A DNA stretch of 64,000 bases from NCBI GenBank assembly GCA_964545165.1, contig CAZJEQ010000003.1, positions 52,990 to 116,989 of the forward strand, read 5' to 3'. Under the pieces are notes generated by a model. That model worked only from the letters and a program-made list of their open reading frames with translations. It was not told the origin of the DNA and made no database searches. Each line of letters begins with the position of its first letter. The first letter of the stretch is position 1. Of this stretch, positions 1 to 64,000 are shown one piece after another. The stretch comes from an uncultured Candidatus Saccharibacteria bacterium. Its GTDB lineage: Bacteria > Patescibacteriota > Minisyncoccia > Phycocordibacterales > UBA2100. The translations under genes and the position numbers were made by a program.

Positions 1-810
1 ATCTTTCAGCGAAAAAAGGCCATACGAGAGCACGACCACGATGGTGAGCGCCGCGACAGATTTTGTGGCTACACGCATAGTCGAATCGGATATCCGCCAC
101 GATGACTTCGCCGGCTCCACGATCTCTTTAAGCTCCATTTTGTGTGGCTGCATTTTTGCAGGTGTGCGTTGAGTAGCCTCAGCAAGTGTGCGGATTTTAA
201 TTGGTGAGACAACAGGGGTGTTGCTTTTGGCGACCGTGGGCATCAGATCATGCCGCTCCTCCTTGAGGTACGTAAGTACAGGACCAGCGCCTGCGTATTC
301 GCCACGTAGTGCCTCAGGAGCGCTAATTCTCGCAAGACCCACCGATTCCACCTGCACCGCTGCAAGGAGCTTGTCCTTGTCGTTTTTATGAGCCACAAGC
401 CCTTCGCGGTCTACGTACCAACGATTTCCTATCTGACGCGAGAGTATTTTGCCCGATCGAGCGAGCTGACCGATGTAATCCTGGTTGTAACCGGTCACTT
501 TTGCTGCCCTGCTGGCCGAAATATAGTCTTTGCCATCAAAAGAGACGATGCTCTCTGGATCGTAGGCTGGGCTGCTCTGCGGTTGCTGTGGCTTAAAATC
601 GGCGGCATTCGCTTTGTAGCCGGTCAGTGAGTCAAGGCGCACATACCACAGACCTCCTACGCGCTGGGCCTCAATAAGCCCCCCGCGGGCCAGCTGGCCA
701 ATATAGTCCTGCGCATAGCCCGTAGCAGCTGCAGCCTTTTTAGAGGATACATAGATCTTGTCTCCGATAGGAAGCTCGTCCGACATAGCGGAAGTATACC
801 GTGCTTCCAT
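1..810 (-). CDS. Partial (3'-truncated at window edge) membrane-anchored protein with two tandem excisionase/MerR-type HTH (HTH_17-like) repeats
   Basis: Hand translation of the minus frame from ATG 810..808 is open to position 1 (270 codons). Two similar repeats (KIYVSSKKAAAATGYAQDYIGQLARGGLIEAQRVGGLWYV and KDYISASRAAKVTGYNQDYIGQLARSGKILSRQIGNRWYV) match the excisionase-family DNA-binding pattern. A hydrophobic segment (VAALTIVVVLSYGLF) lies near the window edge. The ORF track omitted it because no stop falls inside the window. Confidence 0.55.
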   Translation of the reverse strand, partial: MEARYTSAMSDELPIGDKIYVSSKKAAAATGYAQDYIGQLARGGLIEAQRVGGLWYVRLDSLTGYKANAADFKPQQPQSSPAYDPESIVSFDGKDYISASRAAKVTGYNQDYIGQLARSGKILSRQIGNRWYVDREGLVAHKNDKDKLLAAVQVESVGLARISAPEALRGEYAGAGPVLTYLKEERHDLMPTVAKSNTPVVSPIKIRTLAEATQRTPAKMQPHKMELKEIVEPAKSSWRISDSTMRVATKSVAALTIVVVLSYGLFSLKD

Positions 811-861
811 CTCGGCTATCCGATATAGCGCTCAAATACTGTGGATATTAGGAACTCGGAT

Positions 862-946
862 CACCGACTGTTTCAGGGTCGGGTAATTTTCTGCTGAAAA
901 TTCCCTCAGTCTTGCACCGTCGTGCTGCGAAGACCCTAAAACAGTC
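862..946 (-). promoter_or_regulatory. 17-bp imperfect inverted repeat (ccgactgtttcagggtc / gaccctaaaacagtcgg) with a nested 7-bp palindrome, between the gatB stop and the HTH-gene start
   Basis: Seen directly. It could be a gatB terminator or attenuator, or a control element for the downstream HTH gene. Confidence 0.3.
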
Positions 947-972
947 GGTGCATCCTCGTAGAAGCTGGGGGG

Positions 973-2427
973 TTAGGACATCTTCTGCTGGAGAAGATCA
1001 CGGAGCACTTGCGGGTCTCCTGCCCCGCGCAATTGCTTCATGCACTGTCCGAGGAGAAACTCGAGCGCAGCGGCCTTTCCGGCCTTAAAATCAGCCACTA
1101 CGGTTGGATTCTGGTCGATCACCGCTTGTACGGTACCCTCCAGAGCGCCTGCATCTGTTTTCTGAATCAAGTCATGCTGCTCTGCGAGCACTTCGGGATC
1201 TTTGCCCTCAGAGACAACCATGGCAAGTAGATCCTTCGCCGCGCGAGAGGAAACTTTCTTGGCCTTTACGAGATCCATGAGCTTTCTGAAATATTCTGCT
1301 GAGATCGGGGAAATATCCTGTAATTCCGTTTCTCGGATTCCGGTATCTCGGTTCATCAAGTCTTCATTTTTTGAATCTTTCAGAATTTTGACGAGATCAT
1401 TGGCAATGTAGTTGCTTGCAAGCTTTGCCGACTCGGCGTCGTAGCCGTCCGAGACGACGTCGAAGAATGCACCGAGCGCCCTGTCGCGTATGTAGGCCTC
1501 AGTATCCTCCGTACTTATACCAAGTGCCGTATAGCGAGCTCGACGTGCTGCAGGCAATTCTGGGAGCCCCTGTGCGAGCACCGTGGCATCGTAGGCAGGA
1601 ATCTCGCTCAGCATCAAGGAAGGCAGGTCAGGGTCAGGGAAATAGCGATAGTCCGCGCTTCCCTCTTTTACGCGCTGCGAGAAGGTCGCCTGCTTTGCCT
1701 CGTCCCACCCACGCGTCTCCTGCAGCACCGTGCCGCCGCTCTCCAAGACCTGTTCCTGACGTTTTATCTCGTACTCCACCGCTTTTTCCATCGTACGAAA
1801 GGAGTTGAGATTCTTCACCTCTACCTTCGTACCCAAGGTGCCGTCCTTGCTGATGGAAATGTTTGCCTCGACACGCATCTCGCCTTTCTCCATGTTGGCG
1901 TCCGATACGCCGAGGTAGCGGAGCGTGAGCTGCAGCTCACGCGCGAAATCTCCTGCCTGCTTCGCGCTGGTGATGACCGGGTCAGTGACGAGCTCCATGA
2001 GTGGGACACCAGCGCGGTTGTAGTCGATAACCGTCGCACCAGTCTTTTCGTCGTGGATGGAGCTCGCGGTGTCTTCCTCGAGATGAACGCGTGTCACCGC
2101 TACCCCATCGAGCGAGCCGCCGGAAACGAGTGGATACTCAAATTGCGAAAGCTGATACCCTTTCGGCAGATCGGGATAGAAATAATTTTTACGATCGAAT
2201 TCGGTGTAGTCCGCAAGCTTCGCACCCAAAGCGAGACCAACCTTGAGCACGTGCTTGATCGCTTCCCCATTGATAACCGGAAGCGTGCCAGGATGCGCCA
2301 TACAGACGGGGCAGATGTTGACGTTGGGCTCCGCCTCGTTGGCATCGTTTTTCGAGCGACAAAACATCTTGGTGTGCGTCTTGAGCTCGGCGTGAATTTC
2401 AAGACCAATGGTCGGCTGATAGGACAT
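973..2427 (-). CDS. gatB: Asp/Glu-tRNA(Asn/Gln) amidotransferase subunit B
   Basis: Protein MSYQPTIGLEIHAELKT...PVCMAHPGTLPV... matches the GatB family. The start is taken at the ATG 16 codons inside the tracked ORF (973..2475). Confidence 0.9.
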   Translation of the reverse strand: MSYQPTIGLEIHAELKTHTKMFCRSKNDANEAEPNVNICPVCMAHPGTLPVINGEAIKHVLKVGLALGAKLADYTEFDRKNYFYPDLPKGYQLSQFEYPLVSGGSLDGVAVTRVHLEEDTASSIHDEKTGATVIDYNRAGVPLMELVTDPVITSAKQAGDFARELQLTLRYLGVSDANMEKGEMRVEANISISKDGTLGTKVEVKNLNSFRTMEKAVEYEIKRQEQVLESGGTVLQETRGWDEAKQATFSQRVKEGSADYRYFPDPDLPSLMLSEIPAYDATVLAQGLPELPAARRARYTALGISTEDTEAYIRDRALGAFFDVVSDGYDAESAKLASNYIANDLVKILKDSKNEDLMNRDTGIRETELQDISPISAEYFRKLMDLVKAKKVSSRAAKDLLAMVVSEGKDPEVLAEQHDLIQKTDAGALEGTVQAVIDQNPTVVADFKAGKAAALEFLLGQCMKQLRGAGDPQVLRDLLQQKMS

Positions 2428-2640
2428 ATCGCCAAATCTACCAGCCTCTTCCCACGCACTCAATCCCCAACACAAGCTCAGCCCGGTCCTCCCAGTGTTT
2501 GCGGCGCGCGGCGGCGCGGTACCTTTCCCGTCCGCGATGCGCCGACTGCCGCGACAGCAAGCACTCCTCGACCCGCGACAACGAGCCGCTCGGGCAGTCT
2601 CGGGACGCCGACGCAGTTCGCGAAAGATACCGCTCTTTCA

Positions 2641-2701
2641 TGCCGAGATCCGAGATAGAGCGTAGTATAGAGCCATCTCGGATGCCGAGATGGCGAGATC
2701 C
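2641..2701. promoter_or_regulatory. Cluster of CGAGAT / ATCTCGG hexamer repeats including a perfect 9-bp inverted repeat ccatctcgg-atg-ccgagatgg (2673-2693); candidate operator
   Basis: Anchored to ORF 2499..2843. Tandem ccgagat appears at 2643-2656, the inverted repeat at 2673-2693, and another cgagatc at 2694-2700. The site lies ~215-270 nt upstream of the gatB start. Confidence 0.35.
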
Positions 2702-2870
2702 CCTGAAGAACAGATACCGGCGCGGGCGAAGCTTCGCAAATTGCTATCACTCTCGCCTGCACGCGGTTCGGCTCGATAGAGCATGGTCTTGGGAGGAGCA
2801 GTGTGATCGTGCCGAAAATCGCGCGATTCTTACCCTGGCATAGAGCCTTTTGGGAAATCGCGATACAACA

Positions 2871-2912
2871 CACCGAAAAGAAGACCGCAAGCCCTTTTGG
2901 TTCGCGGTCTTC
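2871..2912 (-). terminator. Rho-independent terminator downstream of secA
   Basis: A 9-bp GC-rich stem (gaagaccgc/gcggtcttc) sits ~30 nt after the secA stop. It is followed on the minus strand by TTTTCGGTG. Confidence 0.6.
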
Positions 2913-2941
2913 CCTTTCCGAGTCCTGATTGCGGAGCGCTT

Positions 2942-5470
2942 TTACTGCACAATGCGCCACCCTTTCTTGAGATAGTCCTCTGCTTTTTTGAATTTCATTT
3001 CAAGCGTCTCAGTGCCGTTGGTGATCTGAACTTTGTCATTGCGCGCGAATGATGCAGGAGAGAGCGATGCGCTCTGCGTAACCGAACGCGCAGCATTTTC
3101 TATTGCACGCTGCCCGGGTGCGGCGACCTGCACTGATGCTGCAGGCGCGACGCCGATGTTTGCGAGCGCGGCAAGTGATTGCTCAGCGTACGTCTCTTCC
3201 ATTCGCTGGAATAAACGAAGGCCTTCTTTTTTATATTCGATGAGTGGATCACGCTGACCATACGCGCGAAGATTTACTGAGCTGCGCAAATATTCCATCG
3301 CTTCGAGATGCTCAACCCAGAGAAAGTCGATTCCCTGCAGAAAGAGTCGGCGGACCGACGGGTAGAAATTCTCACCGAGCTCAATGCGCTTTTTGTCGAC
3401 TGCTGCGACCGCATCTGCATCACCAAAGGTGAGCCGCTCCAGCTCCCCTTCCAGATCCTGATCTGCTCCGGTGAGCATCAGCCGGCGGCGCGCATAAATG
3501 CTCTGACGCTGGATGTTGAGGACGTCATCATAGGCGAGCACGTGTTTGCGGGCATCGAAGTTGAGCTCCTCGATTTTGATCTGTGCCTTTTCGAGCGAGC
3601 GCGTAATCATCGAATTGTATATGGGTTCATCCTCAGGAATCTTGAAGGTGCCCATCACCCGTTTGATCATGTCACTGGCGAAAATGCGCATGAGACTGTC
3701 TTCGAGCGAAACGAAGAATTGTGTCTCTCCCGGATCGCCCTGACGGCCGGCGCGGCCGCGAAGCTGGTTGTCGATGCGACGTGCTTCGTGACGCTCCGTG
3801 CCGAGCACGAAAAGACCACCGAGCGCTTTCACCTCTTCGTAGCTTTCCTGCGTGCCAGGATTTCCTCCGAGCTTGATGTCGACGCCGCGACCAGCCATGT
3901 TGGTGGCGATCGTGACGCCTCCTCGCTTGCCTGCCTGCGCGATGATCTCGCCTTCACGCTCGTGATTCTTCGCATTCAATACTTCGTGCGGAATGCCTTC
4001 CTGTTTGAAGTGCGCAGCAAGGAGCTCGTTCTTTTCGACTGAGACGGTACCCACGAGGACCGGCTGCCCCTTTTCGTGGAGCGCTTTGACACTGCGTGCG
4101 ATGGCGCGCATCTTGCCGGATTCCGTCTGGAACATCTGGTCATCCAGATCACGTCGCTCAGCCACCTTATTGGTGGGCACGACCACTGTATTGAGGCCAT
4201 ATACCTTGAAAAACTCTTCTGACGAGGTGGCTGCAGTACCGGTCATACCGGCGAGCTTGCCGTAGAGTCGGAAGTAGTTTTGGAAGGTAATCGAGGCAAA
4301 GGTACGGCTCTCCTGCTGTACCGAGACGCCTTCTTTGGCTTCGATTGCCTGATGCAAGCCATCTGACCAGCGACGGCCCGGCTGGAGGCGGCCAGTGAAC
4401 TCATCGACAATAACAATGGAGCCGTCGCGGACGACGTATTCCTTGTCGTTATGGAAGAGCGCAGCGGCGCGCACGGCAGTTTCCAGATGGTGTGCGAACT
4501 TGATGCTCTGATCGGTATATATATTGTCTATACCGAGTGCCTGCTCTGCCTTCTCGATGCCGTGGTCGGTAAGCGTAATCTGCTTCTGCTTCTCATCGAC
4601 CGCGTAGTCTTCATCTCGTACCATCGTACACGCAATCGTCGCGAATTTGTCGTACAACGACTCAGCGTCGGCCACCGGTGCGGAGATAATCAGAGGGGTG
4701 CGCGCCTCATCGATCAGGATTGAGTCGATTTCGTCGACAATAGCGAAGTTGTAGCCACCCTTTTCAGGAAGGCGTTGGCGCAACTGCTCCTTCTGGTACT
4801 CAAGATTGTCTCGAAGGTAGTCGAAGCCGTATTCATTGTTGGTACCGTATGTGATGTCAGCTTCGTACGCTTCACGACGTGTGACAGGGCGGAGAAAGTC
4901 GTGCATCACCTTAAAACTACCGACAATATCAACTTCCTTCTCTTCCCCTTCGCGCTTTTCATCAGGGATGGCGAGCGGATCATATATAAATGATGCTTCG
5001 TGATTGAGAATACCAACCGTCATGCCGAGCGCATGGTAGACCTGACCCATCCATACTGCATCGCGACGAGAGAGGTAGTCGTTGACAGTGATGACGTGGA
5101 CACCGTTGCCGGTAAGCGCATTGAGGTACGCAGGGAGCGTGGCGACGAGTGTCTTGCCTTCGCCGGTGCGCATCTCAGCAATACCACCCTGGTGCAAAAT
5201 CATGCCACCGATAAGCTGTACATCGAAATGGCGCTGCCCGAGCGTACGGCGAGAGGCCTCACGGACTGCCGCGAATGCCTCAGGGGCCAGGTTATCGAGC
5301 TGCTCACCCTTTTGAAGACGTTGTTTAAACTCTGCGGTCTTCTGCTTCAATTCGTCATTGGTAAGTGCCTGCATGGCACCCTCCAGCGCATTGACCTGCG
5401 GCACAATAGGCTCCGCGCGACGTAGGGCCGCGTGGTTTTCGTCTCCAAATACTCGTTTCAAAAACGACAT
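2942..5470 (-). CDS. secA: Preprotein translocase ATPase SecA
   Basis: 842 aa. The N-terminus (...HFDVQLIGGMILHQGGIAEMRTGEGKTLVATLPAYLNAL) and DEAD-motor motifs match SecA. There is an AGGA motif upstream of the ATG. Confidence 0.95.
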   Translation of the reverse strand: MSFLKRVFGDENHAALRRAEPIVPQVNALEGAMQALTNDELKQKTAEFKQRLQKGEQLDNLAPEAFAAVREASRRTLGQRHFDVQLIGGMILHQGGIAEMRTGEGKTLVATLPAYLNALTGNGVHVITVNDYLSRRDAVWMGQVYHALGMTVGILNHEASFIYDPLAIPDEKREGEEKEVDIVGSFKVMHDFLRPVTRREAYEADITYGTNNEYGFDYLRDNLEYQKEQLRQRLPEKGGYNFAIVDEIDSILIDEARTPLIISAPVADAESLYDKFATIACTMVRDEDYAVDEKQKQITLTDHGIEKAEQALGIDNIYTDQSIKFAHHLETAVRAAALFHNDKEYVVRDGSIVIVDEFTGRLQPGRRWSDGLHQAIEAKEGVSVQQESRTFASITFQNYFRLYGKLAGMTGTAATSSEEFFKVYGLNTVVVPTNKVAERRDLDDQMFQTESGKMRAIARSVKALHEKGQPVLVGTVSVEKNELLAAHFKQEGIPHEVLNAKNHEREGEIIAQAGKRGGVTIATNMAGRGVDIKLGGNPGTQESYEEVKALGGLFVLGTERHEARRIDNQLRGRAGRQGDPGETQFFVSLEDSLMRIFASDMIKRVMGTFKIPEDEPIYNSMITRSLEKAQIKIEELNFDARKHVLAYDDVLNIQRQSIYARRRLMLTGADQDLEGELERLTFGDADAVAAVDKKRIELGENFYPSVRRLFLQGIDFLWVEHLEAMEYLRSSVNLRAYGQRDPLIEYKKEGLRLFQRMEETYAEQSLAALANIGVAPAASVQVAAPGQRAIENAARSVTQSASLSPASFARNDKVQITNGTETLEMKFKKAEDYLKKGWRIVQ

Positions 5471-5522
5471 TCAAGAATCCTACATCAAAAGCGGCGTCTC
5501 CGCGATTTCTTGTTCATGGCAG

Positions 5523-5558
5523 CTATAAAAAGGAAGACCCCGCTTTCGCGGGGTCTTC
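5523..5558 (-). terminator. Strong rho-independent terminator (11-bp stem gaagaccccgc/gcggggtcttc, loop tttc, then CTTTTTATAG on the minus strand)
   Basis: Seen directly. It lies 6 nt after the stop of the tiny ORF and ~50 nt upstream of the secA start. Confidence 0.6.
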
Positions 5559-5564
5559 TACTCA

Positions 5565-5624
5565 CTAGACGCGCTTCTTAGCCTTCTTGGCCTTCTTCTT
5601 CGTCGTCTTCTTTTTCTTTGCCAT
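5565..5624 (-). CDS. Candidate 19-aa lysine-rich peptide MAKKKKTTKKKAKKAKKRV
   Basis: ATG 5624..5622, TAG at 5567..5565. It is immediately followed by the 11-bp-stem terminator. A ~250-bp AT-rich island (5631-5880), unusual in this 60% GC window, lies upstream. It may be a real small basic protein or a chance ORF inside a non-coding transcript. Confidence 0.25.
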   Translation of the reverse strand: MAKKKKTTKKKAKKAKKRV

Positions 5625-5930
5625 ACGATGTAAATGAAATTTGTTTTACTAAACTCGACCCGCTTCGCGCGAAACGCATCAGCGTTTTATAAATTATTGC
5701 ACCGCGCGCGTAACATGATGCGCATTCGTGATAATTATGGGGATAACTTTTCATTTAAAAAAATAATGTGAAAAGAATGAAATTTTGCACGCATGAATGT
5801 ATATTCACGTCATGTACACCCCTTCATGCTTGATGCGTTGCACTGTATCGACAGAATGCTACCCTTCTTATAGGAGAATAAAGGGCGTAGCGTGGAGGGC
5901 GGCGGCACTCACATAAGACTTTCACTTTTT

Positions 5931-6119
5931 GGAGCTCGCACCCGCCTTCCACAGTACGCCTTTTTTATTTCAAAAAAGGCTGTGAAGGCGTGCGAGCTCC
6001 AAAAACGAAAGGGGTCGGGAAAACTGCAGTTTTCCCGTGTAGGAGAGTTTTGAGAACCGAGAGGTTCTCAAAGCGAAGCTTTTTGCGTGCTCGCACCCGC
6101 CTTCCACAGTGCGCCTTTT
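5931..6119. repeat. Block of nested hairpins and direct repeats
   Basis: A 70-nt extended hairpin at 5931-6000 contains an inner 9-bp stem gcctttttt/aaaaaaggc. There are perfect palindromes at 6017-6036 (gggaaaactgcagttttccc) and 6052-6069 (gagaaccgagaggttctc). A 31-nt direct repeat gctcgcacccgccttccacagtRcgcctttt occurs at 5934-5964 and 6089-6119. Positions are anchored to ORF 5990..6292. Confidence 0.5.
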
Positions 6120-6243
6120 CTCTTTGGAGCGACGATAAACGAAAAGTGCCTACCTTGCGGTTGGCACTGATCGGACTTTCTTTTGGAAGCGCCGTTAAGC
6201 ACTCACGTACGAATTCTACTGCTTGGGATGATTTGCGCAACGA

Positions 6244-8475
6244 TTACCGCACCGTACCCGATCGAATTTGTTGGATGAGCGCATCTGCTTGAGCAGCTAC
6301 CGATGGCGAAACACGCTTGGCATCCTGGAGCGCTTCGATCGCACTCGCGCTGTTGCCCCCCTCATAGAAAATTGCCGCGAGCGTGAAGTACGCCTGCACA
6401 TCATCCGGATGTGCGGTGATCTTTGCACGCCATAGTGCCGCTGCTTTCGTGTATTCCTTGCGTTCTATATACACAGAAAGGATGCGCTGATCTGCTGCTT
6501 CCCCCGTCTGTACGAAGGGCGCAATGAGCGATTCACCTTCGGCCGTTTTACCGGCTGCAATGAGCGCCGCCGCGTAGTAGAAGCGTGCGTTCTTATTGGT
6601 CATTTCAAGCTCGTAGGCAATGCGGAAGTATTCAAGCGCCTGCGCATCTTTGCCACGCAATTGTGCGTTTCGCGCGAGTTCAAAATAAATACTCTGCTTC
6701 TCAGGTGACAGATCATGCGCACGCTGCAGTGAGAGCGCCGCGTCATCGTTTTTACTAAATGCTTCTTGCACGAGCCCGAGGAACAAGGGAAATCGCGCAT
6801 CGAGCGGAGACTCTTTCGCCTGGGCCTGCATCTCTGCGACCGCGAGATCGTAAAAGCGCTGTTTAATCTCATTCGATGCGCTCGTCGACTGCACGATCTG
6901 CATGGTACCTTGGGTGAGCTGCTCACGCGCCTCTTGGGTACCAAACGAATGAATCGCGATCGCCTCCTTGAAATACTCGTAATTCTTGCTGATGCCCTCT
7001 GGGTGCTGCGCAACGGCGGAGAGCAGGAGTCGATTTTGCGTCAATGCGCGACCATTCACCCCCCATGCAACGCCCCAGATGACGATGGCAAGGGCGAGCG
7101 CGACATACGGCAACAGCTGCGTAGAGATTTTCGATGATCCAAACAGGTGTTCGGCATTGCGTGCAACACCCGCGCGCTGCGCGATATACGCCAGTACCAG
7201 AGCAAAGAGTATGTAGCTCGTCACGTTGTCGAAGACGAAAAAGTTGTGACAGAGGTACGCCGCGAGCAGGCCCGTGAGAATACTGCGCTCCACAGGAGTG
7301 AATCCCCCACGCCATATGGCCCATGTGGCAGCAGCAAAAATAGAGAGGTATGCGATGAGTCCCAGGAAGCCACCTGCGACGAGCCAATCGAAGACAAAAT
7401 TGTGTACGCGATCGAACCACGGCTCCTGGGCGTACATGCGCGGATCGTAATACTTATCAAACACGATGGCGTAGTTCTCCTGCCCCCAGCCGAGTATCGG
7501 GCGCTCCTTCACACCCTCCCAAGCGATAGACCAGTTGATGAAGCGCGCCTTTACGGTCGCATCTTGGAGCGAAATCGTCGAGAGACGATCAACGAAGACG
7601 ATTTTCTTTGCCCATGCTTGGTCCTTGAGGAGCCAAATACCGCCGGCAAAGAGAATCACCGCAACCACCGCACCTACTGAAATTCTCCAGGCGAGGCGTG
7701 AATTTTTTGACTGGAAGAGTACGAGAAGCGCTGCGAGGAAGACGCCACCGACGAGACCGAGCGTGGTACCGCGCGTACCCGTAAAGAGAAGTGCGAGCGT
7801 ATCAATGGCGATTATCGCCCCATATGCAAGCGAAAGCGGGAGACGCTCCCCCGCACGGCGCTCCTGCCACTGCTGTGCCCAGAGCATCGCCGCGATGAAC
7901 ACATGGAAGAGCATGTACACAGCAAGGTAGATGGGGTTGCCGAAAGTGGCATCAATACGTGCTCCGACACCCGCCGCACCGCCCTGCCCGAGCGTGGTAA
8001 AACCGACTACCTGCAAGAGACCATAGACGGCGAGATAGACGGAGACACCAAGCGATGTCCACCAGAGCGCACGCCAGAGCTTCTCCTTGGTGAGCATTGC
8101 CGACGCGATCACGGTCAACACAAGGACGTGCACGAGCGTGACCCACCCATCCATGCGCTCGAAGTTGCTCCAAATGCTCTTGAAAGGATTGACTCCAAAG
8201 GCATCCGAAATGCCAATGAGCGCCACAAAGATGCCGAGTGCCGCGAGAATCATCGAGCGTCGCGGGCGATATGCGGGATTTACGAGCGCAAGCGCGACAT
8301 ATGCCCCTGCCATGATCTCCACAAGAAAGCGGAAGACGAAATTTTTACCCGTAATATACGGAAAGAAGAGGTTGTAGGGGAAGTGCACTCCGTCAGCCAC
8401 AATCAGGGGCACCACCAGGAGAGCAAAAAGGCTACCGAGAACAATCCAGCGTAAGGTCTTCTCGAGCGTGGTCAT
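6244..8475 (-). CDS. O-antigen ligase/polymerase-like (Wzy_C) polytopic membrane protein with C-terminal TPR repeats
   Basis: Multiple TM helices, a Wzy_C-like central region and a C-terminal TPR-like helical repeat region. ATG at 8475, with an alternative GTG at 8532. Confidence 0.7.
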   Translation of the reverse strand: MTTLEKTLRWIVLGSLFALLVVPLIVADGVHFPYNLFFPYITGKNFVFRFLVEIMAGAYVALALVNPAYRPRRSMILAALGIFVALIGISDAFGVNPFKSIWSNFERMDGWVTLVHVLVLTVIASAMLTKEKLWRALWWTSLGVSVYLAVYGLLQVVGFTTLGQGGAAGVGARIDATFGNPIYLAVYMLFHVFIAAMLWAQQWQERRAGERLPLSLAYGAIIAIDTLALLFTGTRGTTLGLVGGVFLAALLVLFQSKNSRLAWRISVGAVVAVILFAGGIWLLKDQAWAKKIVFVDRLSTISLQDATVKARFINWSIAWEGVKERPILGWGQENYAIVFDKYYDPRMYAQEPWFDRVHNFVFDWLVAGGFLGLIAYLSIFAAATWAIWRGGFTPVERSILTGLLAAYLCHNFFVFDNVTSYILFALVLAYIAQRAGVARNAEHLFGSSKISTQLLPYVALALAIVIWGVAWGVNGRALTQNRLLLSAVAQHPEGISKNYEYFKEAIAIHSFGTQEAREQLTQGTMQIVQSTSASNEIKQRFYDLAVAEMQAQAKESPLDARFPLFLGLVQEAFSKNDDAALSLQRAHDLSPEKQSIYFELARNAQLRGKDAQALEYFRIAYELEMTNKNARFYYAAALIAAGKTAEGESLIAPFVQTGEAADQRILSVYIERKEYTKAAALWRAKITAHPDDVQAYFTLAAIFYEGGNSASAIEALQDAKRVSPSVAAQADALIQQIRSGTVR

Positions 8476-8548
8476 GGCGAAGATTGTACCCCGTAGTAGA
8501 TGTTGGCGAAAGGCGTACCTGGGTAGCGACACTTTAGAGCCGTACTGT

Positions 8549-9949
8549 CTACTTGCGTACGTGCGCGCCCCACATCTTTCTCACAAAATGGAGCACCACC
8601 TCCAGCCCGCCGAGACCCAGGAGCAGGAGAAATGGCTCCGCTGGTATACGGTACCGTGTATACGCAATGACGCCGACCAAAATGGCGAGTACGCCGACAA
8701 TCGCACAGAAAAGGAGAACTTCAGGAAGTCGTTGGTCGCGACGCCAGAGTGCGACGAGGACCTGCAGCACGGCACCGGAACACACAAGCAACCAGAGTAT
8801 TCGTTCACCGGTAGTAAACGGGTGCGCAGCTAGTATGCCAATGACCGCGCCCACGTCGCCCGCGATCACCAGCCCCGAAAGACTCACCGCTGGCTCGCTT
8901 TCTTTCTGAAGGAGCGACATATTGACCAGCTCGCGCCCAGTGTCTGCAATGCTGCTGCCAATAAAGAGCGGTATGGTCTTTACGATATGAAAGAACGCGT
9001 ACGACGGAATGTGTCCGCCGATATACTCGTCGATGATCGCTGCTTCCTGTGCTTTATACGAGAACGACCGCAACACCCTCGTATCGCTCGTGCCCAGTCG
9101 CGCAAACAACTCATCTCGAAACGCATCCTTCGGTACGCCCTGCACCTCATGTTGATATTCGACCACATTATAAAAGAGCATGTTGTAGGTCGGTGCTGAG
9201 GTAAACGCGTACGAGCCACCCAAGTGGCCATTGCGTACGAGCCACGGGCCCGCGACCAAAAGCAGCCCGAGCATGAGGGCACCGCTTCCCCACAGACAGG
9301 CGACTCCGCTTTTTCTATGACGCCACAGGTAGTACGCCAGCATCAGTGGCAAGAGAAATTGTCCGACCGGGCGCGTCAGCGTCACAGCGCCAATGAGCAA
9401 TCCGATCATCAGTGCATGACGCAGCGACGGTGCGCCCCGCTCCGGCATGATCAAGATGTACACGCACACGACCAAGAGGAAGACGAAGAGTGATTCAGAG
9501 AGAACGGTGAGCGAGTGCAACATCACCGTCGGGTCGAAGGCGAAGATGAGCGCCGCCGCAACGCCCACGACGCGCGAGAAGAAGCGTACACCAAGCCGGT
9601 AGATGAGGATGCTCGTCGTGGCAATGAGTGCTATCTGCGCGAGTGCGACCACAATCACCGAATGAAAGATCGCTAGTATGATCGCGACAAATACTGGATA
9701 GCCGGGGATCCGAAAGAATTCTGGCGGGCCGTCGGGCGTGAGGACGAAGCGATGCTCAGAGAGCATCATCTGAGCGAGGGTGTAGTAATCATGCGCATCG
9801 CCCGTCGCGAGAAGTATCTCGGGTGAGATGCCTTTTCCCGCGCCCGTGATGAGCGCCCAGATCAGGACGCCCGTGTACACGACACACACTACGGCGGCGA
9901 TACCGACGTCGAGCCAATGCTGCGAGAGGTGTGCACGTAGCCGCTCCAT
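8549..9949 (-). CDS. GT39/GT83 (ArnT/PMT-like) membrane glycosyltransferase
   Basis: 466 aa, polytopic, with the N-terminal architecture typical of the ArnT/PMT family. Confidence 0.7.
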   Translation of the reverse strand: MERLRAHLSQHWLDVGIAAVVCVVYTGVLIWALITGAGKGISPEILLATGDAHDYYTLAQMMLSEHRFVLTPDGPPEFFRIPGYPVFVAIILAIFHSVIVVALAQIALIATTSILIYRLGVRFFSRVVGVAAALIFAFDPTVMLHSLTVLSESLFVFLLVVCVYILIMPERGAPSLRHALMIGLLIGAVTLTRPVGQFLLPLMLAYYLWRHRKSGVACLWGSGALMLGLLLVAGPWLVRNGHLGGSYAFTSAPTYNMLFYNVVEYQHEVQGVPKDAFRDELFARLGTSDTRVLRSFSYKAQEAAIIDEYIGGHIPSYAFFHIVKTIPLFIGSSIADTGRELVNMSLLQKESEPAVSLSGLVIAGDVGAVIGILAAHPFTTGERILWLLVCSGAVLQVLVALWRRDQRLPEVLLFCAIVGVLAILVGVIAYTRYRIPAEPFLLLLGLGGLEVVLHFVRKMWGAHVRK

Positions 9950-9957
9950 GAAGACGT

Positions 9958-11772
9958 TTATGCTTTGTGCCCAGCTTGCAGGGCGCGCATACGAGAAAGG
10001 TAGGACTCGGGATCAGCCAACATCGCCTGCGCTGGAGCGTGCTCTTTGATACACCCCTCTTCAATGACAACAATTTCGTCGGCATCGACGACAGTGGAGA
10101 TACGATGCGCAATAACCACAAGTGTCACTGAGCCGCGCAATCCTGCGATCACCGATGTAATCTGCTGCTCCAATTCAGAATCGAGCGTACTCGTGACCTC
10201 ATCAAGTACCAGAACTTGAGGGCTTCTTGCAAGTGCGCGTGCAATGGCGAGCCGTTGACGCTCGCCCCCTGAGAGCGTAGCACCCCTGTCTCCTAAGACA
10301 GTATCGAAACCTTCCGGTAGGCGCATGATGACATCGTGCACATGGGCCTGTTGTGCTGCTCGCTCGATATCAGCGTCAGAAACGTTGTTGTTAAAGAAGC
10401 GAATGTTGTCGCGGATCGACGCATGCATCAGAAATGCATCCTGTGATACATAGCTGACAGCACTGCGCCACTGCGAAAGACCTACGGTATTCGCAGGCCT
10501 CCCATCGATGAGTAATTTCCCACTTGACGGTTCAAAAAGGCGAAGTAGCACGTCTGCGATTGAAGTTTTACCGCTGCCCGAAGGGCCGACGATACCAATC
10601 ATAGAGCCGCGCGGGATACGCAGAGATACTCCCGCGAGCGCTTTCCGGTCAGCACCCATATACGCAAGTGAAACGTTGGAAAATTCAATGGCCTCATTGA
10701 AAGAAAATGCGTCACCGTCGCGCCTATCTTCTTCCCTGTGCATCGCAAGCTCCTTTTTGAAACTCACGACATTCTCGGCAAACGGAACAAATTCCACGAT
10801 GGAGAAAAACGCTCCTTGAGTCGACTCCAAATAGACAAAGATCTTTTGTACAAGATAGATCGTAGCGGCAAAAGAAGCGAGATTAAATGACGCGCTGGTA
10901 TAGCTGATTGCAAACAGCACCATCACGAATACAAAACTAGCTGGCTGAATAAACACTGAACTCAGGAGCTTCACCACAGAGGCACGCTGTGCCGTGTCGC
11001 GCAGAAGCGTAATTTCTTCTTGCGAAGCATGCGCCACCTTCTCCACCGTCGCAGATGCTTTAATCGATTTAAAACCCTGCATATACTCGCCAATTCGATG
11101 GGAAAAGGTCTTTTCAGCTTGCGCAGTCTGCCTGCCGAGCACGCGCGCACGCATGATCAGCGGCCGAAGCGTTAAGAGAAGCGTGGTTCCTACGCCTAGT
11201 GTGATCAACGTAACGAGCGGAGAAATATTGACCGCTACGACCAAATAAATTACCGCCCCTGTAGAAGACTGCAGAAATTGCACAACAGAGTCGAGCAATT
11301 GCGTTGTTCGCTTGGCGTCCCAAAAAATCGTATTTTGCAGATGCCCCGCTTTCTGGCCCACTACAAAACCCCATGATGTATCTAAAGTACCTCGCAGGAG
11401 CGTACCGATTTCGCGCGCAAAGAAACTGGTACTAATGCGCGTGCGGATCAATGTAAAGCAGGCAAGAGCGATTGCTCTACTGAAAATCAGCAGCATTACA
11501 AATATGAGCAGGTATCGAAATTTATATTCGATACCTATGAGGGCAAAGAGTCCCTGAATGGTCTTCGAGACGACATCTGTCGGATTCCCTTCCCCGATCA
11601 AAAATGACAGCAACGGCACGATTGCATTGATGCTGAGGGCATCGAGAATCGCACTAAAAATCGCCACGCCACCGAGCACCCACAGGTGCACTCGGTAATC
11701 GCGGAAATTCTCTCGGAGCACGGAAAACATGCCACGCGGTACCTCGGGTAATAGATTAGTTCGTATCTGCAT
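9958..11772 (-). CDS. ABC exporter, fused permease/ATPase (MsbA-like)
   Basis: Six-TM N-terminal domain. The C-terminal NBD carries a Walker A, the signature LSGGERQRLAIARAL, and Walker B LVLDEVTS. Confidence 0.85.
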   Translation of the reverse strand: MQIRTNLLPEVPRGMFSVLRENFRDYRVHLWVLGGVAIFSAILDALSINAIVPLLSFLIGEGNPTDVVSKTIQGLFALIGIEYKFRYLLIFVMLLIFSRAIALACFTLIRTRISTSFFAREIGTLLRGTLDTSWGFVVGQKAGHLQNTIFWDAKRTTQLLDSVVQFLQSSTGAVIYLVVAVNISPLVTLITLGVGTTLLLTLRPLIMRARVLGRQTAQAEKTFSHRIGEYMQGFKSIKASATVEKVAHASQEEITLLRDTAQRASVVKLLSSVFIQPASFVFVMVLFAISYTSASFNLASFAATIYLVQKIFVYLESTQGAFFSIVEFVPFAENVVSFKKELAMHREEDRRDGDAFSFNEAIEFSNVSLAYMGADRKALAGVSLRIPRGSMIGIVGPSGSGKTSIADVLLRLFEPSSGKLLIDGRPANTVGLSQWRSAVSYVSQDAFLMHASIRDNIRFFNNNVSDADIERAAQQAHVHDVIMRLPEGFDTVLGDRGATLSGGERQRLAIARALARSPQVLVLDEVTSTLDSELEQQITSVIAGLRGSVTLVVIAHRISTVVDADEIVVIEEGCIKEHAPAQAMLADPESYLSRMRALQAGHKA

Positions 11773-11795
11773 AGATGCTCTGGAGGTGCTGTCTG

Positions 11796-12551
11796 TTATG
11801 TCACAAGAGGCTCTCGCTGTCGAATGTCGGCGTTGACCGCGACGATGTCGGGCCTCGTCTTCAGAAATTGTACGACATCCTCAGCGGAAAAATCGGCGTT
11901 GCGCGGATAAAGCGCTTCGTAGATCATGGAAATCACTTCGTAATCCTCCGGCGTGTCGAGTGTAAGCCGCAATGTGGGCCACCGCATATCTCCACGCGCC
12001 TCCCAGTTCTCGAGTTTGAAAAGCTGAGGATGAGAGCGAATCGAGTAGCCCGCATGCTCACGATAGGCGGCCTCAGTATCTTCTGCAGCTGCACGTTTGA
12101 GGCTCGAAAATTTATAGCACCGCACATCAAAACCGACGGGAAATGTCGCAACAAATTCGTTGCTGGCACAATCCGCATCGCGCCCATCAAGCAGCTCTAT
12201 CGCAGTATCGAGCAATCTCCAATCAACAAGTGGCGAGTCTGCCATACCCTGCACCAACACCTCAGCTCCGTATGTCTCTCCCGCCCCTACAACGCGACTC
12301 AATACATCGTCCTCGCTCCCGCGAACATACGCACAGCCCATGGCCTCGCACAGTGCGACGACACTATCATCGGCAGCGTTGGTCGTCGTCGCAACCACGA
12401 CCTCATCTGTATATCGACTGCGTCGATGGCGCTCGATCATGTGTGCCATTACTGGCTTCTGACAGAGGGGCATCATGATTTTGCCCGGAAGTCGGGTCGA
12501 TGTCATGCGCCCTTCAATGGTCGCCACGACTCGTTTGCCGCTAATTGCCAT
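11796..12551 (-). CDS. Acylneuraminate/nonulosonate cytidylyltransferase (NeuA/SpsF/PseF-like)
   Basis: MAISGKRVVATIEGRMTSTRLPGKIMMPL matches the CTP_transf_3 N-terminus. The start is set at internal M114 of tracked ORF 11796..12890, which removes the overlap with the upstream aminotransferase. Confidence 0.75.
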   Translation of the reverse strand: MAISGKRVVATIEGRMTSTRLPGKIMMPLCQKPVMAHMIERHRRSRYTDEVVVATTTNAADDSVVALCEAMGCAYVRGSEDDVLSRVVGAGETYGAEVLVQGMADSPLVDWRLLDTAIELLDGRDADCASNEFVATFPVGFDVRCYKFSSLKRAAAEDTEAAYREHAGYSIRSHPQLFKLENWEARGDMRWPTLRLTLDTPEDYEVISMIYEALYPRNADFSAEDVVQFLKTRPDIVAVNADIRQREPLVT

Positions 12552-13761
12552 AAAACGCAATCGTCTTTTTGAGAATCTCCGCCTGCTGCTCCGCACGCTC
12601 CCACTCCCAGTAGTTTGTTTTGAATGCCAGAATTTGCTTCTGCACCCGCTCAGCAACTGGACACAAGCCCTCCTGGAATTTTTGCATCGTACCGCTGTAG
12701 GTCTTTTCGAAAACACGTTCTTTGCCGCCGAAATTGATACTCGCCTCCTGATACATAGGCTCTTGGTATGAAAGCCGCCACGCGGCATAAATACCATCAC
12801 CGCCGAATTCGATAAACTTCTGGCGAAAATCGGTCCAAGCGAGACGCGGATGCACGAGCCGCACGGCGAATGACCAGTAGGAGTGTCCACAATGTGCTGG
12901 CGCGACCTGTGGCTTCAACCACGAGCATGCACCGATTGTCGCGGTCAAGAGATTCGCGACATCGATACGTCGCTGCACGAGCTCATCGAGATGCTCGAGT
13001 TGTCCCAGTGCAACCGCCGCGCAGAGCTCCGACATGCGGTAGTTGTAGCCCATTTGTGAATGGCGCGCGTAATTCGGATTTTGTATATCATCCTTCGTAA
13101 TGATGCCCTTTGCACGTGATACGCTCCGATACCCGAGTACGGAAAACCGGCGCACGTCATCTGCCATATCAGCATCGTTCGTACAGACGACTCCTCCCTC
13201 ACCTGCTGTCATGTGCTTCGTAGACTGCAAGCTAAAGCTCGACAGGTGACCGATTGAACCAACCATGCGCCCCTTGTAGGTACCGAGAAAACACTCCGCA
13301 GTGTCTTCAATGACCTTGATGCCATGCTTTTCAGCAATCGCCATAATCTCATCCATTTCAGGCGCAAGACCGTAGAGCGCGACCGGCATGATTGCCTTGG
13401 TCCGCGGTGTAATCAACTTCTCTATCGACTTCGGGTCTATCTGAAAGGTATCCTCGACAACGTCCGCGAAAACCGGTACCGCATCCGCGTGCATGATGGA
13501 CATACACGTTGAGGCCATCGTCAACGGTGTGGTAATCACTTCATCACCAGGGCGCACGCCCGCAGCATAAAGCGCCGAGTGCAGTGTTGCAGTGCCGTTG
13601 GTATGCGCTATCGCGTAGCCCACCTGAAATTTCTGAGCAAAGGCCGCTTCAAACCTGCCAAGCATTCTGCTCGGGCGGGAATTAGAGAAATCCGATGCCA
13701 GCACTTCTTCGACATAGGCTCGCTCCCTCTCACCGATACGCTGTATGCGAGCGGTATTCAT
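12541..13761 (-). CDS. DegT/DnrJ/EryC1/StrS-family PLP-dependent sugar aminotransferase (PseC-like)
   Basis: 406 aa, family-typical throughout. Confidence 0.85.
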   Translation of the reverse strand: MNTARIQRIGERERAYVEEVLASDFSNSRPSRMLGRFEAAFAQKFQVGYAIAHTNGTATLHSALYAAGVRPGDEVITTPLTMASTCMSIMHADAVPVFADVVEDTFQIDPKSIEKLITPRTKAIMPVALYGLAPEMDEIMAIAEKHGIKVIEDTAECFLGTYKGRMVGSIGHLSSFSLQSTKHMTAGEGGVVCTNDADMADDVRRFSVLGYRSVSRAKGIITKDDIQNPNYARHSQMGYNYRMSELCAAVALGQLEHLDELVQRRIDVANLLTATIGACSWLKPQVAPAHCGHSYWSFAVRLVHPRLAWTDFRQKFIEFGGDGIYAAWRLSYQEPMYQEASINFGGKERVFEKTYSGTMQKFQEGLCPVAERVQKQILAFKTNYWEWERAEQQAEILKKTIAFYGN

Positions 13762-13839
13762 GTGGTCACGATATCACACGGCATCTGCATAAAAAAGAGT
13801 CGCACCACGCGCTGCATCTACAACATGGAATGAGACAGC

Positions 13840-14421
13840 TCAATAGCGTAGTTCGGGGGCCGCACTGTATCCGGGACGGAGCGCGAGATGGCGGTGTACA
13901 TTAAAGCCGTTTTTATTCACGCCAACGGGATCCTCATAGCGCCCGACGTAGACACGGTCGCCATTATGATCTCGATCTGACGTCCAAAGAAAATCATGTT
14001 TCCACAGGATTTCTTTATGGAGCGCATGCCAGGCGAAAAAAGTCAGGGCACAGGTAACGGCGCTCGGGAATCGTTCGTTTAATAGCGCGAATTCAATATC
14101 TGCGGGATCTTTTGCGCGCGCATCCTCAAGGACATCTTTACGCACGAGATGCCATTTTCCATCCGGTGGAGTATTTGCAAAATCTTCCTTGAGATACCAA
14201 TCTTGATTGTACATGCACGGCTCTTGTGTCGACGGATCCACCCCGAAGATGTCCCTCATCGAGACCAGCGTCAGCTGCGTAAGTGACGGAGTATAGATCA
14301 AAATATGAGTTGATTCATGCTGGGCTATAGTCTCCGTGGAAAAGGGACTCTCGGGTGCGATGATCACTTCTCCCGCGAGAGCGGGAAGCACGTGTAACTC
14401 CTCTGGACCGATGATATTCAT
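13840..14421 (-). CDS. Hypothetical protein
   Basis: 193 aa with a protein-like composition, in an operonic position. I did not recognise a domain. Confidence 0.45.
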   Translation of the reverse strand: MNIIGPEELHVLPALAGEVIIAPESPFSTETIAQHESTHILIYTPSLTQLTLVSMRDIFGVDPSTQEPCMYNQDWYLKEDFANTPPDGKWHLVRKDVLEDARAKDPADIEFALLNERFPSAVTCALTFFAWHALHKEILWKHDFLWTSDRDHNGDRVYVGRYEDPVGVNKNGFNVHRHLALRPGYSAAPELRY

Positions 14422-14987
14422 AGCACTGAGAGGTATGCAATGCCCTCTTCATACGAGGCGACATCGCCTTTTTGCTGATATAGCTCAATCCTATCAAACT
14501 CCTGTGGCAGCCGTGATCGACGCGTGCCCCACGGCAGCACTTCATCCATCGAAAGCGGCGCGGGAGCATTGATCAGCCTGAGGGTCAGCGATGCATCATG
14601 CATGGCTTTCACAAATGTGAGGTACGCACGCCATTGATGATGCGGCGACGTCACGATCAAGAGCGCCTTCCAGCCTTCTTGCTGTGCGAGCTGCATAGCA
14701 CGCTCTGCTTCAGCGCGAGTATGGGGTGCGACTTCTTCAAAATAGAGTGCTGCATCCGGGAGTCCGAGCTCCAGCATCTTGCTGCGTACTTCGCGCGACG
14801 GGTAACTTCCGTAGGAGCGATCGTCCGCACTCCCAACGAGCGCAACCCGGGGCGCTAATCCTTGCCGAAATAGATCGACCGCATGGGGTGCTCGGAAAAG
14901 CCCATCACCTTGAAGCAAGAAAATAACATCACCTGCGCGCACGGGCTGCTGCTGCAAAAGCGATACAAACGTATCCTTCGGACTCAT
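14418..14987 (-). CDS. DUF218 (YdcF/SanA/ElyC-like) domain protein
   Basis: VIFLLQGDG...RVALVGSADD...LIVTSPHHQWRA matches DUF218 motifs. Confidence 0.6.
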   Translation of the reverse strand: MSPKDTFVSLLQQQPVRAGDVIFLLQGDGLFRAPHAVDLFRQGLAPRVALVGSADDRSYGSYPSREVRSKMLELGLPDAALYFEEVAPHTRAEAERAMQLAQQEGWKALLIVTSPHHQWRAYLTFVKAMHDASLTLRLINAPAPLSMDEVLPWGTRRSRLPQEFDRIELYQQKGDVASYEEGIAYLSVL

Positions 14988-16075
14988 GCAATATCTTCCC
15001 AGCGGATTGGGTCTCCGCTTTTCAGAGCACGCTTGACGCGTTTGCCCACGAGTGTCTGTTTATACTTGGGATAGATGCCGAGTGCCGGACGAAGCTCTAT
15101 CATATCGGCAACTTCGATGATCGTATTCGCCGCGATGTCACGGGCAGCGGTGAGACCGCGTCGCTGCACGATGACGGTCTCGGATTCTTCCGCGACTACG
15201 TCTTTCTTCCCGGTTCCCATTGCCGCCTCCAGATTGCGTGTACGCTCGATCATTCGTGCAAACTCGTGAGGTTCCATGGAGTGCGGATGATCTGGTCCCT
15301 TGAGCGTGCGGTCGAGCGTAAAATGCTTCTCTATGACTCGAGCGCCCCGTGTTACAGCACCGAGCGGCACCACGTCATCCGGTGTGTGGTCCGAATAGCC
15401 GAGAATGGCACCGAAGGCCTCTCGGTACGTATTGAGCACATTAATATTGGCACTCTCAAACTTCGAAGGATAATTCGTAATGCATTGCATGAGAACGAGA
15501 TCTTTGTTGCCCGTCTTCTCTATGGTGCGTACTGCCTCATCCACTTCGGCGAGCGTGGAGGCGCCAGTTGCCAACATAACGGGCTTCCCCTTCCGAGCAA
15601 CATACTCGATCATTTCGAGCCACGTGATGTCGCCTGAGCCGATTTTATAGAACTCAATACCAATCTCATCAACAAGGTCAACCGCCTCGTAGTCATACGC
15701 AGCGGTCGAAGGTGTGATGCCAATTTCCCAGCAGTATTCGAAAAATGCCTTATGCCAGTCGCGTGGGAATTCTACTTCAGCAAACACCTCATCGACCGGG
15801 CGCTTCCATGAGCCATGCACCCCCTTAAGATCCATGGTCGCAAATGCTTCGCGAGAAACAATCTTCTTAGCTTTGAAGCTCTGAATCTTGGCACAGTCTG
15901 CACCGACGCGCTTCGCCTCGCGCGCGTATTCTTTTGCTTTTTCAAGATTGCCATCAAAATTCGCACCGATCTCGGCGATAAAGTACGTCGGTGCCCCCTC
16001 GCCAATGGTTTTTGATCCAACCGAAATTTGTTGTGCAAATCCCGTGTCGTGTGGCTTATTATTCATGCGTTTCAA
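14984..16075 (-). CDS. Nonulosonic acid synthase (NeuB/PseI/LegI family)
   Basis: PTYFIAEIGANFDGNLEKAKEYAREAKRVGADCAKIQSF matches the NeuB family. Confidence 0.85.
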   Translation of the reverse strand: MKRMNNKPHDTGFAQQISVGSKTIGEGAPTYFIAEIGANFDGNLEKAKEYAREAKRVGADCAKIQSFKAKKIVSREAFATMDLKGVHGSWKRPVDEVFAEVEFPRDWHKAFFEYCWEIGITPSTAAYDYEAVDLVDEIGIEFYKIGSGDITWLEMIEYVARKGKPVMLATGASTLAEVDEAVRTIEKTGNKDLVLMQCITNYPSKFESANINVLNTYREAFGAILGYSDHTPDDVVPLGAVTRGARVIEKHFTLDRTLKGPDHPHSMEPHEFARMIERTRNLEAAMGTGKKDVVAEESETVIVQRRGLTAARDIAANTIIEVADMIELRPALGIYPKYKQTLVGKRVKRALKSGDPIRWEDIA

Positions 16076-17057
16076 GCGTCGCCAAGAGCTTCCTCATGTC
16101 CTTTTCGGAGAGGATTTGTTCGTTAGTATCACTGTAATATTCAAACCCTTCAGGCAATTTCTTCGCACCCGCGTATTTTTTCATGTCGTAATTGATCTCT
16201 TGCAGTGATGGTGAAAAGACAACATATCGATCACTCATTTCATACGCAATTCGTCCTTCTTCTTTCGTAACTAAGCACTCATGCAATTTCTCTCCCGGTC
16301 GAATACCAACAATTCGACACGTGGCCTCAGGCGCGATGGTTTTGGCAAGATCAACTAATTTCATAGAGGGAATCTTTGGTACGAACATTTCGCCGCCCTG
16401 CATAATCTCAAGACTCGTGAGTACCAGGTCCACGGCATCTGAGAGTGTGATCCAGAAGCGCGTCATACGCTCATCTGTAATCGTCAGCTCCCCCTTCGCC
16501 TTCTGCATTTGGAAAAGTGGAATCACGGAGCCGCGACTTCCCATGACATTACCGTACCGCACGACGGAGAACGCAGTCTGACGATGCCCACGATAACTAT
16601 TAGATTGCACAAAGAGTCTATCGGAACAGAGTTTTGTGGCGCCATACAGATTCACCGGGCTCGCCGCCTTGTCGGTAGAAAGTGCAATAACACGTGGGAT
16701 GTTATTGTCGAGCGCGGCATTGATAACATTCATTGCGCCGTCAACATTGGTCTTGATCGCTTCCATCGGATTGTATTCGCAGGCAGGCACCTGCTTCATT
16801 GCAGCGGCGTGGATGATGATGTCGACACCTTCGCTCGCGCGACGCACTCGTGCTGCGTCGCGCACATCACCAACAAGAAAACGCAGCTTTGGTGAATCAT
16901 TGAATTCACGCTGCATATTCCACTGTTTCAACTCGTCGCGACTGAACACGCGAATCACTTTTGGATTGTGCTCTTCGAGGAGTTTCTTGACGCACGCACG
17001 ACCAAATGATCCCGTGCCTCCAGTAATTAGGATGGTTTTACCATCAACAATCGACAT
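16059..17057 (-). CDS. UDP-GlcNAc 4,6-dehydratase (PseB/CapD-like extended SDR)
   Basis: KTILITGGTGSFGRACVKKLL... The length and motifs fit PseB/FlaA1. Confidence 0.8.
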   Translation of the reverse strand: MSIVDGKTILITGGTGSFGRACVKKLLEEHNPKVIRVFSRDELKQWNMQREFNDSPKLRFLVGDVRDAARVRRASEGVDIIIHAAAMKQVPACEYNPMEAIKTNVDGAMNVINAALDNNIPRVIALSTDKAASPVNLYGATKLCSDRLFVQSNSYRGHRQTAFSVVRYGNVMGSRGSVIPLFQMQKAKGELTITDERMTRFWITLSDAVDLVLTSLEIMQGGEMFVPKIPSMKLVDLAKTIAPEATCRIVGIRPGEKLHECLVTKEEGRIAYEMSDRYVVFSPSLQEINYDMKKYAGAKKLPEGFEYYSDTNEQILSEKDMRKLLATLETHE

Positions 17058-17113
17058 ACCGCGCGACTATACCACGCGATAGACTACCTGGGAACAGGTG
17101 CTGCATGTGTGCA

Positions 17114-17929
17114 TCATGCCGTCGCAGAGAGTCCCGAGATAACCGGGGGTATCTCATGGGTGAGGTCGCCTCGTATATATGCGTCTACCATATCGTTATT
17201 GAAGAGATCATAGATGACCCTGAGATGCTCGGGTCGAAAGTCTGCCTCTCGATAGAGTCGGCCCGCAGAACGCTGCTCATGAGCCTCGAAACTCCCGTCG
17301 AGTACGCGCTTCTTCAAAAGCGCCACCATGTCACGGCTCGATTGGACAACGGTCTTACACGCCACATCGTGAATACCGTCACCGGCTTCCAGGACAGGCA
17401 GTGATTGATGGATGATGGCACCCGCGTCCGCTGCAGCGACAATTTGATGAATAGTTGCGCCACAATACTGCGGCTGCATATTATAGAAAGGCCAGAACAG
17501 CGTCGCGGCTCCGCGATACCATGGCGAGAGACCCAGATGCAGATTCACGCGATCACGGGGGAGTGCGGCGAGTACCGGATCCTTGATAAGCATGGTCCCG
17601 AAAATAACGACAACATCTGGTGCGCACGACGTCACGAATGACGCGGTTTCAGCAGTGTTGAGTGAGGCTGGGGTACAGTAACGCACCGGTGTAGAAGTAA
17701 AAACCGACTGAGCGGTACGATCTCCGAAGTACTTCTTCTCCGCAATGACACGGTCCTCAAAATGACGCACGAAATTTTGAAGATCATGCGCAGAGATATT
17801 CGGCGGCGGTGTCGGAGACATGTGCTCGCGCTGCATGCACACTACACCGCACACCTCTACGGCATCGAGAATAGCTTTATGGAAGGCCACGTGCCTCCGG
17901 TGGTCGCCTGAAAAAAGGAGGACTTTCAC
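17114..17929 (-). CDS. Formyltransferase-family protein (Fmt N-domain-like)
   Basis: The motif VNLHLGLSPWYRGAATLFWPFYN resembles the formyl-transferase active-site region. Confidence 0.6.
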   Translation of the reverse strand: MKVLLFSGDHRRHVAFHKAILDAVEVCGVVCMQREHMSPTPPPNISAHDLQNFVRHFEDRVIAEKKYFGDRTAQSVFTSTPVRYCTPASLNTAETASFVTSCAPDVVVIFGTMLIKDPVLAALPRDRVNLHLGLSPWYRGAATLFWPFYNMQPQYCGATIHQIVAAADAGAIIHQSLPVLEAGDGIHDVACKTVVQSSRDMVALLKKRVLDGSFEAHEQRSAGRLYREADFRPEHLRVIYDLFNNDMVDAYIRGDLTHEIPPVISGLSATA

Positions 17930-18016
17930 CTCCGTACTCTATAGCGTGCCGTACATGCGCGCAACATGCCAAAGTGCTAGAATGCTGGTCACATACGGCT
18001 CCAGCCTCGCACCATC

Positions 18017-19324
18017 ATGCACCACGCGCCTGACGCAGCATCGTTCGACCGATTACTGGAAAGACTGTTCCCTATTTGTCGGAGCATCACGGGGAGTGGC
18101 GTGAGAGAGACACTCAAGATACTGAACGAATACATACCTCTCACGATTCACGAAGTCCCGAGCGGCACGAAAGTTTTTGATTGGACCGTCCCGTCAGAGT
18201 GGAATATTGCGGATGCGTATATAAAAAATAGTCGGGGCGAGCGCATCATTGATTTCAAGGCAAACAATCTGCATGTCGTGAATTACAGCACGCCAGTACA
18301 CCAATCAATGACGCTCGCGGAATTGCGCCCACATCTGCATTCTCTGCCGGAGCAACCCGATATTATTCCCTACAAGACCTCCTACTACCATCCAAACTGG
18401 GGCTTTTGTCTTACACACAATCAAGCGCTCGGCCTTACCGATGACACGTACGAAGTTGTCATCGACTCGACGCTCGCGCCGGGCAATCTAACGTACGGGG
18501 AATTGTTTGTGCCCGGAGAAATCGAAGAGACGGTGCTGATTTCTTGTTACGTGTGCCATCCGTCTATGGCTAACGATAATTTAAGCGGTGTGGTACTTTC
18601 TACCTTTCTCGCGCGCGAGATTCTCGCGAAGCCGCGACGCCATTCGTATCGCTTTCTATTTGTCCCCGAAACAATTGGCACGATTACCTGGCTTGCGCGC
18701 AATGAGCAAGCGGTCTCACATATTGCTCACGGACTCGTCGCCACATGCATCGGAGACAAGGGGCCGTTTACCTACAAGAAAAGCCGAAGTGGTAGAGCGC
18801 AGATAGATTTGGTAGCCGCGCAGGCGCTCCGAGAAGCCGGCGTACCTCACTCCATCATTGATTTCGCTCCGACCGGGAGCGATGAGCGGCAGTATTGTTC
18901 GCCGGGATTTGATCTTCCTGTGGGATCCTTGATGCGCACCATGTACGGTCAATTCTCGCAGTACCACACAAGCGCTGACGATCTCTCCTTCGTGCGCGGT
19001 GAATATCTGGTGCAGAGCCTCTCACTATACAACGCCATTGTCTCACTGCTTGAGACGAATGCGCGATTCGAAAGAAATCACCTGTACAAAAATATTAACC
19101 CGAAAGCAGAGCCACAGCTTGGCAAGCGCGGCCTCTACACGGCGATCGGTCCATCCAAAAATGAAGCAGAAAATGAACTCGCGATGTTCTGGGTGCTCAA
19201 TCTCTCTGACGGGACGAATTCGCTGCTCGATATTGCGCTCAGATCTAACATCCCCTTTGAGCGGATCCGAGAGATCGCCGATATTTTGATCGAACATCGT
19301 CTACTTGAAGAAGTCCGCGCGTAA
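18017..19324 (+). CDS. Aminopeptidase-like (M28-fold, DUF4910-type) protein common in polysaccharide loci
   Basis: 435 aa. Recognised from memory only. Confidence 0.4.
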   Translation: MHHAPDAASFDRLLERLFPICRSITGSGVRETLKILNEYIPLTIHEVPSGTKVFDWTVPSEWNIADAYIKNSRGERIIDFKANNLHVVNYSTPVHQSMTLAELRPHLHSLPEQPDIIPYKTSYYHPNWGFCLTHNQALGLTDDTYEVVIDSTLAPGNLTYGELFVPGEIEETVLISCYVCHPSMANDNLSGVVLSTFLAREILAKPRRHSYRFLFVPETIGTITWLARNEQAVSHIAHGLVATCIGDKGPFTYKKSRSGRAQIDLVAAQALREAGVPHSIIDFAPTGSDERQYCSPGFDLPVGSLMRTMYGQFSQYHTSADDLSFVRGEYLVQSLSLYNAIVSLLETNARFERNHLYKNINPKAEPQLGKRGLYTAIGPSKNEAENELAMFWVLNLSDGTNSLLDIALRSNIPFERIREIADILIEHRLLEEVRA

Positions 19325-19327
19325 TCG

Positions 19328-21253
19328 CTATTGACGCACGAAGCCGGCAGGACGAGATGGCAAATCTTCGCGCAAAAACGCTGCCAATCGCTCCGACGAA
19401 TGGCCATCAAAGGCGTACTCTCTCCTGAGAAACTCCTTGCCACGTTCGGCCACTTCTTGCCGATGCACAGGCTGCACAAGTGCTCTCATCGCGTCAACGA
19501 GAGCTGCATATGAAGCGGCTCCGACGCCGGCATCTTTAAAGCGCGCACGGAAATACGTATCGTACGCTTTTACTGGGTACAGCACGAGTGCCTTCTCAGC
19601 AATCAGCGCCTCGAACATCATGGTCGAATTACCCACCATGACTACGTCGGCCAAGCGTAGTACCGGAAACGCATCGCCATCAACGCACGCAATACCACCA
19701 TCGGGAAACACTTCAGAAATGAACCGCTGATACAGCGTCGTCATTGATCCGGGTCGGAATTTAAGGATGAGTTGGATATCGGGCACCGCGTCGTAAAGCG
19801 CTCGCAGTTCGCGTATATAGGCAGCACATTCGTGCGGATAAAAATCCATGTACAGCGAATTCGGACCTTCGGTCGGGAACGCCACCACCACGATCATCTT
19901 CTCAGGATCAAGGCCAAATCGCCGGATGTGGGCCACGCGCTCAGCCTGCGACAGTGCTAAATTTTGCAAATACGCATCAAACCGCGGCGATCCGATGGGC
20001 CGCACACGCTCAGGCGCGATGCCTAACTGCGCACGCATCATCTCTTGTGTCCCCCGACCATACGCCGCCAAATACGCCGCTTCGATGCGAGAACGTACGG
20101 TACGTGGGTCCACGATTTCTATTGCGTGCTGCAGTTCGATCGACGGCACGTTGAGTGCATACGCCACACGTGTCGCTACGAAGAAGTGTGGCTGCCGTCC
20201 GCTGTGACTGGCGCGCAAGACGACGCGATTACTCTTTTCCGTGCGTATGATGCGCTCCATCGCAAGCGCCTCTGCAATGACGCGCACCGCGTACGTGCGG
20301 ACAAGGTCGCGCGCTGCGTCTTCGACAAGCGGCCACCAATCGAGATTAGGAGAAACATGGCGGACAACCACTCTGATCGCTGGCATAGCACGCTGATACG
20401 CGGCGACATACTGCTTCGCTTCTTCAGCGGCAGCGGCACGCATATCGTCAGTCATCACGTCCAACGGATGCACAAACCGAATTCGATGCGAAAGAATAGC
20501 GCTCCACGGAATATTCTTGAATTCGCTGCGATCCATCAAGACAAGCTCTGCATCCGGCATGTGCTTGAGCAGTGGCGCGATATGCGACCAATATTCACTT
20601 GCAAATATTTTTATCTGACGCGTCGGTACACTCCATCGCACCAGTGCATTGAGCACGCGAAGTGCGCGATGTCGCCATGTTATACGCTCATGCAGCACCG
20701 TGCTCGGCGGCACACTCGCACCTTGCCCGATCACGCGTGTGTGCATACCGCGCCGTGCGATGACGAATCGCACGGCGTCAGTGAGCGCGCGTGCCTCAAA
20801 AAAAGCCAAGGGCCCGGCGCCATAGGAAATCCTCCGACCCCCTTCAGGAATGATGATTTCAGCCACATGCGGATGCGCCTCAACGACAGCTTCCACATGA
20901 TGTGCAAAGCGAAGCACGCGCTGGAGGTAAATTCTGAGTGGCGGTTCAAGGGCTTCACCAATGCGCACCTCTCCATGACGAAAGAAGGTCATCTCTGGTA
21001 TGCGATACCATAGACGAGCGAACGATTCTGCATTCGAGAGTACCTGCTCGAGTGCCTCGGCACTCCCCTGGTAGCGATCAAACGGCTCATGCGGTACGCC
21101 GCGTGCACGCAGCTCCTCTTGCGCCCAGAAATCCAACGCAATAACGGTCGGCGTCGCTTCCGTTGTGCGGACCTCTTCGGATATCTCGCGAGCCGTCCGT
21201 GCATCACATGCGATGATCAAGCGTTCTGGTGTCATATACGAACCTGTATGCAC
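19328..21253 (-). CDS. GT-B-fold glycosyl/glycerophosphotransferase (TagB/TagF/KpsS-like)
   Basis: The C-terminal region DVVMVGNSTMMFEALIAEKALVLYP resembles the nucleotide-binding half of TagF/capsule transferases. Confidence 0.4.
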   Translation of the reverse strand: MHTGSYMTPERLIIACDARTAREISEEVRTTEATPTVIALDFWAQEELRARGVPHEPFDRYQGSAEALEQVLSNAESFARLWYRIPEMTFFRHGEVRIGEALEPPLRIYLQRVLRFAHHVEAVVEAHPHVAEIIIPEGGRRISYGAGPLAFFEARALTDAVRFVIARRGMHTRVIGQGASVPPSTVLHERITWRHRALRVLNALVRWSVPTRQIKIFASEYWSHIAPLLKHMPDAELVLMDRSEFKNIPWSAILSHRIRFVHPLDVMTDDMRAAAAEEAKQYVAAYQRAMPAIRVVVRHVSPNLDWWPLVEDAARDLVRTYAVRVIAEALAMERIIRTEKSNRVVLRASHSGRQPHFFVATRVAYALNVPSIELQHAIEIVDPRTVRSRIEAAYLAAYGRGTQEMMRAQLGIAPERVRPIGSPRFDAYLQNLALSQAERVAHIRRFGLDPEKMIVVVAFPTEGPNSLYMDFYPHECAAYIRELRALYDAVPDIQLILKFRPGSMTTLYQRFISEVFPDGGIACVDGDAFPVLRLADVVMVGNSTMMFEALIAEKALVLYPVKAYDTYFRARFKDAGVGAASYAALVDAMRALVQPVHRQEVAERGKEFLRREYAFDGHSSERLAAFLREDLPSRPAGFVRQ

Positions 21254-21271
21254 GTATCTACGCGCGATAGT

Positions 21272-22072
21272 TCACGCGTGGTCAAACGTGTCTTGAAGCG
21301 AAGCGATGCGATGTTCGAGCGTAAAGAATACGCCAAAAATTTCTCGCAGGAGGAACGCCCAGAAAAACGCCGCATACGTGTAGATCGCGAATGAGAGCAA
21401 CGGATGGCCTGCAAGATCGGCAAACCACAGACGCTCTGCAAGCGATGCCAAGAAAAGTACGATGACCATGACTGCAAAATAGCGAAGACTGTAGACAAAC
21501 TGCTTGAGCGAGCGTACCGAGCCGACCGATGGATGTGCATCATCATGAAGCACCGGCGTCTCCACACTTCGCGTCGGTAGAGTGAAATTCTTGCGGTGCT
21601 GCGCGTAGTGCACGTACATATAGCGCGGAAGATCTCCATTGACGCGCGTAAATGTGAGCGCGAGCGCACCGAGCATGCCGGTGACGAGAAGCGGCATATT
21701 CGGCGTACCGAATGCATCCGACACCCAGAGCGTGAGTCCAAAAAAGAAGAGACTCTCCATTCCAACATGATTCAATAGATCAAGGTAGACCCCGCGAAGA
21801 GAATATTTCTTTTTATATCGTGCAACTTCTCCATCAGTGGCATCGAGGACGATACAGAGATAGGTGAGGAAGAAGCCAAGCCATATGGAGCCGAGCGCCA
21901 GCGCGAGCGCACCGACAATTCCCGTCAGGAGCATAAGGACCGTGATCTGATTGGGGGTCACGCTCGTCGAAAGGAAAAGACGCGTGAGGTAAATCGAGAG
22001 CTTCCGCTGCAATATAGGATGCCCTGCGACATTGGTCTGCAACATACCCCGCAATGTTTTGATCGATTCCAT
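21272..22072 (-). CDS. CDP-alcohol phosphatidyltransferase-family membrane protein
   Basis: LDATDGEVARYKKKYSLRGVYLDLLNH matches the D-x2-DG-x2-AR...G-x3-D motif, with the last Asp replaced by His. Polytopic. Confidence 0.7.
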   Translation of the reverse strand: MESIKTLRGMLQTNVAGHPILQRKLSIYLTRLFLSTSVTPNQITVLMLLTGIVGALALALGSIWLGFFLTYLCIVLDATDGEVARYKKKYSLRGVYLDLLNHVGMESLFFFGLTLWVSDAFGTPNMPLLVTGMLGALALTFTRVNGDLPRYMYVHYAQHRKNFTLPTRSVETPVLHDDAHPSVGSVRSLKQFVYSLRYFAVMVIVLFLASLAERLWFADLAGHPLLSFAIYTYAAFFWAFLLREIFGVFFTLEHRIASLQDTFDHA

Positions 22073-22114
22073 GGTGCGATAGTACCCTAGAAAATTCCCG
22101 TTGGATACACGCCC

Positions 22115-23227
22115 TTAGAGCATCTCGGCGAGAGTCTCGCGGACGGCATGCTCCGTAAATCGGCGTGGGTTGTTCGCCGCGCGCTGCTCGGATACGTCAG
22201 CGAGAATGGTCGAGAAATCTGTCTGTGCAATGCCAAATTCCGAAAGCCGCGTGGCGAGACCACAATCATGGATCAGCATGCCGAGCTGCTGCGCTGCGGC
22301 CTCCGCATCTCTCGCACCTATTAACGTGTTGATCTCAGCAAGCGCGTCACGCACGTACTGTGCGCCTCGCTGGTCGTTGCAATCTGCGTCCGTCACCTCA
22401 GCATTAAAACGGATCAGCTGGCCAATCGAGAGTGCGACCGCATGGCCATGCGGTATGCCGAAGTGCGCGGTAAGCGGATAGGAGAGCGCGTGCGAGGCCG
22501 TGGTGCGAGAGATATTAATTGCCTTGCCGGCGAGGTGCGCGGCACGCATCATTCCCTCCCGCGCCGCCTTGTCACTCTGTATCGCGCCACGGAGATTCGC
22601 CAGCGCGAGCGTGATCGCTTCACGTGCATATGCTTTTGACTCATTCGTTGATCGCACCGACCAGTACGATTCAACACCCTGACAAAGCGCATCGAGCCCG
22701 GATGCGGCTGTGACAGCGGCGGGCAGATCGTACGTGCACACAGAATCTGCGATCGAATACTCAGGCAATATATATTCGTGGTCGAGTGAATACTTTTTGC
22801 TGCCGATGTAGACCACTGCAAATTGTGTCGCCTCGCTGCCCGAGCCCGCGGTCGTCGGGATGGCGATCAGTGGTACGCCCCTGTGCTCTAACTTCGCCGA
22901 CCCTTCTACATATGCGGTAGGCGCATCGGTCTGTGCGGCAAGCGCGTTCACGCTCTTGGCCATATCAATAACGCTGCCGCCGCCAATGGCGACGACGCAC
23001 TCAGGATCGAATGCGCGATATGCCGCGATACCCTTCGCCACCTCTTCGATCGCGGGATTCGGCGAGAAATCAGAAAACCGCTCAACCTCGACTCCCTCCA
23101 GGCACGGAGCTACCAGTGGCTCGACCGATGCGTACGACGCACCGCCCGTGACGAGCAAGACGCGCTTGGCGCCCAGCTTCTGTATGATCTCGCGCAGCGC
23201 TTCGATGTGTTGGAATTCTTGCTGCAT
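22115..23227 (-). CDS. Iron-containing (group III) alcohol dehydrogenase; phosphonoacetaldehyde reductase (FomC/PhpC)-like
   Basis: Fe-ADH motifs (VLLVTGG..., AIGGGSVIDMAKS). It is adjacent to the ppd and pepM homologues. Confidence 0.7.
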   Translation of the reverse strand: MQQEFQHIEALREIIQKLGAKRVLLVTGGASYASVEPLVAPCLEGVEVERFSDFSPNPAIEEVAKGIAAYRAFDPECVVAIGGGSVIDMAKSVNALAAQTDAPTAYVEGSAKLEHRGVPLIAIPTTAGSGSEATQFAVVYIGSKKYSLDHEYILPEYSIADSVCTYDLPAAVTAASGLDALCQGVESYWSVRSTNESKAYAREAITLALANLRGAIQSDKAAREGMMRAAHLAGKAINISRTTASHALSYPLTAHFGIPHGHAVALSIGQLIRFNAEVTDADCNDQRGAQYVRDALAEINTLIGARDAEAAAQQLGMLIHDCGLATRLSEFGIAQTDFSTILADVSEQRAANNPRRFTEHAVRETLAEML

Positions 23228-23234
23228 ACCTCCA

Positions 23235-24365
23235 CTATCGCTTCTTGAGGAATTTCATCAAGTCCTTTTTATTCTGAAGCGGCGTGCGGGTGGGGCGTCC
23301 CAGATCTTTGCGGCTCCCGCCAGCGATGCGGATCTCGAGGAGTGCCGGTCCTTTCGCTTTCTTGAGCTTCGCCATACCGGCTTTGAGGTCTTTCGATGTC
23401 GAGGCGACGACAGCATCACGATACCCAGATGCCTCAGCGATCTTCTTAAAATTCGCGACGAAGCCTGCTGTGGGTTGTCCGCCGACGGATTCGTGTACGC
23501 CATTGTTGAAGACGATGTGCTTGAGGTTTTTTGGCGCTGCCTGGCCAATGACGGTCCAGCCGCCGAGGTGCATGATCGCCGCGCCGTCGCCATCGAAGCA
23601 GTAGACCGGGCGCTTCGGCTGCGCGAGTGCAATACCGAGCGCGATCTGCGAGGCGTGTCCCATGGAGCCCACGGTCAGGAAATCGCGGTGATGACCGGCC
23701 TTATGTGACTGCCGATGCTCGAAGAGTTCTCGTGACAATTTCCCCGTGGTCGAGACGACCACTGCATTCTCCGACACAAAAGCGGACATGATGTGGAGCG
23801 CTACTTCGCGCGTGAGCGGGTAATCGACACCGACTTGCTTCTTGGGCTTGTACGCTTCAAATGTACCTTCGCGCACCACAAGTGCAACGGGTCGATTTTC
23901 TTTCTTCGCTTTCGCGACGAGCTGCTTTACGCACGCGATCGCTTTGCGCTCGTCGGCGGGCAGAACCGCGTGCGCGATGCCGAGCGTCTTCAAAAGCGGG
24001 ATGGTGAGCGGACCCTGCGCGAGATGCTGCGGCTCATCGTGTTTTCCCGGCTCGCCGCGCCAACCGATGATCAGGAGAAGTGGCACAGCGTAGACCTTGG
24101 CGTGCGCCAGCGAGAGCAAGGGATTCACCGCATTGCCAAGCCCAGAATTCTGGAGATACACCGCAGCGATTTGTCCCGAGGCGAGATAGTGCCCCGCGGC
24201 AATCGCGACGGCATTCCCCTCATTGGCGGCGATGACATGTGATGTCGGACGTGCTCTGTCTGTGACGTAGGCGCAAAAATCCTTGAGCAACGAATCTGGC
24301 ACGCCAGTAAAAAATGTAACACCCTTCTTCTGCAGTGCGTCGAACAGTATCTTCGGGCGCACCAT
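23235..24365 (-). CDS. Phosphonopyruvate decarboxylase (TPP-dependent)
   Basis: 376 aa. N-terminus MVRPKILFDALQKKGVTFFTGVPDSLLKDF is typical of Ppd/AepY/Fom2. Confidence 0.8.
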   Translation of the reverse strand: MVRPKILFDALQKKGVTFFTGVPDSLLKDFCAYVTDRARPTSHVIAANEGNAVAIAAGHYLASGQIAAVYLQNSGLGNAVNPLLSLAHAKVYAVPLLLIIGWRGEPGKHDEPQHLAQGPLTIPLLKTLGIAHAVLPADERKAIACVKQLVAKAKKENRPVALVVREGTFEAYKPKKQVGVDYPLTREVALHIMSAFVSENAVVVSTTGKLSRELFEHRQSHKAGHHRDFLTVGSMGHASQIALGIALAQPKRPVYCFDGDGAAIMHLGGWTVIGQAAPKNLKHIVFNNGVHESVGGQPTAGFVANFKKIAEASGYRDAVVASTSKDLKAGMAKLKKAKGPALLEIRIAGGSRKDLGRPTRTPLQNKKDLMKFLKKR

Positions 24366-24367
24366 AG

Positions 24368-25720
24368 CTACTGAGCACCTCCCTTCCAGTCGATGAGGCG
24401 GAGAATGTTTTTCAAGGGCATACAGTACGCCTCGTCTGCCTCATGCGAGCGACCATGCTCGAGGATGGACTCGGCCGTCTTGACCATGGCAGGATAAGCA
24501 CTTCTGAGAAGGTGATTGGCATAGATCACCATGTTGACCCCTGCTTTCTCAAGCTCTGCTTCCGTGATGACGTTGTAGGTCGTTGGCACCGCGACGAGCA
24601 TCACTTTGTCTTTAAATTTCGCATACGCTTTGCAGAATTCGAGAACCTCTGCGGGATCCTTTTCTTTACTGTGGATCATGATGCCATCCGCACCTGCCGC
24701 AATATAGGCCTTTGCACGAATGAGCGCATCCTCAACCCCTTTCCCAGCGATAAGACTCTCGAGTCGCGCGATGATCATAAAGTCTTCCGTCACCTGCGCG
24801 CGTTTTCCTTCGTGGATCTTGTGCGCGAATGCATCCACATCCTCGAGCTGTTGCTCAACTTCGGTGCCGAAGAGCGAATTCTGCTTGAGGCCGCGTTTAT
24901 CTTCTATGATCACCGCCGAGACACCAAGGCGCTCGAGTGTGCGCACCAGATACGGGAATCGCTCTGTCATCCCACCTGTGTCGCCATCAAACACCAGCGG
25001 CTTCGTCGTGACTTCGAGGATGTCGTGGAGCGTGGTGACACGCGAGGTGTTGTCGACGAGCTCGATGTCGGGCTTACCCTTGGACGTCGAATCCGTGAGA
25101 CTCGACGACCACATAAAATCGAAATCGCGCTTCACGCCGTCGACGACGACCGAGGTGTGCTCGGCGATAAGTCCCGTGAGTCCGTTGTGCGCTTCGATAC
25201 CACGGATGAGGGGCTTTGCCTGCAGCAGCCGATTCAAGCGTTTGAGACGGATCTGCGGAGTGGTGCCAATTTCTTTGAGCGCCGCATTGAGGGCGGTGGA
25301 TGAGACACCGCGCGTGTACGGCACCTCGACGAGCTGACCTCCCCACGAGCTGAGCGTTTCGATGACCTGCTCGCGCGTGCGGCGCTGCACCCCGTGTTTC
25401 CAATCGTCGCCATGCACCACAACATCAGGTTTGTACTTTTTCAGATTCGGGCGGTAATCGAGAGTTTTTTGTGGCACGACCTGCGAGACCCCTTTTATAT
25501 TTTCGATCACGACTTTGCGCTGCTCATACGGCATGTGTGGCAGGCGCTTGTAGCTCGCGATAGCGGTATCCGTGAGGAGGCCGACGGTGACGTCGCCCAA
25601 CTCCGCACCCTTTTGGATGATATTCAAATGTCCGGGATGGACAAGATCTGCGCTCATGCCGATGTAGACCTGGGGGTGCTTTTTAGACGGCGAGGAGCTC
25701 TTTTTGTTGTTTTTGACCAT
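24368..25720 (-). CDS. Fused cytidylyltransferase / PEP phosphomutase (Fom1-like)
   Basis: N-terminal HxGH nucleotidyltransferase ([18 protein letters not shown]). C-terminal PepM/ICL-fold ([15 protein letters not shown]...). Start set at internal M20 of tracked ORF 24368..25777. Confidence 0.8.
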
Positions 25721-25788
25721 GTCAGCAAAGTACAACTTTTGGGCCAAAATTGCAAGTCCCTTACGGGGACAGCGCATCTCTGCAGCGA

Positions 25789-26919
25789 TCAGCTGCTGCG
25801 TCGGATGAATTCCATGATGCGCTCAGTGCGCTTCTGCCAGGAGTGCTGCTCGGCAAGAGCGCGAGCCCGCTCCAGCATCGCCTGGTCGGCGCTCTCGAGT
25901 GCACGGCGTACGCTCTCGGTGAGCGAGTGCGCATCATCCGGCTCGTACCAATACACATCCCCTTCGGCGATAAAGCTCTTGAGGGCCGGTGTCGCGCTCG
26001 CGACAATCGGGCGTCGTGCCGCCATGTATTCATACACTTTCATGGGCGTCGTGTGTCGAAATGACTCTTCGTTGGTTGTGGTGCCTAAAATGATCAGTGC
26101 ATCGGCGGCGGCAAGCCAGGTGGGTACCTGCGCGGGACCGCACTCGCCCATGATGCGCAGATTCGGCGGGCGCATGCCGCCGACTACCGCATCCCACTCG
26201 GCTTCGGAGCCGCCGACCACATAGAAGGTAATATCCGGCATCGCGCGCGCCGCATCATGCAAGATGTCGAGCCCCTTCCAATCAAAGAAGCGGCCGAGAT
26301 ACAGCGCACTCTGTTCGTCACTCGACAATCCGAGGCGTCGGCGCGCCTCTTCGCGGGATGGCATGGATTCATAACGGGCAAGGTCCACGCCATTGGGCTC
26401 GATCAGGATCGGCACATGCGGTGCGGTGAATCCATTTTCCGAGGGTGTGTTATGCACGCTGGTCGCAATAATGCCGTCCGCGTGTCGGAAGAAAAACCGA
26501 TTGAGCAAGGTGCGCGATTTGCCGGTGTGCATTTCCGCAAAGACCGGAAATCCACGTCGAATGAGCAACGCGTACGAGAAGGTGTCCATATCTATCGTAT
26601 AGACGACTGCCTTTCCTCGCATCCGCTCGCGCAAAAGGTACAGTCCACTCGTGACGATAAACACGAGCGAACTGAGAAAGAACCAGAAACGCCCGCTCGC
26701 GTATCCATCGATCCCCGGGAGAATCCGTGTCGGTATATCGACACGCAGTTCATAAAAATCCTTCATCGTTGCCGAAGAAGCGGCGCGCGTGCGCGGTATC
26801 ACCAGCTCGAGATCGACGCCGGACTCAATAAACGCCTCACACATCTTGGCGATCTGGACACCGTATGCCTTCTTGTTCGGCAGACGCGCATTTACCACGT
26901 AGTAGATCTTTGCTTTCAT
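25789..26919 (-). CDS. GT4 glycosyltransferase
   Basis: GT-B architecture with C-terminal E-x7-E-like motifs. Confidence 0.8.
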
Positions 26920-27701
26920 AGCTGCGGTGAGTCGAGCACGTCGCCGTTTCGAGATGCAGAAAAAAGCACCACGCGCCCGCCGGGCACATCCGTCGTCGAG
27001 ACGCGGTGTGTTTTCTGTAGTGTCGCGACAGCCTCATCAATAGATCGTCCGGTTTTTACCGGGTGCAGCTCTCCGAGGATCAGTCGAACATGCGGCAGGG
27101 CGCGAGTGGATTGCAGCACATCGAATTCCGCTCCCTCGATGTCGATCTTGAGGATGTCGACCGACTCGTCTCCCACGATCTCGTCGAGCGTCACCGATGC
27201 GACAAGCCGCTCGACGGCCTCATCTGATCGGAAAAAAGACGATTGCGTACTTCTATCGGACTCAAAGAAACTGATCTCCCCTCCGCTGGCCGATACTGCC
27301 GCTTGGTGCAGCTCGATCTTGGCATCATGCGCAAAATTCTTCTGGAGCGTGGCAAAGGCCGCCGCGCCCGGTTCGTATGCGCGAATCTGCGCTTCCGGAT
27401 ACTTCAAACGAAACCACAGTACCGAGATGCCGATATTTGCTCCGAGATCGATAATGGTGCGGACGCGCTCGAGATTCGTTTCGTACGAGCCGGTCACGAA
27501 CACGTCGTTGATTGTATAGATGTCGCCAATATCGCCCGTGAGATGAACAATGCCGGAGCGACCGAAGGCGCGCAGCGAGACCGTGTAGGCGCCTGCGTAC
27601 CACACGAGTGCATGGTACAAAAGCTTCATCGCAGACAGCGGATCCGCTGCGCAGTGGATGATCTGCATCACGATGCGGACTTTGTTGAAGAGTCGTTTCA
27701 T
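26916..27701 (-). CDS. FkbM-family SAM-dependent methyltransferase
   Basis: IIDLGANIGISVLWFRLKYPEAQIRAYEP. Start set at internal M68 to remove the overlap with the upstream GT4. Confidence 0.7.
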   Translation of the reverse strand: MKRLFNKVRIVMQIIHCAADPLSAMKLLYHALVWYAGAYTVSLRAFGRSGIVHLTGDIGDIYTINDVFVTGSYETNLERVRTIIDLGANIGISVLWFRLKYPEAQIRAYEPGAAAFATLQKNFAHDAKIELHQAAVSASGGEISFFESDRSTQSSFFRSDEAVERLVASVTLDEIVGDESVDILKIDIEGAEFDVLQSTRALPHVRLILGELHPVKTGRSIDEAVATLQKTHRVSTTDVPGGRVVLFSASRNGDVLDSPQL

Positions 27702-28714
27702 AGTGAGGAGAGGATCTTTGTGGTCAATGCGGTCAGCGAATGGCGCGCTTCGACCTCCGCGCGAAGCTGTGTGACATCGATCGATGCGGCTGCGGTGATT
27801 GTCTCTGCCAGGATCTCGGGAGCGTTGTCCTCGAGAAAGAGGCCGGTACCCGCGAGTAGGGATCGGAAGGGTGCACTCGATGAGATGGCGGGAATGCCGC
27901 ACGCGAGCGCTTCGAGGACGACCTTATCATAGCCACCGGTCGCGCTGATGTTTACGAGCACGTCACTCTCGCGTAACTTCCCGGGCAACTCCGCGTATGC
28001 AACGGCACCCGCAAACTGTACCCGGTCTTTGTAGGATCGCGTACCGATCTCATCCTTGAGTAGCCCGGCGTATATGCGCTCCTCTTCGGTAAGCGGTGTG
28101 CCTATAATGGTCAACGTAAAATCGACCGCGCGTCTGTGCAGCTCATCGCAGGCGAGCAGTATTTCCCGTAAGCCCTTGGAGGCAGCGATGCGGCCGATCG
28201 AAACAATCCGCAATCCCTGGTGCGGTGCACGAACGCCCGGAGAAAAGCGCTCGGTGTCGATGCCGTGTCCGACGACTCGTATTTTCTTTGAGCGAATGCC
28301 GATGCTCGCCGGCGAGACGGTAAATATGACGTGGGCAACGAAAGCTGCTACTCGGAGCCACAGTGTGATGCTTTTGTGCACGTACCACAGACCGATTCGC
28401 TTATTCCAGAGCCGCCAGAGAATCCCACCGAGCACGACGTACTGGGGATTCATATGGACAAATACCGCATCGTACTCGCTTCGGAGTGTCCCTATGAGTC
28501 GATAAAATCGAAGCAGGTAGCCGAGTCGCGAAACGCCTGATTCCTTGCCGAGTGAATGGACTGTTACGTGAGAAGGTAGTGCATGCACACCTTCCTGCAA
28601 GGTGATGACGTGAATCTGCTCACATGCACGCGCCAGCGCCTCTATTTGCCCATGAAAAAAACCGAGATTTGAATGCTCTCGATCCACCACTTGCGTGACG
28701 ATGAGCAATTTCAT
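27698..28714 (-). CDS. GT4 glycosyltransferase
   Basis: 338 aa GT-B. Confidence 0.8.
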   Translation of the reverse strand: MKLLIVTQVVDREHSNLGFFHGQIEALARACEQIHVITLQEGVHALPSHVTVHSLGKESGVSRLGYLLRFYRLIGTLRSEYDAVFVHMNPQYVVLGGILWRLWNKRIGLWYVHKSITLWLRVAAFVAHVIFTVSPASIGIRSKKIRVVGHGIDTERFSPGVRAPHQGLRIVSIGRIAASKGLREILLACDELHRRAVDFTLTIIGTPLTEEERIYAGLLKDEIGTRSYKDRVQFAGAVAYAELPGKLRESDVLVNISATGGYDKVVLEALACGIPAISSSAPFRSLLAGTGLFLEDNAPEILAETITAAASIDVTQLRAEVEARHSLTALTTKILSSL

Positions 28715-28718
28715 TTGG

Positions 28719-29591
28719 TTATTTTACCCCGCGCTTTTTAGTGACGCCTGCTCCGTAGACGCCTTGCAAGAGATTGAGATCTTTTTTGGTCGCGAGAAGG
28801 AGCGCGATATTTTTCTGCTCAAGTGAGGCCAAGACCGCATTCCCTGCCTTGTCACCTACCTGCTTAGCATAGAGCTTTCGGAGTGCTGCGAAATCCTTGA
28901 TGAAACACGCACCACCTGCGCCACGACCGCTTTTGTGAATCGGACGCGCATATCGATTCGATACATACGGATCTGCCTCGATGGTTTGCTGAATGACATT
29001 CCAATCGCCGTTGAATGACTTCGTAAGATCGTACAAAAGATTCGACAGCATGACCTGGAAATAGCCGTTGGCATTGTGCGCATACTTCGCGATTTCTCCC
29101 TCATCCGAATCGCAGATGATAGAAAACGGTGCTTTCGCGAGCGTCGAGAGAACGAGCTTCGCCGCCACTTTATGTTTTGCGCCCGCGGTCGGCATGCCGA
29201 CGATGTTGGAAAATGGGTGTGCTGCATCGTATGCCGCGGTTGCGACGGAGAGAAACTCCGGAGACGACAACACGATCACGCGTGGATTTTGCTTCTGGAG
29301 TTTCTTTGTAGTGCCGGGAAGCAACGTCGATTTCACGACGGCAATCTTACCGTCGCCCACGAGCTTGATACCGGCATCGACAATCGAATCGTCAAATCCC
29401 TTGGGAGTCGTTGGCGTCGGTACGCAGACGAAGACAATATCGCAGGCCGAGATGGCCTCCTTGTTTTTCACGTATTTCGGCTCGAGTGAATAGCGGACGA
29501 CCGAGTAGCCGCGCTTCTCAAAATCGTCCGCGTAATTGCCGCCGACGAAGCCCTGGCCCACAAACCCGATAAGTGGCTTTTTGCCTTTCAT
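28719..29591 (-). CDS. Short nucleotide-sugar dehydrogenase (UDP-Glc/GDP-Man dehydrogenase family) lacking the C-terminal UDP-binding domain
   Basis: Rossmann N-terminus GFVGQGFVGG and catalytic GGACFIKD motif. It is only 290 aa, against ~430 for full-length UGDH. Confidence 0.6.
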   Translation of the reverse strand: MKGKKPLIGFVGQGFVGGNYADDFEKRGYSVVRYSLEPKYVKNKEAISACDIVFVCVPTPTTPKGFDDSIVDAGIKLVGDGKIAVVKSTLLPGTTKKLQKQNPRVIVLSSPEFLSVATAAYDAAHPFSNIVGMPTAGAKHKVAAKLVLSTLAKAPFSIICDSDEGEIAKYAHNANGYFQVMLSNLLYDLTKSFNGDWNVIQQTIEADPYVSNRYARPIHKSGRGAGGACFIKDFAALRKLYAKQVGDKAGNAVLASLEQKNIALLLATKKDLNLLQGVYGAGVTKKRGVK

Positions 29592-29679
29592 TAGGGCGTA
29601 TTATGGTCATTTTTAACGCTCATGCAAATGAGCGTGCCGCCCATTTCCCTGGGCCCATTGCCGTACTACAATCACTCGC

Positions 29680-30645
29680 ATGGCACTGCGCGCACGCGAT
29701 ATCCGCACGCTCCTCTTTTCGGCGCTCGATCTTCTGCAACTTCCACGCCTCGTGCAGACCACCGCGCCTCGTATTCTGCTCTATCACGGGGTGACCGACG
29801 AGCACGGTGAAGGCATTTTCAACTATCGCGGTAAATTCGTGACGACGCGCGCTTTCCGCGCGCACCTCACGTACTTCAAACGCACCTTCGAGGTCGTGGG
29901 ACTCGCCGAACAGGTGGAGCGCATCAAGGCGGGCACTGCCGCGCGTACGTTGTCGATCACGTTCGACGATGGCTATGCCAACAATTATCACGAGGCATTC
30001 CCTATTCTGCGCGAGCTTGGTGTGCCAGCGACATTTTTCGTGACGACCGACTTTGTCGACAAGAAGCAGCCGCTTCCGGTCGACATCATTGAGTACGCAA
30101 TCGGCGCGGCCAGTGGATCACGCGAGGACCGCATCAAGACAGATCTCGCACTGCGCCAAAAGATGAAGGCACTCCCCGTAGCGGACGCGCGTGCACTCTT
30201 GGAAGAGGTCATCCGCACATACGGCCGCGATCTGCGCATAGATATCGAGCGCACATCGTATCGCCCGCTGACCTGGCAGCAAGTAGCAGAGATGGAATCG
30301 GCTGGCATGACCTTTGCACCGCATACGCGTACGCACCCCATCCTCTCTCGCCTCTCACAAAGTGAGGCGCGCGAGGAGATCGTCGGATCAAAAGAGGCGC
30401 TTGCCGCACATGCCGCGCATCCGCTCAATATCTTCGCCTGTCCCAACGGCGGCACAGACGACTTTACCGCCGAGACGATCGAGATCCTCAAGACAGCGGG
30501 ATTCGCCGCCTCGCTCACGACCGACGCGCGCGCCATCGTACCGACCGACGACGCATTTGCCTTGCCGCGCTTCACGATGGATGGCGCCAACGACATGTCC
30601 CGCGCGAGACTGATCGTCAGCGGTCTCTACAATAAGCTCACGTAA
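29680..30645 (+). CDS. Polysaccharide deacetylase (NodB homology domain)
   Basis: LSITFDDGYANNYHEAFPILRELGVPATFFV. Confidence 0.8.
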   Translation: MALRARDIRTLLFSALDLLQLPRLVQTTAPRILLYHGVTDEHGEGIFNYRGKFVTTRAFRAHLTYFKRTFEVVGLAEQVERIKAGTAARTLSITFDDGYANNYHEAFPILRELGVPATFFVTTDFVDKKQPLPVDIIEYAIGAASGSREDRIKTDLALRQKMKALPVADARALLEEVIRTYGRDLRIDIERTSYRPLTWQQVAEMESAGMTFAPHTRTHPILSRLSQSEAREEIVGSKEALAAHAAHPLNIFACPNGGTDDFTAETIEILKTAGFAASLTTDARAIVPTDDAFALPRFTMDGANDMSRARLIVSGLYNKLT

Positions 30646-31489
30646 TGATGCGGCGCAGAAGTGCTCGCACGACGCGCTGCACAAGTGCGAGGGCTCGGTG
30701 CGCAGGGCTGCCAAAAGTGCGCGAGACGATGTAGTGCTCGACACCACCAAACCCTTTTTTGAAATCGAGATGCGATTTGTCGTGCGCACCGGTGAGCCCA
30801 AAGTCGATGACCCGCGCTCCTTCGGTGATCGCGAGACGAATCATTTCGTCGTAGACGAGATTATTCACCCGCTGTGGCCAGCGGGAGGGGTCTGAGACGT
30901 TTTCCAAGAGATGTACGTATTCGCTGTGCACAATGTATACGGTGCTTCCCACGATCTTCTCGCCATCTCGTGCAACAACACAGCGCAGCGTATCGCCAAA
31001 GCACGCTTCAAGAGTTTTGAAATATTCGAGCCCGTGGGGCTTGGAGCCCAATCGGCCACGCGTCTCGAGATACAGATCGTGCCAGCCTGCTGGAATGGAT
31101 CCCCGTAAGACTTCGAGTGTAAACGAGGCTTCGCGCGCTCGCCTTGTCTGATTGCGCGTCTTGCCGTCGTAGAGATCCATGCGCGACTCGGCACGCATGC
31201 CTGGAGGGACAGCGAGCACGGGATGGAGATGTCGCGCGCGGAAGCGGTCTTGCGGGAGCGAAAAGCAACCCTCGACGACACCGTGTCTTCGCCCAATGAT
31301 CTCGGCTCGCTGTACAATCGCGGCACTGTCGCCAACAGTATAGAAACTTCCCCATCCGCCCCAAAAGAGTTTACCCCGGCTATCACGGTAGAGCGGCATG
31401 CCCTCTTCCTCAGCAACAAATGTCACACCAAATGCACGCTGCAAGAACGTAGCTGCGCCAGGATGCCGTGAGAGGCCGTACGTGGTCAT
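30638..31489 (-). CDS. GNAT-fold acyltransferase (FemAB/BioF2-like)
   Basis: Weak family resemblance only; the start is uncertain. Confidence 0.4.
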   Translation of the reverse strand: MTTYGLSRHPGAATFLQRAFGVTFVAEEEGMPLYRDSRGKLFWGGWGSFYTVGDSAAIVQRAEIIGRRHGVVEGCFSLPQDRFRARHLHPVLAVPPGMRAESRMDLYDGKTRNQTRRAREASFTLEVLRGSIPAGWHDLYLETRGRLGSKPHGLEYFKTLEACFGDTLRCVVARDGEKIVGSTVYIVHSEYVHLLENVSDPSRWPQRVNNLVYDEMIRLAITEGARVIDFGLTGAHDKSHLDFKKGFGGVEHYIVSRTFGSPAHRALALVQRVVRALLRRIIT

Positions 31490-32688
31490 ATTGCCATATG
31501 GTGCCACTCATTCACTGCTTTTGCGATGGCAAGCGCATCCGCTTTCGAGACATGCCGATGCGTCGGCAGATTGGCGATATGCTCAGCCATCTTCTCTGCC
31601 GTCGGACACTCGCCGGCGTACGAGGTGAGTGGCAAAACCTTTTTAGGGGCGACCGGCGCGTCGTACCACGTGTCGTGAATATCCACGCCGATTTTCTTGA
31701 GTGTCGCGATAAGGCCCTCTCTATTCCTTACGCGAACGGGGAAGCGCAGTACGGTAGCGTGTGGGATCGCGGCACATGCCTCGGCGAGCACAAGAGCCTG
31801 CTCGAGCTCTCGCGTATAGATCGCGGCAATCTCTCGGCGGTGCGCGATATCTTTCTCAAGACCGATGAGCACTTCCAGCGTGCGCCTGCAGAGCGCATCG
31901 GGCAATTCGCGTGCCTGCTTCTTCTTTTGTGAAGACTGCGTGGCGGGCTGCATTTTGTAGAAGGACCGGAGCAGTGCCTGTATGCCTTTGCCGAGACCGA
32001 TGGGGTAGGTCATGCGGATGATGACCGTGATGAGGAGGTACAGACGATTTTTCATCTGCTGAGAAAATGTCACGGGCGTGCGAGCCACAGAAATGTGCGA
32101 CTGGTATGCGGCGTTGCGCACTACCAACGCACCACCAGAAATCGCATCTACGATTTTGTCCTGGCTGAAGGACAGCATGGTGAGATCCCCCATGGTACCC
32201 ACCTCCTCTCCCGAGTCGTAGCGCGTACCCACCGAATGCGCGAGATCTTCGATAAGCACGACGCCACGCTCTTTGCAGAGCTGTGCTATGGCGCCAATCT
32301 CGCACGGAAATCCGAGCGTGTTTTGTATGATCGCGACTTTGATATCTGGATTCTTATCGAGTGCTGCGCGGAGTGTATCGGCAGAGAAATTGAGCGATGT
32401 CTCAGTGATATCGAGATAGCGGGGCACATATCCGCTTTTCACGACTGCTTCGTATACCGCAAAACATGTAAACCCATTGATAGCGACCCCGGAGCCGGGT
32501 GCACCAATTGCATCGAGTGCGAGACCAAGTGCTTCGCGCCCCTTATAGGTCAAAAAGGTCTTACCGCCGTATCGCGTATCAAGCAGGTCGATGAGTCGCT
32601 GACGCGCACCTGTGCTGCCCACAGAAAACAACACGCGTAGCGCCGACACGAACGTGTAGTTGGAGCCCAAAGAATTAAAGATGTTCAT
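31486..32688 (-). CDS. DegT/DnrJ/EryC1/StrS-family sugar aminotransferase
   Basis: Start set at internal M29 (MNIFNSLGSNY...). Confidence 0.85.
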   Translation of the reverse strand: MNIFNSLGSNYTFVSALRVLFSVGSTGARQRLIDLLDTRYGGKTFLTYKGREALGLALDAIGAPGSGVAINGFTCFAVYEAVVKSGYVPRYLDITETSLNFSADTLRAALDKNPDIKVAIIQNTLGFPCEIGAIAQLCKERGVVLIEDLAHSVGTRYDSGEEVGTMGDLTMLSFSQDKIVDAISGGALVVRNAAYQSHISVARTPVTFSQQMKNRLYLLITVIIRMTYPIGLGKGIQALLRSFYKMQPATQSSQKKKQARELPDALCRRTLEVLIGLEKDIAHRREIAAIYTRELEQALVLAEACAAIPHATVLRFPVRVRNREGLIATLKKIGVDIHDTWYDAPVAPKKVLPLTSYAGECPTAEKMAEHIANLPTHRHVSKADALAIAKAVNEWHHMAI

Positions 32689-32794
32689 GTTGTGTACGTG
32701 CGCATTGTGCGGCTCTGCCTGTGAAAGATCAATTCTCCGGATGTGCGTGCACCTCTCCGCGGGCCATGCCATAGTGGTCTCATATTTACTTCGT

Positions 32795-33439
32795 ATGGAC
32801 GTGACGAAACAATCATTTGAGAGTGCCGCCGGCGTTCAGGCGATGAATGTCCATGGATTACGCGATGGGGAGGAGCGCATCATTACCCATTTCGCTCCCG
32901 CGAGCCGCATACTCGATATTGGATGCGGTACGGGCCGTACCACCGCCATATTGAAAGACCGCGGATTCAACGTGGTCGGTATGGACTACTCGGCGGCAAT
33001 GATCGCGAAAGCGCGCGCGCAGCGACCTGATATTACATACGATGTTATGGATGCATCCGCACTCTCATACGCCGATGCGTCCTTCGACAATGCATTCTTT
33101 TCGTATAACGGCCTCGGCTTTGTGTATCCCGAGGCAGCACGCCTCAAAGCGCTCTCGGAGATCCATCGCATCCTCAAGCCCGGTGGTATCTTCGCCTATT
33201 CATCACATCGCTTAGTCATGCCCAACACAATCGGCCGCTTAAAGAATGATCTTATGTCGATGATGCACGGCTACGTGTACCCCTATCATCGCACCGCAGA
33301 GCAGGGCGAGTCGATTGTGATGATCGGCTATCGAGGCTCAAAGGCGCGGCAGATTGCGCAGCTGAAAGCGGCGGGTTTCGAGCTTCTTGAATGCTTCACG
33401 GCCAAAGACGATTTCTATATTTGTCGCAAATCTCGCTAG
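32795..33439 (+). CDS. Class I SAM-dependent methyltransferase
   Basis: ILDIGCGTGRTTAILKDRGFNVVGMDYS. Start set at internal M46. Confidence 0.7.
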   Translation: MDVTKQSFESAAGVQAMNVHGLRDGEERIITHFAPASRILDIGCGTGRTTAILKDRGFNVVGMDYSAAMIAKARAQRPDITYDVMDASALSYADASFDNAFFSYNGLGFVYPEAARLKALSEIHRILKPGGIFAYSSHRLVMPNTIGRLKNDLMSMMHGYVYPYHRTAEQGESIVMIGYRGSKARQIAQLKAAGFELLECFTAKDDFYICRKSR

Positions 33440-35568
33440 AGTCTTCCGATCCAACCTTTGAGGCGCAGCGTGACGAACGAGACAAGGAGCATAAGTCCAT
33501 GACGAACGGGGAAGAGCTTGCTCTCTCCGATACGGACACGGTACGGAATGTGATACTCCGCAAAACGTACGCCTGGCGCGCGTGCGGCACGTATTTTGAT
33601 TTCTTGTGAGAAGGGCATGTCATCACTCTCCGGCATGATGCGATCAATGAGATCCCGCTTGAAAACCCACATTCCTGATTGTGAATCGCTCAGCGAGAGT
33701 AGGAAGAGCGTGTTCGCGATAAAGGTAAATCCCCAATTGCCGAGGCGGCGGATCATGGTCATCGATTCGCTATTGGTCAGCGGGAATCGCGAGGCGGATA
33801 CGAAATCCAGGTCATTGTCATTGAGGAATTTGAGGATCTGTGGCAACTCCTCTGCGGGATACTGATTGTCCGCATCGAATGAGGCGATGATGCGCCCTTC
33901 CGCGGAGCGGAATCCACACGCGAGCGCCGCACCATACCCCTGTTTGTCTTCGCGCACGACACGCGCGCCATTTTCTGTGGCAACCTGCGCACTGTTGTCG
34001 GTCGAATTATTGTCGACCAACACGATTTCGCGGACACCCTTCGGGATGGCGGCAATGACCGGACGAATAGAATGTTCTTCGTTGTAACAAGGAATGACCA
34101 CTGACACCTCAGCAAGCGTCGCACCGGGATGAGTGGTATCACGCGTACGCTCGTTCTTCGCCTTCTGCATGCGCGACACAATAGCATATGCACCGACTAC
34201 CGCGAGAATCGCGATGTACGGCGCGGCCGGAACCCGATAGCGCGCCATGGCAAGCGGCCCCGTGAGGATCGCAAAATAGCCGATGAGGCCGGCGAGGATG
34301 AGTATTTCGATACGTCGCCAATTTATGGCCCAGCCGATCAAAGCGAGGAGCGTCAGCGCGAGGAGTACGAGACTCTCGAGAATGATGGGCAGCGCAAAGC
34401 TGATCGCTCGCAGATCAGCGGGGAGTGCGAGTGCCTCTTTGACCGTATTGAGTGTCGACGAGGTAAATCCAACATTGTCGCGCTGCTGCGCAAGGATTTG
34501 CTTATAGGCGGTAGCGCTCCCACTCAGAAAATAAATAGGTAGATGCGCAAGGTGGAACTGCGCGTAATGCAGCGGATCGGCACTGATGAAGTACTTGGCG
34601 AGGGCACCATCATAATTATCGGCGCGCTCACCTACTGGTACGATCTGCGCCTGCGCTGCGGCAATATCGCGATCGACCGCGGCAAATTCAGGTGCTTCAA
34701 GATGCCGCGCAGGGTAAAAGACAGACGTTGGGTGTGTCTTCTCCATTTCGCGCCATGCCAAAAAATCACGCACAAACCAAAACATCAGATTCCCCGATCC
34801 CCCGTGCGCGATCTCAGCCTTGCCGAAAATCGCATGATTGCGCATAAGCCACGGCGTCAGCAAGATCGCGATGATGACGAAATACACACCGATCGCGCTC
34901 AAGAGCGCACGCAGACGCACCTCACGTGCGACATACTCTTTGACCACCAAGGCTACTGGCAAGACAAGGATGAGGAATTGTCCGATCGCGCGATTGAGCG
35001 TTGCAATCGCGACCAGTGCGCCGACCAGTGCCCAGCGGAAAAAAAGCGTCGGACGCGAGGTAAAGAACGCAAGATAGATCGCTAAAACGATGAGTGATGC
35101 GAAGAGTCCGTCGGACATAATAGTGGTATTCGAAAACACCACCATCGGATCAAGACCAAACATCAACGCGGCGAGTACCGCGAATGCGGGCGGCACAAAG
35201 CGTCGAGCCACCAGATATACGAGCGCAGCGGCGAGGAGCGCGAGCAACGTTTGAATAACAACGGTAGGAGTAAAAGAGCCGGTCACCGCTTTCACGGCAG
35301 CGAGAAATGCTGGGTAGCCAGGCGGCCACATGCGGTGCGGTGTCAAATCCGGCAGATCCGCAAAAACGCCATGCTCAAGGAGCGTATCCGCATACTGCGC
35401 ATAGGAGAGCGAGTCTCCAGGCACGATCGGATAGACGGGCACCATCGCATTGCCTGCTGAAGCCACGCTCATGTAGACAAACGAAAGCAGGTGCGCGCAC
35501 AGCACGAGGAGGACAACAAAAATGATGAGCGTGCGGTCGCGCGAGCGAAGATCAGGGAGGGCTTCCAT
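33436..35568 (-). CDS. Fusion protein: N-terminal ArnT/GT39-like polytopic domain + C-terminal GT2 polyprenol-phosphate glycosyltransferase (ArnC/DPM1-like)
   Basis: 12+ TM helices. The C-terminal region VSVVIPCYNEEHSI...LVDNNSTDNS...SFDADNQYP is a GT2 domain. Confidence 0.75.
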   Translation of the reverse strand: MEALPDLRSRDRTLIIFVVLLVLCAHLLSFVYMSVASAGNAMVPVYPIVPGDSLSYAQYADTLLEHGVFADLPDLTPHRMWPPGYPAFLAAVKAVTGSFTPTVVIQTLLALLAAALVYLVARRFVPPAFAVLAALMFGLDPMVVFSNTTIMSDGLFASLIVLAIYLAFFTSRPTLFFRWALVGALVAIATLNRAIGQFLILVLPVALVVKEYVAREVRLRALLSAIGVYFVIIAILLTPWLMRNHAIFGKAEIAHGGSGNLMFWFVRDFLAWREMEKTHPTSVFYPARHLEAPEFAAVDRDIAAAQAQIVPVGERADNYDGALAKYFISADPLHYAQFHLAHLPIYFLSGSATAYKQILAQQRDNVGFTSSTLNTVKEALALPADLRAISFALPIILESLVLLALTLLALIGWAINWRRIEILILAGLIGYFAILTGPLAMARYRVPAAPYIAILAVVGAYAIVSRMQKAKNERTRDTTHPGATLAEVSVVIPCYNEEHSIRPVIAAIPKGVREIVLVDNNSTDNSAQVATENGARVVREDKQGYGAALACGFRSAEGRIIASFDADNQYPAEELPQILKFLNDNDLDFVSASRFPLTNSESMTMIRRLGNWGFTFIANTLFLLSLSDSQSGMWVFKRDLIDRIMPESDDMPFSQEIKIRAARAPGVRFAEYHIPYRVRIGESKLFPVRHGLMLLVSFVTLRLKGWIGRL

Positions 35569-35573
35569 ACGAA

Positions 35574-36644
35574 TTATCCTTGCGCTGCACGCACTGCTTT
35601 GAGGTACGCCGCTACGTATTCTTCAAATGACTGGTACGGATAGTCGCGAAGTATTCCTTCACGCTTGCCGTTTGTGAACCATTCACGAAGCGCTTCAGGA
35701 AATGCGTCCCCAGAGACGACCTGCGCACCTGCTTCGCGTGCGATGCCGACATCGGTCGAGAGAACTGGTGTGCCACTCGCGAGTGCTTCCACGATAACGA
35801 GTCCGTACCCTTCGTAGCGCGACGTCACGAGCACGAGATCCGCAACGGAATAGTAGGGAGCGGCTGCTTGTTCACCCTCGAAAAACACCCGCTCAGCGAC
35901 CTTGAGCTTGCGGACTTTATCTTCGAGGAGCGCGCGCTCGCTACCGGTGCCCACAATAATGAGGCATGCATCTGCCGGAGCCGAAAGCGCGAATGCCTCT
36001 ACAGCAAGGCACGGATGCTTCTCTCGCTCCAGACGCCCTACGAACAGCAGCTTTGTATTGAACGACGAAAAGCGCGCGGCAAGTGCTTGATGTGGCGGTG
36101 CTTGTCGCAACATCTCCACATCGGCAAATATCGGGAGTACGAAGATCGGACAACTGAAGGCACTGTGCTTCTCTATCGATCGCTTGATGCGCTCGGATAC
36201 CACACGAATACTGCCAGCACGCGCGAGGACAAAACGCGCGATCATTACACGGATGGTATTGAGGATCGAATGCGCATGGTACGCCGGGTCGAAGAGGTCG
36301 GTGTGGACCTGCACATGGAGTGGAACGCCCTGCATGCGCGCGATCACATACGCGATGAGCCCTGCTTCAAAGGGGTCCTGCGCCGAAATGACATCGGGGC
36401 GCGGGAGCCGCCGTGCAATACGCAGCGCATCAAGTCCATAGAATATCTTTGCGGCTGAATTGGTCGGATATACCGCAAGCTGCCCGCTCCTGCGCTCGGC
36501 AAACCCATCACTCACGAGCGAGAAACTAATATCGTCGAGCGCACCAAAGGCGCGGGCGTATGCTTCCTGCCGTGCGCTGCCCGCGCTTCCTGCCACCAGG
36601 TCGCCGCGCTGCGATCTGTCGGATCCGATCTGGAGGACTCTCAT
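35574..36644 (-). CDS. GT4 glycosyltransferase
   Basis: C-terminal EGYGLVIVEALASGTPVLSTDVG. Confidence 0.75.
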   Translation of the reverse strand: MRVLQIGSDRSQRGDLVAGSAGSARQEAYARAFGALDDISFSLVSDGFAERRSGQLAVYPTNSAAKIFYGLDALRIARRLPRPDVISAQDPFEAGLIAYVIARMQGVPLHVQVHTDLFDPAYHAHSILNTIRVMIARFVLARAGSIRVVSERIKRSIEKHSAFSCPIFVLPIFADVEMLRQAPPHQALAARFSSFNTKLLFVGRLEREKHPCLAVEAFALSAPADACLIIVGTGSERALLEDKVRKLKVAERVFFEGEQAAAPYYSVADLVLVTSRYEGYGLVIVEALASGTPVLSTDVGIAREAGAQVVSGDAFPEALREWFTNGKREGILRDYPYQSFEEYVAAYLKAVRAAQG

Positions 36645-37636
36645 GCGCGCGGTGTGAGGGCAATAAATTCTCGGGCAATGTCCTCATAGGTGCGTACCTC
36701 TTGAAACGCAGCGATCGTGTGCCGCATCCGGTTGTACTCATCACCGTCGAGGAGGCGCTCAATACCCTGCGCCATGCTCTCTTCGTCGAGCGGATCAACG
36801 ATGACGCCCATACCCTTGAAATACTCGGCATAGCCGGAGTATTTGGTAAGCAAGAAGGGTTTCCCGCAACGAATCGCCTCAAGGATGAAATTCGGCGTCA
36901 CATCGGAAACAGACGGCAGCACGACCGCATACGCTTTTTTCATACGTGCCATGACCTCGTCATGCGGCACCGTACCTTCTTCAAGCACGATATCGGGATG
37001 CTGCGCGCGTACGCGGTCAAAGGCGCGACGGAAAGCAGGCGCATTCTTGAGCTTGATCTGTCGCCCGAAATAGATGAAATTCTTTTGTGTAGCAGGCACA
37101 CCACCGAGCTTCTCAGGCATCGCATTTTCAATCACGTGCGTATGATCCTCATCGAGCAGGTACGCCTCGCCCCAGATCCGCTTCTGCCACTCCGATGAAA
37201 AGGCAACATCTACATTCTGCAAAACAAACTGCGTCACACGATAAAGTAATCGCTCCTTTCCATTCCATTTCTCTTGCTGTTGATAGAAGCTCGGAAGCGG
37301 CACCAAATCACCCGTACGCTCCACGTAGCGCTCCCAGATAAAATCACCGCCAATGCGCGCGACCGTGCACACACCACGCACCTGCTTCACGATGGCCGCC
37401 GGTAGGCCCGTCGTCATCGTGTCGAAGGCAATCACAAGGTCCGCCCCGATCGAGGCGCGCACGAGTCGGATGGTGTAGACCAGGTGGCGAATACCGCTCG
37501 GATACTTGATTGCACTAAAAACTTGGAGGTCCACCGTGTGACCCATCTTCTCGAGGGCGTCTTTGAGCCCCTTCGCATAGGTCGCAGGACCGCCGATATC
37601 CGGCGGGAAAATACTCGTGGCGAGCACGATCTTCAT
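36641..37636 (-). CDS. GT4 glycosyltransferase
   Basis: MKIVLATSIFPPDIGGPATYAKGLKDAL. Confidence 0.75.
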   Translation of the reverse strand: MKIVLATSIFPPDIGGPATYAKGLKDALEKMGHTVDLQVFSAIKYPSGIRHLVYTIRLVRASIGADLVIAFDTMTTGLPAAIVKQVRGVCTVARIGGDFIWERYVERTGDLVPLPSFYQQQEKWNGKERLLYRVTQFVLQNVDVAFSSEWQKRIWGEAYLLDEDHTHVIENAMPEKLGGVPATQKNFIYFGRQIKLKNAPAFRRAFDRVRAQHPDIVLEEGTVPHDEVMARMKKAYAVVLPSVSDVTPNFILEAIRCGKPFLLTKYSGYAEYFKGMGVIVDPLDEESMAQGIERLLDGDEYNRMRHTIAAFQEVRTYEDIAREFIALTPRA

Positions 37637-37693
37637 GGACGTAACTATACCCCGTGAGATATGCGCTCGGAATACCCAGGAAAATGTACACCT

Positions 37694-38911
37694 TTACCTC
37701 ACGTGATGTATCAAAAGCGCCTCAAATACGCGCTCTTTCATTGCCTTAGCGATCACACTCCAATCGTACTTCTCAGCGACGAGCTTTTTTGCACTGTCGA
37801 CAACGTGCTTGACCAAGACTGGGTTCTGCATGTAGCGCTCCACAGCGCGCGCGATAGATGCGGGATCTTGCACCGCACAAAAGACGCCTGTCTCACCATC
37901 GGTGAGAAAATCTGGGATGCCACCGACGGGTGTTGCGACAACGGGAATCCCTGCGGCAAATGCTTCTACGAATGAATTGCCGAATCCCTCGATGATGGAG
38001 GGGCGCACAAAGATGTCTGATATCTGGTAGAGCGCGGGGAGCGTCTCATGCCCGATGTGTCCTGCCCATATGACGCGGTCGCTGACACCCGATTCCTCGG
38101 CGATGCGCTCAAGCGCTGCGTGATCCTCCCCGCTCCCCGCGACGAGGAGCTTCACATTGGCAGGCAGATGTGGGAGTGCGCGGATGATGTCTTCCACGCC
38201 TCGCGACAAGACGAGTCGCGAGGCAGTGAAGAGAAAGACATCACCCATGTGTTTATTGAAACGGACCTTCAGCTCCATCGCCCGCTCTTCCGAGATTCGC
38301 TCGGAAAACTTCGCGACGTCCACGGCATTTGGAATCACTTCGATGCGCTTGGTATAGCCGAGCATACGCATCTCTTTGGCAATGAAATTCGAAATCGCTT
38401 TTACGAGATCGGCCTTTAGGTAGATCTGTTTGTAAAGGGGCCAGATGAGCGCGAGGAGTGGGCGACGAGTAGCCATCTCCACGAGCGCTCGCCCATCCTG
38501 CAATTCGAGATAATACGGTGTCTTGGGATGCGTCCACTTGAAGAAGAGCGCGGCGAATGCCGCCTGATTGGCCATCAGCGCCCAGGTCATGTCGTATCGC
38601 TGCTCGGCATGCAGACGCAGTGCTGTGAAAAATGCCGTGAAGGGAAATAGCGCCTTGGCCATTTTGAGCGCGAAGGGGAGTGCGCGATCGGAGACTTTTG
38701 CATTCGCGACGGTAAAACCGATGCGATGCACCGTGATATTCCCTACCCGCTCGACTCGCGGCAAGGCGCTATCGAAGCGCAGTGTAATCATGTCGAACTG
38801 GTACTCATTCGGATCGAGTCGATCGGTGATCTCTTTCATCGCCACCTCTGCCCCACCAACATATGGGAAATACGTGAGGGAAAATATGAGAATCCGTTTC
38901 ATTGCTGTCAT
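37694..38911 (-). CDS. GT4 glycosyltransferase
   Basis: LTYFPYVGGAEVAMKEI...EGFGNSFVEAFAAGIPVV. Confidence 0.8.
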   Translation of the reverse strand: MTAMKRILIFSLTYFPYVGGAEVAMKEITDRLDPNEYQFDMITLRFDSALPRVERVGNITVHRIGFTVANAKVSDRALPFALKMAKALFPFTAFFTALRLHAEQRYDMTWALMANQAAFAALFFKWTHPKTPYYLELQDGRALVEMATRRPLLALIWPLYKQIYLKADLVKAISNFIAKEMRMLGYTKRIEVIPNAVDVAKFSERISEERAMELKVRFNKHMGDVFLFTASRLVLSRGVEDIIRALPHLPANVKLLVAGSGEDHAALERIAEESGVSDRVIWAGHIGHETLPALYQISDIFVRPSIIEGFGNSFVEAFAAGIPVVATPVGGIPDFLTDGETGVFCAVQDPASIARAVERYMQNPVLVKHVVDSAKKLVAEKYDWSVIAKAMKERVFEALLIHHVR

Positions 38912-38982
38912 CCTAGCGGGTATTCATAAAAACCGAAAGCGCGTCACGACCAAATGTCGTGACGCGTAGAGATCAGGGAATT

Positions 38983-39447
38983 TCACTTGGGCGCGGTCGC
39001 AATGAGCCCTGCTCCTGCGACCACTAGGATGATGCCCGCAAATGCTCGCCAACTCCAGGCTGCGGCGTCGAAGTACTGCGGCGCGCACCACGCGAGCACG
39101 ATCGCCGCGACGAAGGTCAGGGGGCTCGCGATGTTGGAGACCGCGACCGCAAGACCAGAATTCGGTGCGATCATCACCGCGTGGAAGAGCATGTTATTGG
39201 CGAGTCCACCAAAGACCAGCCCGACGCAGAGAATTCCCGCGACGATCTGCCATGAGGGGAAAAACTCCACCCGAGGCGTTGCGAGGCACAGTCCGAAGAG
39301 CGTGACAGAAACGGCGCTCCCCACGAAGTACCAGACCACGAAGACACTGCTCGGGACGCCGAAATTCTTACTGAAAAACGGCATGGCGAGCCACGCCGGC
39401 GCGAGCAAGAGGGCCGCGAGAGCAGATTGGGTAAGCCAGGTGGGCAT
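38983..39447 (-). CDS. Small 4-TM EamA/SMR-like transporter, possibly a polyprenyl-phospho-sugar flippase subunit (ArnE/ArnF-like)
   Basis: 154 aa, four predicted TM helices. It lies next to ArnT/ArnC-like genes. Confidence 0.45.
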   Translation of the reverse strand: MPTWLTQSALAALLLAPAWLAMPFFSKNFGVPSSVFVVWYFVGSAVSVTLFGLCLATPRVEFFPSWQIVAGILCVGLVFGGLANNMLFHAVMIAPNSGLAVAVSNIASPLTFVAAIVLAWCAPQYFDAAAWSWRAFAGIILVVAGAGLIATAPK

Positions 39448-39518
39448 GAAGCCTCCTCAAATTTTGACGGCCCTGATTAGAGCACTATTTCAATAAGGTG
39501 TCGAGTCAAGCGAGAACC

Positions 39519-39562
39519 CTATAGAAATACAAAACGCCACGGTCATCGAAGTCCGTGGCGTT
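39519..39562 (-). terminator. Rho-independent terminator after the DUF218 gene
   Basis: 10-bp stem aacgccacgg/ccgtggcgtt, followed on the minus strand by TTTTGTATTTCTAT. Confidence 0.55.
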
Positions 39563-39584
39563 CCTAAAGTTCAATTGTTCTGCT

Positions 39585-40217
39585 CTACGCCGGAAGCGGC
39601 TTGTAGGTGCCGGTGAGAACGCTGGCAATCCCGCGCAGCTCGAGCATGTCGCGAAAAGCGAGGTCGCCTTCGCCAAACGCTTCGAGCATGGACTGGAAGC
39701 GATCCGGGTCTTCGACGAGCAGGAACGCTTCGGCCGGCCATCGCGGAATGTGACGCACGTACAGACCGGACATCTGCGCCTCAAGCCGCGCAAGGTGATA
39801 CTTGCTGCTGACCAAGGCGTAGTTTTCAGGGGCGAATCCGCCCATCTCCCGCTCCATGACAGAATACGCATCCATCGACGTGGTGGTGCCGGATTGCGTG
39901 TGGGCAACGATCTCGCCGGCGGCACCGAAGTCCTTCTCGAGAATAGCCTTGAAGGCTTCGCTCCGGCTGATGTGCTCATCCGGATAGCGATCCTCCTTCC
40001 CGCCGATGATCACGATGCGGTCGGCGAAGCCAAGCCGGGTCATGGCGGCGATGCCACGAAAACGCAGCTCGCCGAAGAGACAGGCCGGCGAAGCCACCTT
40101 CAGCGTCGAGTATTGGAGCTCGGCACATCGAAAGCCGCTCTTGGCCTTGTCACACTTCTCGACTTCTGCAGTCATGCAGAAAGCAGTCAACTTCCGATTA
40201 AGCAGTTTCTTTGACAT
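39585..40217 (-). CDS. DUF218 (YdcF-like) domain protein, second copy
   Basis: IVIIGGKEDR...LVSSKYHLARLEA. A GGAGG SD lies 7 nt upstream of the ATG. Confidence 0.6.
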   Translation of the reverse strand: MSKKLLNRKLTAFCMTAEVEKCDKAKSGFRCAELQYSTLKVASPACLFGELRFRGIAAMTRLGFADRIVIIGGKEDRYPDEHISRSEAFKAILEKDFGAAGEIVAHTQSGTTTSMDAYSVMEREMGGFAPENYALVSSKYHLARLEAQMSGLYVRHIPRWPAEAFLLVEDPDRFQSMLEAFGEGDLAFRDMLELRGIASVLTGTYKPLPA

Positions 40218-40288
40218 CTCTACCTCCTCAACGAACAGGAGGGAGATTATGCCACCTAAATATACTTTTGTCTAGTAGTCACACGAGC

Positions 40289-41155
40289 CTATTTTTGGGC
40301 TTTGAGTGACTCAATATAGTCCTTGATGGAGTGTTCTGCTTTCCAGCCAAATTCTTTTTCGGCCTTCGTGGTATCACAGAGAGACTCCATGCGATTGCCC
40401 GGGCGCTCAGGCAGCATCACGATATTGTCGGTAAACATCTTGGCGACTTCCAAGACCGCAAATGATTCGTGCGAGCCGAGACCATACTCATCCCCCTGCC
40501 CTTTTTCGCCGACGAGCACGAGGCCGCGCGCGAGATCATCGACATGCGTAAAATTGCGCTTCTGCGTGCCTGGTGCGCGCACCGTGATCGGCTGATTATT
40601 TTTGTAGAGCGTCTTGAAAATACCGATCGCGGTCGCATACGGTCCTTCTGTCTCCTCGCGCGGCCCATACGCGTTGTAGAAATACGTGATCGCAAACGGG
40701 AGGTTGTACCAATGACCAAAATTGCGGACCAATTCTGTATTCGATGCCTTCATCCACGCATACGGCGATTGATCACGGCCCATGCCACCATCGGCGAATT
40801 TGGTCGATGATCCGGCGTACACGATCTTGCAGCCACGCTTTTTCCAATACTTGAGTACCTGGAAGGTGCCCTGCACATTGGACTCCCACACGGTGTCGAG
40901 ATCATTGAAGCTCTGCTCCACGCGTGAGTATTCACCGAGGTGGAAGATGATTGCGGGATTGAGATGCCCCGCGAGCTGTTCGATGTCCTTGGTGTGACCC
41001 TCGATGTACTCCGCTCCCGCGACGTGATTTTCTTTCTTGCCGATGAAGTAGTTGTCGAGCGATACGACGTGGTAATTCGGGAGGAGCAATTCGATAAGCC
41101 GCGAGCCGATCATGCCCGCGCCACCCGTGACCAGCACCGTCTGTTTCTCTGTCAT
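40289..41155 (-). CDS. NAD-dependent epimerase/dehydratase (extended SDR)
   Basis: VLVTGGAGMIGSRLIELLL... plus the YxxxK region. Confidence 0.8.
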   Translation of the reverse strand: MTEKQTVLVTGGAGMIGSRLIELLLPNYHVVSLDNYFIGKKENHVAGAEYIEGHTKDIEQLAGHLNPAIIFHLGEYSRVEQSFNDLDTVWESNVQGTFQVLKYWKKRGCKIVYAGSSTKFADGGMGRDQSPYAWMKASNTELVRNFGHWYNLPFAITYFYNAYGPREETEGPYATAIGIFKTLYKNNQPITVRAPGTQKRNFTHVDDLARGLVLVGEKGQGDEYGLGSHESFAVLEVAKMFTDNIVMLPERPGNRMESLCDTTKAEKEFGWKAEHSIKDYIESLKAQK

Positions 41156-41173
41156 GCACGAAGCCTACACGGC

Positions 41174-42517
41174 TTAACGGCTTTCATCAATTATGTTCCA
41201 CTCACCTTTCTTGGCATGTTTGATGGCATACACGGCACCGCATGCGGCGAGCGACAGCGCGAATGCCGCCAGCCACCAGAGATAGCTGCCAGTATCCACA
41301 CTGCCCGCAGCAGCAAGCGAAGATGACGCCACGATGGATGTTGTTGTCGCAACTTCCTGCGGCCGTGCCTCCTCATCTACTCGAGACACCGTACTCGGCA
41401 CAAACGTGCGAGTGACCGCCGGTGGAGCAACGGTCACCGCGACTGACGGTGCGGGAGCAAATGCAGCAGGGGCAGCGCTCAGGAGTTCGGCGCGCATGCC
41501 GTTGGGGTACTGCAGTTCCGTCTGCGGTCCCACGGTAAAGCCGAGCGTGCTGTTGGGAATGCGGAGTGTTTCGCCTTCGAGAATAACGGTTCCGTCGGGG
41601 AAGACGAATGACCTCCCGAACGAGCGCACGAGCCACCGGGAAATATCGATGTCTCTCCCCGCTTCATTTCCTATCGAGATTGATCCATCTGCGTTCACGC
41701 TGAAGTGCAGCTCCGCTGGCTCAGCAGTGACGAGAATGCGGTCCGATGCCGCCGAGATATGTTGCGCAATCGTAAGGACGACTACGTACGTGCCGGGGTA
41801 TGAAAAGTTATGGAGAACGCTACTGCCATCCGCGACCGTGCCATCGCCAAAATTCCAATTGAAACGCACATTGTCGACAATCTCTTGATCGCGATTGTAT
41901 GCCCGTCCGCGAAATTCTGTGTCGGCTCCCACGATGACCATACAATTCTCACCACCATCGGCAAAGACGGCTGCGACGGGTGGTGCCACATACGAAGACA
42001 CGATCGTACTATTCGATGATTGCGAAGATGCGGTTGTCGAGGTGCTGGTTTGCGAATTCGTATTCTGATTGCTCGATGAGCCGCTCCCGATGGTGATGAG
42101 TTGCGTCGCGGTCCACGTCGCGCCTGCTGGATCCCAGCCCGTGCAGGTCGAGCCCGGGCGAAGCGCGGCTTTGACGGTGAGCGTAACGGTGCCCGAAGAG
42201 GCATCGCGGTAGTAGAAATTGCGGCGGAATTGGCTTGTCGAGAGCGTGAGCGAGAGTGCCGAAGTAGGTGTCGCTGGCCACGAGCTCTCGTTGGTCGAAA
42301 ATTCTCCCGAAGCAGACGAGGAGGTGACCTGCATACACACGCTATTACCGTTGACCGCGACGCCAGCAGCATCCTGCGCTTCGATCGTGATCTGCGCCGA
42401 TACCGTCGATGGTGCGACACTCTGCACGTCAGTCGTGAATGCGATGTGATCAATTGCCGCAGCTCCCACGAAAGACGGGAGCAGGAGTGCGACGAGGACA
42501 AGAGAGATCCTCCTCAT
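41174..42517 (-). CDS. Cell-surface protein: signal peptide, beta-rich domains, Ser/Thr-rich linker, PKD domain, C-terminal TM anchor
   Basis: MRRISLVLVALLLPSFVGAAA signal. PKD motif WNFGDGT...HNFSYPGTYVVVLT. C-terminal YLWWLAAFALSLAACGAVYAI plus a KHAKK tail. The tracked TTG extension to 42646 is rejected. Confidence 0.65.
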   Translation of the reverse strand: MRRISLVLVALLLPSFVGAAAIDHIAFTTDVQSVAPSTVSAQITIEAQDAAGVAVNGNSVCMQVTSSSASGEFSTNESSWPATPTSALSLTLSTSQFRRNFYYRDASSGTVTLTVKAALRPGSTCTGWDPAGATWTATQLITIGSGSSSNQNTNSQTSTSTTASSQSSNSTIVSSYVAPPVAAVFADGGENCMVIVGADTEFRGRAYNRDQEIVDNVRFNWNFGDGTVADGSSVLHNFSYPGTYVVVLTIAQHISAASDRILVTAEPAELHFSVNADGSISIGNEAGRDIDISRWLVRSFGRSFVFPDGTVILEGETLRIPNSTLGFTVGPQTELQYPNGMRAELLSAAPAAFAPAPSVAVTVAPPAVTRTFVPSTVSRVDEEARPQEVATTTSIVASSSLAAAGSVDTGSYLWWLAAFALSLAACGAVYAIKHAKKGEWNIIDESR

Positions 42518-42591
42518 ATGTGCATTATGACGCACACCTAGTATGTGCAAGTGCTCATGGGGCATCGGATGTGGATTTTGCGAACCCCCTC

Positions 42592-42635
42592 CCCTGCAGA
42601 TATAAATACGCGGTCGCGTATTTATATCTGCAGGG
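42592..42635. repeat. Perfect 20-bp-stem palindrome ccctgcagatataaatacgc-ggtc-gcgtatttatatctgcaggg
   Basis: It lies between the stop of the TraD-like ATPase gene and the start of the PKD gene. No T-tract follows on either strand. CTGCAG occurs in both arms. Confidence 0.5.
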
Positions 42636-42687
42636 CAACACAGCAAAAGAACACAAGATCGATTTGAATACCAGGCAGCGCGGCCGC

Positions 42688-44607
42688 TTAATCGTTTTTC
42701 TGCAATATCTCTTTGAGCGTGCCGTGCGAGATTTCGCCATGGTGGCGATCGCGCTCAGGTGTTTCGGGGCGCGGTGGGCGGGGCTGCTCTTGACGCTCCT
42801 CGCGTGCCTGCTGCTGCGGTGGTGTATGCGGCTCAGATCGGGGCACAAAGGCATCACGCGCAGCCTGTTGCTCACGCGGTGCACGGTGCATCTGCTGCAC
42901 GGTCTGCGGTCGCGGCTGCTCGCGCTTCTGTTCCCGCTTCTCACGGAGCACATCGATAGGTGAGCGTGTCGGCATCGCGATAGGTGCAGCGGTGCTCTTT
43001 GCAATACCTTCTGCGCGCGCCTTCTCGATCGCGTCACGCAGCGAATTGCGCTCTACTTTCTCGCGCTCTGCACGTACTACGGGCGCCGGAGCGTGGGCCG
43101 TATCGCGTGGCGCAAATACGGCGCGCGATTGTGAGAGTGGTGGCGATTGGGTCACGGCGACCGCTCGCGCAAGGACCGCACGCGGCTCGGTCCCCTCGTC
43201 GCGGGGCCGCGTGCCATAGGCACTCCCTTTTCGCTCCTTCTTTTCCTTTGGGGGCGCAATAAATTCCAGCTGCTTATTGTTGGTCACTGCTTCAACATCC
43301 ACACGGACACGCCCGTATTGCGCGCGTGAATTCGTAACCACATCGTCACGGTACGTAATCGCCGGCGCCTCGATGGGCGGAATGGTCTCGGCAGAAAACG
43401 GCGCCGTACCCACCCCGTCGATCATGAGCGTGAGGTAGATCTGCCCGATGCCGAGGCCGACCAAATCTTCTGGGAGGAAGGTGGGCTTAAAGACCGTCTC
43501 GAGTACTTCGGCGTCAAACGGGCCCACGCGGAACACGATGAGTGTGCCGACGTTGCCGAACACGGCATCGCGCACCTCCTCTTCCATCTGTTCGATGTAC
43601 TGGTTGGCGAGTGTGAGTGCGAGTTTGTATTTGCGTGATTCTGAGAGAATGTCGGCGAAGGCCTCGTTCATCATCGACTGGAATTCGTCGACATAGAAAT
43701 AAAAGCGCGGCAGGCGCGCGAGGCGCGCTGCTGGCTCATCGGCGCGCGACATCGCAGCGAGATAGATCTTGACCGTGAGCATGGATCCCAAGAGTGCGGC
43801 GTTACTCTCACCCATGCGCCCCTTGGAGAGGTTGACGATAAAGATCTTTTTCTCGTCCATGATTTTGCGCAAATCAAACGAGGAGTGCGGCTGCCCGATA
43901 ATGTTGCGGATCAGCGGATTCGCGGTGAATTGACCAATCTTGTTTTGAATAGCCGGCGTCGCTTCGCGGGTATACGTATCGGTAAAATTCGCGAATTCGT
44001 CCGTCCAGAATGCTTTTACGATCGGGTCCGAGATCTTCTCAATCACGGCATTGCGAAAGGTCTTGTTGGTGAGCATGCGATTCACATCGAGGAGCGTTGA
44101 GTCCGGATACTCGAGCAGCGCGAGCAAGGTATTTTGCAGGATGTATTCCATACGTGCTGACCACGCGTCCACCCAGATACGCTTGAGCGCCCCCATGAGG
44201 CCAGAGACGACGAGGTGGCGCTTGTCGAAGCCGACATCTTCCATGACGTTGAAGCCGAGCGGGAAATCCGTATCAAACGGCGCAAAGTACACGACGTCTT
44301 TCACGCGGTGCTCAGGGATGAAATCGAGCAGCTTCTCAGCGGTCGAGCCGTGCGGATCGATAAAGGCTATGCCCTCGCCATTTTGGATATCTTGAATCGC
44401 CATGTTCTCGAGCATGGTCGATTTACCCATACCGGTTTTACCGATGACATAGACGTGCTTACCGCGATCTACTGCACGAATACCAAACATCTCGCGCTTT
44501 CCGCGCGTATGGGTCGTCGCAAAGTAGGTAATGCGACGCTCATCGTCGTGCTGATCCGGATGTACTTTCGGACCTGTATCGGGTGCATCATGATGGTCCC
44601 CAGACAT
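42688..44607 (-). CDS. Soluble FtsK/HerA-superfamily P-loop ATPase of the TraD/TraG/VirD4 (TrwB_AAD_bind) type, copy 1
   Basis: Walker A VIGKTGMGKST. Walker B YFYVDEFQ followed by ...LALTLANQ. No N-terminal TM helices. A long Arg/Glu/Gln/Pro-rich disordered C-terminal tail. Confidence 0.65.
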   Translation of the reverse strand: MSGDHHDAPDTGPKVHPDQHDDERRITYFATTHTRGKREMFGIRAVDRGKHVYVIGKTGMGKSTMLENMAIQDIQNGEGIAFIDPHGSTAEKLLDFIPEHRVKDVVYFAPFDTDFPLGFNVMEDVGFDKRHLVVSGLMGALKRIWVDAWSARMEYILQNTLLALLEYPDSTLLDVNRMLTNKTFRNAVIEKISDPIVKAFWTDEFANFTDTYTREATPAIQNKIGQFTANPLIRNIIGQPHSSFDLRKIMDEKKIFIVNLSKGRMGESNAALLGSMLTVKIYLAAMSRADEPAARLARLPRFYFYVDEFQSMMNEAFADILSESRKYKLALTLANQYIEQMEEEVRDAVFGNVGTLIVFRVGPFDAEVLETVFKPTFLPEDLVGLGIGQIYLTLMIDGVGTAPFSAETIPPIEAPAITYRDDVVTNSRAQYGRVRVDVEAVTNNKQLEFIAPPKEKKERKGSAYGTRPRDEGTEPRAVLARAVAVTQSPPLSQSRAVFAPRDTAHAPAPVVRAEREKVERNSLRDAIEKARAEGIAKSTAAPIAMPTRSPIDVLREKREQKREQPRPQTVQQMHRAPREQQAARDAFVPRSEPHTPPQQQAREERQEQPRPPRPETPERDRHHGEISHGTLKEILQKND

Positions 44608-44621
44608 GCGAGAAGTATAAC

Positions 44622-44733
44622 CTTGAAATTCTCAGCTGAGAATTTCAAGAGTTACACCCGGTCACACCTCTGCAGAGGTGTGACGTTGGGTGTCACCTTG
44701 GTCTTATCAGAGAATTTCAAGAGTTACACCCGG
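44622..44733. repeat. REP-like composite element
   Basis: Hairpin A cttgaaattctc-agct-gagaatttcaag at 44622-44649. Hairpin B gtcacacctctgcagaggtgtgac at 44661-44684. A partial second copy gagaatttcaagagttacacccgg at 44710-44733. Confidence 0.5.
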
Positions 44734-44765
44734 GCACGTCAAGTGGGAATGCGAACAAGCAACAA

Positions 44766-46334
44766 TTATTCCGTTGGCAGCGATGCTGCGGGCGCGTATT
44801 GATTGCGTACAAAGGTGATCAGTTTGGCGACATCCCCCGATGAATCTCGCGAACCGAGCACCACGACCGCCAGCAAGCGATTTTGTGCACCGATTTTCAC
44901 GTCGTACACGCCGGCGTAGGTCTCCCCTGCGTCGTTGGTCTGTCCGATTTTGCCGCCGACAAAGGTACCGGGAACATTTTTGAGCACATTGAAATTCGCG
45001 ATTGATCCAAACACAGGAGTCCCATACGCAGAATCTTTGAGATCGCCCGAGGTTATCGAAAAGACGAAGCGCCGATTCTCGTGAATATATTTGAGGAGCG
45101 TAAAGAGATCTTCCGGTGTCGAGAGATCATTCTTGGCTCCCGAGGGATCGCTAAAGAGCGTGTGCGTGAGTCCGATCGCACGCGCCTTGTCGTTCATCAG
45201 CGACACGAAGCGCTCCCTGCCGATTGAACGCGCCAGTGTCTCAGCTGCCTCATTAGAGCTCTCTTGCAAGAGGAGGAACAATAAATCGTACGCACGGTAG
45301 TGCATCCCCGCTTTTAAGCGCGGGACAGAAGTATACACAATCGCCTCGCGGGGCACGGTCACTTCTTTATCAAGATTAATGTACTCCGTCGCGACCAGCG
45401 CAGTCACGAGCTTGGTAATCGAGGCAATCGGTGCGGTAGACGAGGCGGCGCTGTTCATCAAGACGGTGTGATTGGTGAGATCGGCGACGATATACCCACT
45501 CGCACTCACTGCCGGCCCCTTGAGCTGGTACGCGAAGGGGTCACGCGTCGGTGCCTCGTTGTACACCACGACCGGCATACCGACCGTGGCGAGCGCGTAG
45601 ACTTTTTTCGCATCCTCAGTCGAGAGGCGGATGCAGCCGCCGGAGTATGTCGACGAGACTGCTGTGCCATCGGCATAGTACGGCCAGCCGTGAATGAAAA
45701 AATTCCCTTGAAAATCCATGCTGTACGGCATGTACACATCGCCAAACGACGAAAGATGATTTTCTTCCTTGGTCTGAATCTTATAGATGCCCGCCGGCGT
45801 CTCCCACCACGAGCCCACCTTACCCTTGGCACCAATCGGTACTTCGAGTGCCGGTGCGCCATCGATATATACGGTGAGCCGCATTGCAGAGAGATTCGCA
45901 TCGACAAACGACGCCTTGGCACTGACGAGCGATTCGATGGTCTCACCGTAGTACCCCGGATCAGAGAGTGCCGGCAACGCACCGTATTCGAGCGGGAGTG
46001 TCGTTGACGCGGTCTGCGGCACTGATATCGAATACACCGCCCGAGGATTTGCATACAGATACGAGGCGGCGGCCGTCGCGAGACAAGCACAAGCAATCGC
46101 GGCGTAGGTCAAAAGCGCGCGATTGCTTCGCGGCGCCTTGTCTGACGCCGGTGGCTTAGGGGGCACCACCACGGCCGGCGCGGGTGCTGCGACGGGTGGC
46201 AGCGGTGTCGTGGCCTCTCGCAGCTCATCAGCTGTCCACCCTTCAAGCGCCAGGCGCTCCGAGATCACGCCGTCCGCCATGCCAAGTGCGCGATACTGCG
46301 CGATGCGCACAGCGAGATCTTCGACGCGTGTCAT
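44766..46334 (-). CDS. Bifunctional-looking cell-wall enzyme: N-terminal L,D-transpeptidase (YkuD) + C-terminal D-Ala-D-Ala carboxypeptidase (S11/PBP5-like), N-terminal TM anchor
   Basis: YkuD catalytic motif HGWPYY...SGGCIRL. SxxK (SITKLV) and SxN (SSN) motifs with a KTG-like GGKIGQT. Confidence 0.65.
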   Translation of the reverse strand: MTRVEDLAVRIAQYRALGMADGVISERLALEGWTADELREATTPLPPVAAPAPAVVVPPKPPASDKAPRSNRALLTYAAIACACLATAAASYLYANPRAVYSISVPQTASTTLPLEYGALPALSDPGYYGETIESLVSAKASFVDANLSAMRLTVYIDGAPALEVPIGAKGKVGSWWETPAGIYKIQTKEENHLSSFGDVYMPYSMDFQGNFFIHGWPYYADGTAVSSTYSGGCIRLSTEDAKKVYALATVGMPVVVYNEAPTRDPFAYQLKGPAVSASGYIVADLTNHTVLMNSAASSTAPIASITKLVTALVATEYINLDKEVTVPREAIVYTSVPRLKAGMHYRAYDLLFLLLQESSNEAAETLARSIGRERFVSLMNDKARAIGLTHTLFSDPSGAKNDLSTPEDLFTLLKYIHENRRFVFSITSGDLKDSAYGTPVFGSIANFNVLKNVPGTFVGGKIGQTNDAGETYAGVYDVKIGAQNRLLAVVVLGSRDSSGDVAKLITFVRNQYAPAASLPTE

Positions 46335-46426
46335 GCCCCGATTTTATCATCCATCTCGAGGAATCTGGATAAAATCGATGAGGTGCAGCGTTCATGAACG
46401 CCTGAGTGGAGTGGTACCTGTAATGT

Positions 46427-47560
46427 CTATTGGTACTGAATGTAGAGGGGCTGTGGCGATAGCTTCAACAGTTCACTCGGCTGGAACATACCGGTCGACG
46501 GAGCGAAGAGATCGTTCTTATAGAAGAGCTTAAACCCGGTGAACTGCACAGGCTCTGGCACGATGACACGGGTATAAGTGCCGATCTTTTTGGCTTTGTC
46601 GCCCCAGCCGTCCATGTCCATCACAATCTGTACTTCCGGGAGCGGCTTAATGAGTCTGGTGTTGGTCACCATGTCCTGTGTAAAGCGGTGCACGATGAGA
46701 ATTTTTGGCGGGAGGTTATTCTCGCGCACCAATCGCGCCAGATATTCTGCAGCAAAATTAATATCCGCCGCATCAAACGAGCCAATCACACGCCCTGGCG
46801 GCGCTCCTGTTTTCATCGAGAACTCCGGATCCACACCAAGATGGACCTTCGGATTCTTGAGGTACTCCTCGTAGTGCGGCAATTCTTTCTGCAGTGTCGA
46901 GAGTCCCACCTGGAAATCGATAAACACGATGCCGTCGATCTTCTCTGCAATCGCGAGTGCTTTATCGATCTGGTCATCCGGCATGCGCAGCGTATACATG
47001 CCGTCTTTTTGCGGGAGGCTCTGCGCGGTTGTCACGATGTAATGAATAGCGGGGATGACCGGTGTCTTGGGATCCGCCGCTTCCCACTTCGCAACTTCCG
47101 CGCGCAATTTCTCGAGCATGACCGGCTCATCGTATTCGCCGAGCACGCCCATGCCACGCGAATAGAAATTGCCGTAGTACGCGACGATGCGATTAAACGG
47201 TAGGAGCGCACCTACGTTCGGATATGGTGCATTTTTGACCGGCCATTTGATCGCCGCTTTTTGCGCAGCAGAAGCGGTGGTCGATGCGAGGAGCGCGAGC
47301 GTCGTCGAGCTGAGATTGGCATTGGCGAGCAGCTTGGCGTCGTAGGCTTCACGATCAAGCTCAGGCGCACGCGGCTTGAGCGGTGTCGTAAATTGCCCCG
47401 TCGACGATGCACTGGCTCCCGTGCGATCAAAATTGACCGCATTGCCAAACATCAACGGTCCGAAAAAAACATAGATGAGAGATATCGCGAGCAGCGCCAC
47501 GCCGACATAGATGCCGAAGCGTGCTCCGCGATGCATCTCACGCTTTGATGCACGTGCCAT
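46427..47560 (-). CDS. Membrane-anchored hypothetical protein (possible glycoside-hydrolase-like TIM-barrel, DUF4015-like)
   Basis: N-terminal TM. Recognised from memory only. Start set at internal M29. Confidence 0.35.
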   Translation of the reverse strand: MARASKREMHRGARFGIYVGVALLAISLIYVFFGPLMFGNAVNFDRTGASASSTGQFTTPLKPRAPELDREAYDAKLLANANLSSTTLALLASTTASAAQKAAIKWPVKNAPYPNVGALLPFNRIVAYYGNFYSRGMGVLGEYDEPVMLEKLRAEVAKWEAADPKTPVIPAIHYIVTTAQSLPQKDGMYTLRMPDDQIDKALAIAEKIDGIVFIDFQVGLSTLQKELPHYEEYLKNPKVHLGVDPEFSMKTGAPPGRVIGSFDAADINFAAEYLARLVRENNLPPKILIVHRFTQDMVTNTRLIKPLPEVQIVMDMDGWGDKAKKIGTYTRVIVPEPVQFTGFKLFYKNDLFAPSTGMFQPSELLKLSPQPLYIQYQ

Positions 47561-47561
47561 G

Positions 47562-47759
47562 CTATTCGAGCGTGGTGTCTTCTTTGTGTGAGTGAGGTGC
47601 GCGCAAAATGCCAGCGCGACGACGTACCGCAATACCGAGGCCAATGACGATCACGCCGAGGATAAAGAAAATAACCGTGTCCCAACTGCTGGGGAAGCCG
47701 AGAAACGGAAGCAGTGCGACCAAGGCGCCTGCGAGCATGATGAGCGTATCGAGTGTCAT
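47562..47759 (-). CDS. Small 2-TM membrane protein (65 aa)
   Basis: Strongly hydrophobic. Its stop abuts the start of the downstream gene. Confidence 0.4.
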   Translation of the reverse strand: MTLDTLIMLAGALVALLPFLGFPSSWDTVIFFILGVIVIGLGIAVRRRAGILRAPHSHKEDTTLE

Positions 47760-47772
47760 GCCCGCAGTATAA

Positions 47773-47843
47773 CCTGAAGATTCTCACCAGAGAATCTTCA
47801 GGGTTATGCCCGGTCACGTCCCTGCAGGGACGTGACCGGGCAT
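47773..47843. repeat. REP-like composite element, second locus
   Basis: Hairpin A cctgaagattctc-acca-gagaatcttcagg at 47773-47802. Hairpin B atgcccggtcacgtccctgcagggacgtgaccgggcat at 47806-47843. Same architecture as at 44622-44684. Confidence 0.5.
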
Positions 47844-47849
47844 AGCAAA

Positions 47850-48542
47850 CTACTTTTCGACTATCACGACAAATTCGCCGCGCACGGCGCCGCGCTTCTT
47901 GAGCGATTTGGCGATTTCGAGTGGCTCGCCCGATACAAATTCTTCATGGAGCTTGGTGATTTCGCGCGCGATTGCAACTTTCTCGATACCGGCTTTGGCG
48001 AGCTCCTGCAGTAATTTCTCGATGCGGTGAGGGGATTCGAAGAGGACGACCGTGTATTCACTCGCGGCAATCTTCTTGATCGCGGTCTGTCTCCCCTTTT
48101 TGTGCGGCAAAAATCCGAGGAAGGTAAAGGCGTCACTTGCGAGTCCCGCGATCGAGAGTGCGGCGGTAACTGACGATGCTCCCGGCACCGCATCGATCAC
48201 GATCTCGGGCAGGTGCTCGCGCACATATGCGATGAGTCGCGCGCCCGGATCAGAGATACCCGGTGTGCCTGCGTCGGAGACGAGGACCACATGGTCACCC
48301 GCCTCGAGTCGCGCGCAGATTTCCTTCATTTTCTTGCTCTCGGTCGCCGCATCCATGCGCTGCACGGAGGTGCGGATACCGTAATGCGCGAGGAGCTTGG
48401 AGATGACACGCGTGTCTTCCGCATATATCACCGTCGCCTCCTTCAAATTCCAAAGGCCACGAAAGGTCATGTCACCCATGTTGCCGATGGGTGTGGCTAC
48501 GACGGAGAGTTTGCCCTGCGTTTCTTCTGAGTGCTCACTCAT
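47850..48542 (-). CDS. rsmI: 16S rRNA (cytidine1402-2'-O)-methyltransferase
   Basis: KLSVVATPIGNMGDMTFRGL...VSDAGTPGISDPG matches RsmI. Confidence 0.9.
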   Translation of the reverse strand: MSEHSEETQGKLSVVATPIGNMGDMTFRGLWNLKEATVIYAEDTRVISKLLAHYGIRTSVQRMDAATESKKMKEICARLEAGDHVVLVSDAGTPGISDPGARLIAYVREHLPEIVIDAVPGASSVTAALSIAGLASDAFTFLGFLPHKKGRQTAIKKIAASEYTVVLFESPHRIEKLLQELAKAGIEKVAIAREITKLHEEFVSGEPLEIAKSLKKRGAVRGEFVVIVEK

Positions 48543-48621
48543 GAGAAGACGCTACCATTAGACGATACGAATGTACATAGTCAAGGTTTTGTGGTACGGT
48601 CGTCGCGGCAAGGAGGAACCA

Positions 48622-49086
48622 ATGCCCACTCGTTACAACGACCACGACTGCTTGATGTTCGTCATGCAGGGAGACGCGACGCGCGTATTCAGCGTGTTCG
48701 ACCTGCCCGATAACAAGGGCGCGCTCGACGAATACGTCGGCACCAGGCTGACCTCGTACAATCTGTGCGACCACCAGGGGGACCTGAGCGACTACTGCGC
48801 CCTCATCACGTACGGCACCGCCAAATACTTCTTCTACGTGCGCGTGCAGGAGGAAGACAATCGGCGTATCGCCCGCATGTTCTTCGGCGAGACGCTCATG
48901 CCAGACATGGTAGAGAAGTTGCGAGCGTGGCGCGAAAACAGCGAAACCGAGGCCGCTCTCCGCAACAAGGATGTCGCAGGAGCGCACGCACTCGAATCGT
49001 TCAAGCGCGTATTGGAGCGCACCGGCATCATCATGGCCCACGGGTTGCCGGAGCATGCATACTTCCGTATCGCGCCCGCGCGCTAG
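48622..49086 (+). CDS. Hypothetical protein (154 aa)
   Basis: AAGGAGG sits 6 nt upstream of the ATG at 48622. Composition is rich in Tyr/Phe/Asp/Lys, unlike the antisense ORF. An intrinsic terminator follows. Confidence 0.5.
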   Translation: MPTRYNDHDCLMFVMQGDATRVFSVFDLPDNKGALDEYVGTRLTSYNLCDHQGDLSDYCALITYGTAKYFFYVRVQEEDNRRIARMFFGETLMPDMVEKLRAWRENSETEAALRNKDVAGAHALESFKRVLERTGIIMAHGLPEHAYFRIAPAR

Positions 49087-49107
49087 CGCGATGCGCCCCG
49101 ATCATGG

Positions 49108-49140
49108 ACGGCCCGTTTTCACGGGCCGTTTTGTTTTAAT
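49108..49140 (+). terminator. Rho-independent terminator (stem acggcccg/cgggccgt, TTTTGTTTTAAT)
   Basis: Seen directly. An A-tract on the other side could make it bidirectional for convergent murC. Confidence 0.65.
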
Positions 49141-50419
49141 CTGCGATCTGCTCAGCGACTTTGTAGATATCGCCCGCACCCATGAAGAGGACGAGATCAT
49201 TTGCTCCGGTCGAGGTAAGAATTTCAGTGCGAATGGTGTCGAAATTCGGGAGTGCGACGACGTTTTGGTTCACCCGCTCAATCGCGACCGCAAGCTTCTG
49301 ACTCGAAATCTCGGTCGTGTTCTCTTCTCGTGCCGCATAGATCGGTGCGAGAATGACGCGATCCGCCATCGAGAGCGCCCCGACGAATCCCGCAAATAGG
49401 TCACGCGTGCGTGAATAGAGGTGCGGATGAAAGACCACGACGATGTTCTTCTCGGGGAAACGCTCGCGCGCCGCCACAATCGTCTTCTCGATGGCTGTCG
49501 GGTGATGCGCGTAGTCATCGTAGACCTGCGCACCCTGCAGTGTCTCACCTTTGTATTCAAATCGACGCCACGAGCCCTTGAAATCAATCAACGCTTTGTC
49601 AGTAAATTCTTCTTGCAGGTGGGGAAAGGCGGCACGCGCGGTGGCCTTGGCGGCACGTGCATTCATGCGATTGAATTCACCGATCTGTGCGAGCTCTGGC
49701 ACGGTCTGCGTCGTGTAGTCGATGATCGGCGCTGTGGCATCTCCCAATACCGCCGCGATAACCGGATCATACGGATTGGTCACGATGCAGCCATGCGCCG
49801 GGACCGACTCGGCGGCTTTTTTAAATGTCTCCTGGAGCGCCTCAAGATTCGGGAAGTAATCAGTGTGATCGAGCTCGATATTCGTGATCACGAGAATTTC
49901 TGGCGAGAGCTTCAAGAGGTGATCGCGATATTCGCACGCTTCGACGACGAGCAGATCCTCGCGGCCTGCCAAGAAATTCGAGCCGAAATCGCGCACGATG
50001 GAACCGACGATTGCCGTGGGACGCTTCTCGGCATAGTCGAGAATCTTGGCGAGCATCGCGGTCGTCGTGGTCTTACCGTGCGTTCCTGCCACCGCAATGG
50101 TGCGCATCGTCCGCGAGACCTCTCCGAGCGCTTCAAAATATGAGAGTTGTGGGATATCAAGCTCACCAGCGCGTACGCGTTCGGGATTCGTACTCGGTAC
50201 CGAATCGCTATAAATCACGAGTTCAATTTCCGCAGAGAGGAGCGCTTGCTCATGCCCGATAGTCACGACCGCGCCTTTCTCGGCCACGAGCTGCGTCGTA
50301 GGACTCTCATCGCGATCAGATCCGCTGACGATCTTGCCCTGCGTAATGAGCAGTTGCGCGAGTGCCGACATCCCAATGCCGCCAATCCCGACCATATGTA
50401 CGCGATTCGGTATCGTCAT
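49136..50419 (-). CDS. murC: UDP-N-acetylmuramate--L-alanine ligase
   Basis: MTIPNRVHMVGIGGIGMSALAQLL... is the MurC N-terminus. Start set at internal M11. Confidence 0.9.
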   Translation of the reverse strand: MTIPNRVHMVGIGGIGMSALAQLLITQGKIVSGSDRDESPTTQLVAEKGAVVTIGHEQALLSAEIELVIYSDSVPSTNPERVRAGELDIPQLSYFEALGEVSRTMRTIAVAGTHGKTTTTAMLAKILDYAEKRPTAIVGSIVRDFGSNFLAGREDLLVVEACEYRDHLLKLSPEILVITNIELDHTDYFPNLEALQETFKKAAESVPAHGCIVTNPYDPVIAAVLGDATAPIIDYTTQTVPELAQIGEFNRMNARAAKATARAAFPHLQEEFTDKALIDFKGSWRRFEYKGETLQGAQVYDDYAHHPTAIEKTIVAARERFPEKNIVVVFHPHLYSRTRDLFAGFVGALSMADRVILAPIYAAREENTTEISSQKLAVAIERVNQNVVALPNFDTIRTEILTSTGANDLVLFMGAGDIYKVAEQIAD

Positions 50420-50756
50420 GAAGCGAGCATACCATCTCGTGCAATACATTCGCTACTTCACGCAAACGCGATACACTGAAGCTGTGAAGAAAGCGCCAAC
50501 AAAAGCAAAATTCAATTTCGAGCAGCTGAAAACGACAGCGACACACCTCGACATTCGCGTGCGCATGAAGGCATTTACGGAATATTTCGATATGTTTGAG
50601 GAATTCCCCTCATATCTCTACGACAATAGCTCAGGCATCGATGAGACATTACTGAGCACGGTTGAGAAGCTCCGAGAAAATCCCGACACCAGTAAGCAAA
50701 TGAAAATCGGCATCGAGCTTCTGCTCAATCGCCTTCCTTCCGCGCAGATGCGCTAG
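50418..50756 (+). CDS. Hypothetical small protein (112 aa; an alternative start at 50565 gives 63 aa)
   Basis: It fills a 337-nt gap between murC and gnd and has a protein-like composition. No clear SD. Confidence 0.3.
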   Translation: MKRAYHLVQYIRYFTQTRYTEAVKKAPTKAKFNFEQLKTTATHLDIRVRMKAFTEYFDMFEEFPSYLYDNSSGIDETLLSTVEKLRENPDTSKQMKIGIELLLNRLPSAQMR

Positions 50757-51668
50757 TTACCTCACTTTGTGGCCGCCAAATTGGCCGCGCAGCGCTGAGA
50801 CGACTTTACCAACAAAGCTCGGATTGTTTTCTGAATCGATGCGAAATTGGTACGAATCTTCAATCACCGGCGCCGGTACGTTAAATTCTTTTGCTGTCTT
50901 GACCGTCCATTCGCCTTCTCCCGTGTGCCCGATGGTACTAGAAATATCCGCGAGATCCTGACCACTCTCCTTGATCGCCGATCCTGCCCATCCAACAAGT
51001 CGCGATTCGATGACGCTACCGTTGTTGTAGATCTCGGCAACATCCTCGAGATTGATCGCAAAAGGGGATGCTTTGAGCACGCCAAATCCTTCGGCAAGGG
51101 CCTGCATCATGCCGTATTCGATACCGTTATGAACCATCTTAACGAAATGCCCCGCGCCCGCGCCCGGGAAGAATTTGTATGCCGTGCCGTCTTTGGCCAG
51201 ATCCTGGAAAAGTGGCTCGAATGCTTTGAATGCACTCTCGTCACCACCGACCATGAGGCACGCGCCGTTGAGTGCGCCACCGGGGCCGCCGGAGAACCCG
51301 ACATCTATAAAGCGAATACCTTTTTCGGCGAGCTGCTTTCCATGCTCGATCGATTCTTTGTAAAACGAGTTGCCGCCGTCCATCACCACGTCGCCCGGCT
51401 GCAAAATACTCGCGAGCTGTCTGAGGACATCTTCAACCGGCTTGCCCGCAGGGACCATCAGCCACACGAGACGCGGGGTATCACTCCCTGCGATCTCCGC
51501 AATGCTCGTGATCTGCTTCATGCCGGTCTCCATGGCCAATGCAGCGGTGACCTCCGCATTCATATCCATGCCTGCTACCGACCACCCTTTCTGCGTAAGA
51601 CGGCGGACAATGTTGGCACCCATCTTGCCAAGGCCGAGTATATTGAGCTCTTTTTTCATGTCAGTCAC
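50757..51668 (-). CDS. gnd: 6-phosphogluconate dehydrogenase, short (~300 aa) form
   Basis: LNILGLGKMGANIVRRL NAD-binding N-terminus plus the 6PGD fold. Confidence 0.8.
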   Translation of the reverse strand: MTDMKKELNILGLGKMGANIVRRLTQKGWSVAGMDMNAEVTAALAMETGMKQITSIAEIAGSDTPRLVWLMVPAGKPVEDVLRQLASILQPGDVVMDGGNSFYKESIEHGKQLAEKGIRFIDVGFSGGPGGALNGACLMVGGDESAFKAFEPLFQDLAKDGTAYKFFPGAGAGHFVKMVHNGIEYGMMQALAEGFGVLKASPFAINLEDVAEIYNNGSVIESRLVGWAGSAIKESGQDLADISSTIGHTGEGEWTVKTAKEFNVPAPVIEDSYQFRIDSENNPSFVGKVVSALRGQFGGHKVR

Positions 51669-53103
51669 TGATATCTGATTGTTCTAAAATTTCTTTCGTA
51701 TCAGGAGTGTACACCATGAGCGGCACGACATTCTGTTGCCAGGCTGCAAGGATCGGATCAGTAAAGCGCCACATCGCACGCACCTCCGCGGTCGAGATAA
51801 AGAGCGTCTGGTCGCCGCGCACACCATCGAGCAGCAGCTTCGCGTACTCCTCGACATACGCAACCTTCGCCTGCGGCTCGCGGAGCAGATAGTGAAATTC
51901 ACGACGCTCCGTCGCAAACGAGAAGCCCGGCGTCTTGGACCAGAATTCGATGAGAATCTCTTCGCGCGGCTCCAATCTGATTACGACCTCGTTTTTATGA
52001 TGCGGCTCCTCTGGTGGGCAGAGGCACGGCTGCGGATGACGGAACACAATACGGATTTCCTTTTGCGCGCTGCCAAGACGTTTCCCACCCTCCATCGTAA
52101 TCGGGACGCCGCGCCAATTCGGATGATCGAGGTAGGTGCGTACCTTAAAGAATGTCTCCGTCTCAGAATCCGGCTTCACACCATCAATCGCACGGTATCC
52201 CTCATACTGGGCGCGCACGGTCGAGCGCTCGATTTCTTTCTCGGACAAAGAGGGGAGGCACGCCAGGATCTCCGCTCGGCGCTCCTGAATAGCCGCCGCG
52301 TCAAAGCTCTCTGGGTGGCGCATCGTAAGCAGCGCGAGGATCTGCAGGAAGTGATTTTGTCCGACATCACGAAATGCGCCGACGTCGTCATAAAAGGCGC
52401 CGCGCTTCTCCACACCGATTTCCTCCAGCATGCTGATTTTGATGGATTCGATGAGCTTCGAGCCCCACTGCATCTCGAAGAGATTGTTGGCAAAGCGGAA
52501 GGTGAGTATGTTTTGCAACATTTCCTTGGCGAGGTAATGATCGATGCGATAGATCTGGTCCTCAGAAAAATACTGCGCGAGCAAGAGATCCAGCTCACGC
52601 GCTGTATCGGTATCCACACCAAAGGGCTTTTCCACCATCACGCGCATCCAGCCGCCGCCCGGCCCACACGGCTCCGAGAGACGCGAAGAGGAGAGTTGCT
52701 TAAAGATCGTTTCGTAAAATTCGGGTGCAACCGAGAGATAGAAGAGCTTGTTCGAGCAGACACCCCATTCCTGATCGAGCGTATCAAAGGTCGACTTCAA
52801 CGCCGCGTAACTCTCAGACTCGTCGAAGTCACCGCGCTGGAAGCGGAAAATCTTGAGAAAAGAGGCGAGTTCGTGCTTGGTAAATTTCTTGTTGCGGTGC
52901 TCGCTAATAGTCGTGACGATAAAATCTGCAAAAGTCTCATCCGTCAGATCACGGCGCGAGAATCCCACCACATGGAACATGGAGGGGAGTTCGTCCTTCT
53001 CGTATAAATAGTAGAGCGCGGGAATGACCTTGCGACGCATCAAATCTCCCGTCGCTCCAAACGCCACCAGAATCGTCGGAATATTCTCATGTGGCGCGAC
53101 CAT
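51661..53103 (-). CDS. zwf: Glucose-6-phosphate 1-dehydrogenase
   Basis: ILVAFGATGDLMRRKVIPALY and RIDHYLAKEMLQN motifs. Start set at internal M66. TATAAT lies 8-13 nt upstream of that ATG. Confidence 0.9.
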   Translation of the reverse strand: MVAPHENIPTILVAFGATGDLMRRKVIPALYYLYEKDELPSMFHVVGFSRRDLTDETFADFIVTTISEHRNKKFTKHELASFLKIFRFQRGDFDESESYAALKSTFDTLDQEWGVCSNKLFYLSVAPEFYETIFKQLSSSRLSEPCGPGGGWMRVMVEKPFGVDTDTARELDLLLAQYFSEDQIYRIDHYLAKEMLQNILTFRFANNLFEMQWGSKLIESIKISMLEEIGVEKRGAFYDDVGAFRDVGQNHFLQILALLTMRHPESFDAAAIQERRAEILACLPSLSEKEIERSTVRAQYEGYRAIDGVKPDSETETFFKVRTYLDHPNWRGVPITMEGGKRLGSAQKEIRIVFRHPQPCLCPPEEPHHKNEVVIRLEPREEILIEFWSKTPGFSFATERREFHYLLREPQAKVAYVEEYAKLLLDGVRGDQTLFISTAEVRAMWRFTDPILAAWQQNVVPLMVYTPDTKEILEQSDISD

Positions 53104-53214
53104 AGCGCTCGCATTATACCCGCCGGATACTGATAAGTTTGACTTCCCCCCTACCCTGTTCTCCGTTGAGTTATCCACAGGTCCGAGATCACACCCGAGA
53201 GCCATAATGATGAC

Positions 53215-53400
53215 CGCGTTCGAACACTCGTAGGTGGAAAGTGAATCAGGGTGCAATTCCCTGGCTGTCGCGCAACCGTATAGTCGGAGCCTTTCCATTC
53301 CCCTCTTTCAAGGGCTACGTTCCGGCTCGCGCCAAGTCACCTTCCACAACTCCCCTTGTGGATCCTCATGACCCCGCGATCCGGGGTTTGTCGCGTATGT
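53215..53400 (+). ncRNA. Candidate cobalamin (AdoCbl) riboswitch
   Basis: The core 53234-53291, GGUGGAAAGUGAAUCAGGGUGCAAUUCCCUGGCUGUCGCGCAACCGUAUAGUCGGAGCC, aligns by eye to the recalled E. coli btuB segment AGGGAAUCCAGUGCGAAUCUGGAGCUGACGCGCAGCGGUAAGG and to the T. tengcongensis GGGUGAGAAUCCCGCGCAGCCCCCGCUACUGUGAGG. A 6-bp hairpin ACCCCG-CGAUC-CGGGGU plus UUGU follows at 53371-53390, just before the ATG. Not verified with a covariance model. Confidence 0.4.
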
Positions 53401-53401
53401 C

Positions 53402-55414
53402 ATGCAGGAAGTTGCAGAACAACCAATTGATTACGTATCCGAAAATAGTGTCGGCGATTTTGATTTTGAGCGCCCATTTGAAATTGCTAATGAAAACGAG
53501 ATGCAGCTGTCCGACGAGGAGGTCTCTCCCGAGCTACTCGCCGCGAACGACATCGATCCAGTGGGAGAAGCGATACGCCCGTATGTAGGTGAACAATCGG
53601 AGACGGTAACGAGAGCAGAAAATATAATGGAGATAAAAGATGGCGAACTAGTGGATAACAACAGCGGGCTATCTCTCACGCGAATGCTTGAAACATCTGG
53701 AAGCGATGCGGACAGGGCGCTGCACCAAGACATGATGCGGCAATGGCAAGAGGGCGGCAGCAATTTTTTTGTAAATCCGATATTGGAACCTGAATACTTT
53801 CCCGGCGGAGAGCGCTATTTCATTACAACGATGATCCTTGAAGCTGACGGCAAGAGTGTCAGTTATGAGACGCGCACTATTACTACTCTGTACAAGGACG
53901 AGGACGAGACGCCAGCGCGTGATAACGAATACGCGGAGTCCAGCTCTCAGCAATGGTCTGAACACACAGGGTCTCAGGAAATCGAGGCGAATTACCCGCA
54001 GAATGAACTCGCATATATGGAGCAGGCGGCAGCAGTTACGGTTGAAGAACCAGAGTCTGCCGATACCGAAGCAGCCATTACTACTACCGCACGAGAAAAC
54101 ACTCAATCTCAGCTTGAAGCAAACGTACCGACTACGATGGAGGTTCGTACAGAATCTGAAAAATCTATTGAATATTCGTACGCAGAAATTGCGCATCCAC
54201 GAGAAATACAGGCGCAGATATTAGGAGAATTCCTCGCCATGGAACAATTGCCTGCCATACCAGTAGAAGACGATTTTAATGAGCCAATTATCTTGAAGGC
54301 ACCTGAGCCAGCACAAGACATCCTGAACGAGGCACAGCGCGTTGAGCACTCAGAAACAAATCGGGCTCCTGTTGAAATCCCCACAAACAATGTTCCGAGA
54401 TTTGTAGAAACTCAAACCAGTGAAGTCATATTTGAACAAGCCGAAATTGTCCAAGAGCTCGCTGAGCAACCAGAAGTAACCGTACAGATTAAGACCGAGG
54501 TTCCTCGCACTAAACCTGCTGCTACCAGAGAAGTGCAGAGGATCGACGTACAGGACGCAGAGCTTCCGACATATGATTTTAAAGATGCGATTGATGAGAT
54601 CAGAGAAGTGACCTCAGTGGTTATAGAACAACAAGAGAAGCCCGTTGTGAAAGAGATTACGGAGCTTAAGCCAGAAGTAAAAACTGTCGAGCCACAAATT
54701 GTAGAAATCTTTAGAGGTCGCCGTGGTGCGCGACCAACGACTGAATCGGGATCATCAAGATCAAATCACGAGGAGCGGGCAGAGGAGCTGCGTACTGAGC
54801 CACAATCAATCGCCGAGCGAGCTGTCGAGCAGACACTTGAGCGATTCGCCGCTGAAATGATTCGCGCACGTCCCACGCAACAAGAAGATGCACACCGAGA
54901 GCCGTTCGTTGAGCTAAATGTACGTGCAGCTAATGAACATGATCTGGTCGTTGAAGCTGATGAGCAGGCACTGACCACACGTGAGCACGTACGAGTCGCA
55001 GAGAAAGTTGCGCCAATAATCCTTGAACAAAAGCCGACCATTTCATCAGAAACTCGTCTTCCCGATATTCCAGAAACACGTACTGATGAATCTCTACACA
55101 TCCCAGAGGAGCCTGCCGCTCAACCACATGTGACTGCTGAAGCCGCTCCTCAACGCACAGCGCATGAATCAGGCACTGTTGTTCCCTTCCCTGACCTCGC
55201 TCGCCCTGAGACAAGAGCAGCCTCTGGCATTGAACATATTCTTGAGCAGCTCCGCCTTCCCCGCTCCGCGAACACTCCTGAAGTGATCCGTGCTGCCAAC
55301 GAGAACCTCCGCACGAGCGCATCAAGTAATCTCGCTATGTCCGACGATGCCGACAATCAACCACGTACGCGCACCGTCAAATCTGGTCCGATCACGATGA
55401 GAATTGCCGCCTAA
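53402..55414 (+). CDS. 670-aa highly acidic (Glu/Gln/Asp/Thr/Ala-rich), low-complexity, probably disordered protein
   Basis: A long ORF on the plus strand. The Glu-rich composition is unlike the Arg/Ala/Pro-rich spurious ORFs in this window. No signal peptide, TM helix or recognisable domain. Confidence 0.5.
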   Translation: MQEVAEQPIDYVSENSVGDFDFERPFEIANENEMQLSDEEVSPELLAANDIDPVGEAIRPYVGEQSETVTRAENIMEIKDGELVDNNSGLSLTRMLETSGSDADRALHQDMMRQWQEGGSNFFVNPILEPEYFPGGERYFITTMILEADGKSVSYETRTITTLYKDEDETPARDNEYAESSSQQWSEHTGSQEIEANYPQNELAYMEQAAAVTVEEPESADTEAAITTTARENTQSQLEANVPTTMEVRTESEKSIEYSYAEIAHPREIQAQILGEFLAMEQLPAIPVEDDFNEPIILKAPEPAQDILNEAQRVEHSETNRAPVEIPTNNVPRFVETQTSEVIFEQAEIVQELAEQPEVTVQIKTEVPRTKPAATREVQRIDVQDAELPTYDFKDAIDEIREVTSVVIEQQEKPVVKEITELKPEVKTVEPQIVEIFRGRRGARPTTESGSSRSNHEERAEELRTEPQSIAERAVEQTLERFAAEMIRARPTQQEDAHREPFVELNVRAANEHDLVVEADEQALTTREHVRVAEKVAPIILEQKPTISSETRLPDIPETRTDESLHIPEEPAAQPHVTAEAAPQRTAHESGTVVPFPDLARPETRAASGIEHILEQLRLPRSANTPEVIRAANENLRTSASSNLAMSDDADNQPRTRTVKSGPITMRIAA

Positions 55415-55418
55415 ATAA

Positions 55419-57086
55419 ATGCGTATGTCCGACAAGAAAATCCCCTACTACAATCTCCGCCAAGAAGCCGAAGCAGGCAGACTTCCGATGCTTATCGGTC
55501 GCTTTGAAGAAATCGAGCGCCTGGATCGCATTGTGAATCGTCGCGTGAATAATAATGTCGCCATCGTGGCGCAGAGTGGCACGGGCAAGACAGCGCTCGT
55601 CTGGGGCTGGATGCGACACCTCACCTCACGAGAAGAATTCGCCGCACTCGAATTACTACAATTCGACACTGAGCACCTCTACGCGCTTGATGACGATCCG
55701 GCGCTCGAGGAGCGGTACATCGAAGCGCTCTTACACCTCCCGCAGTGCGTGCTCTTTATCGACGATTTCGGCCGTGAAGTCTCGCGCAACAGCGTGCTGA
55801 TGCAGCGGATCTTCCGCATCTACAAACGCATCCTCAAAGAAGCGCACATCCACATCGTACTCGCGATGACACCGCAAGAGCACGAGTGGTTTGAGCGCGA
55901 ATTCGCGGCATTCCTCCACCTCTTTGAGGTCGTTACGCTGAAGGAGCAGACTGCTCAAGAGCACGTACGCATCTTGAGCCGCACGATTCCCCAGCTCAAC
56001 AAAAAACATCGCATGATCGTGCCTGATTCGTCACTGCGCGAAGTCGTGGCATTCACCGAGCGCTTCCCGGCGCTCGGGCAGATGCCGAAAGCCGCGATCC
56101 GCATCCTCGATGAGAGTATTTCCTACAGTGCCTCCAAGCATCGCAAAGTATTGCGCCAAGACGCTATCGCGCATGTGATCGAAGCGAAAACGGGAGTGCC
56201 CAAATCCCGCCTCAATGCCGATGAGCTCGCTGATATCAAACATCTCGAGACCTCACTCAATGCCCGCGTGCGCGGCCAGGGCGATGCCATTGCACGGATT
56301 GCCAAGACGCTGCAGCGTGCAAAGCTCGGCCTCCGCAATCCCGATCGACCACTCGGCTCCTTCCTTCTCCTGGGTCCCTCCGGCGTCGGCAAGACCGAAA
56401 CCGCAAAGAGCGTCGCAGATCTTATCTTCGGCCGCTCCGAGAGCTTTGTGCGCTTCGATATGTCCGAATTCCAGCAAGACCATACGGTGCAACGACTCAT
56501 CGGCGCCCCCGCCGGATACGTGGGCTTCGAAGAAGGCGGTGCGCTCACCAATCAGCTGCGCAAAGAGCCGCACTCGCTGGTCCTCCTCGACGAAATCGAA
56601 AAAGCGCATCCCAAGGTCTTCGATATTTTCCTCCAGGTACTCGACGACGGCCGCCTTACCTCAGGACAGAACGAGACCGTCGATGCGCGCAACGCAATTG
56701 TGATGGCCACCTCAAATGCTGCGGTCCCAGAAATTCTTGACGTGTTTGCACATACTGACGGGCAGGTCGACGAAACGTTTATGCAAGAAAAAGTAATGCC
56801 GGCGCTCGCCAAGACCTTCCGTCTGGAATTTATTAATCGTTTCGATGCGATCCTCGTTTTCAAGCCACTCTCGGTATCAGGCCTCATCGAAATCGCGCAG
56901 CTGGAGATCAAGAAGATCGAGAAGCGTCTCGAGCGACACGGCGTGCAATTCGATTTTGTGCCCGCAGAGATAGAAGCAAAAATCGCGACACTTGCTGATC
57001 CACGTTTTGGTGCTCGTCCAGTGAAACGCTACATCGAAGAGACCTGCGAGACATTACTCGCCGACACCTTACTCGCCTCACGATAA
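55419..57086 (+). CDS. Compact ClpA/ClpB/ClpC-family AAA+ ATPase (two AAA modules, no N-domain or M-domain; D1 Walker B degenerate)
   Basis: D1: IGRFEEIERLDRIVNRRVNNNVAIVAQSGTGKTALV, with Walker B VLFIDDFG (DD in place of DE). D2: LLLGPSGVGKTETAKSVA...LVLLDEIEKAH...DGRLTSGQNETVDARNAIVMATSNA. Confidence 0.8.
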   Translation: MRMSDKKIPYYNLRQEAEAGRLPMLIGRFEEIERLDRIVNRRVNNNVAIVAQSGTGKTALVWGWMRHLTSREEFAALELLQFDTEHLYALDDDPALEERYIEALLHLPQCVLFIDDFGREVSRNSVLMQRIFRIYKRILKEAHIHIVLAMTPQEHEWFEREFAAFLHLFEVVTLKEQTAQEHVRILSRTIPQLNKKHRMIVPDSSLREVVAFTERFPALGQMPKAAIRILDESISYSASKHRKVLRQDAIAHVIEAKTGVPKSRLNADELADIKHLETSLNARVRGQGDAIARIAKTLQRAKLGLRNPDRPLGSFLLLGPSGVGKTETAKSVADLIFGRSESFVRFDMSEFQQDHTVQRLIGAPAGYVGFEEGGALTNQLRKEPHSLVLLDEIEKAHPKVFDIFLQVLDDGRLTSGQNETVDARNAIVMATSNAAVPEILDVFAHTDGQVDETFMQEKVMPALAKTFRLEFINRFDAILVFKPLSVSGLIEIAQLEIKKIEKRLERHGVQFDFVPAEIEAKIATLADPRFGARPVKRYIEETCETLLADTLLASR

Positions 57087-57090
57087 ACCT

Positions 57091-57408
57091 ATGCACACAC
57101 GCGAAACACTTCCATCCCGCGAGCATTTCACCAACACTGCGGCGCCAGCGACGCAGGAAAAGGCACGTGTCTCACTCGCGCATGCCGACGAGATCCATGC
57201 GAGCCGCCGCACCATGCTCGAGGGTCTTGCCTCGAAAATCGGCTCACGCCTCTTCGAGGCCCTCTCGCGCAAAGTCGACCACGAACGCAGCGCCCTCGTC
57301 GAGATGATCGAGCGCGATGCGAAAGCCGCTGAGACCAAGCGCCGACTCGATAAGGTGCTCAAAACTGAATACTTTACGTACCGAAAACTTGATACCAATT
57401 TACTGTAA
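57091..57408 (+). CDS. Small alpha-helical hypothetical protein (105 aa)
   Basis: It starts 4 nt after the clp-like stop and ends 4 nt before the next start. Confidence 0.5.
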   Translation: MHTRETLPSREHFTNTAAPATQEKARVSLAHADEIHASRRTMLEGLASKIGSRLFEALSRKVDHERSALVEMIERDAKAAETKRRLDKVLKTEYFTYRKLDTNLL

Positions 57409-57412
57409 TCCT

Positions 57413-58693
57413 ATGCATACGGTCTCTATTGGCGAAAATGTGTACCACGGCAAGCGACGCCTGATTGAATACGCGGCAGATGATCGTCTGCGCCATATGT
57501 ACATGATTGGCAAAACGGGCGTCGGCAAATCGACGATTTTCCAAAATATGTGTCTGCAGGATATCGAGCGCGGCAGTGGTACCTGCTTTATTGATCCCCA
57601 TGGAGAATCGATTGAATGGCTCCTCGCGCGCATCCCCGCGGATCGCCTCCAAGACGTCGTCCTCTTCGACCCAAGTGACACCGACTACCCCTTTGGGCTC
57701 AACCTCCTCGAGGCGCGCGACGAATTCGAGAAGGATTTCCTCGTGAATGAATGCATCCAGATTTTCTACAAACTCTTCGATCCTAAGAAGAGCGGCATTA
57801 TCGGTCCCCAATTCGAGCACTGGCTGCGCAATGCCGCACTCACCGTGATGGCCGGGCCTGACGGCGGATCAATTCTCGAAATCCCGCGCCTCTTTGTCGA
57901 CAAAGAATTTGAGCGCACGAAACGCGCGCACCTCACGGATCCGCTCGTCCTCGATTTCTGGACCAAGCAGATGGCAAAAACGTCGGATTTCCACAAGAGC
58001 GAAATGCTCAACTACTTCATGTCGAAATTCGGCCCCTTCATCAACAACGCCATGATGCGCAATATCATGGGCCAGCATGTGAGCAGCTTCGACTTTAGTG
58101 CACTGATGAATGGGCGCGCCATCGTGCTCGCCAATCTCTCCAAAGGCAAGATCGGCGAAATGAATGCGCACATGCTCGGCCTCATCCTGATCTCGCGCTT
58201 GCAGGCGGCGGTGCTAGGGCGCGCCAAAGACCCGCCACAGAGCCGCACCCCCTTCTATCTGTACGTCGACGAGTTTCAAAACTTCTCGACCGACACGTTT
58301 ATCTCGCTCCTCTCTGAGTCACGTAAATACGGCCTCGGCATCCATCTGACCAATCAATACCTCTCACAGCTGCCGGAGAGCATCCGCGATTCGGTACTCG
58401 GCAACGTCGGCACGATGGTCTCATTCGAAGTCGGTGCTGAAGATGCACGTCTCTTGAGTGATGAATTCGCACCGATGTCAGAAGCAGATTTCATGGGACT
58501 CCCGCGCTTTAATTTCTTCGTAAAACTTATGATGGGTGGGAAAACCAGCGAAGTCTTCTCGGGCGTCGGGCTGCCGCCACAAGACATCGCCGCGACGAGC
58601 GCCTCGCGTGAGAGCGTGGTCGCATTGAATCGCCTCGCCTATGGCTGGCCGCGCACGCTCGTCGAAGAGACCGTGCATCACCAGCTTCGCTAA
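57413..58693 (+). CDS. Soluble TraD/TraG/VirD4-type (FtsK/HerA superfamily) ATPase, copy 2
   Basis: Walker A MIGKTGVGKST. Walker B FYLYVDEFQ followed by ...GIHLTNQ. Collinear paralogue of the 42688..44607 product. Start set at internal M33 of the tracked ORF. No TM. Confidence 0.65.
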   Translation: MHTVSIGENVYHGKRRLIEYAADDRLRHMYMIGKTGVGKSTIFQNMCLQDIERGSGTCFIDPHGESIEWLLARIPADRLQDVVLFDPSDTDYPFGLNLLEARDEFEKDFLVNECIQIFYKLFDPKKSGIIGPQFEHWLRNAALTVMAGPDGGSILEIPRLFVDKEFERTKRAHLTDPLVLDFWTKQMAKTSDFHKSEMLNYFMSKFGPFINNAMMRNIMGQHVSSFDFSALMNGRAIVLANLSKGKIGEMNAHMLGLILISRLQAAVLGRAKDPPQSRTPFYLYVDEFQNFSTDTFISLLSESRKYGLGIHLTNQYLSQLPESIRDSVLGNVGTMVSFEVGAEDARLLSDEFAPMSEADFMGLPRFNFFVKLMMGGKTSEVFSGVGLPPQDIAATSASRESVVALNRLAYGWPRTLVEETVHHQLR

Positions 58694-59376
58694 TCCCGAA
58701 AGAGATCGCGATAGATATCCTCAGCTGGATCAATGAGCGCTTCCTGTGCATCCACGAGATCGACGAACTCCACTGGCGCATCCGTGATGATGGCGAGCGG
58801 TTGCTGCTCACTGCCCTCGCCTGTCACGAGCGTCGCCGCGGTCGCGAGCGAGTCGGCGACGTTGGTCTGCGTCACCTCCATTGTCTTGCCGAAAATATCC
58901 GGCGTCCCACGGTAATCGCGCACACCGCGAACGCCTGCATACCCGAGTGCCACGCCGGTCACACCCGCGCGCAACGGCGCCACACGACTATCTGTAATGA
59001 CGATCCCGAGGTTTGATATATCAAACTGCTGCATCAGCGCCCTGCGTAGACGCTCGGCAGAAGCGAAACAATCTGCGGGAAGCAAGACAAGCCGCCCATC
59101 GCTATTCGATTCATCGATGCCAGCGTTTACGATCGCGATGCCCTGCCGCACGGTGAGCCACCACTTCGGCAAAATTTGTTTCGTCCAGGAACTCTCCGAT
59201 TCGATTAGCTGCTGCTTCTCTAGGCTCGGCGCTGTGCGACCCTCGGCGAGCGCGACCACCTTCGAGGCGATCGCGAGGATAGAACCATCGGCAAGCTGCG
59301 GTATGTGCTCGGCAATAAACGCTGCGAGATCCTCACCTTCGGCGAAGATACGAGTGCGAATCGGCGTGACAATCAT
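58690..59376 (-). CDS. CofE-like gamma-glutamyl ligase family protein (F420-0:glutamate ligase fold)
   Basis: Family resemblance across the length (…GIVITDSRVAPLRAGVTGVALGYAG…). Confidence 0.6.
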   Translation of the reverse strand: MIVTPIRTRIFAEGEDLAAFIAEHIPQLADGSILAIASKVVALAEGRTAPSLEKQQLIESESSWTKQILPKWWLTVRQGIAIVNAGIDESNSDGRLVLLPADCFASAERLRRALMQQFDISNLGIVITDSRVAPLRAGVTGVALGYAGVRGVRDYRGTPDIFGKTMEVTQTNVADSLATAATLVTGEGSEQQPLAIITDAPVEFVDLVDAQEALIDPAEDIYRDLFRD

Positions 59377-60080
59377 ACCGCCTTAGTGCGTACGTCGTCG
59401 GCTTTCCAAATTTCCTGATGCTGGGCGGGGCTCTCGAGCGCCACATTATCGAGGACGATGCGCGCGACATCCGACGGCTCCATCGAGGTCGCGTAATCTT
59501 CGTGCTTATTATCGCCAAAAAGCGTCGTTTTGATGCGATACGGGTAGACGCCGATCACCGTGATGCCGCTATCTTTGACCTCATCGCGCACCGCCTGCGT
59601 GAAGCCTTCGGCGGCGAATTTGCTCGCGCTGTATACCGCCCCGAGCGCTTTGCCTTTGAGCGAGCGCACCGAAAGGATATTTACGATGATGCCTGCGCCC
59701 TGCTCGCGCATGTGCTTCGTCGCCTCGACCATGCCGTAGGCGGTGCCGAAATAATTCACCTCGATGAGCTGATGTGCTTTGTTGAAATCGACATTCTCCA
59801 CCGGCGTGTAGGGTGTCCAGACGCCTGCGTTGTTGATCCAAAGATCGATCTTTCCCCACTCCTCCATGGCGGCACGGCCGAGTGCCTCGACCTGATCGCG
59901 ATCAGTCACATTGCAGTGCATCGTCGGCATATCGAGCTCGACACCAAGGTCCGACAGCTCGACTGAATCGAGATCAGAGATGAGCACCTGCGCGCCACGC
60001 GCAACCAGCGCGCGTGCAATCTCGCTGCCTAATCCGCGTGCTCCACCGGTGAGAACTACTTTCGCGTCTTTTAATTCCAT
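59373..60080 (-). CDS. SDR-family oxidoreductase
   Basis: KVVLTGGARGLGSEIARAL... plus YxxxK. Confidence 0.85.
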   Translation of the reverse strand: MELKDAKVVLTGGARGLGSEIARALVARGAQVLISDLDSVELSDLGVELDMPTMHCNVTDRDQVEALGRAAMEEWGKIDLWINNAGVWTPYTPVENVDFNKAHQLIEVNYFGTAYGMVEATKHMREQGAGIIVNILSVRSLKGKALGAVYSASKFAAEGFTQAVRDEVKDSGITVIGVYPYRIKTTLFGDNKHEDYATSMEPSDVARIVLDNVALESPAQHQEIWKADDVRTKAV

Positions 60081-60083
60081 ACA

Positions 60084-60425
60084 CTATTTTATGAGCGGCT
60101 CGCCGCTATGTATATGAAAGTGCAGATGTTTTGAATCCTGATAGTTGCCGATATTGGTCAGTACCCGCGCGGCACCATGTTCCTTCTCGACAGTAGAGGC
60201 TATCGACTTGATCACGTCGAACATCTCAAGAAAGATCGCATTGTCATCCGGGGTGAGCGACAAGAGCGACGAGATATGCCGCTTGGGGATGACGACGATA
60301 TGGACCGGATACAACGGGCGCGTATGGTGAAAAGCGAGCACACTGTCGCTCTCGTATTCTTTTTGCACAGGAATAGTTCCAGCCAATGCGACATCACAGT
60401 AAAAATCATTCCCTGAATATTCCAT
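60084..60425 (-). CDS. HIT-family (histidine triad) protein
   Basis: HLHFHIH motif. 113 aa. Confidence 0.8.
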   Translation of the reverse strand: MEYSGNDFYCDVALAGTIPVQKEYESDSVLAFHHTRPLYPVHIVVIPKRHISSLLSLTPDDNAIFLEMFDVIKSIASTVEKEHGAARVLTNIGNYQDSKHLHFHIHSGEPLIK

Positions 60426-60513
60426 ATATTGGTGAGCATGGAGAGATTTGAGCTCTCGCGGGTTTCCCTATGCGCTTCACGTATCGCCGAGACGTACGCG
60501 CTTCCGGATTGAG

Positions 60514-60595
60514 TGGGCGTGGGGAGACTCGAACTCCCAACCCTTGCGGGATACGCTTCTGAGACGTACGCGTATACCAGTTCCGCCACACGCCC
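60514..60595 (-). tRNA. tRNA-Leu (anticodon CAG), type II with long variable arm; CCA not encoded
   Basis: The hand-folded minus-strand sequence GGGCGTG-TG-GCGGAACTGGTATACGCG-TACGT-CTCAGAA-GCGTA-TCCCGCAAGGGTT-GGGAG-TTCGAGT-CTCCC-CACGCCC-A has a 7-bp acceptor stem, a T-loop TTCGAGT and anticodon loop cT-CAG-Aa. Coordinates are anchored to ORF 60448..60675. Confidence 0.8.
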
Positions 60596-60745
60596 ACTCA
60601 ATCCGCAAAACTTATAGGCAATTCCGCCACATGCCCGATGGGGGCATTCTAATCGAAAGCACGTTTTTTTCATAAAAAGCTGCCGCGCCCACTCGTCACC
60701 CCTGATGGAGCTTGAGCGGACGCGGAAGTGGGAAAGCCCCCATGT

Positions 60746-61324
60746 TCAGGCGCGCTGGATCACGGTTGCGACAAGGATGCCGTCGCCTTGGACGCATTGC
60801 ACGCGGAATCGATCTTTCGACGACGGAGTGCCGAGCTGTGCGCGAGCGAACACGTCGTTGGGCACGCTGAGCTTGTTGCCCTGCGCCGTCTGGCCATAAT
60901 GCGTCCTCTTGGTTGGCCTGAGGCGCAGCGAAATGGTGATCCACTCATTCGGATCATGCGCTTGAGGCGCAGGCACGGAAACTGGTTCCGCTCGCGGTGC
61001 TGAGATGATATGCACAGGGTTCTTGTGGAGACCCCAGTACCACGCATCTGCGCGTTCCAAGCCGCGCGCACCTCCAGGAAACACCGACACGAAAACCTGG
61101 TCTTCTGCCTTCGGTCGAGGATGAGCGGGCGTGAGAGTACACCGGACAAATCCCCTGAGCGTATTGGTGACTTGGCGTGCCGAGTGGATCAGCACTGTGC
61201 GGCCGGGATCGTCGACGATTCGCACGACCCCGAAATCTTTGTCCGCCACGAAGAAGTTCACGAGAGCCTTCAGGTATACGTCTGCGGCATGCGCCGCGAT
61301 CTGATCTGATGAAACATGCAACAT
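60746..61324 (-). CDS. Hypothetical protein
   Basis: 193 aa from internal M24 of the tracked ORF. No domain recognised. Confidence 0.4.
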   Translation of the reverse strand: MLHVSSDQIAAHAADVYLKALVNFFVADKDFGVVRIVDDPGRTVLIHSARQVTNTLRGFVRCTLTPAHPRPKAEDQVFVSVFPGGARGLERADAWYWGLHKNPVHIISAPRAEPVSVPAPQAHDPNEWITISLRLRPTKRTHYGQTAQGNKLSVPNDVFARAQLGTPSSKDRFRVQCVQGDGILVATVIQRA

Positions 61325-61444
61325 GCGACGTCCCTCCAATCTACACGTACGATACACCTCAGCGTGTAAAAAAGAAAAGAGCCCGCGTCGCAATCATGCG
61401 AGGCGGACCCTTCGTGTCCTGACTTACGGTGTCAGGGAACCGTG

Positions 61445-61966
61445 CTAGCCGCGAGTGCCAGTGCGACGGCGCTCATGCGCGTGATCGTTGTCGTTGCGAG
61501 CCTTGCGGCTGCGGCCGCCGAGAACCTGCGCATGGCTCGCGGCACCCGTTGCCTTGACCAGCTCGAAGATGCGCTTGCGCACGCGAGGCTCGCGGATCTT
61601 GTAGTAGGCGCGCACCAATTCGAGCGTCTCGCGCTTGATCAGCGGATCCTTCTCCTGCTCGAACGGGGTCGCCTGTTCGCGCAGATTGACCACGTTGCTG
61701 CCACGGCGCGGAGCCGTCTGGCCGGGTGCCTTCCGGGTCGCCGCCGGCATCTCATCGAAGAAGTAGGAGACGGGCACGTCGAGCACCTTGGCGAACTCGT
61801 ACAGCCGGCTGGAGCCGATGCGATTCGACCCCTTCTCGTACTTCTGGATCTGCTGAAACGTGAGGCCGACGGCGTCACCGACAGCGGTCTGGCTCATGCC
61901 GAGCAGGCTACGGCGTTGGCGAATGCGAGTGCCGACATGAACATCAACAGGATGGCTTCGTGCCAT
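61445..61966 (-). CDS. XRE-family (Cro/C1-type HTH) transcriptional regulator
   Basis: GTRIRQRRSLLGMSQTAVGDAVGLTFQQIQKYEKGSNRI is a canonical HTH_XRE. Confidence 0.8.
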   Translation of the reverse strand: MARSHPVDVHVGTRIRQRRSLLGMSQTAVGDAVGLTFQQIQKYEKGSNRIGSSRLYEFAKVLDVPVSYFFDEMPAATRKAPGQTAPRRGSNVVNLREQATPFEQEKDPLIKRETLELVRAYYKIREPRVRKRIFELVKATGAASHAQVLGGRSRKARNDNDHAHERRRTGTRG

Positions 61967-62054
61967 GGTGTGCTCCCAAGAACAGTTGAGACCAAGGGTG
62001 ACAGAATGTCGCCCCTTTAAGTCCTAGACTCTCTAACATGAATTAGTAGCGATG

Positions 62055-62732
62055 TCAAGAGTCAGTATTCGACGGTAAGCGCAGCGATTCACGATGCGTA
62101 CCGTCCCAAGCTATTTTGCCGTGGACGACCAAATTGGTGATGAACGGCTGCTTCGCCTGCTCTGCTTCTTTGACCTGCCGCCCGATTTCGGCGACATCCA
62201 TCTCTGCCGTGAGCGGAATGCGGTGCTCATAGAAAATGGGTCCGCGATCATATTCCTCAGTGACGAAATGCATCGAGAATCCCGTCTCGGTAATCTCGCC
62301 ACGATCGTACGCCGCTTTCACGGCCTCGTGGATGTGATGGCCGTACATCCCCTTCCCGCCGAAATGACCGTAATGGTATGAGAGGAGTGCGGGATGAATG
62401 TTGATCGTGCGACGCGAATCGAGTCCGTGCACCTTTTTCATCCAGCCCGAGAGTGCGACCCATTCTGCGCCGAAGCGATCCACGACATCTTGATACAACA
62501 CTCCCACATTCTGCAGAATATCGGAGTGTTGTACGGCGGGGTCGAAATGAATGAAGCGGACGCCTTTGCGATCGGCGCGCGAGCGCACGCCGCCGTACTC
62601 GTGATTGGATACGACCGCCACGATATCGGCCTCGAGATCCCCTCCTCGGCTGTGATCGACAAGATTCTCAAAGCCCGAGCCGCCGTCCACGGCGCTACCG
62701 GAAGCAAATACGATGAGTCGGGGCCTGGCCAT
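62055..62732 (-). CDS. purN: Phosphoribosylglycinamide formyltransferase
   Basis: RLIVFASGS...INIHPALL... are formyl-transferase motifs. Start set at internal M41. Confidence 0.8.
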   Translation of the reverse strand: MARPRLIVFASGSAVDGGSGFENLVDHSRGGDLEADIVAVVSNHEYGGVRSRADRKGVRFIHFDPAVQHSDILQNVGVLYQDVVDRFGAEWVALSGWMKKVHGLDSRRTINIHPALLSYHYGHFGGKGMYGHHIHEAVKAAYDRGEITETGFSMHFVTEEYDRGPIFYEHRIPLTAEMDVAEIGRQVKEAEQAKQPFITNLVVHGKIAWDGTHRESLRLPSNTDS

Positions 62733-62742
62733 AGACGTGTGA

Positions 62743-63954
62743 GTGTACCTTGCTATCATACGCGGCATGAAGAAATTCGGCACGCCCGGCAAGCCATCCT
62801 CCGTCAAATTACTCATGCTCGGCGCCGGTGAGCTCGGCAAAGAAGTCATCATCGAAGCGCAGCGGCTCGGTGTCGAGACGATTGCATGCGATCGCTACGA
62901 AGGCGCGCCCGCGATGCAGGTCGCGCACCGTTCCTACGCCTTCAACATGCGCGATGGCAAGGTCCTGCGCGAAGTGATCGAAAAAGAGCAGCCCGATTTT
63001 ATCGTGCCCGAGATCGAGGCGATCGCCACCGACGAATTGGTGAAATTGGAAAAAGAGGGGTGGACCGTGATTCCCACTGCCCGCGCCGCGCAGCTCACCA
63101 TGGATCGCCAAGGTATTCGCTCACTCGCTGCGGAGAAATTGAAGCTGCCCACCTCGCCGTATCGATTTGCGTCATCGTACGAAGAATTGGAGGCGGGTGC
63201 GAAGGCAGTCGGCTTCCCCTGCTTTATCAAACCGACGATGTCATCGTCCGGCCACGGTCAGTCGATGGTCAAAAAGCCGGCTGATCTCAAGAAGGCCTGG
63301 AAGTACGCGATGGAAGGTACGCGCGCCAACACCGGCATGGTGATCGTCGAAGGCGCCATCACATTTGATTACGAGATCACGCAGCTCACGGTGCGCCACG
63401 CGAGCGGGATCAGCTATTGTGAGCCGATTGGTCACATCCAGATCGACGGTGATTATCGCGAGAGCTGGCAGCCGCACCCCATGTCAAAAATCGCACTCAA
63501 GAAAGCACGCGAGATTGCGGGCAAAGTAGTGAATGAATTGTGTGGCAAAAAGGGTCGCGGCATCTTTGGCGTCGAGCTCTTCGTCAAAGGCGATAGGTGC
63601 TGGTTCTCCGAGCTCTCGCCCCGCCCGCACGACACCGGCATGGTGACCATGGCGAGTCAAAACATGAGCGAGATGGAGCTGCATGTGCGTGCCATCCTCG
63701 GCCTCCCGATTCCCGAGATCACCTGCACGCCCGGTGCATCGGTCCCGATCCTCGCCGAGGTAAAGACCGAGAATCCCTCATACATCGGCGTCGCCGATGC
63801 GCTCAAAGAGCCACAGACGTGGGTGCGCATTTTCGGTAAGCCCAACTCGCCCGGACACCGTCGCATGGCGGTCGTCATCGCACTCGACAAAAACGTGAAA
63901 GCGGCACGTGCCAAAGCGCAGCGTGCCGCCAAGAAAATAAAAGTAAAAAAATAA
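62743..63954 (+). CDS. purT: Formate-dependent phosphoribosylglycinamide formyltransferase (ATP-grasp)
   Basis: Collinear with, and by eye >50% identical to, E. coli PurT (…[13 protein letters not shown]…[11 protein letters not shown]…). An alternative start lies at 62767. Confidence 0.9.
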
Positions 63955-64000
63955 GCCTCGGCGCTTGGCCGAGGCGAGTGTGGGTTCGTCACCGTACAAC

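Follow-up and report, generated by a model that had tools for sequence, protein, structure and literature searches.

A probable phosphonate module, predicted to yield CMP-2-hydroxyethylphosphonate, in a surface-glycan locus of a Patescibacteria-type genome

Described systems and the layout of the locus

In the fosfomycin system of Streptomyces wedmorensis, Fom1, Fom2 and FomC are a PF01467-mutase fusion, a decarboxylase and a group III alcohol dehydrogenase, and CMP-2-hydroxyethylphosphonate (CMP-HEP), the product of Fom1 (PMC6697681), is an intermediate. The DNA analysed here, a stretch of 64 kb that we call the window, is alike in its three enzymes and in the predicted intermediate. It differs in that its genes lie in a surface-glycan locus, not in an antibiotic cluster, and in that no Fom3 B12 radical-SAM methyltransferase, Fom4 epoxidase or FomD hydrolase was found among the sizeable open reading frames of the 64 kb. 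For want of these equivalents a fosfomycin antibiotic cluster was rejected, and the label "fosfomycin-type" used in the initial annotation is misleading.

A second point of comparison is the HEP exopolysaccharide of Stackebrandtia nassauensis, in which HEP is borne by a surface polysaccharide, as predicted for the window, where FkbM and other methyltransferase genes lie nearby. Stackebrandtia and Glycomyces are actinomycetes, unlike the CPR-type host of the window. The Stackebrandtia exopolysaccharide was reportedly described by Yu et al. in 2014 (cited in PMC8942020 and PMC8931226). A Glycomyces sp. is reported to make such a polymer as well, and the Stackebrandtia-type polymer is said to be O-methylated. 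The annotation had considered a HEP-decorated polymer unusual. This does not hold, given that PMC8942020 records HEP purified from Stackebrandtia exopolysaccharide and assigns 8.5% of ppm neighbourhoods to the HEP type, and that the fusion protein of the window has more than 8000 homologues (both domains are present in the best 120 listed). A HEP-bearing surface polymer is thus of a kind already known, and the window carries a recognisable, widely shared kind of gene set.

The PntC/CMP-AEP tailoring pathway and the "Burkholderiales_CDP-OH" clusters (PMC6697681; PMC8942020) similarly couple mutase-fused nucleotidyl activation to phospholipid-type transferases. However, their products are AEP or hydroxy-AEP, formed by way of a transaminase, and the characterised cases use a PF12804 nucleotidyltransferase, whereas the window has a dehydrogenase, a PF01467 domain and a His-variant transferase in a glycan locus. 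AEP-type neighbourhoods also contain PF01467-mutase fusions, according to PMC8942020, which counts against the HEP reading. The genes of the window that concern us are the following:

24368..25777, minus strand: cytidylyltransferase-PEP mutase fusion (Fom1-like); PF01467 + PF13714; TIGR02320
25268..25684, minus strand: cytidylyltransferase domain of the fusion; HPGH at 25628-25639, TRGVSST at 25295-25315
24389..25237, minus strand: PEP mutase domain of the fusion; EDKxxxxxNS signature at 24875-24904
23235..24365, minus strand: phosphonopyruvate decarboxylase (TPP enzyme); TIGR03297
22115..23227, minus strand: predicted PhpC-type phosphonoacetaldehyde reductase (group III ADH); PF00465 + PF25137
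21272..22072, minus strand: CDP-alcohol-phosphotransferase-family membrane protein, candidate CMP-HEP phosphonyl transferase; PF01066
19328..21253, minus strand: p641, a 641-aa GT-B fold protein, clade A; family profile, weak NF046086 match
11796..19324, both strands: nonulosonic-acid sugar genes adjoining p641
within 11796..19324, minus strand: CMP-sugar synthetase-like, DegT aminotransferase, DUF218, NeuB, PseB-like dehydratase and formyltransferase genes
within 11796..19324, plus strand: DUF4910 gene
25789..28714, minus strand: upstream glycan-assembly genes (GT4 glycosyltransferase, FkbM methyltransferase, GT4 glycosyltransferase)
6244..11772, minus strand: export/attachment genes (Wzy_C/O-antigen-ligase-like with TPR repeats, PMT_2 family protein, fused ABC exporter)

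The five genes from the fusion to p641 are tightly packed on the minus strand, with successive gaps of 2, 7, 42 and 18 nt. The first four, fusion to membrane protein, span 21272-25720 and probably form a phosphonate module inside a surface-glycan locus of about 35 kb in a probable CPR/Patescibacteria host. In G+C content the module does not differ from the DNA around it.

From PEP to CMP-HEP

The fusion probably starts at the Met at 25720, giving 450 aa, and is 100% identical to a 450-aa database protein (P0001). It passes the equivalog cut-off of the PEP mutase model TIGR02320 (382.8 versus 319.55) and falls far under those of the methylisocitrate lyase and phosphonopyruvate hydrolase models, and its mutase domain is 41.5% identical to the solved PEP mutase 5UNC. 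The EDKxxxxxNS motif, which defines mutases as opposed to isocitrate-lyase paralogues (PMC6697681), is present at residues 292-301. The annotation had proposed that an ICL/MICL paralogue be suspected if this signature were absent; with the signature found, the mutase identity stands. As for the cytidylyltransferase domain, its nucleotide-binding HxGH motif reads HPGH, and 95 of 139 residues (68%; E 1e-64) are identical to PDB 5X3D, which we take to be the HEP cytidylyltransferase domain of Fom1. The database label of 5X3D is only "phosphoenolpyruvate phosphomutase", for 160 aa.

The decarboxylase, whose start codon lies 2 nt past the mutase stop, scores 489.1 with the phosphonopyruvate decarboxylase model TIGR03297 (equivalog cut-off 312.5, passed) and stays under the cut-offs of the sulfopyruvate decarboxylase models. 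The dehydrogenase is under every NCBIfam equivalog cut-off (176 versus 423.7 for TIGR03405, the PsrA type), and its best solved-structure match is 6JKO, a sulfoacetaldehyde reductase. It has the metal ligands D179, Q183, H246 and H260 and all of the proposed substrate residues, K145, T242, Y250 and R349, three of which (K145, Y250 at His+4, and R349) are invariant in 58/58 cassette-linked ADHs. The corresponding Lys, Tyr (His+4) and Arg are proposed to bind HEP in PhpC, on the strength of an AlphaFold3 model and not of a solved complex (PMC13576164). The check set by the annotation, clustering with non-phosphonate Fe-ADHs, did not refute the assignment: the enzyme groups with the cassette-linked ADHs and carries the PhpC-type residues, and it is most likely a PhpC-type phosphonoacetaldehyde reductase, as predicted from these residues.

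That the fusion, decarboxylase and Fe-ADH are consecutive and co-oriented, as first described, is real, judging by strand, the gaps of 2 and 7 nt and the family models. The arrangement recurs elsewhere. PepM and Ppd are adjacent in 68 of the 72 related genome loci with room for the pair, and PepM, Ppd and ADH in 53 of the 61 with room for all three, while six further loci have an ADH that is not adjacent; in all, the Fe-ADH, and not a transaminase, is inside the locus in 59/61 of these loci, which hold the closest fusions, an indirect hint that the cytidylyltransferase domain may prefer HEP to AEP. Because these adjacencies recur, the gene set is more than a chance grouping: the trio is a cassette spread over many phyla.

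Sequence and synteny support the originally proposed route and strongly favour the predicted steps from PEP to CMP-HEP. The mutase domain would convert PEP to phosphonopyruvate, an unfavourable reaction that the decarboxylase would pull forward to phosphonoacetaldehyde. The PhpC-type dehydrogenase would then yield HEP, and the N-terminal Fom1-like domain would join HEP and CTP into CMP-HEP, which resembles CDP-ethanolamine or CDP-glycerol in structure. CMP-HEP is most likely the product of the module, a prediction made because of the mutase, cytidylyltransferase and dehydrogenase features and because an AEP transaminase, Fom3, Fom4 and MpnS are absent. Indeed, the missing AEP transaminase noted next to the module extends to the whole window: no class V aminotransferase was detected in the 64 kb, where the sole aminotransferases are two DegT-type sugar enzymes (12541-13761 and 31486-32772), nor was any MpnS/HEPD-like enzyme or cupin oxygenase. 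It is very improbable that HEP is a mere intermediate to a diffusible molecule (fosfomycin-like, methylphosphonate or phosphinothricin-like), or that AEP is made through an aminotransferase encoded elsewhere. The early steps are common to fosfomycin biosynthesis, and a B12 radical-SAM gene lies beside the cassette in some CPR relatives (L064, L038, L083, L085), but B12 radical-SAM, epoxidase, HEPD/MpnS-like and class-V aminotransferase genes all went undetected in the 64 kb, and the module is embedded among glycan genes of the same orientation.

Transfer of the phosphonate and its acceptor

The reading that we favour, and consider somewhat probable, is that the module makes HEP and activates it with CMP, and that the membrane enzyme decorates a surface glycan with it. 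This enzyme would transfer the HEP phosphonyl group to a hydroxyl with release of CMP, the acceptor being most likely a lipid-linked oligosaccharide at the cytoplasmic face of the membrane. The glycan would also bear a nonulosonic acid and O-methyl groups; the ABC transporter of the locus would carry it out of the cell, and the Wzy_C- or PMT_2-type enzymes encoded there would attach it.

The membrane protein scores 30.9 with PF01066 (Pfam gathering threshold 22), and CDP-alcohol phosphotransferases are the only matches to its fold. Its motif, D77xxD80GxxARx8G94xxxD98xxxH102 (21767-21844), agrees with the signature D1xxD2GxxARx8GxxxD3xxxD4 at D77, D80, G81, A84, R85, G94 and D98 and departs from it at D4, which is H102. 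The fourth Asp binds metal and presumably serves as the catalytic base (PMC6506517), so that its loss counts against a transferase role. In the family of the window protein the His at this position is nearly invariant, and it is seen in 117 of 131 motif-bearing representatives. M. tuberculosis PgsA1, AF2299 and IPCT-DIPPS have the fold and D1xxD2GxxARx8GxxxD3 in common with it; the window protein differs in its His, in a conserved N-terminal segment (MESIKELR..LQTN..GHP) and in its donor, which would be a CMP-phosphonate. Also against a role in glycan decoration, most of the characterised CDP-alcohol phosphotransferases synthesise lipids.

The initial annotation had named both this protein and the TagF-like p641 as plausible catalysts of transfer to a glycan, a teichoic-acid-like polymer or a lipid. 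The former gains from the comparison, since in CPR relatives its gene consistently accompanies the cassette, whereas p641 belongs to a clade usually found without phosphonate genes. The same membrane transferase stands behind the cassette in every CPR-relative locus examined: in L083, L085, L086, L087, L123 and L127 a close homologue is the next gene after the trio, and in L084 one HD-domain gene is inserted between. Because of this conserved gene order, it is the best candidate for a HEP transferase, as predicted from sequence and position.

We think it unlikely that the product is instead a phosphonolipid, with the membrane enzyme moving HEP from CMP-HEP to diacylglycerol, or joining CDP-diacylglycerol and HEP into phosphatidyl-HEP. 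In its favour, fold and sequence comparisons both rank lipid head-group synthases first (PIP synthase, AF2299 and DIPP synthase). In the Foldseek search every match at E <= 0.001 is a PIP synthase, PgsA1 included, or AF2299, and IPCT-DIPPS comes next at 3.3e-3. Also, PMC8942020 predicts that the large "Burkholderiales_CDP-OH" mutase neighbourhoods encode phosphonolipid synthesis. However, the transferase gene is always part of a glycan locus that also encodes glycosyltransferases, methyltransferases and nonulosonic-acid enzymes, and the fused cytidylyltransferase would serve no purpose if phosphatidyl-HEP were made. Moreover, CPR bacteria are generally not known to make lipids de novo, which also speaks against a lipid.

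Similarly doubtful is a reading in which p641 uses CMP-HEP, adding one HEP or polymerising it in the manner of teichoic acid, while the membrane homologue does another job such as priming. In 26 of 50 loci of other phyla the next gene after the cassette encodes a canonical PF04464 (TagF-like) enzyme, so the GT-B protein could be the transferase here, and in CPR relatives the membrane transferase is always followed by a p641-family gene, whose start codon often overlaps the preceding stop. The family profile matches TarL (1.4e-7) and TagF (1.3e-5), in the C-terminal half only. This remote similarity, the GT-B fold and CMP-/CDP-linked donors are what p641 would share with TagF/TarL and with the Tannerella forsythia Pse/Leg transferases (BFO_1060 family), from which it differs by some 200 extra residues. 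Against a role in HEP transfer, p641 itself has no Pfam match at E <= 1e-3, and hence no PF04464, although some homologues have weak precomputed PF04464 matches; its only NCBIfam match, weak and far under the cut-off, is NF046086, the Tannerella Pse/Leg transferase family (PMC5420450); and the fold search cannot tell TagF from GT4 enzymes or epimerases (MshA, WecB), with which it ties. The invariant ExQH376 provides a candidate catalytic His only. The family has three clades; all its records so far carry a Patescibacteria label or none, and most are metagenome contigs from groundwater. The window copy is clade A along its whole length, and clade A occurs in about 30 metagenome loci with PseB, DUF4910 and other nonulosonic-acid genes alongside, without mutase or membrane transferase. 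By these features p641 is probably a CMP/CDP-donor transferase of the glycan pathway that is not HEP-specific, and a weaker candidate for HEP transfer than the membrane protein.

Returning to the membrane transferase, we tentatively suggest, as a possibility short of probable, that the His-variant family is a hitherto unassigned class of head-group transferases that decorate glycans instead of making lipids, and that its CPR members phosphonylate a nonulosonic-acid surface glycan with CMP-HEP. If so, this would be the first named enzyme attaching HEP to a surface polymer, and ultra-small CPR bacteria and DPANN archaea would share a mobile cassette for phosphatase-resistant surface charge. Distant His-variant relatives sit in loci without a mutase, and the subfamily is therefore not phosphonate-specific. 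In favour of the transferase role, the cassette also has other genes of the CDP-alcohol family as neighbours, namely in Falkowbacteria, Bacillota, Pacearchaeota and one unclassified MAG.

Phosphonate genes and their predicted product

The phosphonate gene set that the initial annotation had placed at 21272-25720 is confirmed by domain and equivalog matches to co-oriented minus-strand genes, and a fifth gene follows in the same orientation.

Genes 1 to 5, in window coordinates
24368-25777 (probable start 25720), minus strand: gene 1, cytidylyltransferase-PEP mutase fusion (PF01467 + PF13714)
23235-24365, minus strand: gene 2, phosphonopyruvate decarboxylase (TIGR03297)
22115-23227, minus strand: gene 3, group III alcohol dehydrogenase (domain match)
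21272-22072, minus strand: gene 4, CDP-alcohol phosphotransferase family (passes PF01066)
19328-21253, minus strand: gene 5, p641, a 641-aa protein without Pfam match

The five genes lie head to tail (19328-25777), with a gap of 2 nt in the first pair and later gaps of 7, 42 and 18 nt, and it is from these short gaps only that we deduce an operon; a promoter and terminator scan gave a number of sites not above that of shuffled sequence. G+C is uniform across the region.

Gene 1 passes the TIGR02320 PEP-mutase equivalog (382.8, cut-off 319.55), scores far under the cut-offs of the methylisocitrate lyase and phosphonopyruvate hydrolase models, and carries in its PepM domain the EDKxxxxxNS signature, present as [10 protein letters not shown], that tells true mutases from isocitrate-lyase paralogues (PMC6697681). 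Gene 2 passes the TIGR03297 phosphonopyruvate decarboxylase equivalog (489.1, cut-off 312.5). At its N-terminus, gene 1 has a domain with 68% identity (95/139 residues, E 1e-64) to PDB 5X3D, which we take to be the cytidylyltransferase domain of Fom1. Fom1 converts 2-hydroxyethylphosphonate (HEP) and CTP into CMP-HEP (PMC6697681).

The dehydrogenase, gene 3, falls under every cut-off of the NCBIfam equivalog models. Its closest solved relative is 6JKO, with the same protein sequence as 6JKP, a Bifidobacterium sulfoacetaldehyde reductase whose substrate is the sulfonate isostere of phosphonoacetaldehyde (PMC13576164). The metal ligands D179, Q183, H246 and H260 are the Asp/Gln/His/His set of that reductase, and the four residues modelled as the HEP clamp of PhpC, namely Lys, Thr, Tyr (His+4) and Arg, are present in gene 3 too (PMC13576164); K145, Y250 and R349 are invariant in 58/58 aligned dehydrogenases linked to the cassette of genes 1-3. 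Neither a class-V aminotransferase, nor a B12 radical-SAM enzyme, nor an HEPD/MpnS-like protein was detected in the sizeable ORFs of the 64 kb. The predicted product with the best support is thus HEP in its activated form, CMP-HEP, given the 5X3D-like domain, the PhpC-type residues and the lack of alternative-branch enzymes in the 64 kb, and the earlier preference for HEP over 2-aminoethylphosphonate is upheld. A catabolic role of the dehydrogenase in HEP oxidation was considered and rejected, since the genes of mutase and decarboxylase are there and PhnX, PhnA and PhnY went undetected. We consider that genes 1-4 form a real and well-supported HEP/CMP-HEP module; every functional statement made here is sequence-based.

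The second metal-ligand position is Gln in 43 of the 58 cassette-linked dehydrogenases (loci L001-L080), as in sulfoacetaldehyde reductase, and His in the other 15, which are mainly from Marinimicrobia and Bacillota and share ~29-33% identity with the window's enzyme. Two dehydrogenase lineages appear to serve one cassette.

Distribution of the cassette

The fusion protein has more than 8000 homologues; the best 120 listed all bear both PF13714 and PF01467, and the nearest named ones among them belong to Kaiserbacteria, Paceibacterota and Nomurabacteria. Nearest named homologues, together with groundwater contigs from 0.1-um filters, point to a CPR origin of the window. One-genome-per-species contigs hold 219 relatives, the best 80 of which (61-70% identity) come from CPR, Bacteroidales, Marinimicrobia, Ignavibacteria, Bacillota, Scalindua and DPANN archaea. 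Where the contig leaves room, the decarboxylase directly follows the fusion gene in 68/72 loci and the dehydrogenase comes directly next in 53/61, with 6 further loci having it at another position.

The kind of system, cell-surface phosphonate tailoring, is a known one, here in a little-studied host group: 23.6% of mutases are fusions with PF01467 (PMC8942020, PMC6697681), HEP-type neighbourhoods are 8.5% of ppm neighbourhoods (PMC8942020), and a HEP conjugate has been purified from a Stackebrandtia exopolysaccharide, according to PMC8942020. To call a HEP-decorated polymer unusual was thus an overstatement, and the label "fosfomycin-type" is misleading for a predicted surface-tailoring module with no B12 radical-SAM enzyme detected in the 64 kb. 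The biosynthetic logic is not new; the modest new element, seen in sequence comparisons, is the conserved pairing of the cassette with a His-variant CDP-alcohol phosphotransferase. A literature search on phosphonates in Patescibacteria found no relevant report.

The fusion protein also occurs, at 63-68% identity, in six DPANN MAGs (loci L036, L055, L028, L017, L065 and L070; Woesearchaeota, Pacearchaeota, Aenigmatarchaeota, Nanoarchaeota), and in L028, L036 and L055 the following gene encodes another nucleotidyltransferase, of PF12804 type. This distribution is a sign of horizontal transfer between ultra-small organisms. Some CPR relatives have B12-binding radical-SAM genes beside or near the cassette (L064 13648-15072; L038 14465-17125, fused to a GT4 domain; L083 1-496; L085 1010-2842), which by analogy with Fom3 might C-methylate CMP-HEP. 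Bacteroidales-type loci (L004, L007, L011, L013, L014, L016 and others) have the cassette and a TagF-like gene, then a protein of ~1000-1230 aa. Among 35 second-downstream genes scanned, 11 have a 60KD_IMP (YidC-like) domain and 5 more a sulfatase domain, as totals not assigned per locus.

Candidate transferases and the surrounding glycan locus

The CDP-alcohol phosphatidyltransferase-family enzyme, initially put forward as a plausible transferase, gains weight from its conserved place directly after the cassette in CPR relatives. Close homologues of gene 4 (38-68% identity) come immediately after the trio in L083, L085, L086, L087, L123 and L127; in L084 one HD-domain gene is inserted, and in L120 and L124 the homologue lies at the contig end, directly before a p641-family gene. 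Other CDP-alcohol-family genes, unrelated or more distant, adjoin the cassette in a Falkowbacteria MAG, two Bacillota MAGs, a Pacearchaeota MAG and one unclassified MAG. The predicted structure of gene 4 matches CDP-alcohol phosphotransferases only, and its signature is D77xxD80GxxARx8G94xxxD98xxxH102. The fourth Asp, which in M. tuberculosis PgsA1 binds the second metal and is the presumed catalytic base (PMC6506517), is thus replaced by a His that almost all family members share. A full HMMER search gave 1624 clusters at E <= 1e-10, and 117 of 131 motif-bearing representatives among the best 150 inspected have His. Since two distant His-variants occur in glycan loci that lack a mutase, the subfamily looks like general glycan-locus head-group transferases, with a CPR branch tied to HEP.

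We propose that CMP-HEP would be made in the cytoplasm, that gene 4 would phosphonylate a lipid-linked oligosaccharide at the inner membrane face, and that export of the decorated glycan and its anchoring on the surface would follow. For making and transferring CMP-HEP, four genes are predicted to suffice. Two less likely alternatives are that gene 4, with its fold of CDP-alcohol phosphotransferases, makes a phosphonolipid and that p641 is the HEP transferase, an idea favored by the canonical TagF-like PF04464 enzyme that follows the cassette in 26/50 loci of other phyla. The AlphaFold model of p641, a confident one (pLDDT 91), has a GT-B fold, for which Foldseek ties TagF with MshA and UDP-GlcNAc 2-epimerases and does not separate GT4 enzymes either. 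A family profile matches TarL (1.4e-7) and TagF (1.3e-5), both within the C-terminal half, and the sole NCBIfam match is weak (39 bits, cut-off 200), to the BFO_1060 family of Tannerella pseudaminic/legionaminic-acid transferases, themselves TagB-like (PMC5420450). All named homologues are from Patescibacteria or Parcubacteria records.

The p641 family falls into three clades. Clade B always comes after a gene 4 homologue and the cassette; clade A occupies ~30 loci without mutase or gene 4, where its immediate neighbours are often nonulosonic-acid genes, PseB-like and DUF4910 ones included; in some clade A loci a further copy represents clade C. The p641 of the window belongs to clade A, which makes it unlikely to be HEP-specific and weakens the initial proposal of a TagF-like phosphonate transferase; it may transfer a nonulosonic acid or another CMP/CDP-linked unit. 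A chimeric p641 was rejected, as it is clade A over its whole length. Paired A and C paralogues occur in L102, L103, L105, L109, L113 and L114. The family's invariant residues are ExQH, GSxRxD and K/R-x-R/K, and some homologues give weak PF04464 matches only.

The module sits inside a ~35-kb glycan locus (about 6244-41155) that also holds genes for nonulosonic-acid biosynthesis, glycosyltransferases (six GT4, one GT2), methyltransferases including FkbM, an exporter of ABC type, and attachment enzymes of the Wzy_C and PMT_2 types. CPR bacteria, whose genomes are tiny, rely on host-cell contact; that ~35 kb is spent on a glycan predicted to bear phosphonate and nonulosonic acid suggests that the surface coat is important to this lifestyle. 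Enzymes attaching phosphonates to cell surfaces are largely unknown so far, and the module offers a compact, concrete candidate, while flagging a large uncharacterised branch of CDP-alcohol phosphotransferases with His for the catalytic Asp. HEP is reported among the most abundant phosphonates of marine dissolved organic matter.

Other features of the window

18017-19324, plus strand: DUF4910/DUF2172 aminopeptidase-like protein with a C-terminal winged helix
26916-27902, minus strand: FkbM methyltransferase ORF
27698-28714, minus strand: GT4 gene upstream of it
42688-44607, minus strand: TrwB-like coupling protein
44766-46334, minus strand: fused YkuD L,D-transpeptidase and S11 D,D-carboxypeptidase
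53234-53298, plus strand: AdoCbl-II riboswitch aptamer (39.6 bits, gathering score 36.5)
53402-55414, plus strand: 670-aa ORF
58690-59376, minus strand: F420-0:gamma-glutamyl-ligase-like gene

In CPR loci (L082, L083, L090, L101, L104, L114, L116, L121 and L126) a DUF4910/DUF2172 protein is repeatedly found next to genes of the p641 family and of nonulosonic-acid synthesis. The FkbM ORF overlaps the GT4 gene by ~200 nt, and its true start is probably further downstream because the Pfam match starts at residue 149-152. NCBIfam gave no match for eight unannotated ORFs of the window. The 670-aa ORF, without Pfam or NCBIfam match, lies directly downstream of the aptamer and is a predicted B12-regulated gene; a ClpB-like AAA protein comes next.

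Follow-up and report, generated by a model that had tools for sequence, protein, structure and literature searches.

The stretch of DNA analysed here (64,000 nucleotides, referred to below as the window) contains, between 42 and 48 kb, a series of palindromic elements flanked by genes that are all encoded on the minus strand, so that the elements read, in the direction of the genes, hairpin 2, hairpin 1, and then TATACT-N6-ATG. The window contains fifteen perfect palindromes whose arms reach 10 bp or more, five of them inside the three spacers flagged by the initial annotation. Perfect palindromes were indeed found where it had reported them, at 42592-42635, 44622-44649, 44661-44684, 47773-47802, and 47805-47844. 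When the three flagged sites are folded as single-stranded DNA and compared with shuffled sequences, their z-scores are −12.2, −8.4, and −8.6. These palindromes are real, and far beyond chance.

The 44.6 and 47.8 kb sites are homologous and have a two-hairpin architecture in common, as first proposed, and the consensus strings then given for the two hairpins are correct. From the start codon through hairpin 2, the two sites form an 80-nt direct repeat with 75% identity. Unit B (47766-47844, minus strand) is an intact repeat unit running from a left TATGC to a terminal TATACT. It begins 5 nt past a stop codon and lies 5' of a 65-aa gene (47562-47759, minus strand). Its hairpin 2 (47805-47844, minus strand) is a 40-nt perfect palindrome with a CTGCAG apex, whose outer arms are the linker segments TATGCCC and GGGCATA, while hairpin 1 (47773-47802, minus strand) has a 13-bp stem and a 4-nt loop, and extends from about −16 to −45 relative to the ATG. 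The right end carries the −10 hexamer TATACT (47766-47771, minus strand), followed by six nucleotides (47760-47765) and the ATG (47757-47759). As DNA, unit B folds at −37.2 kcal/mol (z = −12.2 versus shuffles); it scores 86.5 bits with the R1 covariance model and is 91% identical to its orthologue in a relative (L002).

Unit A (44614-44696, minus strand), also intact, lies 5' of a gene for a T4CP-like ATPase (42688-44607). It comprises a hairpin 2 inner stem (44661-44684, minus strand; a 24-nt perfect palindrome with a CTGCAG apex), a hairpin 1 (44622-44649, minus strand; a 28-nt perfect palindrome), and a right-end −10 hexamer TATACT (44614-44619, minus strand), again followed by six nucleotides (44608-44613) and an ATG (44605-44607). 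The unit scores 96.8 bits with the same model and folds at −24.9 kcal/mol (z = −8.4 versus shuffles), and a promoter scan returns TTCTCA-17-TATACT at this position. The initial annotation had listed 44622-44733 as one site; it comprises unit A and a second, decayed unit distal to it, A' (44697-44754, minus strand), in head-to-tail tandem. A' has kept its middle linker and left hairpin 1 arm intact; its right hairpin 1 arm, its hairpin 2, and its terminal TATAC, which now reads TGACAC, have decayed. Its hairpin 2 arm, TCGCATTCC, matches the unit of another relative (L001).

These units belong to a repeat family, of which about 24 units of about 80 nt each were found. Beyond the window, copies occur in two close relatives, in one other MAG, and on soil metagenome contigs. 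The two syntenic relatives (L001 and L002) carry a unit upstream of the same genes as in the window. Among 185,579 species genomes scanned with a pattern, true matches numbered three, all from one MAG, alongside nine structure-less chance matches; a scan of metagenomes gave ten matches, seven of them on different contigs of one soil sample. A fuzzy search then added neighbouring units, bringing the total to about 24. No family unit was found in phage and plasmid collections. Rfam gave no match at the elements at the gathering threshold, and at E ≤ 1 returned generic microRNA-hairpin models far below threshold. The literature searched contained nothing matching the family. The ~80-base two-hairpin repeat is apparently undescribed, and the family is restricted to Candidatus Kaiserbacteria-like CPR (ultra-small) bacteria. 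The proposal of a lineage-specific, undescribed REP/MITE-like family is borne out for the 44.6 and 47.8 kb sites, which have copies in genomes and metagenomes, and fails for two other palindromes (42592-42635 and 6017-6036), discussed at the end. For the first two sites, the outcome named in the initial annotation as a refutation, motifs confined to the window and not conserved elsewhere, is thus not what is seen. Density is low, with two sites (three units) in the 64 kb of the window, 0-1 unit per 6-19 kb in relatives, and none in 74 kb of other relatives.

On the gene strand, a unit reads TATAC-CCAACGTC-(hairpin 2)-GTCCGGGCATAACTCT-(hairpin 1)-AGGTTATAC-T-N6-8-ATG. All family units are intergenic, and an alignment of 20 of them is nearly ungapped. 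Pairwise identity between copies is 0.81, 0.91, and 0.93 in the linkers (the conservation of the middle and right linkers being partly due to ascertainment, since most copies were found by patterns requiring these two, while the left linker was never in the search pattern). It is 0.51-0.60 in the hairpins, and 0.26-0.32 just beyond TATAC...TATACT. An AAC bulge is conserved in hairpin 2, which also contains a T-T mismatch, and a bulged Y is conserved in hairpin 1. In the 20-unit alignment, AAC(G/T) precedes both hairpins, and the unit heads read TATAC-CCAACGTC and GCATAACTCT, with no GTAG or GTGG; AACYCU follows hairpin 2, and GGUUAUACU follows hairpin 1. TATAC stands at both ends of each unit. 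Terminal inverted repeats are absent, as the ends CCAACGTC... and ...AGGTTATAC are not inverted copies of each other.

Strong covariation, which the initial annotation had suggested looking for, is seen in the stems of the copies. Paired cells amount to 88.3%, versus 75.4 ± 0.9% in shuffles (0/500) and 23-50% with slid partners, and double changes are seen in 19 of the 30 pairs. Between arms of the same copy, 7.5 of 8 and 8.5 of 9 positions are paired, versus 4.4 and 4.5 when the arms come from different copies. The stem pairs comprise 349 Watson-Crick pairs versus 7 G-U pairs (2%); in the variable stems, G-U pairs do not outnumber A-C mismatches (about 6 versus about 8), so that no RNA strand signature is visible. 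The left TAYRC covaries with GYRTA in the middle linker (pairs 18-56 and 19-55), and thus behaves as element sequence, not as untouched target.

Overlooked in the initial annotation, the key feature of these sites is a terminal −10 hexamer, TATACT, located 6-8 nt before the downstream ATG. This spacing is found in 16 of 19 arrays. A −10-N5-8-ATG layout is common in the window, and TATACT is otherwise a rare −10 (8 of 51 starts, with seven of those eight at the two unit loci). Internal tandem junctions read TATACC, versus TATACT (TATAC plus a flanking T) at the array end. From the sequence, the right end of the unit and the flanking T are predicted to rebuild together the −10 box of a leaderless promoter. 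The downstream genes have unrelated housekeeping functions, with no shared theme.

Empty orthologous spacers are found in L003, in L026-L029, and at the T4CP site of L002; they read TATACT- or TATAAT-N6/7-ATG. Where units occur in tandem (A'/A, L004, L014a/b, L016, L018, L019a/b), they are all head-to-tail in one orientation, and the junctions invariably read ...AGGT(T/G)ATAC|CCAA.... Nearly every unit has TATAC, or a sequence close to it, ahead of CCAACG, and every unit closes with TATAC. Two near-identical copies (L020 and L022) have both stems in common and unrelated flanks. The sequence fits three origins alike, namely insertion 3' of TATAC, a 5-bp target duplication, and spread by recombination in place. 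A Pfam scan of the window ORFs revealed no transposase, recombinase, or Y1/HUH protein. Unit B and its L002 orthologue (L002b) share 73 of 80 positions and show a compensated T-A to A-T flip, versus only 48-54% identity at four-fold degenerate sites of the flanking genes. This orthologous copy is clearly under constraint, that is, purifying selection, in place, and its conservation would be explained by a host function no less well than by a selfish element.

The explanation that we favour, with moderate confidence, is a mobile repeat of the REP/MITE-like kind, non-autonomous and lineage-specific, that occupies and rebuilds the TATAC|T −10 box of leaderless promoters. The element would sit in the −10 hexamer, TATAC|T, of genes whose transcripts probably start at the ATG, and its right end (AGGTTATAC), with the flanking T, would restore the −10 at its original distance from the start codon. 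Such a restoration would make the insertion tolerated, keep the orientation constant, and allow repeated insertion behind an earlier unit, leading to head-to-tail arrays. The hairpins would be maintained as DNA-level palindromes, probably as structures to be recognised by an enzyme that acts in trans and is encoded elsewhere. The nearest mechanistic parallel may be transposition of the single-strand, hairpin-recognising type, which takes place 3' of a short target in IS200/IS605 and REP/RAYT. As at least one copy is under purifying selection, the host may make use of the hairpins; their most plausible role would be that of a barrier keeping upstream transcription off the leaderless promoter. 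A more specific version, which we put forward tentatively and with considerable doubt, is that of a −10-box-homing element. It would be a minimal ssDNA transposon remnant that integrates specifically, by a Y1/HUH-type or other enzyme, in the TATAC|T of leaderless promoters, rebuilds the promoter, and is kept by the host as a DNA/RNA hairpin insulator. If so, mobile DNA would shape gene punctuation in compact CPR genomes.

Several known systems can be compared with the mobile repeat proposed here. REP/BIME sequences are extragenic palindromes thought to be mobilised in trans by a Y1/HUH enzyme encoded elsewhere, and those of gammaproteobacteria carry a conserved GT(A/G)G head 5' of the palindrome (PMC2817692). 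The units resemble them as short extragenic palindromes, in which compensatory mutations keep the palindromy, and which form arrays with conserved linkers. Nevertheless, they are devoid of the GT(A/G)G head, are arranged head-to-tail in one orientation (alternating in REP), contain two different hairpins each, are apparently low in copy number (two sites in the 64 kb of the window, whereas REP usually exceed 100 per genome), and keep a strict register with the downstream start codon. Moreover, REP have a cognate rayt gene, flanked by two inverted REPs, and no RAYT is present among the window ORFs. For IS608, insertion takes place 3' of TTAC, and cleavage on the right occurs 10 nt past the hairpin on its 3' side (PMC3201880). 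With IS608 as the mechanistic model, palindrome-associated non-autonomous derivatives of IS200/IS605 are similar to the units in several respects: each end has its own, different subterminal hairpin, terminal inverted repeats are absent, the orientation is fixed, and empty sites look seamless, a pattern that a 5-bp duplication would leave as well. In the units, TATAC immediately adjoins the left end and recurs as the right terminus, about 9 nt beyond the hairpin foot on the 3' side, and self-targeting would explain the tandem arrays. The units differ by their size (~80 nt, far smaller than described elements), the absence of TnpA among the window ORFs, the position of the left TATAC (8 nt from the inner hairpin foot, versus 19 nt in IS608), its pairing with the middle linker, and stems that are hypervariable between copies. 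In IS200/IS605 elements, a guide tetranucleotide located 5' of each hairpin foot pairs with the cleavage site; in the units, the sequence ahead of both hairpins is AAC(G/T).

The CREE/NEMIS elements of Neisseria are small non-coding mobile repeats, mostly located 5' of genes and varying in presence between strains; they measure 104-157 bp, carry an IHF site and terminal inverted repeats of 26 bp, and duplicate a TA target (PMC2649163). In CREE, the element end and its flank generate a promoter box, which is predicted from sequence for the units too. The units are also like CREE in being small, non-coding, 5' of genes, foldable into hairpins, and present or absent depending on the genome. However, CREE are found in either orientation and at variable distances from genes, which is not the case here; the units have no terminal inverted repeats, IHF site, or comparable length, and their flanking direct repeat is TATAC, not TA. 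Reused or mobile promoters, described by Nijveen, Matus-Garcia and van Passel, are highly similar promoter segments 5' of unrelated genes in the same and related genomes (PMC3575422). They are defined by sequence similarity alone, whereas the present family is characterized by its two-hairpin anatomy, covarying stems, arrays, and −10-box junction. Intrinsic terminators are also stable hairpins directly 3' of many co-directional genes, but the units lack a U-tract, have conserved hairpin-flanking sequences, and also occur where the upstream gene is apparently divergent or already canonically terminated.

Another explanation overlaps with the mobile repeat and differs in the reason for the element's existence, which would be host function, not mobility. 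The unit would be a host punctuation cassette, whose hairpins terminate or insulate upstream transcription and stabilise the mRNA 3' end, whose right end supplies the leaderless −10, and which spread by recombination, not transposition. At least 10 of the 19 arrays follow a co-directional gene (according to crude ORF calls), unit B starts 5 nt past a stop codon, and the hairpins are very stable (−25 to −37 kcal/mol). A terminator scan flags hairpin 1 of unit A, with its TTATACTTCT tail, the sole unit hairpin to pass this loose scan. The constraint on unit B (91% identity versus 48-54% at neutral sites, with a compensated pair flip) fits as well, and a read-through transcript would bury an AUG devoid of a Shine-Dalgarno sequence. 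Nevertheless, no U-tract follows either hairpin, in line with the absence of T-tracts noted in the initial annotation, while canonical GC-hairpin/T-tract terminators exist in the same genomes (5533-5558 and 49106-49131 in the window), one of them directly upstream of the L017 unit. Besides, the upstream genes in L004 and L019 are apparently divergent, G-U is not favoured over A-C, contrary to RNA-level selection, and relatives do without the unit at the same spacers, all of which makes this explanation unlikely.

An origin at the RNA level, as a multicopy structured RNA, is less probable still. Such a molecule would be a ~75-nt small or 3'-UTR-derived RNA, in which a conserved single-stranded seed (GUCCGGGCAUAACUCU) lies between a 5' and a 3' hairpin, or else a processing or stability signal in polycistronic transcripts. 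An invariant unpaired linker between covarying stems is the classic pattern of an RNA gene, a TATAC(C) box lies 6-7 nt ahead of the hairpin 2 stem, and tandem multicopy small-RNA genes are known in other bacteria. However, the left box, TATACC, is without the critical final T, there is no terminator U-tract, G-U makes up just 2% of pairs with A-C as common, and Rfam holds no match even at E = 1, the generic hairpin models aside; the fixed 6-8 nt spacing to the next ATG is not explained by an RNA gene. The element also lies upstream of the presumed transcription start of the downstream gene, and so cannot be its 5' leader. Together with the G-U count, this position disfavours the attenuation and RNA-processing roles considered earlier. 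Finally, we give very little credence to an operator, or regulon signal, by which a dimeric transcription factor would bind the palindromes over the −35 region and co-regulate the downstream genes. Hairpin 1 is centred near −28, overlapping the core promoter, and its ATTCTC-N4-GAGAAT core is fairly constant within one genome. Still, half-sites change together and the stems are largely unrelated across copies (complementarity of 4.5/9), which fits a read-out of structure, not of sequence, and speaks against the sequence-specific protein-binding sites initially envisaged. In addition, the downstream genes are functionally disparate, tandem arrays and decayed distal units would not be expected, and orthologous promoters in relatives are without the site.

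The remaining flagged palindromes lie outside the family. The first (42592-42635, no strand assigned; 44 nt, perfect, with 21-bp arms) is located 75 nt upstream of the start of a PKD-protein gene (42517), in a spacer of about 105 nt that is missing from relatives; a 19-mer match to a viral sequence was dismissed as a chance match. Two adjacent palindromes (6016-6072, no strand assigned), namely 6016-6037, which is CTGCAG-centred, and 6049-6072, lie in a long non-coding region. The initial annotation had grouped 42592-42635 and 6017-6036 with the units in a single CTGCAG-centred family. This grouping was mistaken: the family covariance model gives no match at 42592-42635 or 6016-6037, and blastn found no relatives of 42592-42635 and 6016-6072, which are singletons. 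CTGCAG does not define the family; it is just the apex seen most often in hairpin 2 (in about 8 of 20 units, the others having CTGCGG or unrelated loops). The motif is mildly enriched in the window, with 32 sites versus 19.9 ± 4.7 expected, a number reached by 3 of 100 shuffles.

CPR (Patescibacteria) genomes are tiny, densely packed, and believed to be repeat-poor; to our knowledge, gene regulation in these bacteria has hardly been studied. Protein similarity places the window, whose G+C content is 55%, in Candidatus Kaiserbacteria (CPR/Parcubacteria). Between 40 and 50 kb, every gene lies on the minus strand: an epimerase (40289-41155), a PKD-domain protein (41174-42517), a T4SS coupling-protein-like ATPase (42688-44607), a YkuD/S11 peptidase fusion (44766-46334), a 377-aa protein (46427-47560), a 65-aa protein (47562-47759), and a TP_methylase (47850-48542). 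The palindromes flagged there, therefore, have to be read on this strand. The initial annotation had joined those at 6017-6036, 42592-42635, 44622-44733, and 47773-47843 into one CTGCAG-centred, REP-like family. The palindromes are indeed present at these sites and fold far better than shuffled sequence, but homology is confined to sites A (44614-44696, at 44.6 kb) and B (47766-47844, at 47.8 kb), which have in common an 80-nt stretch, 75% identical, running from the start codon through hairpin 2, the distal one of two. A covariance model of the family rejects 42592-42635 and 6016-6072 as members. The observation was, thus, partly confirmed and its interpretation partly supported: the real finding, a kind of small structured interspersed repeat, is narrower in membership and richer in structure and context.

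On the gene strand, the unit reads TATAC|CCAACGTC, hairpin 2, GTCCGGGCATAACTCT, hairpin 1, and (A/T)AGGTTATAC, followed by T, 6-8 nt, and ATG. Hairpin 2 has an inner stem of 8 bp with a loop that is mostly TGCA or TGCG, and an outer stem of TAYRCCC paired with GGGYRTA that is interrupted by a conserved AAC bulge and a T-T mismatch. Hairpin 1, proximal to the start codon, has a stem of 9-12 bp, a loop of 4 nt, and a TAAC/GTTA extension across a bulged pyrimidine. For the three linkers, pairwise identity comes to 0.81, 0.91, and 0.93, the conservation of the middle and right ones being partly ascertainment since these two, and not the left one, were included in the search patterns; it is 0.51-0.60 in the hairpins and 0.26-0.32 directly outside the unit. 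The four copies identified through synteny (A, B, and those of the related loci L001 and L002) have all three linkers in common.

Folding the copies and looking for covariation, as the initial annotation had proposed, bears out this structure. Both hairpins are predicted by RNAalifold, 12 of 22 pairs having compensatory changes. With the full hand-written structure, 88.3% of cells are paired, compared with 75.4 ± 0.9 in shuffles (none of 500 reaching the observed value) and 23-50% in a slid-partner control. Double changes occur at 19 of the 30 pairs and hairpin 2 is 96% paired; the unpaired cells in columns 64-68 reflect a one-column alignment offset in one subfamily, each copy folding individually. 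A phylogeny-free control gives the same answer, the arms of one copy matching each other at 7.5 of 8 and 8.5 of 9 positions and arms across copies at 4.4 and 4.5. Base pairs comprise 349 Watson-Crick versus 7 G-U. G-U (about 6) does not outnumber A-C (about 8) in the variable stems, so that there is no sign of one RNA strand as the selected molecule; these counts show no asymmetry between the strands. The palindromes, thus, look like DNA-level features.

Further copies were found outside the window. Among relatives, taken as contigs encoding ATPase orthologues and syntenic with the window, the unit lies with identical spacing 5' of the ATPase gene in L001 and 5' of the 65-aa gene in L002. In L003, L026, L027/L028, and L029, the corresponding spacers are short and contain no unit, and the ATPase spacer of L002 is likewise empty; empty sites read TATACT-N6/7-ATG or TATAAT-N6/7-ATG, and a covariance-model search of the L003, L026, L027/L028, and L029 loci detected no unit anywhere. 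Scanning one genome per species with the consensus turned up a single MAG (CAYGFN01) with true copies, three in number, and nine other matches that lack any hairpin and are as numerous as expected by chance. The JGI metagenome scan gave ten copies, seven of them on different contigs of one sample, and fuzzy matching added units adjoining the scan copies. One metagenome locus, L021, encodes orthologues of the window's 377-aa (74% identity) and 65-aa (65% identity) proteins, which indicates that the repeat family belongs to related organisms. On this soil metagenome contig (Ga0070690_100147465), the two orthologues stand in the order opposite to that of the window, each with a repeat unit in front of it; the units may recombine with one another and so rearrange gene order locally. 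Motif scans of viral contigs and a blastn search of unit B against phage and plasmid collections returned no match, and a phage or plasmid origin is, therefore, rejected. Rfam has no match to the units, and no known RNA family was recognised.

The terminal TATACT is followed by an ATG at a distance of 6-8 nt in 16 of 19 arrays, and 14 of these ATGs open an ORF of at least 40 aa in the sequence examined; the exceptions to the register are L018, L021a (one of the L021 units), and L025, the last having another, degenerate unit behind it. Within tandem arrays, the internal junctions have TATACC, the T that completes the -10 hexamer occurring after the last unit only. The upstream neighbour is mostly co-directional (apparently divergent in L004 and L019), and in L017 a canonical terminator of the upstream gene is already present just before the unit. 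Downstream genes are unrelated (HIT protein, pol III delta'-like protein, exonuclease, signal peptidase, GAPDH, UvrD-like helicase, VOC protein, glutamate dehydrogenase, ATPase, small membrane proteins). Given this start-codon register and these mixed neighbours, the element tracks promoters, and neither gene ends nor a functional class. By a crude count, 20 of 56 window genes have a -10-like hexamer 5-8 nt 5' of the ATG and no Shine-Dalgarno motif; from these sequence features, leaderless transcripts are probably common in the window. A literature search on leaderless transcription here found no paper.

Several observations speak for copying from one locus to another. Some relatives have a unit at an orthologous site where others have none, and head-to-tail arrays share one TATAC per junction. 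Loci L020 and L022 have both stems in common, with unrelated flanks and downstream genes. The two occupied window loci are exactly those with a native TATACT -10 in element-free relatives; TATACT is otherwise rare, being the -10 at 8 of 51 starts, 7 of these at the same two loci. At window site A, the proximal unit is intact and a distal one, A' (44697-44754), is decayed. A' has its hairpin 2 arm in common with the L001 unit, and its linker and the left arm of hairpin 1 in common with A. As for constraint, unit B and its L002 orthologue are identical at 73 of 80 positions (91%), one difference being a compensated T-A to A-T flip in hairpin 2. Four-fold degenerate sites are only 48-54% identical between the window and L002, near saturation, which argues, from this one orthologous pair, that the copy has not drifted neutrally. 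At site A, the window and L001 have different proximal units.

The best-supported reading is that the units are a lineage-specific, non-autonomous interspersed repeat that would occupy the TATAC|T -10 box of leaderless promoters and, by its own end, regenerate it. Such occupation and regeneration would account for the constant orientation and register, for insertion being tolerated, and for the arrays. The asymmetry of the ends, the imperfect hairpins in subterminal position, and a short motif that lies next to the left end and also closes the right one recall IS200/IS605-type single-strand transposition (PMC3201880) and REP/RAYT systems (PMC2817692). The units are, at most, candidate members of either family. 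Copies in relatives, a MAG, and metagenomes uphold the initial annotation's lineage-specific, REP/MITE-like repeat for A and B. Of the REP hallmarks, the head and the alternating orientation are both absent. No transposase, and no Y1 enzyme, was found among the window ORFs. A 222-aa ORF beside units in both L001 and L014 was considered as a mobilising gene and rejected, the two proteins being unrelated. An IS256-family transposase gene (Transposase_mut) lies downstream of the ATPase gene in L027 (10371-11477) and L028 (6761-7831), in the place of the window's PKD-protein gene; these loci lack two-hairpin units, to which the transposase is unrelated.

In function, the units come closest to the Correia element, the ends of which generate promoters (PMC2649163); they have neither its terminal inverted repeats nor its TA duplication. 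Two variable hairpins and invariant linkers within ~80 nt, together with what appears to be promoter-box specificity, set the unit apart from REP/BIME, Correia, and described IS200/IS605 derivatives alike. Given the constraint on the B/L002 pair, the units may have a host role, most plausibly as a hairpin barrier before a leaderless promoter. Readings of the units as RNA genes or as operators are less likely. The GYRTAAC ... GTTATAC layout with its bulged base resembles the inverse-core/core layout of integron attC sites, a reading left aside since core genes in synteny flank the units and the window encodes no integrase. A repeat sitting on the core promoter of unrelated housekeeping genes, with hairpins kept by compensatory change and turnover between close relatives, would give uncommon access to the promoter architecture, leaderless expression, and mobile DNA of CPR bacteria. 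The covariance model can be used to annotate units in metagenome-assembled genomes and to flag likely transcription starts.

CTGCAG, which the initial annotation took as the centre of the family, is not its unifying signal: the apex varies among units, and the hexamer is only mildly over-represented in the window (32 sites versus 19.9 ± 4.7 expected). Of the window's five zero-loop perfect palindromes, four have CTGCAG at their centre; two of these four belong to the family, and one of the other two is the 20-nt palindrome (GCGTGAGCTGCAGCTCACGC, 1923-1942) inside the gatB coding region. A PstI-type restriction-site role has no support, the window encoding no restriction-modification genes.

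The sites rejected by the model remain singletons. That at 42592-42635 is a 44-nt perfect palindrome, unlike A and B in sequence, in a spacer of about 105 nt that is missing from relatives, where the stop codon is directly followed by AAATCCACA; L029 has a different hairpin at this place. It has no relatives among the compared loci, and a lone viral 19-mer match is due to chance, there being no palindrome around the viral site. The pair at 6016-6037 and 6049-6072 lies in a 774-nt non-coding stretch with repeats of its own (5471-6243, minus), between an O-antigen-ligase/TPR gene and secA. This stretch contains a 19-codon lysine-rich ORF (MAKKKKTTKKKAKKAKKRV, 5565-5624) followed by a canonical terminator (5533-5558), and a 31-nt direct repeat (5934-5964 and 6089-6119, 97% identical) with an inverted partial copy; it has no Rfam match and no relatives among the compared loci.

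A different long hairpin insertion (GGTACCTGTGGTGTTTTGCCGTC ... GACGGCAAAACACCACAGGTACC) is found 5' of the YkuD/S11 gene in L001 (412-544) and L003 (5443-5626); at the corresponding place in the window (46335-46426), its right-hand remnant (ACAGGTACCACTCCACTCAG) alone is present. This insertion appears to represent another palindromic family of the lineage, unrelated to the first. A perfect hairpin with an 11-bp stem (CGCGTCACGAC CAAAT GTCGTGACGCG, 38940-38966), not a family member by the covariance model, occupies the divergent spacer between a glycosyltransferase gene (37694-38911, minus) and a 169-aa gene (38987-39496, plus). About 13 kb from the ATPase gene, a second, weakly TrwB/T4CP-like protein of 458 aa is encoded at 57317-58693 (plus), with PF10412 at E = 4.5e-5 and no single domain stretch above the cut-off. 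Finally, an Rfam AdoCbl-II (cobalamin) riboswitch aptamer match (39.6 bits versus a threshold of 36.5) lies at 53234-53298 (plus), about 100 nt 5' of a plus-strand 670-aa gene of unknown family (53402-55414), and overlaps the annotated 5' end of a minus-strand G6PD ORF.

Follow-up and report, generated by a model that had tools for sequence, protein, structure and literature searches.

The 64-kb window, by which we mean the whole stretch of DNA analysed, derives from a Kaiserbacterium (Patescibacteria) and encodes two ATPases, here called copy 1 and copy 2, each embedded in its own set of genes (Table 1). A sequence-only reading of this DNA had described the two products as collinear paralogues with the same Walker A and B motifs and without a transmembrane (TM) anchor, and our analyses bear out both statements; the two open reading frames were also confirmed at the positions given there. 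The proteins aligned by BLASTP at 39% identity over 416 collinear amino acids (E 7e-96), sharing the motifs GKTG(M/V)GKST, YVDEFQ, SESRKY and NQY, and they are true paralogues belonging to two ancient lineages. The maximum 19-residue Kyte-Doolittle mean was 1.47 in copy 1 and 1.34 in copy 2, both peaks lying within the globular core, and there is no space for an N-terminal TM domain in either protein, since Walker A starts at residue 56 and residue 33, respectively. AF2 models of both were wholly globular (copy 1 core pLDDT 80-98; copy 2 pLDDT 89.9, pTM 0.90), apart from a disordered tail in copy 1.

Both copies lack TM segments and belong to the type IV coupling protein (T4CP; TrwB/VirD4/TraD) fold family, as the earlier TraD/VirD4-type assignment had proposed, with a predicted architecture of a RecA-like nucleotide-binding domain and an inserted all-alpha domain. 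Pfam matches were to TrwB_AAD_bind, T4SS-DNA_transf and TraG-D_C (PF10412, PF02534, PF12696), and for each copy the best full-length Foldseek TM-scores were to TrwB, Cagβ and DotL, with HerA and VirB4 below. For copy 2 the scores were 0.62-0.64 for TrwB, 0.65 for Cagβ, 0.59 for DotL, 0.55 for VirB4 and 0.47-0.52 for HerA, so that structure prediction, suggested earlier as a means of separating coupling-protein from HerA/VirB4 topologies, points to the former. An FtsK/SpoIIIE identity was excluded for both copies: a gamma domain and a Pfam match to FtsK_SpoIIIE were lacking, and the 50 best structural matches did not include FtsK.

Table 1. Features of the two ATPase gene sets within the window
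Feature	Position	Strand	Description
Copy 1 partner	41174..42646	-	Type-I surface protein; Pfam PKD and weak LTD ectodomain
Partner anchor module	41177..41311	-	C-terminal, ..SYLWWLAAFALSLAACGAVYAIKHAKKGEWNIIDESR
Copy 1 (ORF)	42688..44607	-	T4CP-fold ATPase
Copy 1 C-terminal tail	42688..43266	-	Residues 448-639, disordered (~190 aa)
Copy 1 core	43267..44538	-	Residues 24-447, T4CP-fold ATPase
Promoter-like hexamers	44614..44650	-	TTCTCA-17-TATACT in inverted repeat (13-bp stem), just upstream of copy 1 start
YkuD+Peptidase_S11 fusion	44766..46334	-	Cell-wall enzyme adjoining copy 1
Gene A	53402..55414	+	Operon head; 670-aa acidic protein, net charge -75, mostly low-complexity
Gene A C-terminal tag	55385..55411	+	GPITMRIAA, ssrA-like
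Clp-like unfoldase	55419..57086	+	555 aa, Clp/Hsp100-like double-AAA+; Pfam AAA_2 (1.4e-57), ClpB_D2-small
105-aa protein	57091..57408	+	Between Clp-like gene and copy 2
Copy 2	57413..58693	+	426-aa TM-less T4CP-fold ATPase; all-alpha domain ~104-233

Both genes are chromosomal, lie amid housekeeping genes, not adjoining type IV secretion system (T4SS) genes, and have orthologues numbering in the thousands in Kaiserbacteria/Paceibacterota (>8000 matches each, at 65-95% identity), within a family of 26,963 clusters at 50% identity that takes three architectures. Mean identity of the copy 1 core reached 87% across 43 species-level genomes, compared with 64% for MurC and 67% for RsmI in the same genomes, while copy 2 averaged 70% against 55% for its Clp-like neighbour. 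This near-universal syntenic housekeeping context and the 70-87% identity between species make it highly improbable that the two modules are mobile-element remnants or parts of an anti-phage defence cassette, akin to HerA-/mads8-like ATPases, rather than core machinery. Plasmids (439 records, of which 318 are non-mobilizable), a few Bacillus phages and a resolvase/SIR2/methyltransferase island do carry soluble relatives at 23-32% identity, and PADLOC returned weak mad8 and HerA matches, all of which would suit such an origin; against it, a search of 2.9 million viral contigs yielded just 3 remote matches, and both modules are devoid of integrase, transposase and nuclease partners.

The tail of copy 1, which the sequence-only reading had put at roughly 200 disordered residues, was indeed predicted at pLDDT <50 over most of its length. 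It is rich in R, A, P, E and Q, contains no gamma or winged-helix domain, and in alignment shows conserved islands, namely KQxEFxPPPKEKKE right after the core, RNSLRDAIEKARA, RSPxDVLREK and the C-terminal GEVSHxxLQxVL, the last three of which coincide with predicted helices at residues 512-536, 550-562 and 628-636 (AF2/DSSP); an additional helix is predicted at 475-486. Promoter-like sites of the region were no commoner than in shuffled sequence, and the candidate upstream of the copy 1 start is a weak one.

Copy 1 had been placed beside a PKD surface protein and a cell-wall-remodelling fusion enzyme, and only the first of these neighbours proved to be conserved. The fusion enzyme is present, but among 80 related loci just 13 show this adjacency, and it is an incidental neighbour. 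The surface protein comprises a signal peptide, the PKD and weak LTD ectodomain and a C-terminal anchor module, and is likely to start at the ATG at 42517 (MRRISLVLVALLL...). Position counts over 55 sequences gave the anchor consensus (S/G)xxWW(L/F)(G/A)A, a TM helix and RRxxK(K/R)EW(D/N)I(I/V)EE, the last of these being a tail predicted to face the cytoplasm. A same-strand gene with this module lies directly downstream of copy 1 in ~60 of the ~64 loci with enough sequence downstream of copy 1 (55 by regular expression, 5 with variant motifs); an N-terminal LTD domain was found in ~41 of 55 partners, and 0.88 Mb of copy 2 loci contained no instance of the module.

The wider surroundings of copy 1 form a co-directional cell-envelope cluster (MurC, MurI, RsmI, an epimerase and glycosyltransferases). 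This setting, together with the extreme conservation of copy 1, would be compatible with a DNA motor, in which copy 1, and perhaps a DUF8128-linked copy 2 (see below), pumps DNA, either to take it up (nucleotide scavenging or competence) or to segregate chromosomes at division, in place of FtsK or ComFA. Proteins of the TrwB and TraD family bind DNA and move it during conjugation, the Pro/Gln/Arg-rich tail of copy 1 is reminiscent of the FtsK linker, in other bacteria LTD domains are found together with ComEC-type and nuclease domains (Pfam description), and DUF8128-fused relatives adjoin gyrB-gyrA (SEML1_0145). We nonetheless consider a DNA motor quite unlikely, given the FtsK results above, the lack of comEC, comF and pil genes in the window, and the association of copy 2 with a protein unfoldase and a polypeptide with a degron-like tail, which argues for a protein substrate.

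Copy 2 had been described as lying behind a Clp-like ATPase. The order is correct, and 69 of 80 loci have the Clp-like gene ahead of copy 2, but the description understates a conserved four-gene operon (53402-58693) and overlooked the 105-aa gene, which begins 4 nt past the Clp-like stop codon and ends 4 nt ahead of the copy 2 start codon. The genes are co-directional in the order acidic disordered protein (gene A), ClpB-like unfoldase, 105-aa protein and copy 2, mostly 4-25 nt apart; in some loci 86-280 nt separate gene A from the Clp-like gene. We set the start of copy 2 at 57413 rather than 57317, because its orthologues are ~426 aa long. The 105-aa orthologues form two clusters and occupy the same position in 56+ loci; an alignment of 52 sequences showed a central R..ML.S(I/L) and a C-terminal (V/I)L..(E/Y)YF..(K/R/Q).L motif, the sequence suggests a mostly helical protein, and no family match was detected.

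Gene A had no Pfam, NCBIfam or PADLOC match and no signal peptide; its N-terminal region (~residues 78-165) is modestly conserved and its C-terminal peptide, ..GPITMRIAA-COOH, conserved. In 53 loci the Clp-like gene is directly preceded, on its own strand, by a gene for a protein of 490-1020 aa with a D+E content of 15-27%. The consensus of the tag is (N/D)G(I/V)(T/S)(L/M)(K/R)xAA, with ..E(F/L)ELAA in a second subclade; a C-terminal 'AA' ended 26 of 42 unique gene A sequences compared with 5 of 587 background ORFs (p = 3e-30, a value in which kinship inflates independence), and about one third of the gene A orthologues do not have the -AA end. The Clp-like protein has neither an N-domain nor an M-domain, and scored far under the cut-offs of the ClpB, ClpA and ClpV models, with a PDB match to ClpB D2 at 1e-100. 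Across 60 orthologues its D1 is degenerate (Walker B FID(D/N)F, always D/N, and the pore-loop Tyr gone) and its D2 intact (GYVG pore loop, DEIEK Walker B). The ClpP-docking tripeptide is absent. In Saccharibacteria the Clp-like gene SEML1_0700 does not adjoin a T4CP-like gene, and the operon is therefore not universal in the phylum.

A second association of copy 2 emerged from gene fusions. In other Patescibacteria, copy 2-type ATPases are fused behind a membrane-anchored DUF8128 domain: residues 402-821 of P0246 match residues 6-426 of copy 2 at 51% identity (just 41% for copy 1), and its residues 103-396 match a stand-alone DUF8128 protein up to the last residues, such that the end of the stand-alone protein is the exact point at which copy 2 begins. 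In Kaiserbacteria-type genomes DUF8128 is encoded separately, as a ~463-aa protein whose hydrophobic N-terminal segments apparently span the membrane; of its >1000 homologues, the top 120 are all 413-493 aa long and from Kaiserbacteria/Paceibacterota. No DUF8128 gene was found within this window. These alignments indicate that a DUF8128-ATPase gene has been split, with copy 2 as its ATPase half, and that calling copy 2 'soluble' probably tells only half the story, given the DUF8128 membrane half. Fused ATPases are nearer to copy 2 only on average, as was the case for 27 of the 41 N-type representatives and 15 of the 28 NC-type ones, and none of 150 representatives fused the Clp-like or 105-aa protein to the ATPase. 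SEML1_0142 of Ca. Southlakia epibionticum carries a ~380 aa extension ahead of the P-loop domain, suggesting that it too is of the DUF8128-fused type; this gene and its 139-aa upstream gene are essential, whilst SEML1_0293, the second T4CP-like gene, is not (PMC10633639 supplement).

The fission and fusion that tie copy 2 to a membrane module bear on whether its operon acts at the membrane at all. The operon could be a cytoplasmic proteostasis or regulatory device, in which the Clp-like protein remodels an acidic scaffold and a non-translocating ATPase assembles or disassembles complexes, with no export. Remodelling, not export, is the usual activity of ClpB-type unfoldases that have no ClpP loop, the operon encodes no membrane protein, and gene A is devoid of a signal peptide; yet the DUF8128 link, and a coupling-protein fold known only from membrane translocation machines and mobile-element relatives, make such a device very unlikely.

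VirB4, relaxase, pilus and competence genes (comEC, comF, pil) were absent from the window and unrecognised in the 10-kb flanks of ~150 related loci, a weak test given flank ORFs without Pfam annotation. This bears on whether both copies are ordinary coupling proteins serving a VirB4-type T4SS elsewhere in the genome, as two receptors for two substrate classes with the neighbouring genes encoding substrates or chaperones, an account that we regard as somewhat unlikely. The T4CP fold fits it, and the peptide conserved at the C-terminus of gene A would be in keeping with a C-terminal T4SS signal. The missing TM anchor does not, and plasmid T4CPs are usually far less conserved than the 87%-identical copy 1 core. 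T4CP genes are often located far away from virB4, and T4SSs occur widely among Paceibacteria (PMC12102498), whilst a Saccharibacterial T4SS cluster has no recognisable coupling protein of its own (PMC10633639). Against this, one T4CP-like gene of ML1 is dispensable though the T4SS is essential, and 5,713 T4CP homologues, about two per genome, have been counted in 2,918 of 3,035 Patescibacterial genomes compared with 2,474 virB4 genes, only 148 of the homologues adjoining virB4 (PMC12102498). These homologues were left without an assigned function (PMC12102498), in agreement with the earlier statement that such proteins have no established role.

The best explanation, which we put forward tentatively, is unfoldase-fed translocation by the copy 2 module together with a surface-protein-tethered motor in the copy 1 module. 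The copy 2 ring would dock onto the DUF8128 membrane protein, and the Clp-like ring, with a structural D1 and an active D2, would engage the ssrA-like -AA tail of the gene A product and thread the chain, unfolding without degrading it because it lacks the ClpP loop. The 105-aa protein may serve as adaptor or regulator, in the way that CagZ serves Cagβ, and the coupling-type ring would then receive the unfolded chain and deliver it to the membrane or across it; these hand-offs are proposed from gene order, fusion/fission and motif analogy. In the copy 1 module (41174-44607), a second ring motor may be tethered to, or act through, the cytoplasmic WDI(I/V)EE tail of the downstream LTD/PKD surface protein, a single-pass protein that cannot form a pore by itself, and the conserved short helices of the disordered tail may recruit partners in the manner of the TraD and DotL C-terminal tails. 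The earlier suggestion of two specialised modules thus stands insofar as each copy sits in a different conserved gene set, whilst DNA handling is without direct support. With two anchorless coupling-type ATPases each assigned to its own conserved gene set, their roles are now open to testing.

In comparison with known systems, both copies resemble TrwB (R388), VirD4 and TraD in domain architecture, Walker A/B and an RK-containing motif (Foldseek TM-score 0.60-0.65 over ~415 columns), and the copy 1 tail resembles the long disordered tail of F TraD with its conserved terminal peptide. They differ in lacking the N-terminal TM domain, in being strongly conserved chromosomal core genes with no relaxase or VirB4 nearby, in scoring 10-20 times under the cut-offs of the NCBIfam TraD/VirD4 equivalog models, and in having only ~14-15% sequence identity to TrwB. 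Cagβ-CagZ of H. pylori and the DotL complex of Legionella likewise have a coupling ATPase, there governed by co-encoded adaptors or small helical proteins; the copies have Cagβ as their top structural match, and the long DotL C-terminal tail that holds adaptors parallels that of copy 1. Those T4CPs are, however, TM-anchored and encoded within T4SS loci, and the 105-aa protein showed no detectable similarity to a known family in libraries that need not include CagZ. FtsK/SpoIIIE, HerA and VirB4 belong to the same ASCE P-loop superfamily, and FtsK, like copy 1, has a long linker-like low-complexity region, but the copies have neither TM segments nor a HAS-barrel domain, and their TM-scores against HerA are lower (0.38-0.52).

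The DUF8128-fused ATPases (P0246, P0253 and probably SEML1_0142) align end to end with copy 2 over their ATPase half and also occupy housekeeping contexts, whereas in Kaiserbacteria-type genomes each half has a gene of its own, at a separate locus. The fused forms sampled had no Clp-like operon alongside, copy 2 having acquired or kept one. Like the ssrA tag (..ALAA) read by ClpX and ClpA, gene A ends in a conserved -AA (..ELAA, ..KLAA, ..ALAA) and is encoded directly upstream of a Clp-type unfoldase; unlike ssrA, its tag is genome-encoded on one dedicated protein rather than added by tmRNA, its recognition by the Clp-like ring is putative, and degradation is not the expected outcome. We found no description in the literature of a Clp-like unfoldase paired with a T4CP-fold ring. 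Hsp100/AAA+ rings are encoded or assembled with translocation machines in ClpV (T6SS), EccA with EccC (T7SS) and HSP101 (Plasmodium PTEX), from which the Clp-like protein differs in lacking N- and M-domains and in its catalytically dead D1. Among these, EccA and EccC, an AAA+ ATPase with an FtsK/HerA-superfamily ATPase, offer the nearest analogy to the Clp-like protein and copy 2.

The two soluble, coupling-protein-like ATPases (copy 1 and copy 2) are both encoded where the sequence-only reading had placed them, with the start of copy 2 at 57413 confirmed because its orthologues are ~426 aa long. As that reading had claimed, they are collinear paralogues (39% identity over 416 residues, E 7e-96) with common Walker A (GKTG(M/V)GKST) and Walker B (YVDEFQ) motifs, which are invariant across both lineages, and with SESRKY and NQY also shared. 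The claim that neither carries a transmembrane (TM) anchor held as well: no hydrophobic segment was found, the highest 19-residue Kyte-Doolittle means (1.47 in copy 1, 1.34 in copy 2) both lie within the core, and Walker A begins at residue 56 (copy 1) or 33 (copy 2), therefore a TM domain cannot fit N-terminal to it. The R-, A-, P-, E- and Q-rich tail of copy 1 (residues 448–639) is predicted to be disordered, with only short predicted helices (475–486, 512–536, 550–562 and 628–636) and no folded domain in the prediction; the last three helices coincide with islands conserved across orthologues. Most copy 1 orthologues carry a ..NGxxRDxDDL peptide after a conserved GEVSHxxLQxVL helix. Copy 1 of the window ends in ..LKEILQKND (42688–42720, - strand), without this terminal peptide.

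Features of the window: positions, strands and attributes
Feature	Position	Strand	Remarks
Copy 1 ATPase	42688–44607	-	639 aa
Surface protein, partner of copy 1	41174–42646	-	
Inverted repeat upstream of copy 1	44614–44650	-	13-bp stem
Copy 2 ATPase	57413–58693	+	426 aa
Gene A, acidic protein	53402–55414	+	first in copy 2 operon
Clp-like ATPase	55419–57086	+	second in copy 2 operon
~105-aa protein	57091–57408	+	third in copy 2 operon
CofE-like gene	58690–59376	-	F420-0:gamma-glutamyl ligase family
Glucose-6-phosphate dehydrogenase and 6-phosphogluconate-dehydrogenase-like pair	50757–53298	-	oxidative pentose-phosphate branch
Surface-glycan gene cluster	12541–37636		
O-antigen-ligase/TPR protein	6244–8532		
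NeuB	14984–16075		
PseB-like dehydratase	16059–17057		
CDP-alcohol transferase	21272–22072		
Fe-ADH	22115–23227		
TPP-dependent decarboxylase	23235–24365		
PEP mutase fused to cytidylyltransferase	24368–25777		
ORF without Pfam match	19328–21253	-	641 aa
ORF without Pfam match	26257–27519	+	420 aa
ORF without Pfam match	46427–47644	-	405 aa; N-terminal TM segment
ORF without Pfam match	48535–49056	-	173 aa

In Pfam, copy 1 matched PF10412 (TrwB_AAD_bind; 33.4 bits, cut-off 20.5), PF02534 (T4SS-DNA_transf; 26.0, cut-off 20.1) and PF12696 (TraG-D_C; 24.4, cut-off 22), and copy 2 matched PF10412 marginally (23.3 bits, cut-off 20.5) and fell just under the cut-off for PF12696 (21.6 bits, cut-off 22). 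Both fell far under the cut-offs of the NCBIfam TraD/VirD4 equivalog models, and DUF87 (HerA) scored 21–22 bits, below its gathering score of 23.2. The AF2 models of copy 2 (pLDDT 89.9, pTM 0.90) and copy 1 (core pLDDT 80–98) predict a RecA-like domain with an inserted all-alpha domain (helices 104–233 and 127–251, respectively). Structure prediction had been proposed as the way to separate a coupling-protein from a HerA/VirB4 topology, and it points to a TrwB-like fold: Foldseek TM-scores against the PDB were 0.60–0.65 for TrwB (over ~415 columns, range 410–430) and up to 0.65 for Cagβ, above those for HerA (0.38–0.52), with DotL at 0.51–0.59 and the VirB4 C-terminal domain at 0.55–0.66. A single-sequence PDB match to TrwB reached E = 0.0025; profile searches of the PDB with alignments of the copy 1 and copy 2 lineages, too narrow as profiles, gave only E > 0.05. 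As modelled, both copies are of the coupling-protein fold. HerA or VirB4 identity was not supported, with only a two-strand hairpin at the N-terminus, no HAS barrel or VirB4 N-terminal domain, and the lower HerA TM-scores. FtsK/SpoIIIE identity, the outcome that the sequence-only reading had named as fatal to its proposal, was likewise rejected: neither copy matched PF01580 (FtsK_SpoIIIE), had a TM segment or carried a gamma (winged-helix) domain, copy 2 ending with the ATPase and the copy 1 tail being predicted disordered, and FtsK was absent from the top 50 structural matches. A motif search for FtsK over ~2.4 Mb of related loci found none, which says little. That the copies are DNA motors we consider improbable.

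Identical proteins and near relatives of both copies come from Candidatus Kaiserbacteria or Paceibacterota, within Patescibacteria (CPR). Database relatives number over 8000 for each copy, and a joint profile of the two retrieved 26,963 clusters at 50% identity, 8,625 of them with E < 1e-30. Many GTDB-representative contigs with a Kaiserbacteria-type copy 1 (62–85% identity; loci L023–L080) are labelled 'uncultured Candidatus Saccharibacteria bacterium' in TPA_asm records, and these labels are probably generic or incorrect. Soluble relatives outside the phylum (23–32% identity) were orphan genes on plasmids, in one defence/mobile island and in a few Bacillus phages. The island member, a 440-aa soluble protein (ENA k141_721146, 6256–7578; locus L163), neighbours a resolvase, SIR2_2, an integrase, a PD-(D/E)XK protein, RadC, a ResIII helicase, AAA_15 and a methyltransferase; mobile elements thus carry the soluble form too, beyond the two core lineages. 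Phage or mobile-element origin was rejected, with only three remote matches on viral contigs and plasmid matches below 33% identity, as was a defence system, PADLOC matching only generic P-loop and AAA entries. A reading of the copies as remnants of a mobile element or defence system, to which the plasmid, phage and island relatives lend some colour, is very improbable indeed.

VirB4, relaxase, pilus and competence genes were all absent from the 64-kb window, and no VirB4 or relaxase was recognised in the 10-kb flanks of ~150 loci, a weak test that used a family HMM and clustering only. In a 2025 survey, 2,918 of 3,035 Patescibacterial genomes carried VirD4-type homologues, 5,713 in total, of which just 148 were near virB4; approximately two coupling-protein homologues per genome, distant from T4SS and with no function assigned, were described in 96% of genomes, and exaptation was raised as possible (PMC12102498). 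Two copies per genome are thus already implicit in the literature through these counts. In the literature searched we found no description of the two modules, the -AA-tailed protein, the WDI(I/V)EE anchor or the DUF8128 fission. The copies could be classical type IV coupling proteins (T4CPs) serving a distant T4SS, a reading that we judge somewhat unlikely. We regard as real, and as more structured than the sequence-only reading had it, the recruitment of the coupling-protein fold into two conserved chromosomal modules, unlinked to T4SS genes. The suggestion that two differently embedded copies represent separate modules was upheld, each lineage having its own conserved gene set.

Context for copy 1 was drawn from 80 species-level genomes of the 171 matched, in which the recurrent order on one strand was MurC, (MurI / NUDIX), an RsmI-like gene, variable envelope enzymes, copy 1, a surface protein, an epimerase and glycosyltransferases. 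The sequence-only reading had set copy 1 beside a PKD surface protein and a cell-wall fusion enzyme; the surface partner is conserved (~60 of 64 loci), but the fusion enzyme (YkuD+S11) was found at only 13 of the 80 loci and was rejected as a functional partner. A 405-aa protein upstream of copy 1 was also confined to 13 of 80 loci. Within the gene directly downstream of copy 1, it is the C-terminal module and not the ectodomain that is conserved, consisting of (S/G)xxWW(L/F)(G/A)A, a TM helix and then RRxxK(K/R)EW(D/N)I(I/V)EE. This anchor module was detected by pattern at 55 loci, and with variant motifs at a further five, of ~64 with enough downstream sequence; 0.88 Mb of copy 2 loci contained none. 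Approximately 41 of the 55 partners combine a signal peptide with a lamin-tail domain (LTD), and the partner in the window carries PKD and a weak LTD. Mean identity of the copy 1 core was 87% across 43 genomes, with MurC at 64% and RsmI at 67% in the same genomes, suggesting an unusually strong constraint for a T4CP fold. Just upstream of copy 1, a near-perfect inverted repeat (TCTTGAAATTCTCAGCTGAGAATTTCAAGG) overlaps promoter-like hexamers and could serve as an operator or else terminate the upstream gene; sites in the promoter and terminator scan were no more frequent than in shuffled sequence.

For copy 2, 80 metagenomic loci with orthologues at 59–84% identity revealed a recurrent co-directional order of acidic protein (gene A), Clp-like ATPase, ~105-aa protein and copy 2, with gaps mostly of 4–25 nt. 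The Clp-like gene, behind which copy 2 had been placed, lies upstream in 69 of the 80 loci; the intervening 105-aa gene, present with conserved motifs in at least 56 loci, had been missed. The operon is bordered by a divergent glucose-6-phosphate dehydrogenase (G6PD) gene and a convergent CofE-like gene. The latter overlaps copy 2 by 4 nt and keeps its position in nine related loci, which is odd as F420 synthesis is not expected in this organism, and the G6PD and 6-phosphogluconate-dehydrogenase-like pair is seldom syntenic (2–3 of 80 related loci).

The Clp-like ATPase contains two AAA+ modules and has neither N-domain nor M-domain. Its D1 module keeps Walker A; in 60 of 60 orthologues the Walker B glutamate is replaced by D/N and the pore-loop tyrosine is lost. 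D2 is canonical (AAA_2 at 1.4e-57, plus D2-small; GPSGVGKTE, GYVG, LLDEIEKAH). The ClpP-docking tripeptide is absent, with one chance match among 60 orthologues. Gene A orthologues range from 490 to 1020 aa, with 15–27% D+E and a net charge of -15 to -201, and have diverged beyond tblastn detection, retaining a modest N-terminal block and a C-terminal peptide, ..(N/D)G(I/V)(T/S)(L/M)(K/R)xAA or, in a second subclade, ..E(F/L)ELAA. An 'AA' ending occurred in 26 of 42 unique gene A orthologues versus 5 of the 587 (0.85%) remaining ORFs of these loci (Fisher p = 3e-30, only an upper bound on significance because the orthologues are related). No tmRNA gene for tag comparison was found in the related loci searched, and in none of 150 representatives was the ATPase fused to either the Clp-like or the 105-aa protein. 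The operon might alternatively encode a proteostasis device that translocates nothing, which we find decidedly improbable.

Family representatives displayed three architectures: short proteins like copy 2, ATPases with a C-terminal tail like copy 1, and proteins combining an N-terminal TM region, DUF8128 (~350 aa) and the ATPase. Residues 402–821 of one fused protein, P0246, align with residues 6–426 of copy 2 at 51% identity (482 bits), and P0246 aligns with copy 1 at only 41% (314 bits), although DUF8128-fused ATPases are nearer copy 2 than copy 1 only on average. In two loci only (L098 and L099), copy 2 is followed 6 kb downstream by a stand-alone DUF8128 protein of 463 aa that has hydrophobic segments at its N-terminus. 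This protein aligns to P0246 residues 103–396, the match running to its own C-terminal end. Its homologues number over 1000, and the top 120 are all 413–493 aa, 66–93% identical and named Kaiserbacteria or Paceibacterota. DUF8128 had no match in the 64-kb window, and no split DUF8128 gene adjoined copy 1 in related loci. These alignments argue that copy 2 is the ATPase half of a split DUF8128-ATPase gene, in a clean fission/fusion relationship, which implies that copy 2 works with DUF8128, its membrane anchor plausibly supplied in trans.

The fused proteins constitute a third paralogous lineage (L168, 4132–14947; L164, 1672–4843; P0246, P0253, P0266 and P0272) in which an N-terminal TM region and DUF8128 precede the T4CP-like ATPase, with a tail in some members that is rich in Pro and Ala and can reach 1000 aa, a small gene of 137–149 aa upstream and gyrB-gyrA downstream. 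The trio of small gene, DUF8128-ATPase and gyrB-gyrA at L168 is the same as that formed by SEML1_0141 and SEML1_0142 near gyrB in Ca. Southlakia epibionticum (Saccharibacteria). In Tn-seq of this organism, SEML1_0142 (1019 aa, P-loop region 381–800, near gyrB) and the 139-aa gene upstream of it, SEML1_0141, were both essential, another T4CP-like gene (SEML1_0293) was non-essential, and so was a Clp-like gene (SEML1_0700), which adjoins neither T4CP-like gene (PMC10633639 supplement). SEML1_0142 is a probable fused DUF8128-ATPase homologue.

Other genes in the window include SecA, GatB, a Mur ligase and pentose-phosphate genes, along with a large glycan/phosphonate/nonulosonate cluster. The surface-glycan cluster, sizeable for a reduced genome, also encodes DegT aminotransferases and many glycosyltransferases, and its gene set suggests phosphonate- and nonulosonate-decorated glycans. 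Four sizeable ORFs in the window had no Pfam match.

The descriptive part of this account, comprising the fold, paralogy, lineage conservation, operon, gene pair, Clp-like motif states, -AA tail and fission, we hold to be very probable. Mechanistically, both ATPases would assemble as rings, that of copy 2 docking on the DUF8128 membrane protein, whilst the Clp-like D2 ring would engage the gene A -AA tail with the 105-aa protein as a putative adaptor, and the unfolded chain would be handed on for membrane delivery or export. Copy 1 would be tethered to the cytoplasmic tail of its surface partner, its own tail helices potentially acting as recruitment motifs. This hand-off mechanism is doubtful but possible, and the overall explanation that joins it to the descriptive part falls a little short of probable. 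A still broader joint reading proposes a VirB4-independent, previously undescribed translocation apparatus in Kaiserbacteria and related Paceibacteria, in which a minimal Hsp100 ring, its D1 dead and the ClpP loop missing, threads a dedicated protein, acidic, disordered and rapidly evolving, by a genome-encoded -AA tail like that of ssrA into a coupling-protein ring docked, via gene fission, on DUF8128; SEML1_0142, with SEML1_0141 as partner, would be this machine in fused form, essential in Saccharibacteria, and copy 1 on its WDI(I/V)EE-tailed surface protein a second such motor. Taken whole, this reading is unlikely.

Patescibacteria account for a large part of bacterial diversity and rely on host cells, and to our knowledge little is known of how they move macromolecules. 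In the window, their coupling-protein homologues resolve into distinct lineages whose conserved partners are concrete, namely a candidate substrate bearing a recognisable C-terminal tag, a dedicated unfoldase, a proposed small adaptor, a fission-linked membrane module and a surface protein whose cytoplasmic tail is conserved. ATPases of no assigned role are thereby opened to binding, unfolding and localization experiments, and are linked to the single available Tn-seq data set, in which neither the probable fused homologue nor the small gene upstream of it is dispensable. Should the hand-off model prove true, we know of no earlier case in which an Hsp100 unfoldase is paired with a coupling-protein ring.

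Compared with known systems, both copies resemble T4CPs (VirD4/TrwB/TraD/TraG) in their Walker A/B nucleotide-binding domain, inserted all-alpha domain and Pfam T4CP matches, but lack two defining features, a TM anchor at the N-terminus and T4SS or relaxase genes linked to them. From its motifs, the Clp-like ATPase appears to belong to the Hsp100/Clp superfamily, in none of its named classes. The ssrA tag, which ClpX and ClpA read, characteristically ends in ..LAA, and the -AA ending of gene A resembles it in sequence. A further family member, P0242 (1210 aa; ENA contig of 67.8 kb), has two tandem T4CP-like ATPase modules after a ~370-aa N-terminal domain, recalling the multi-ATPase arrangement of EccC.
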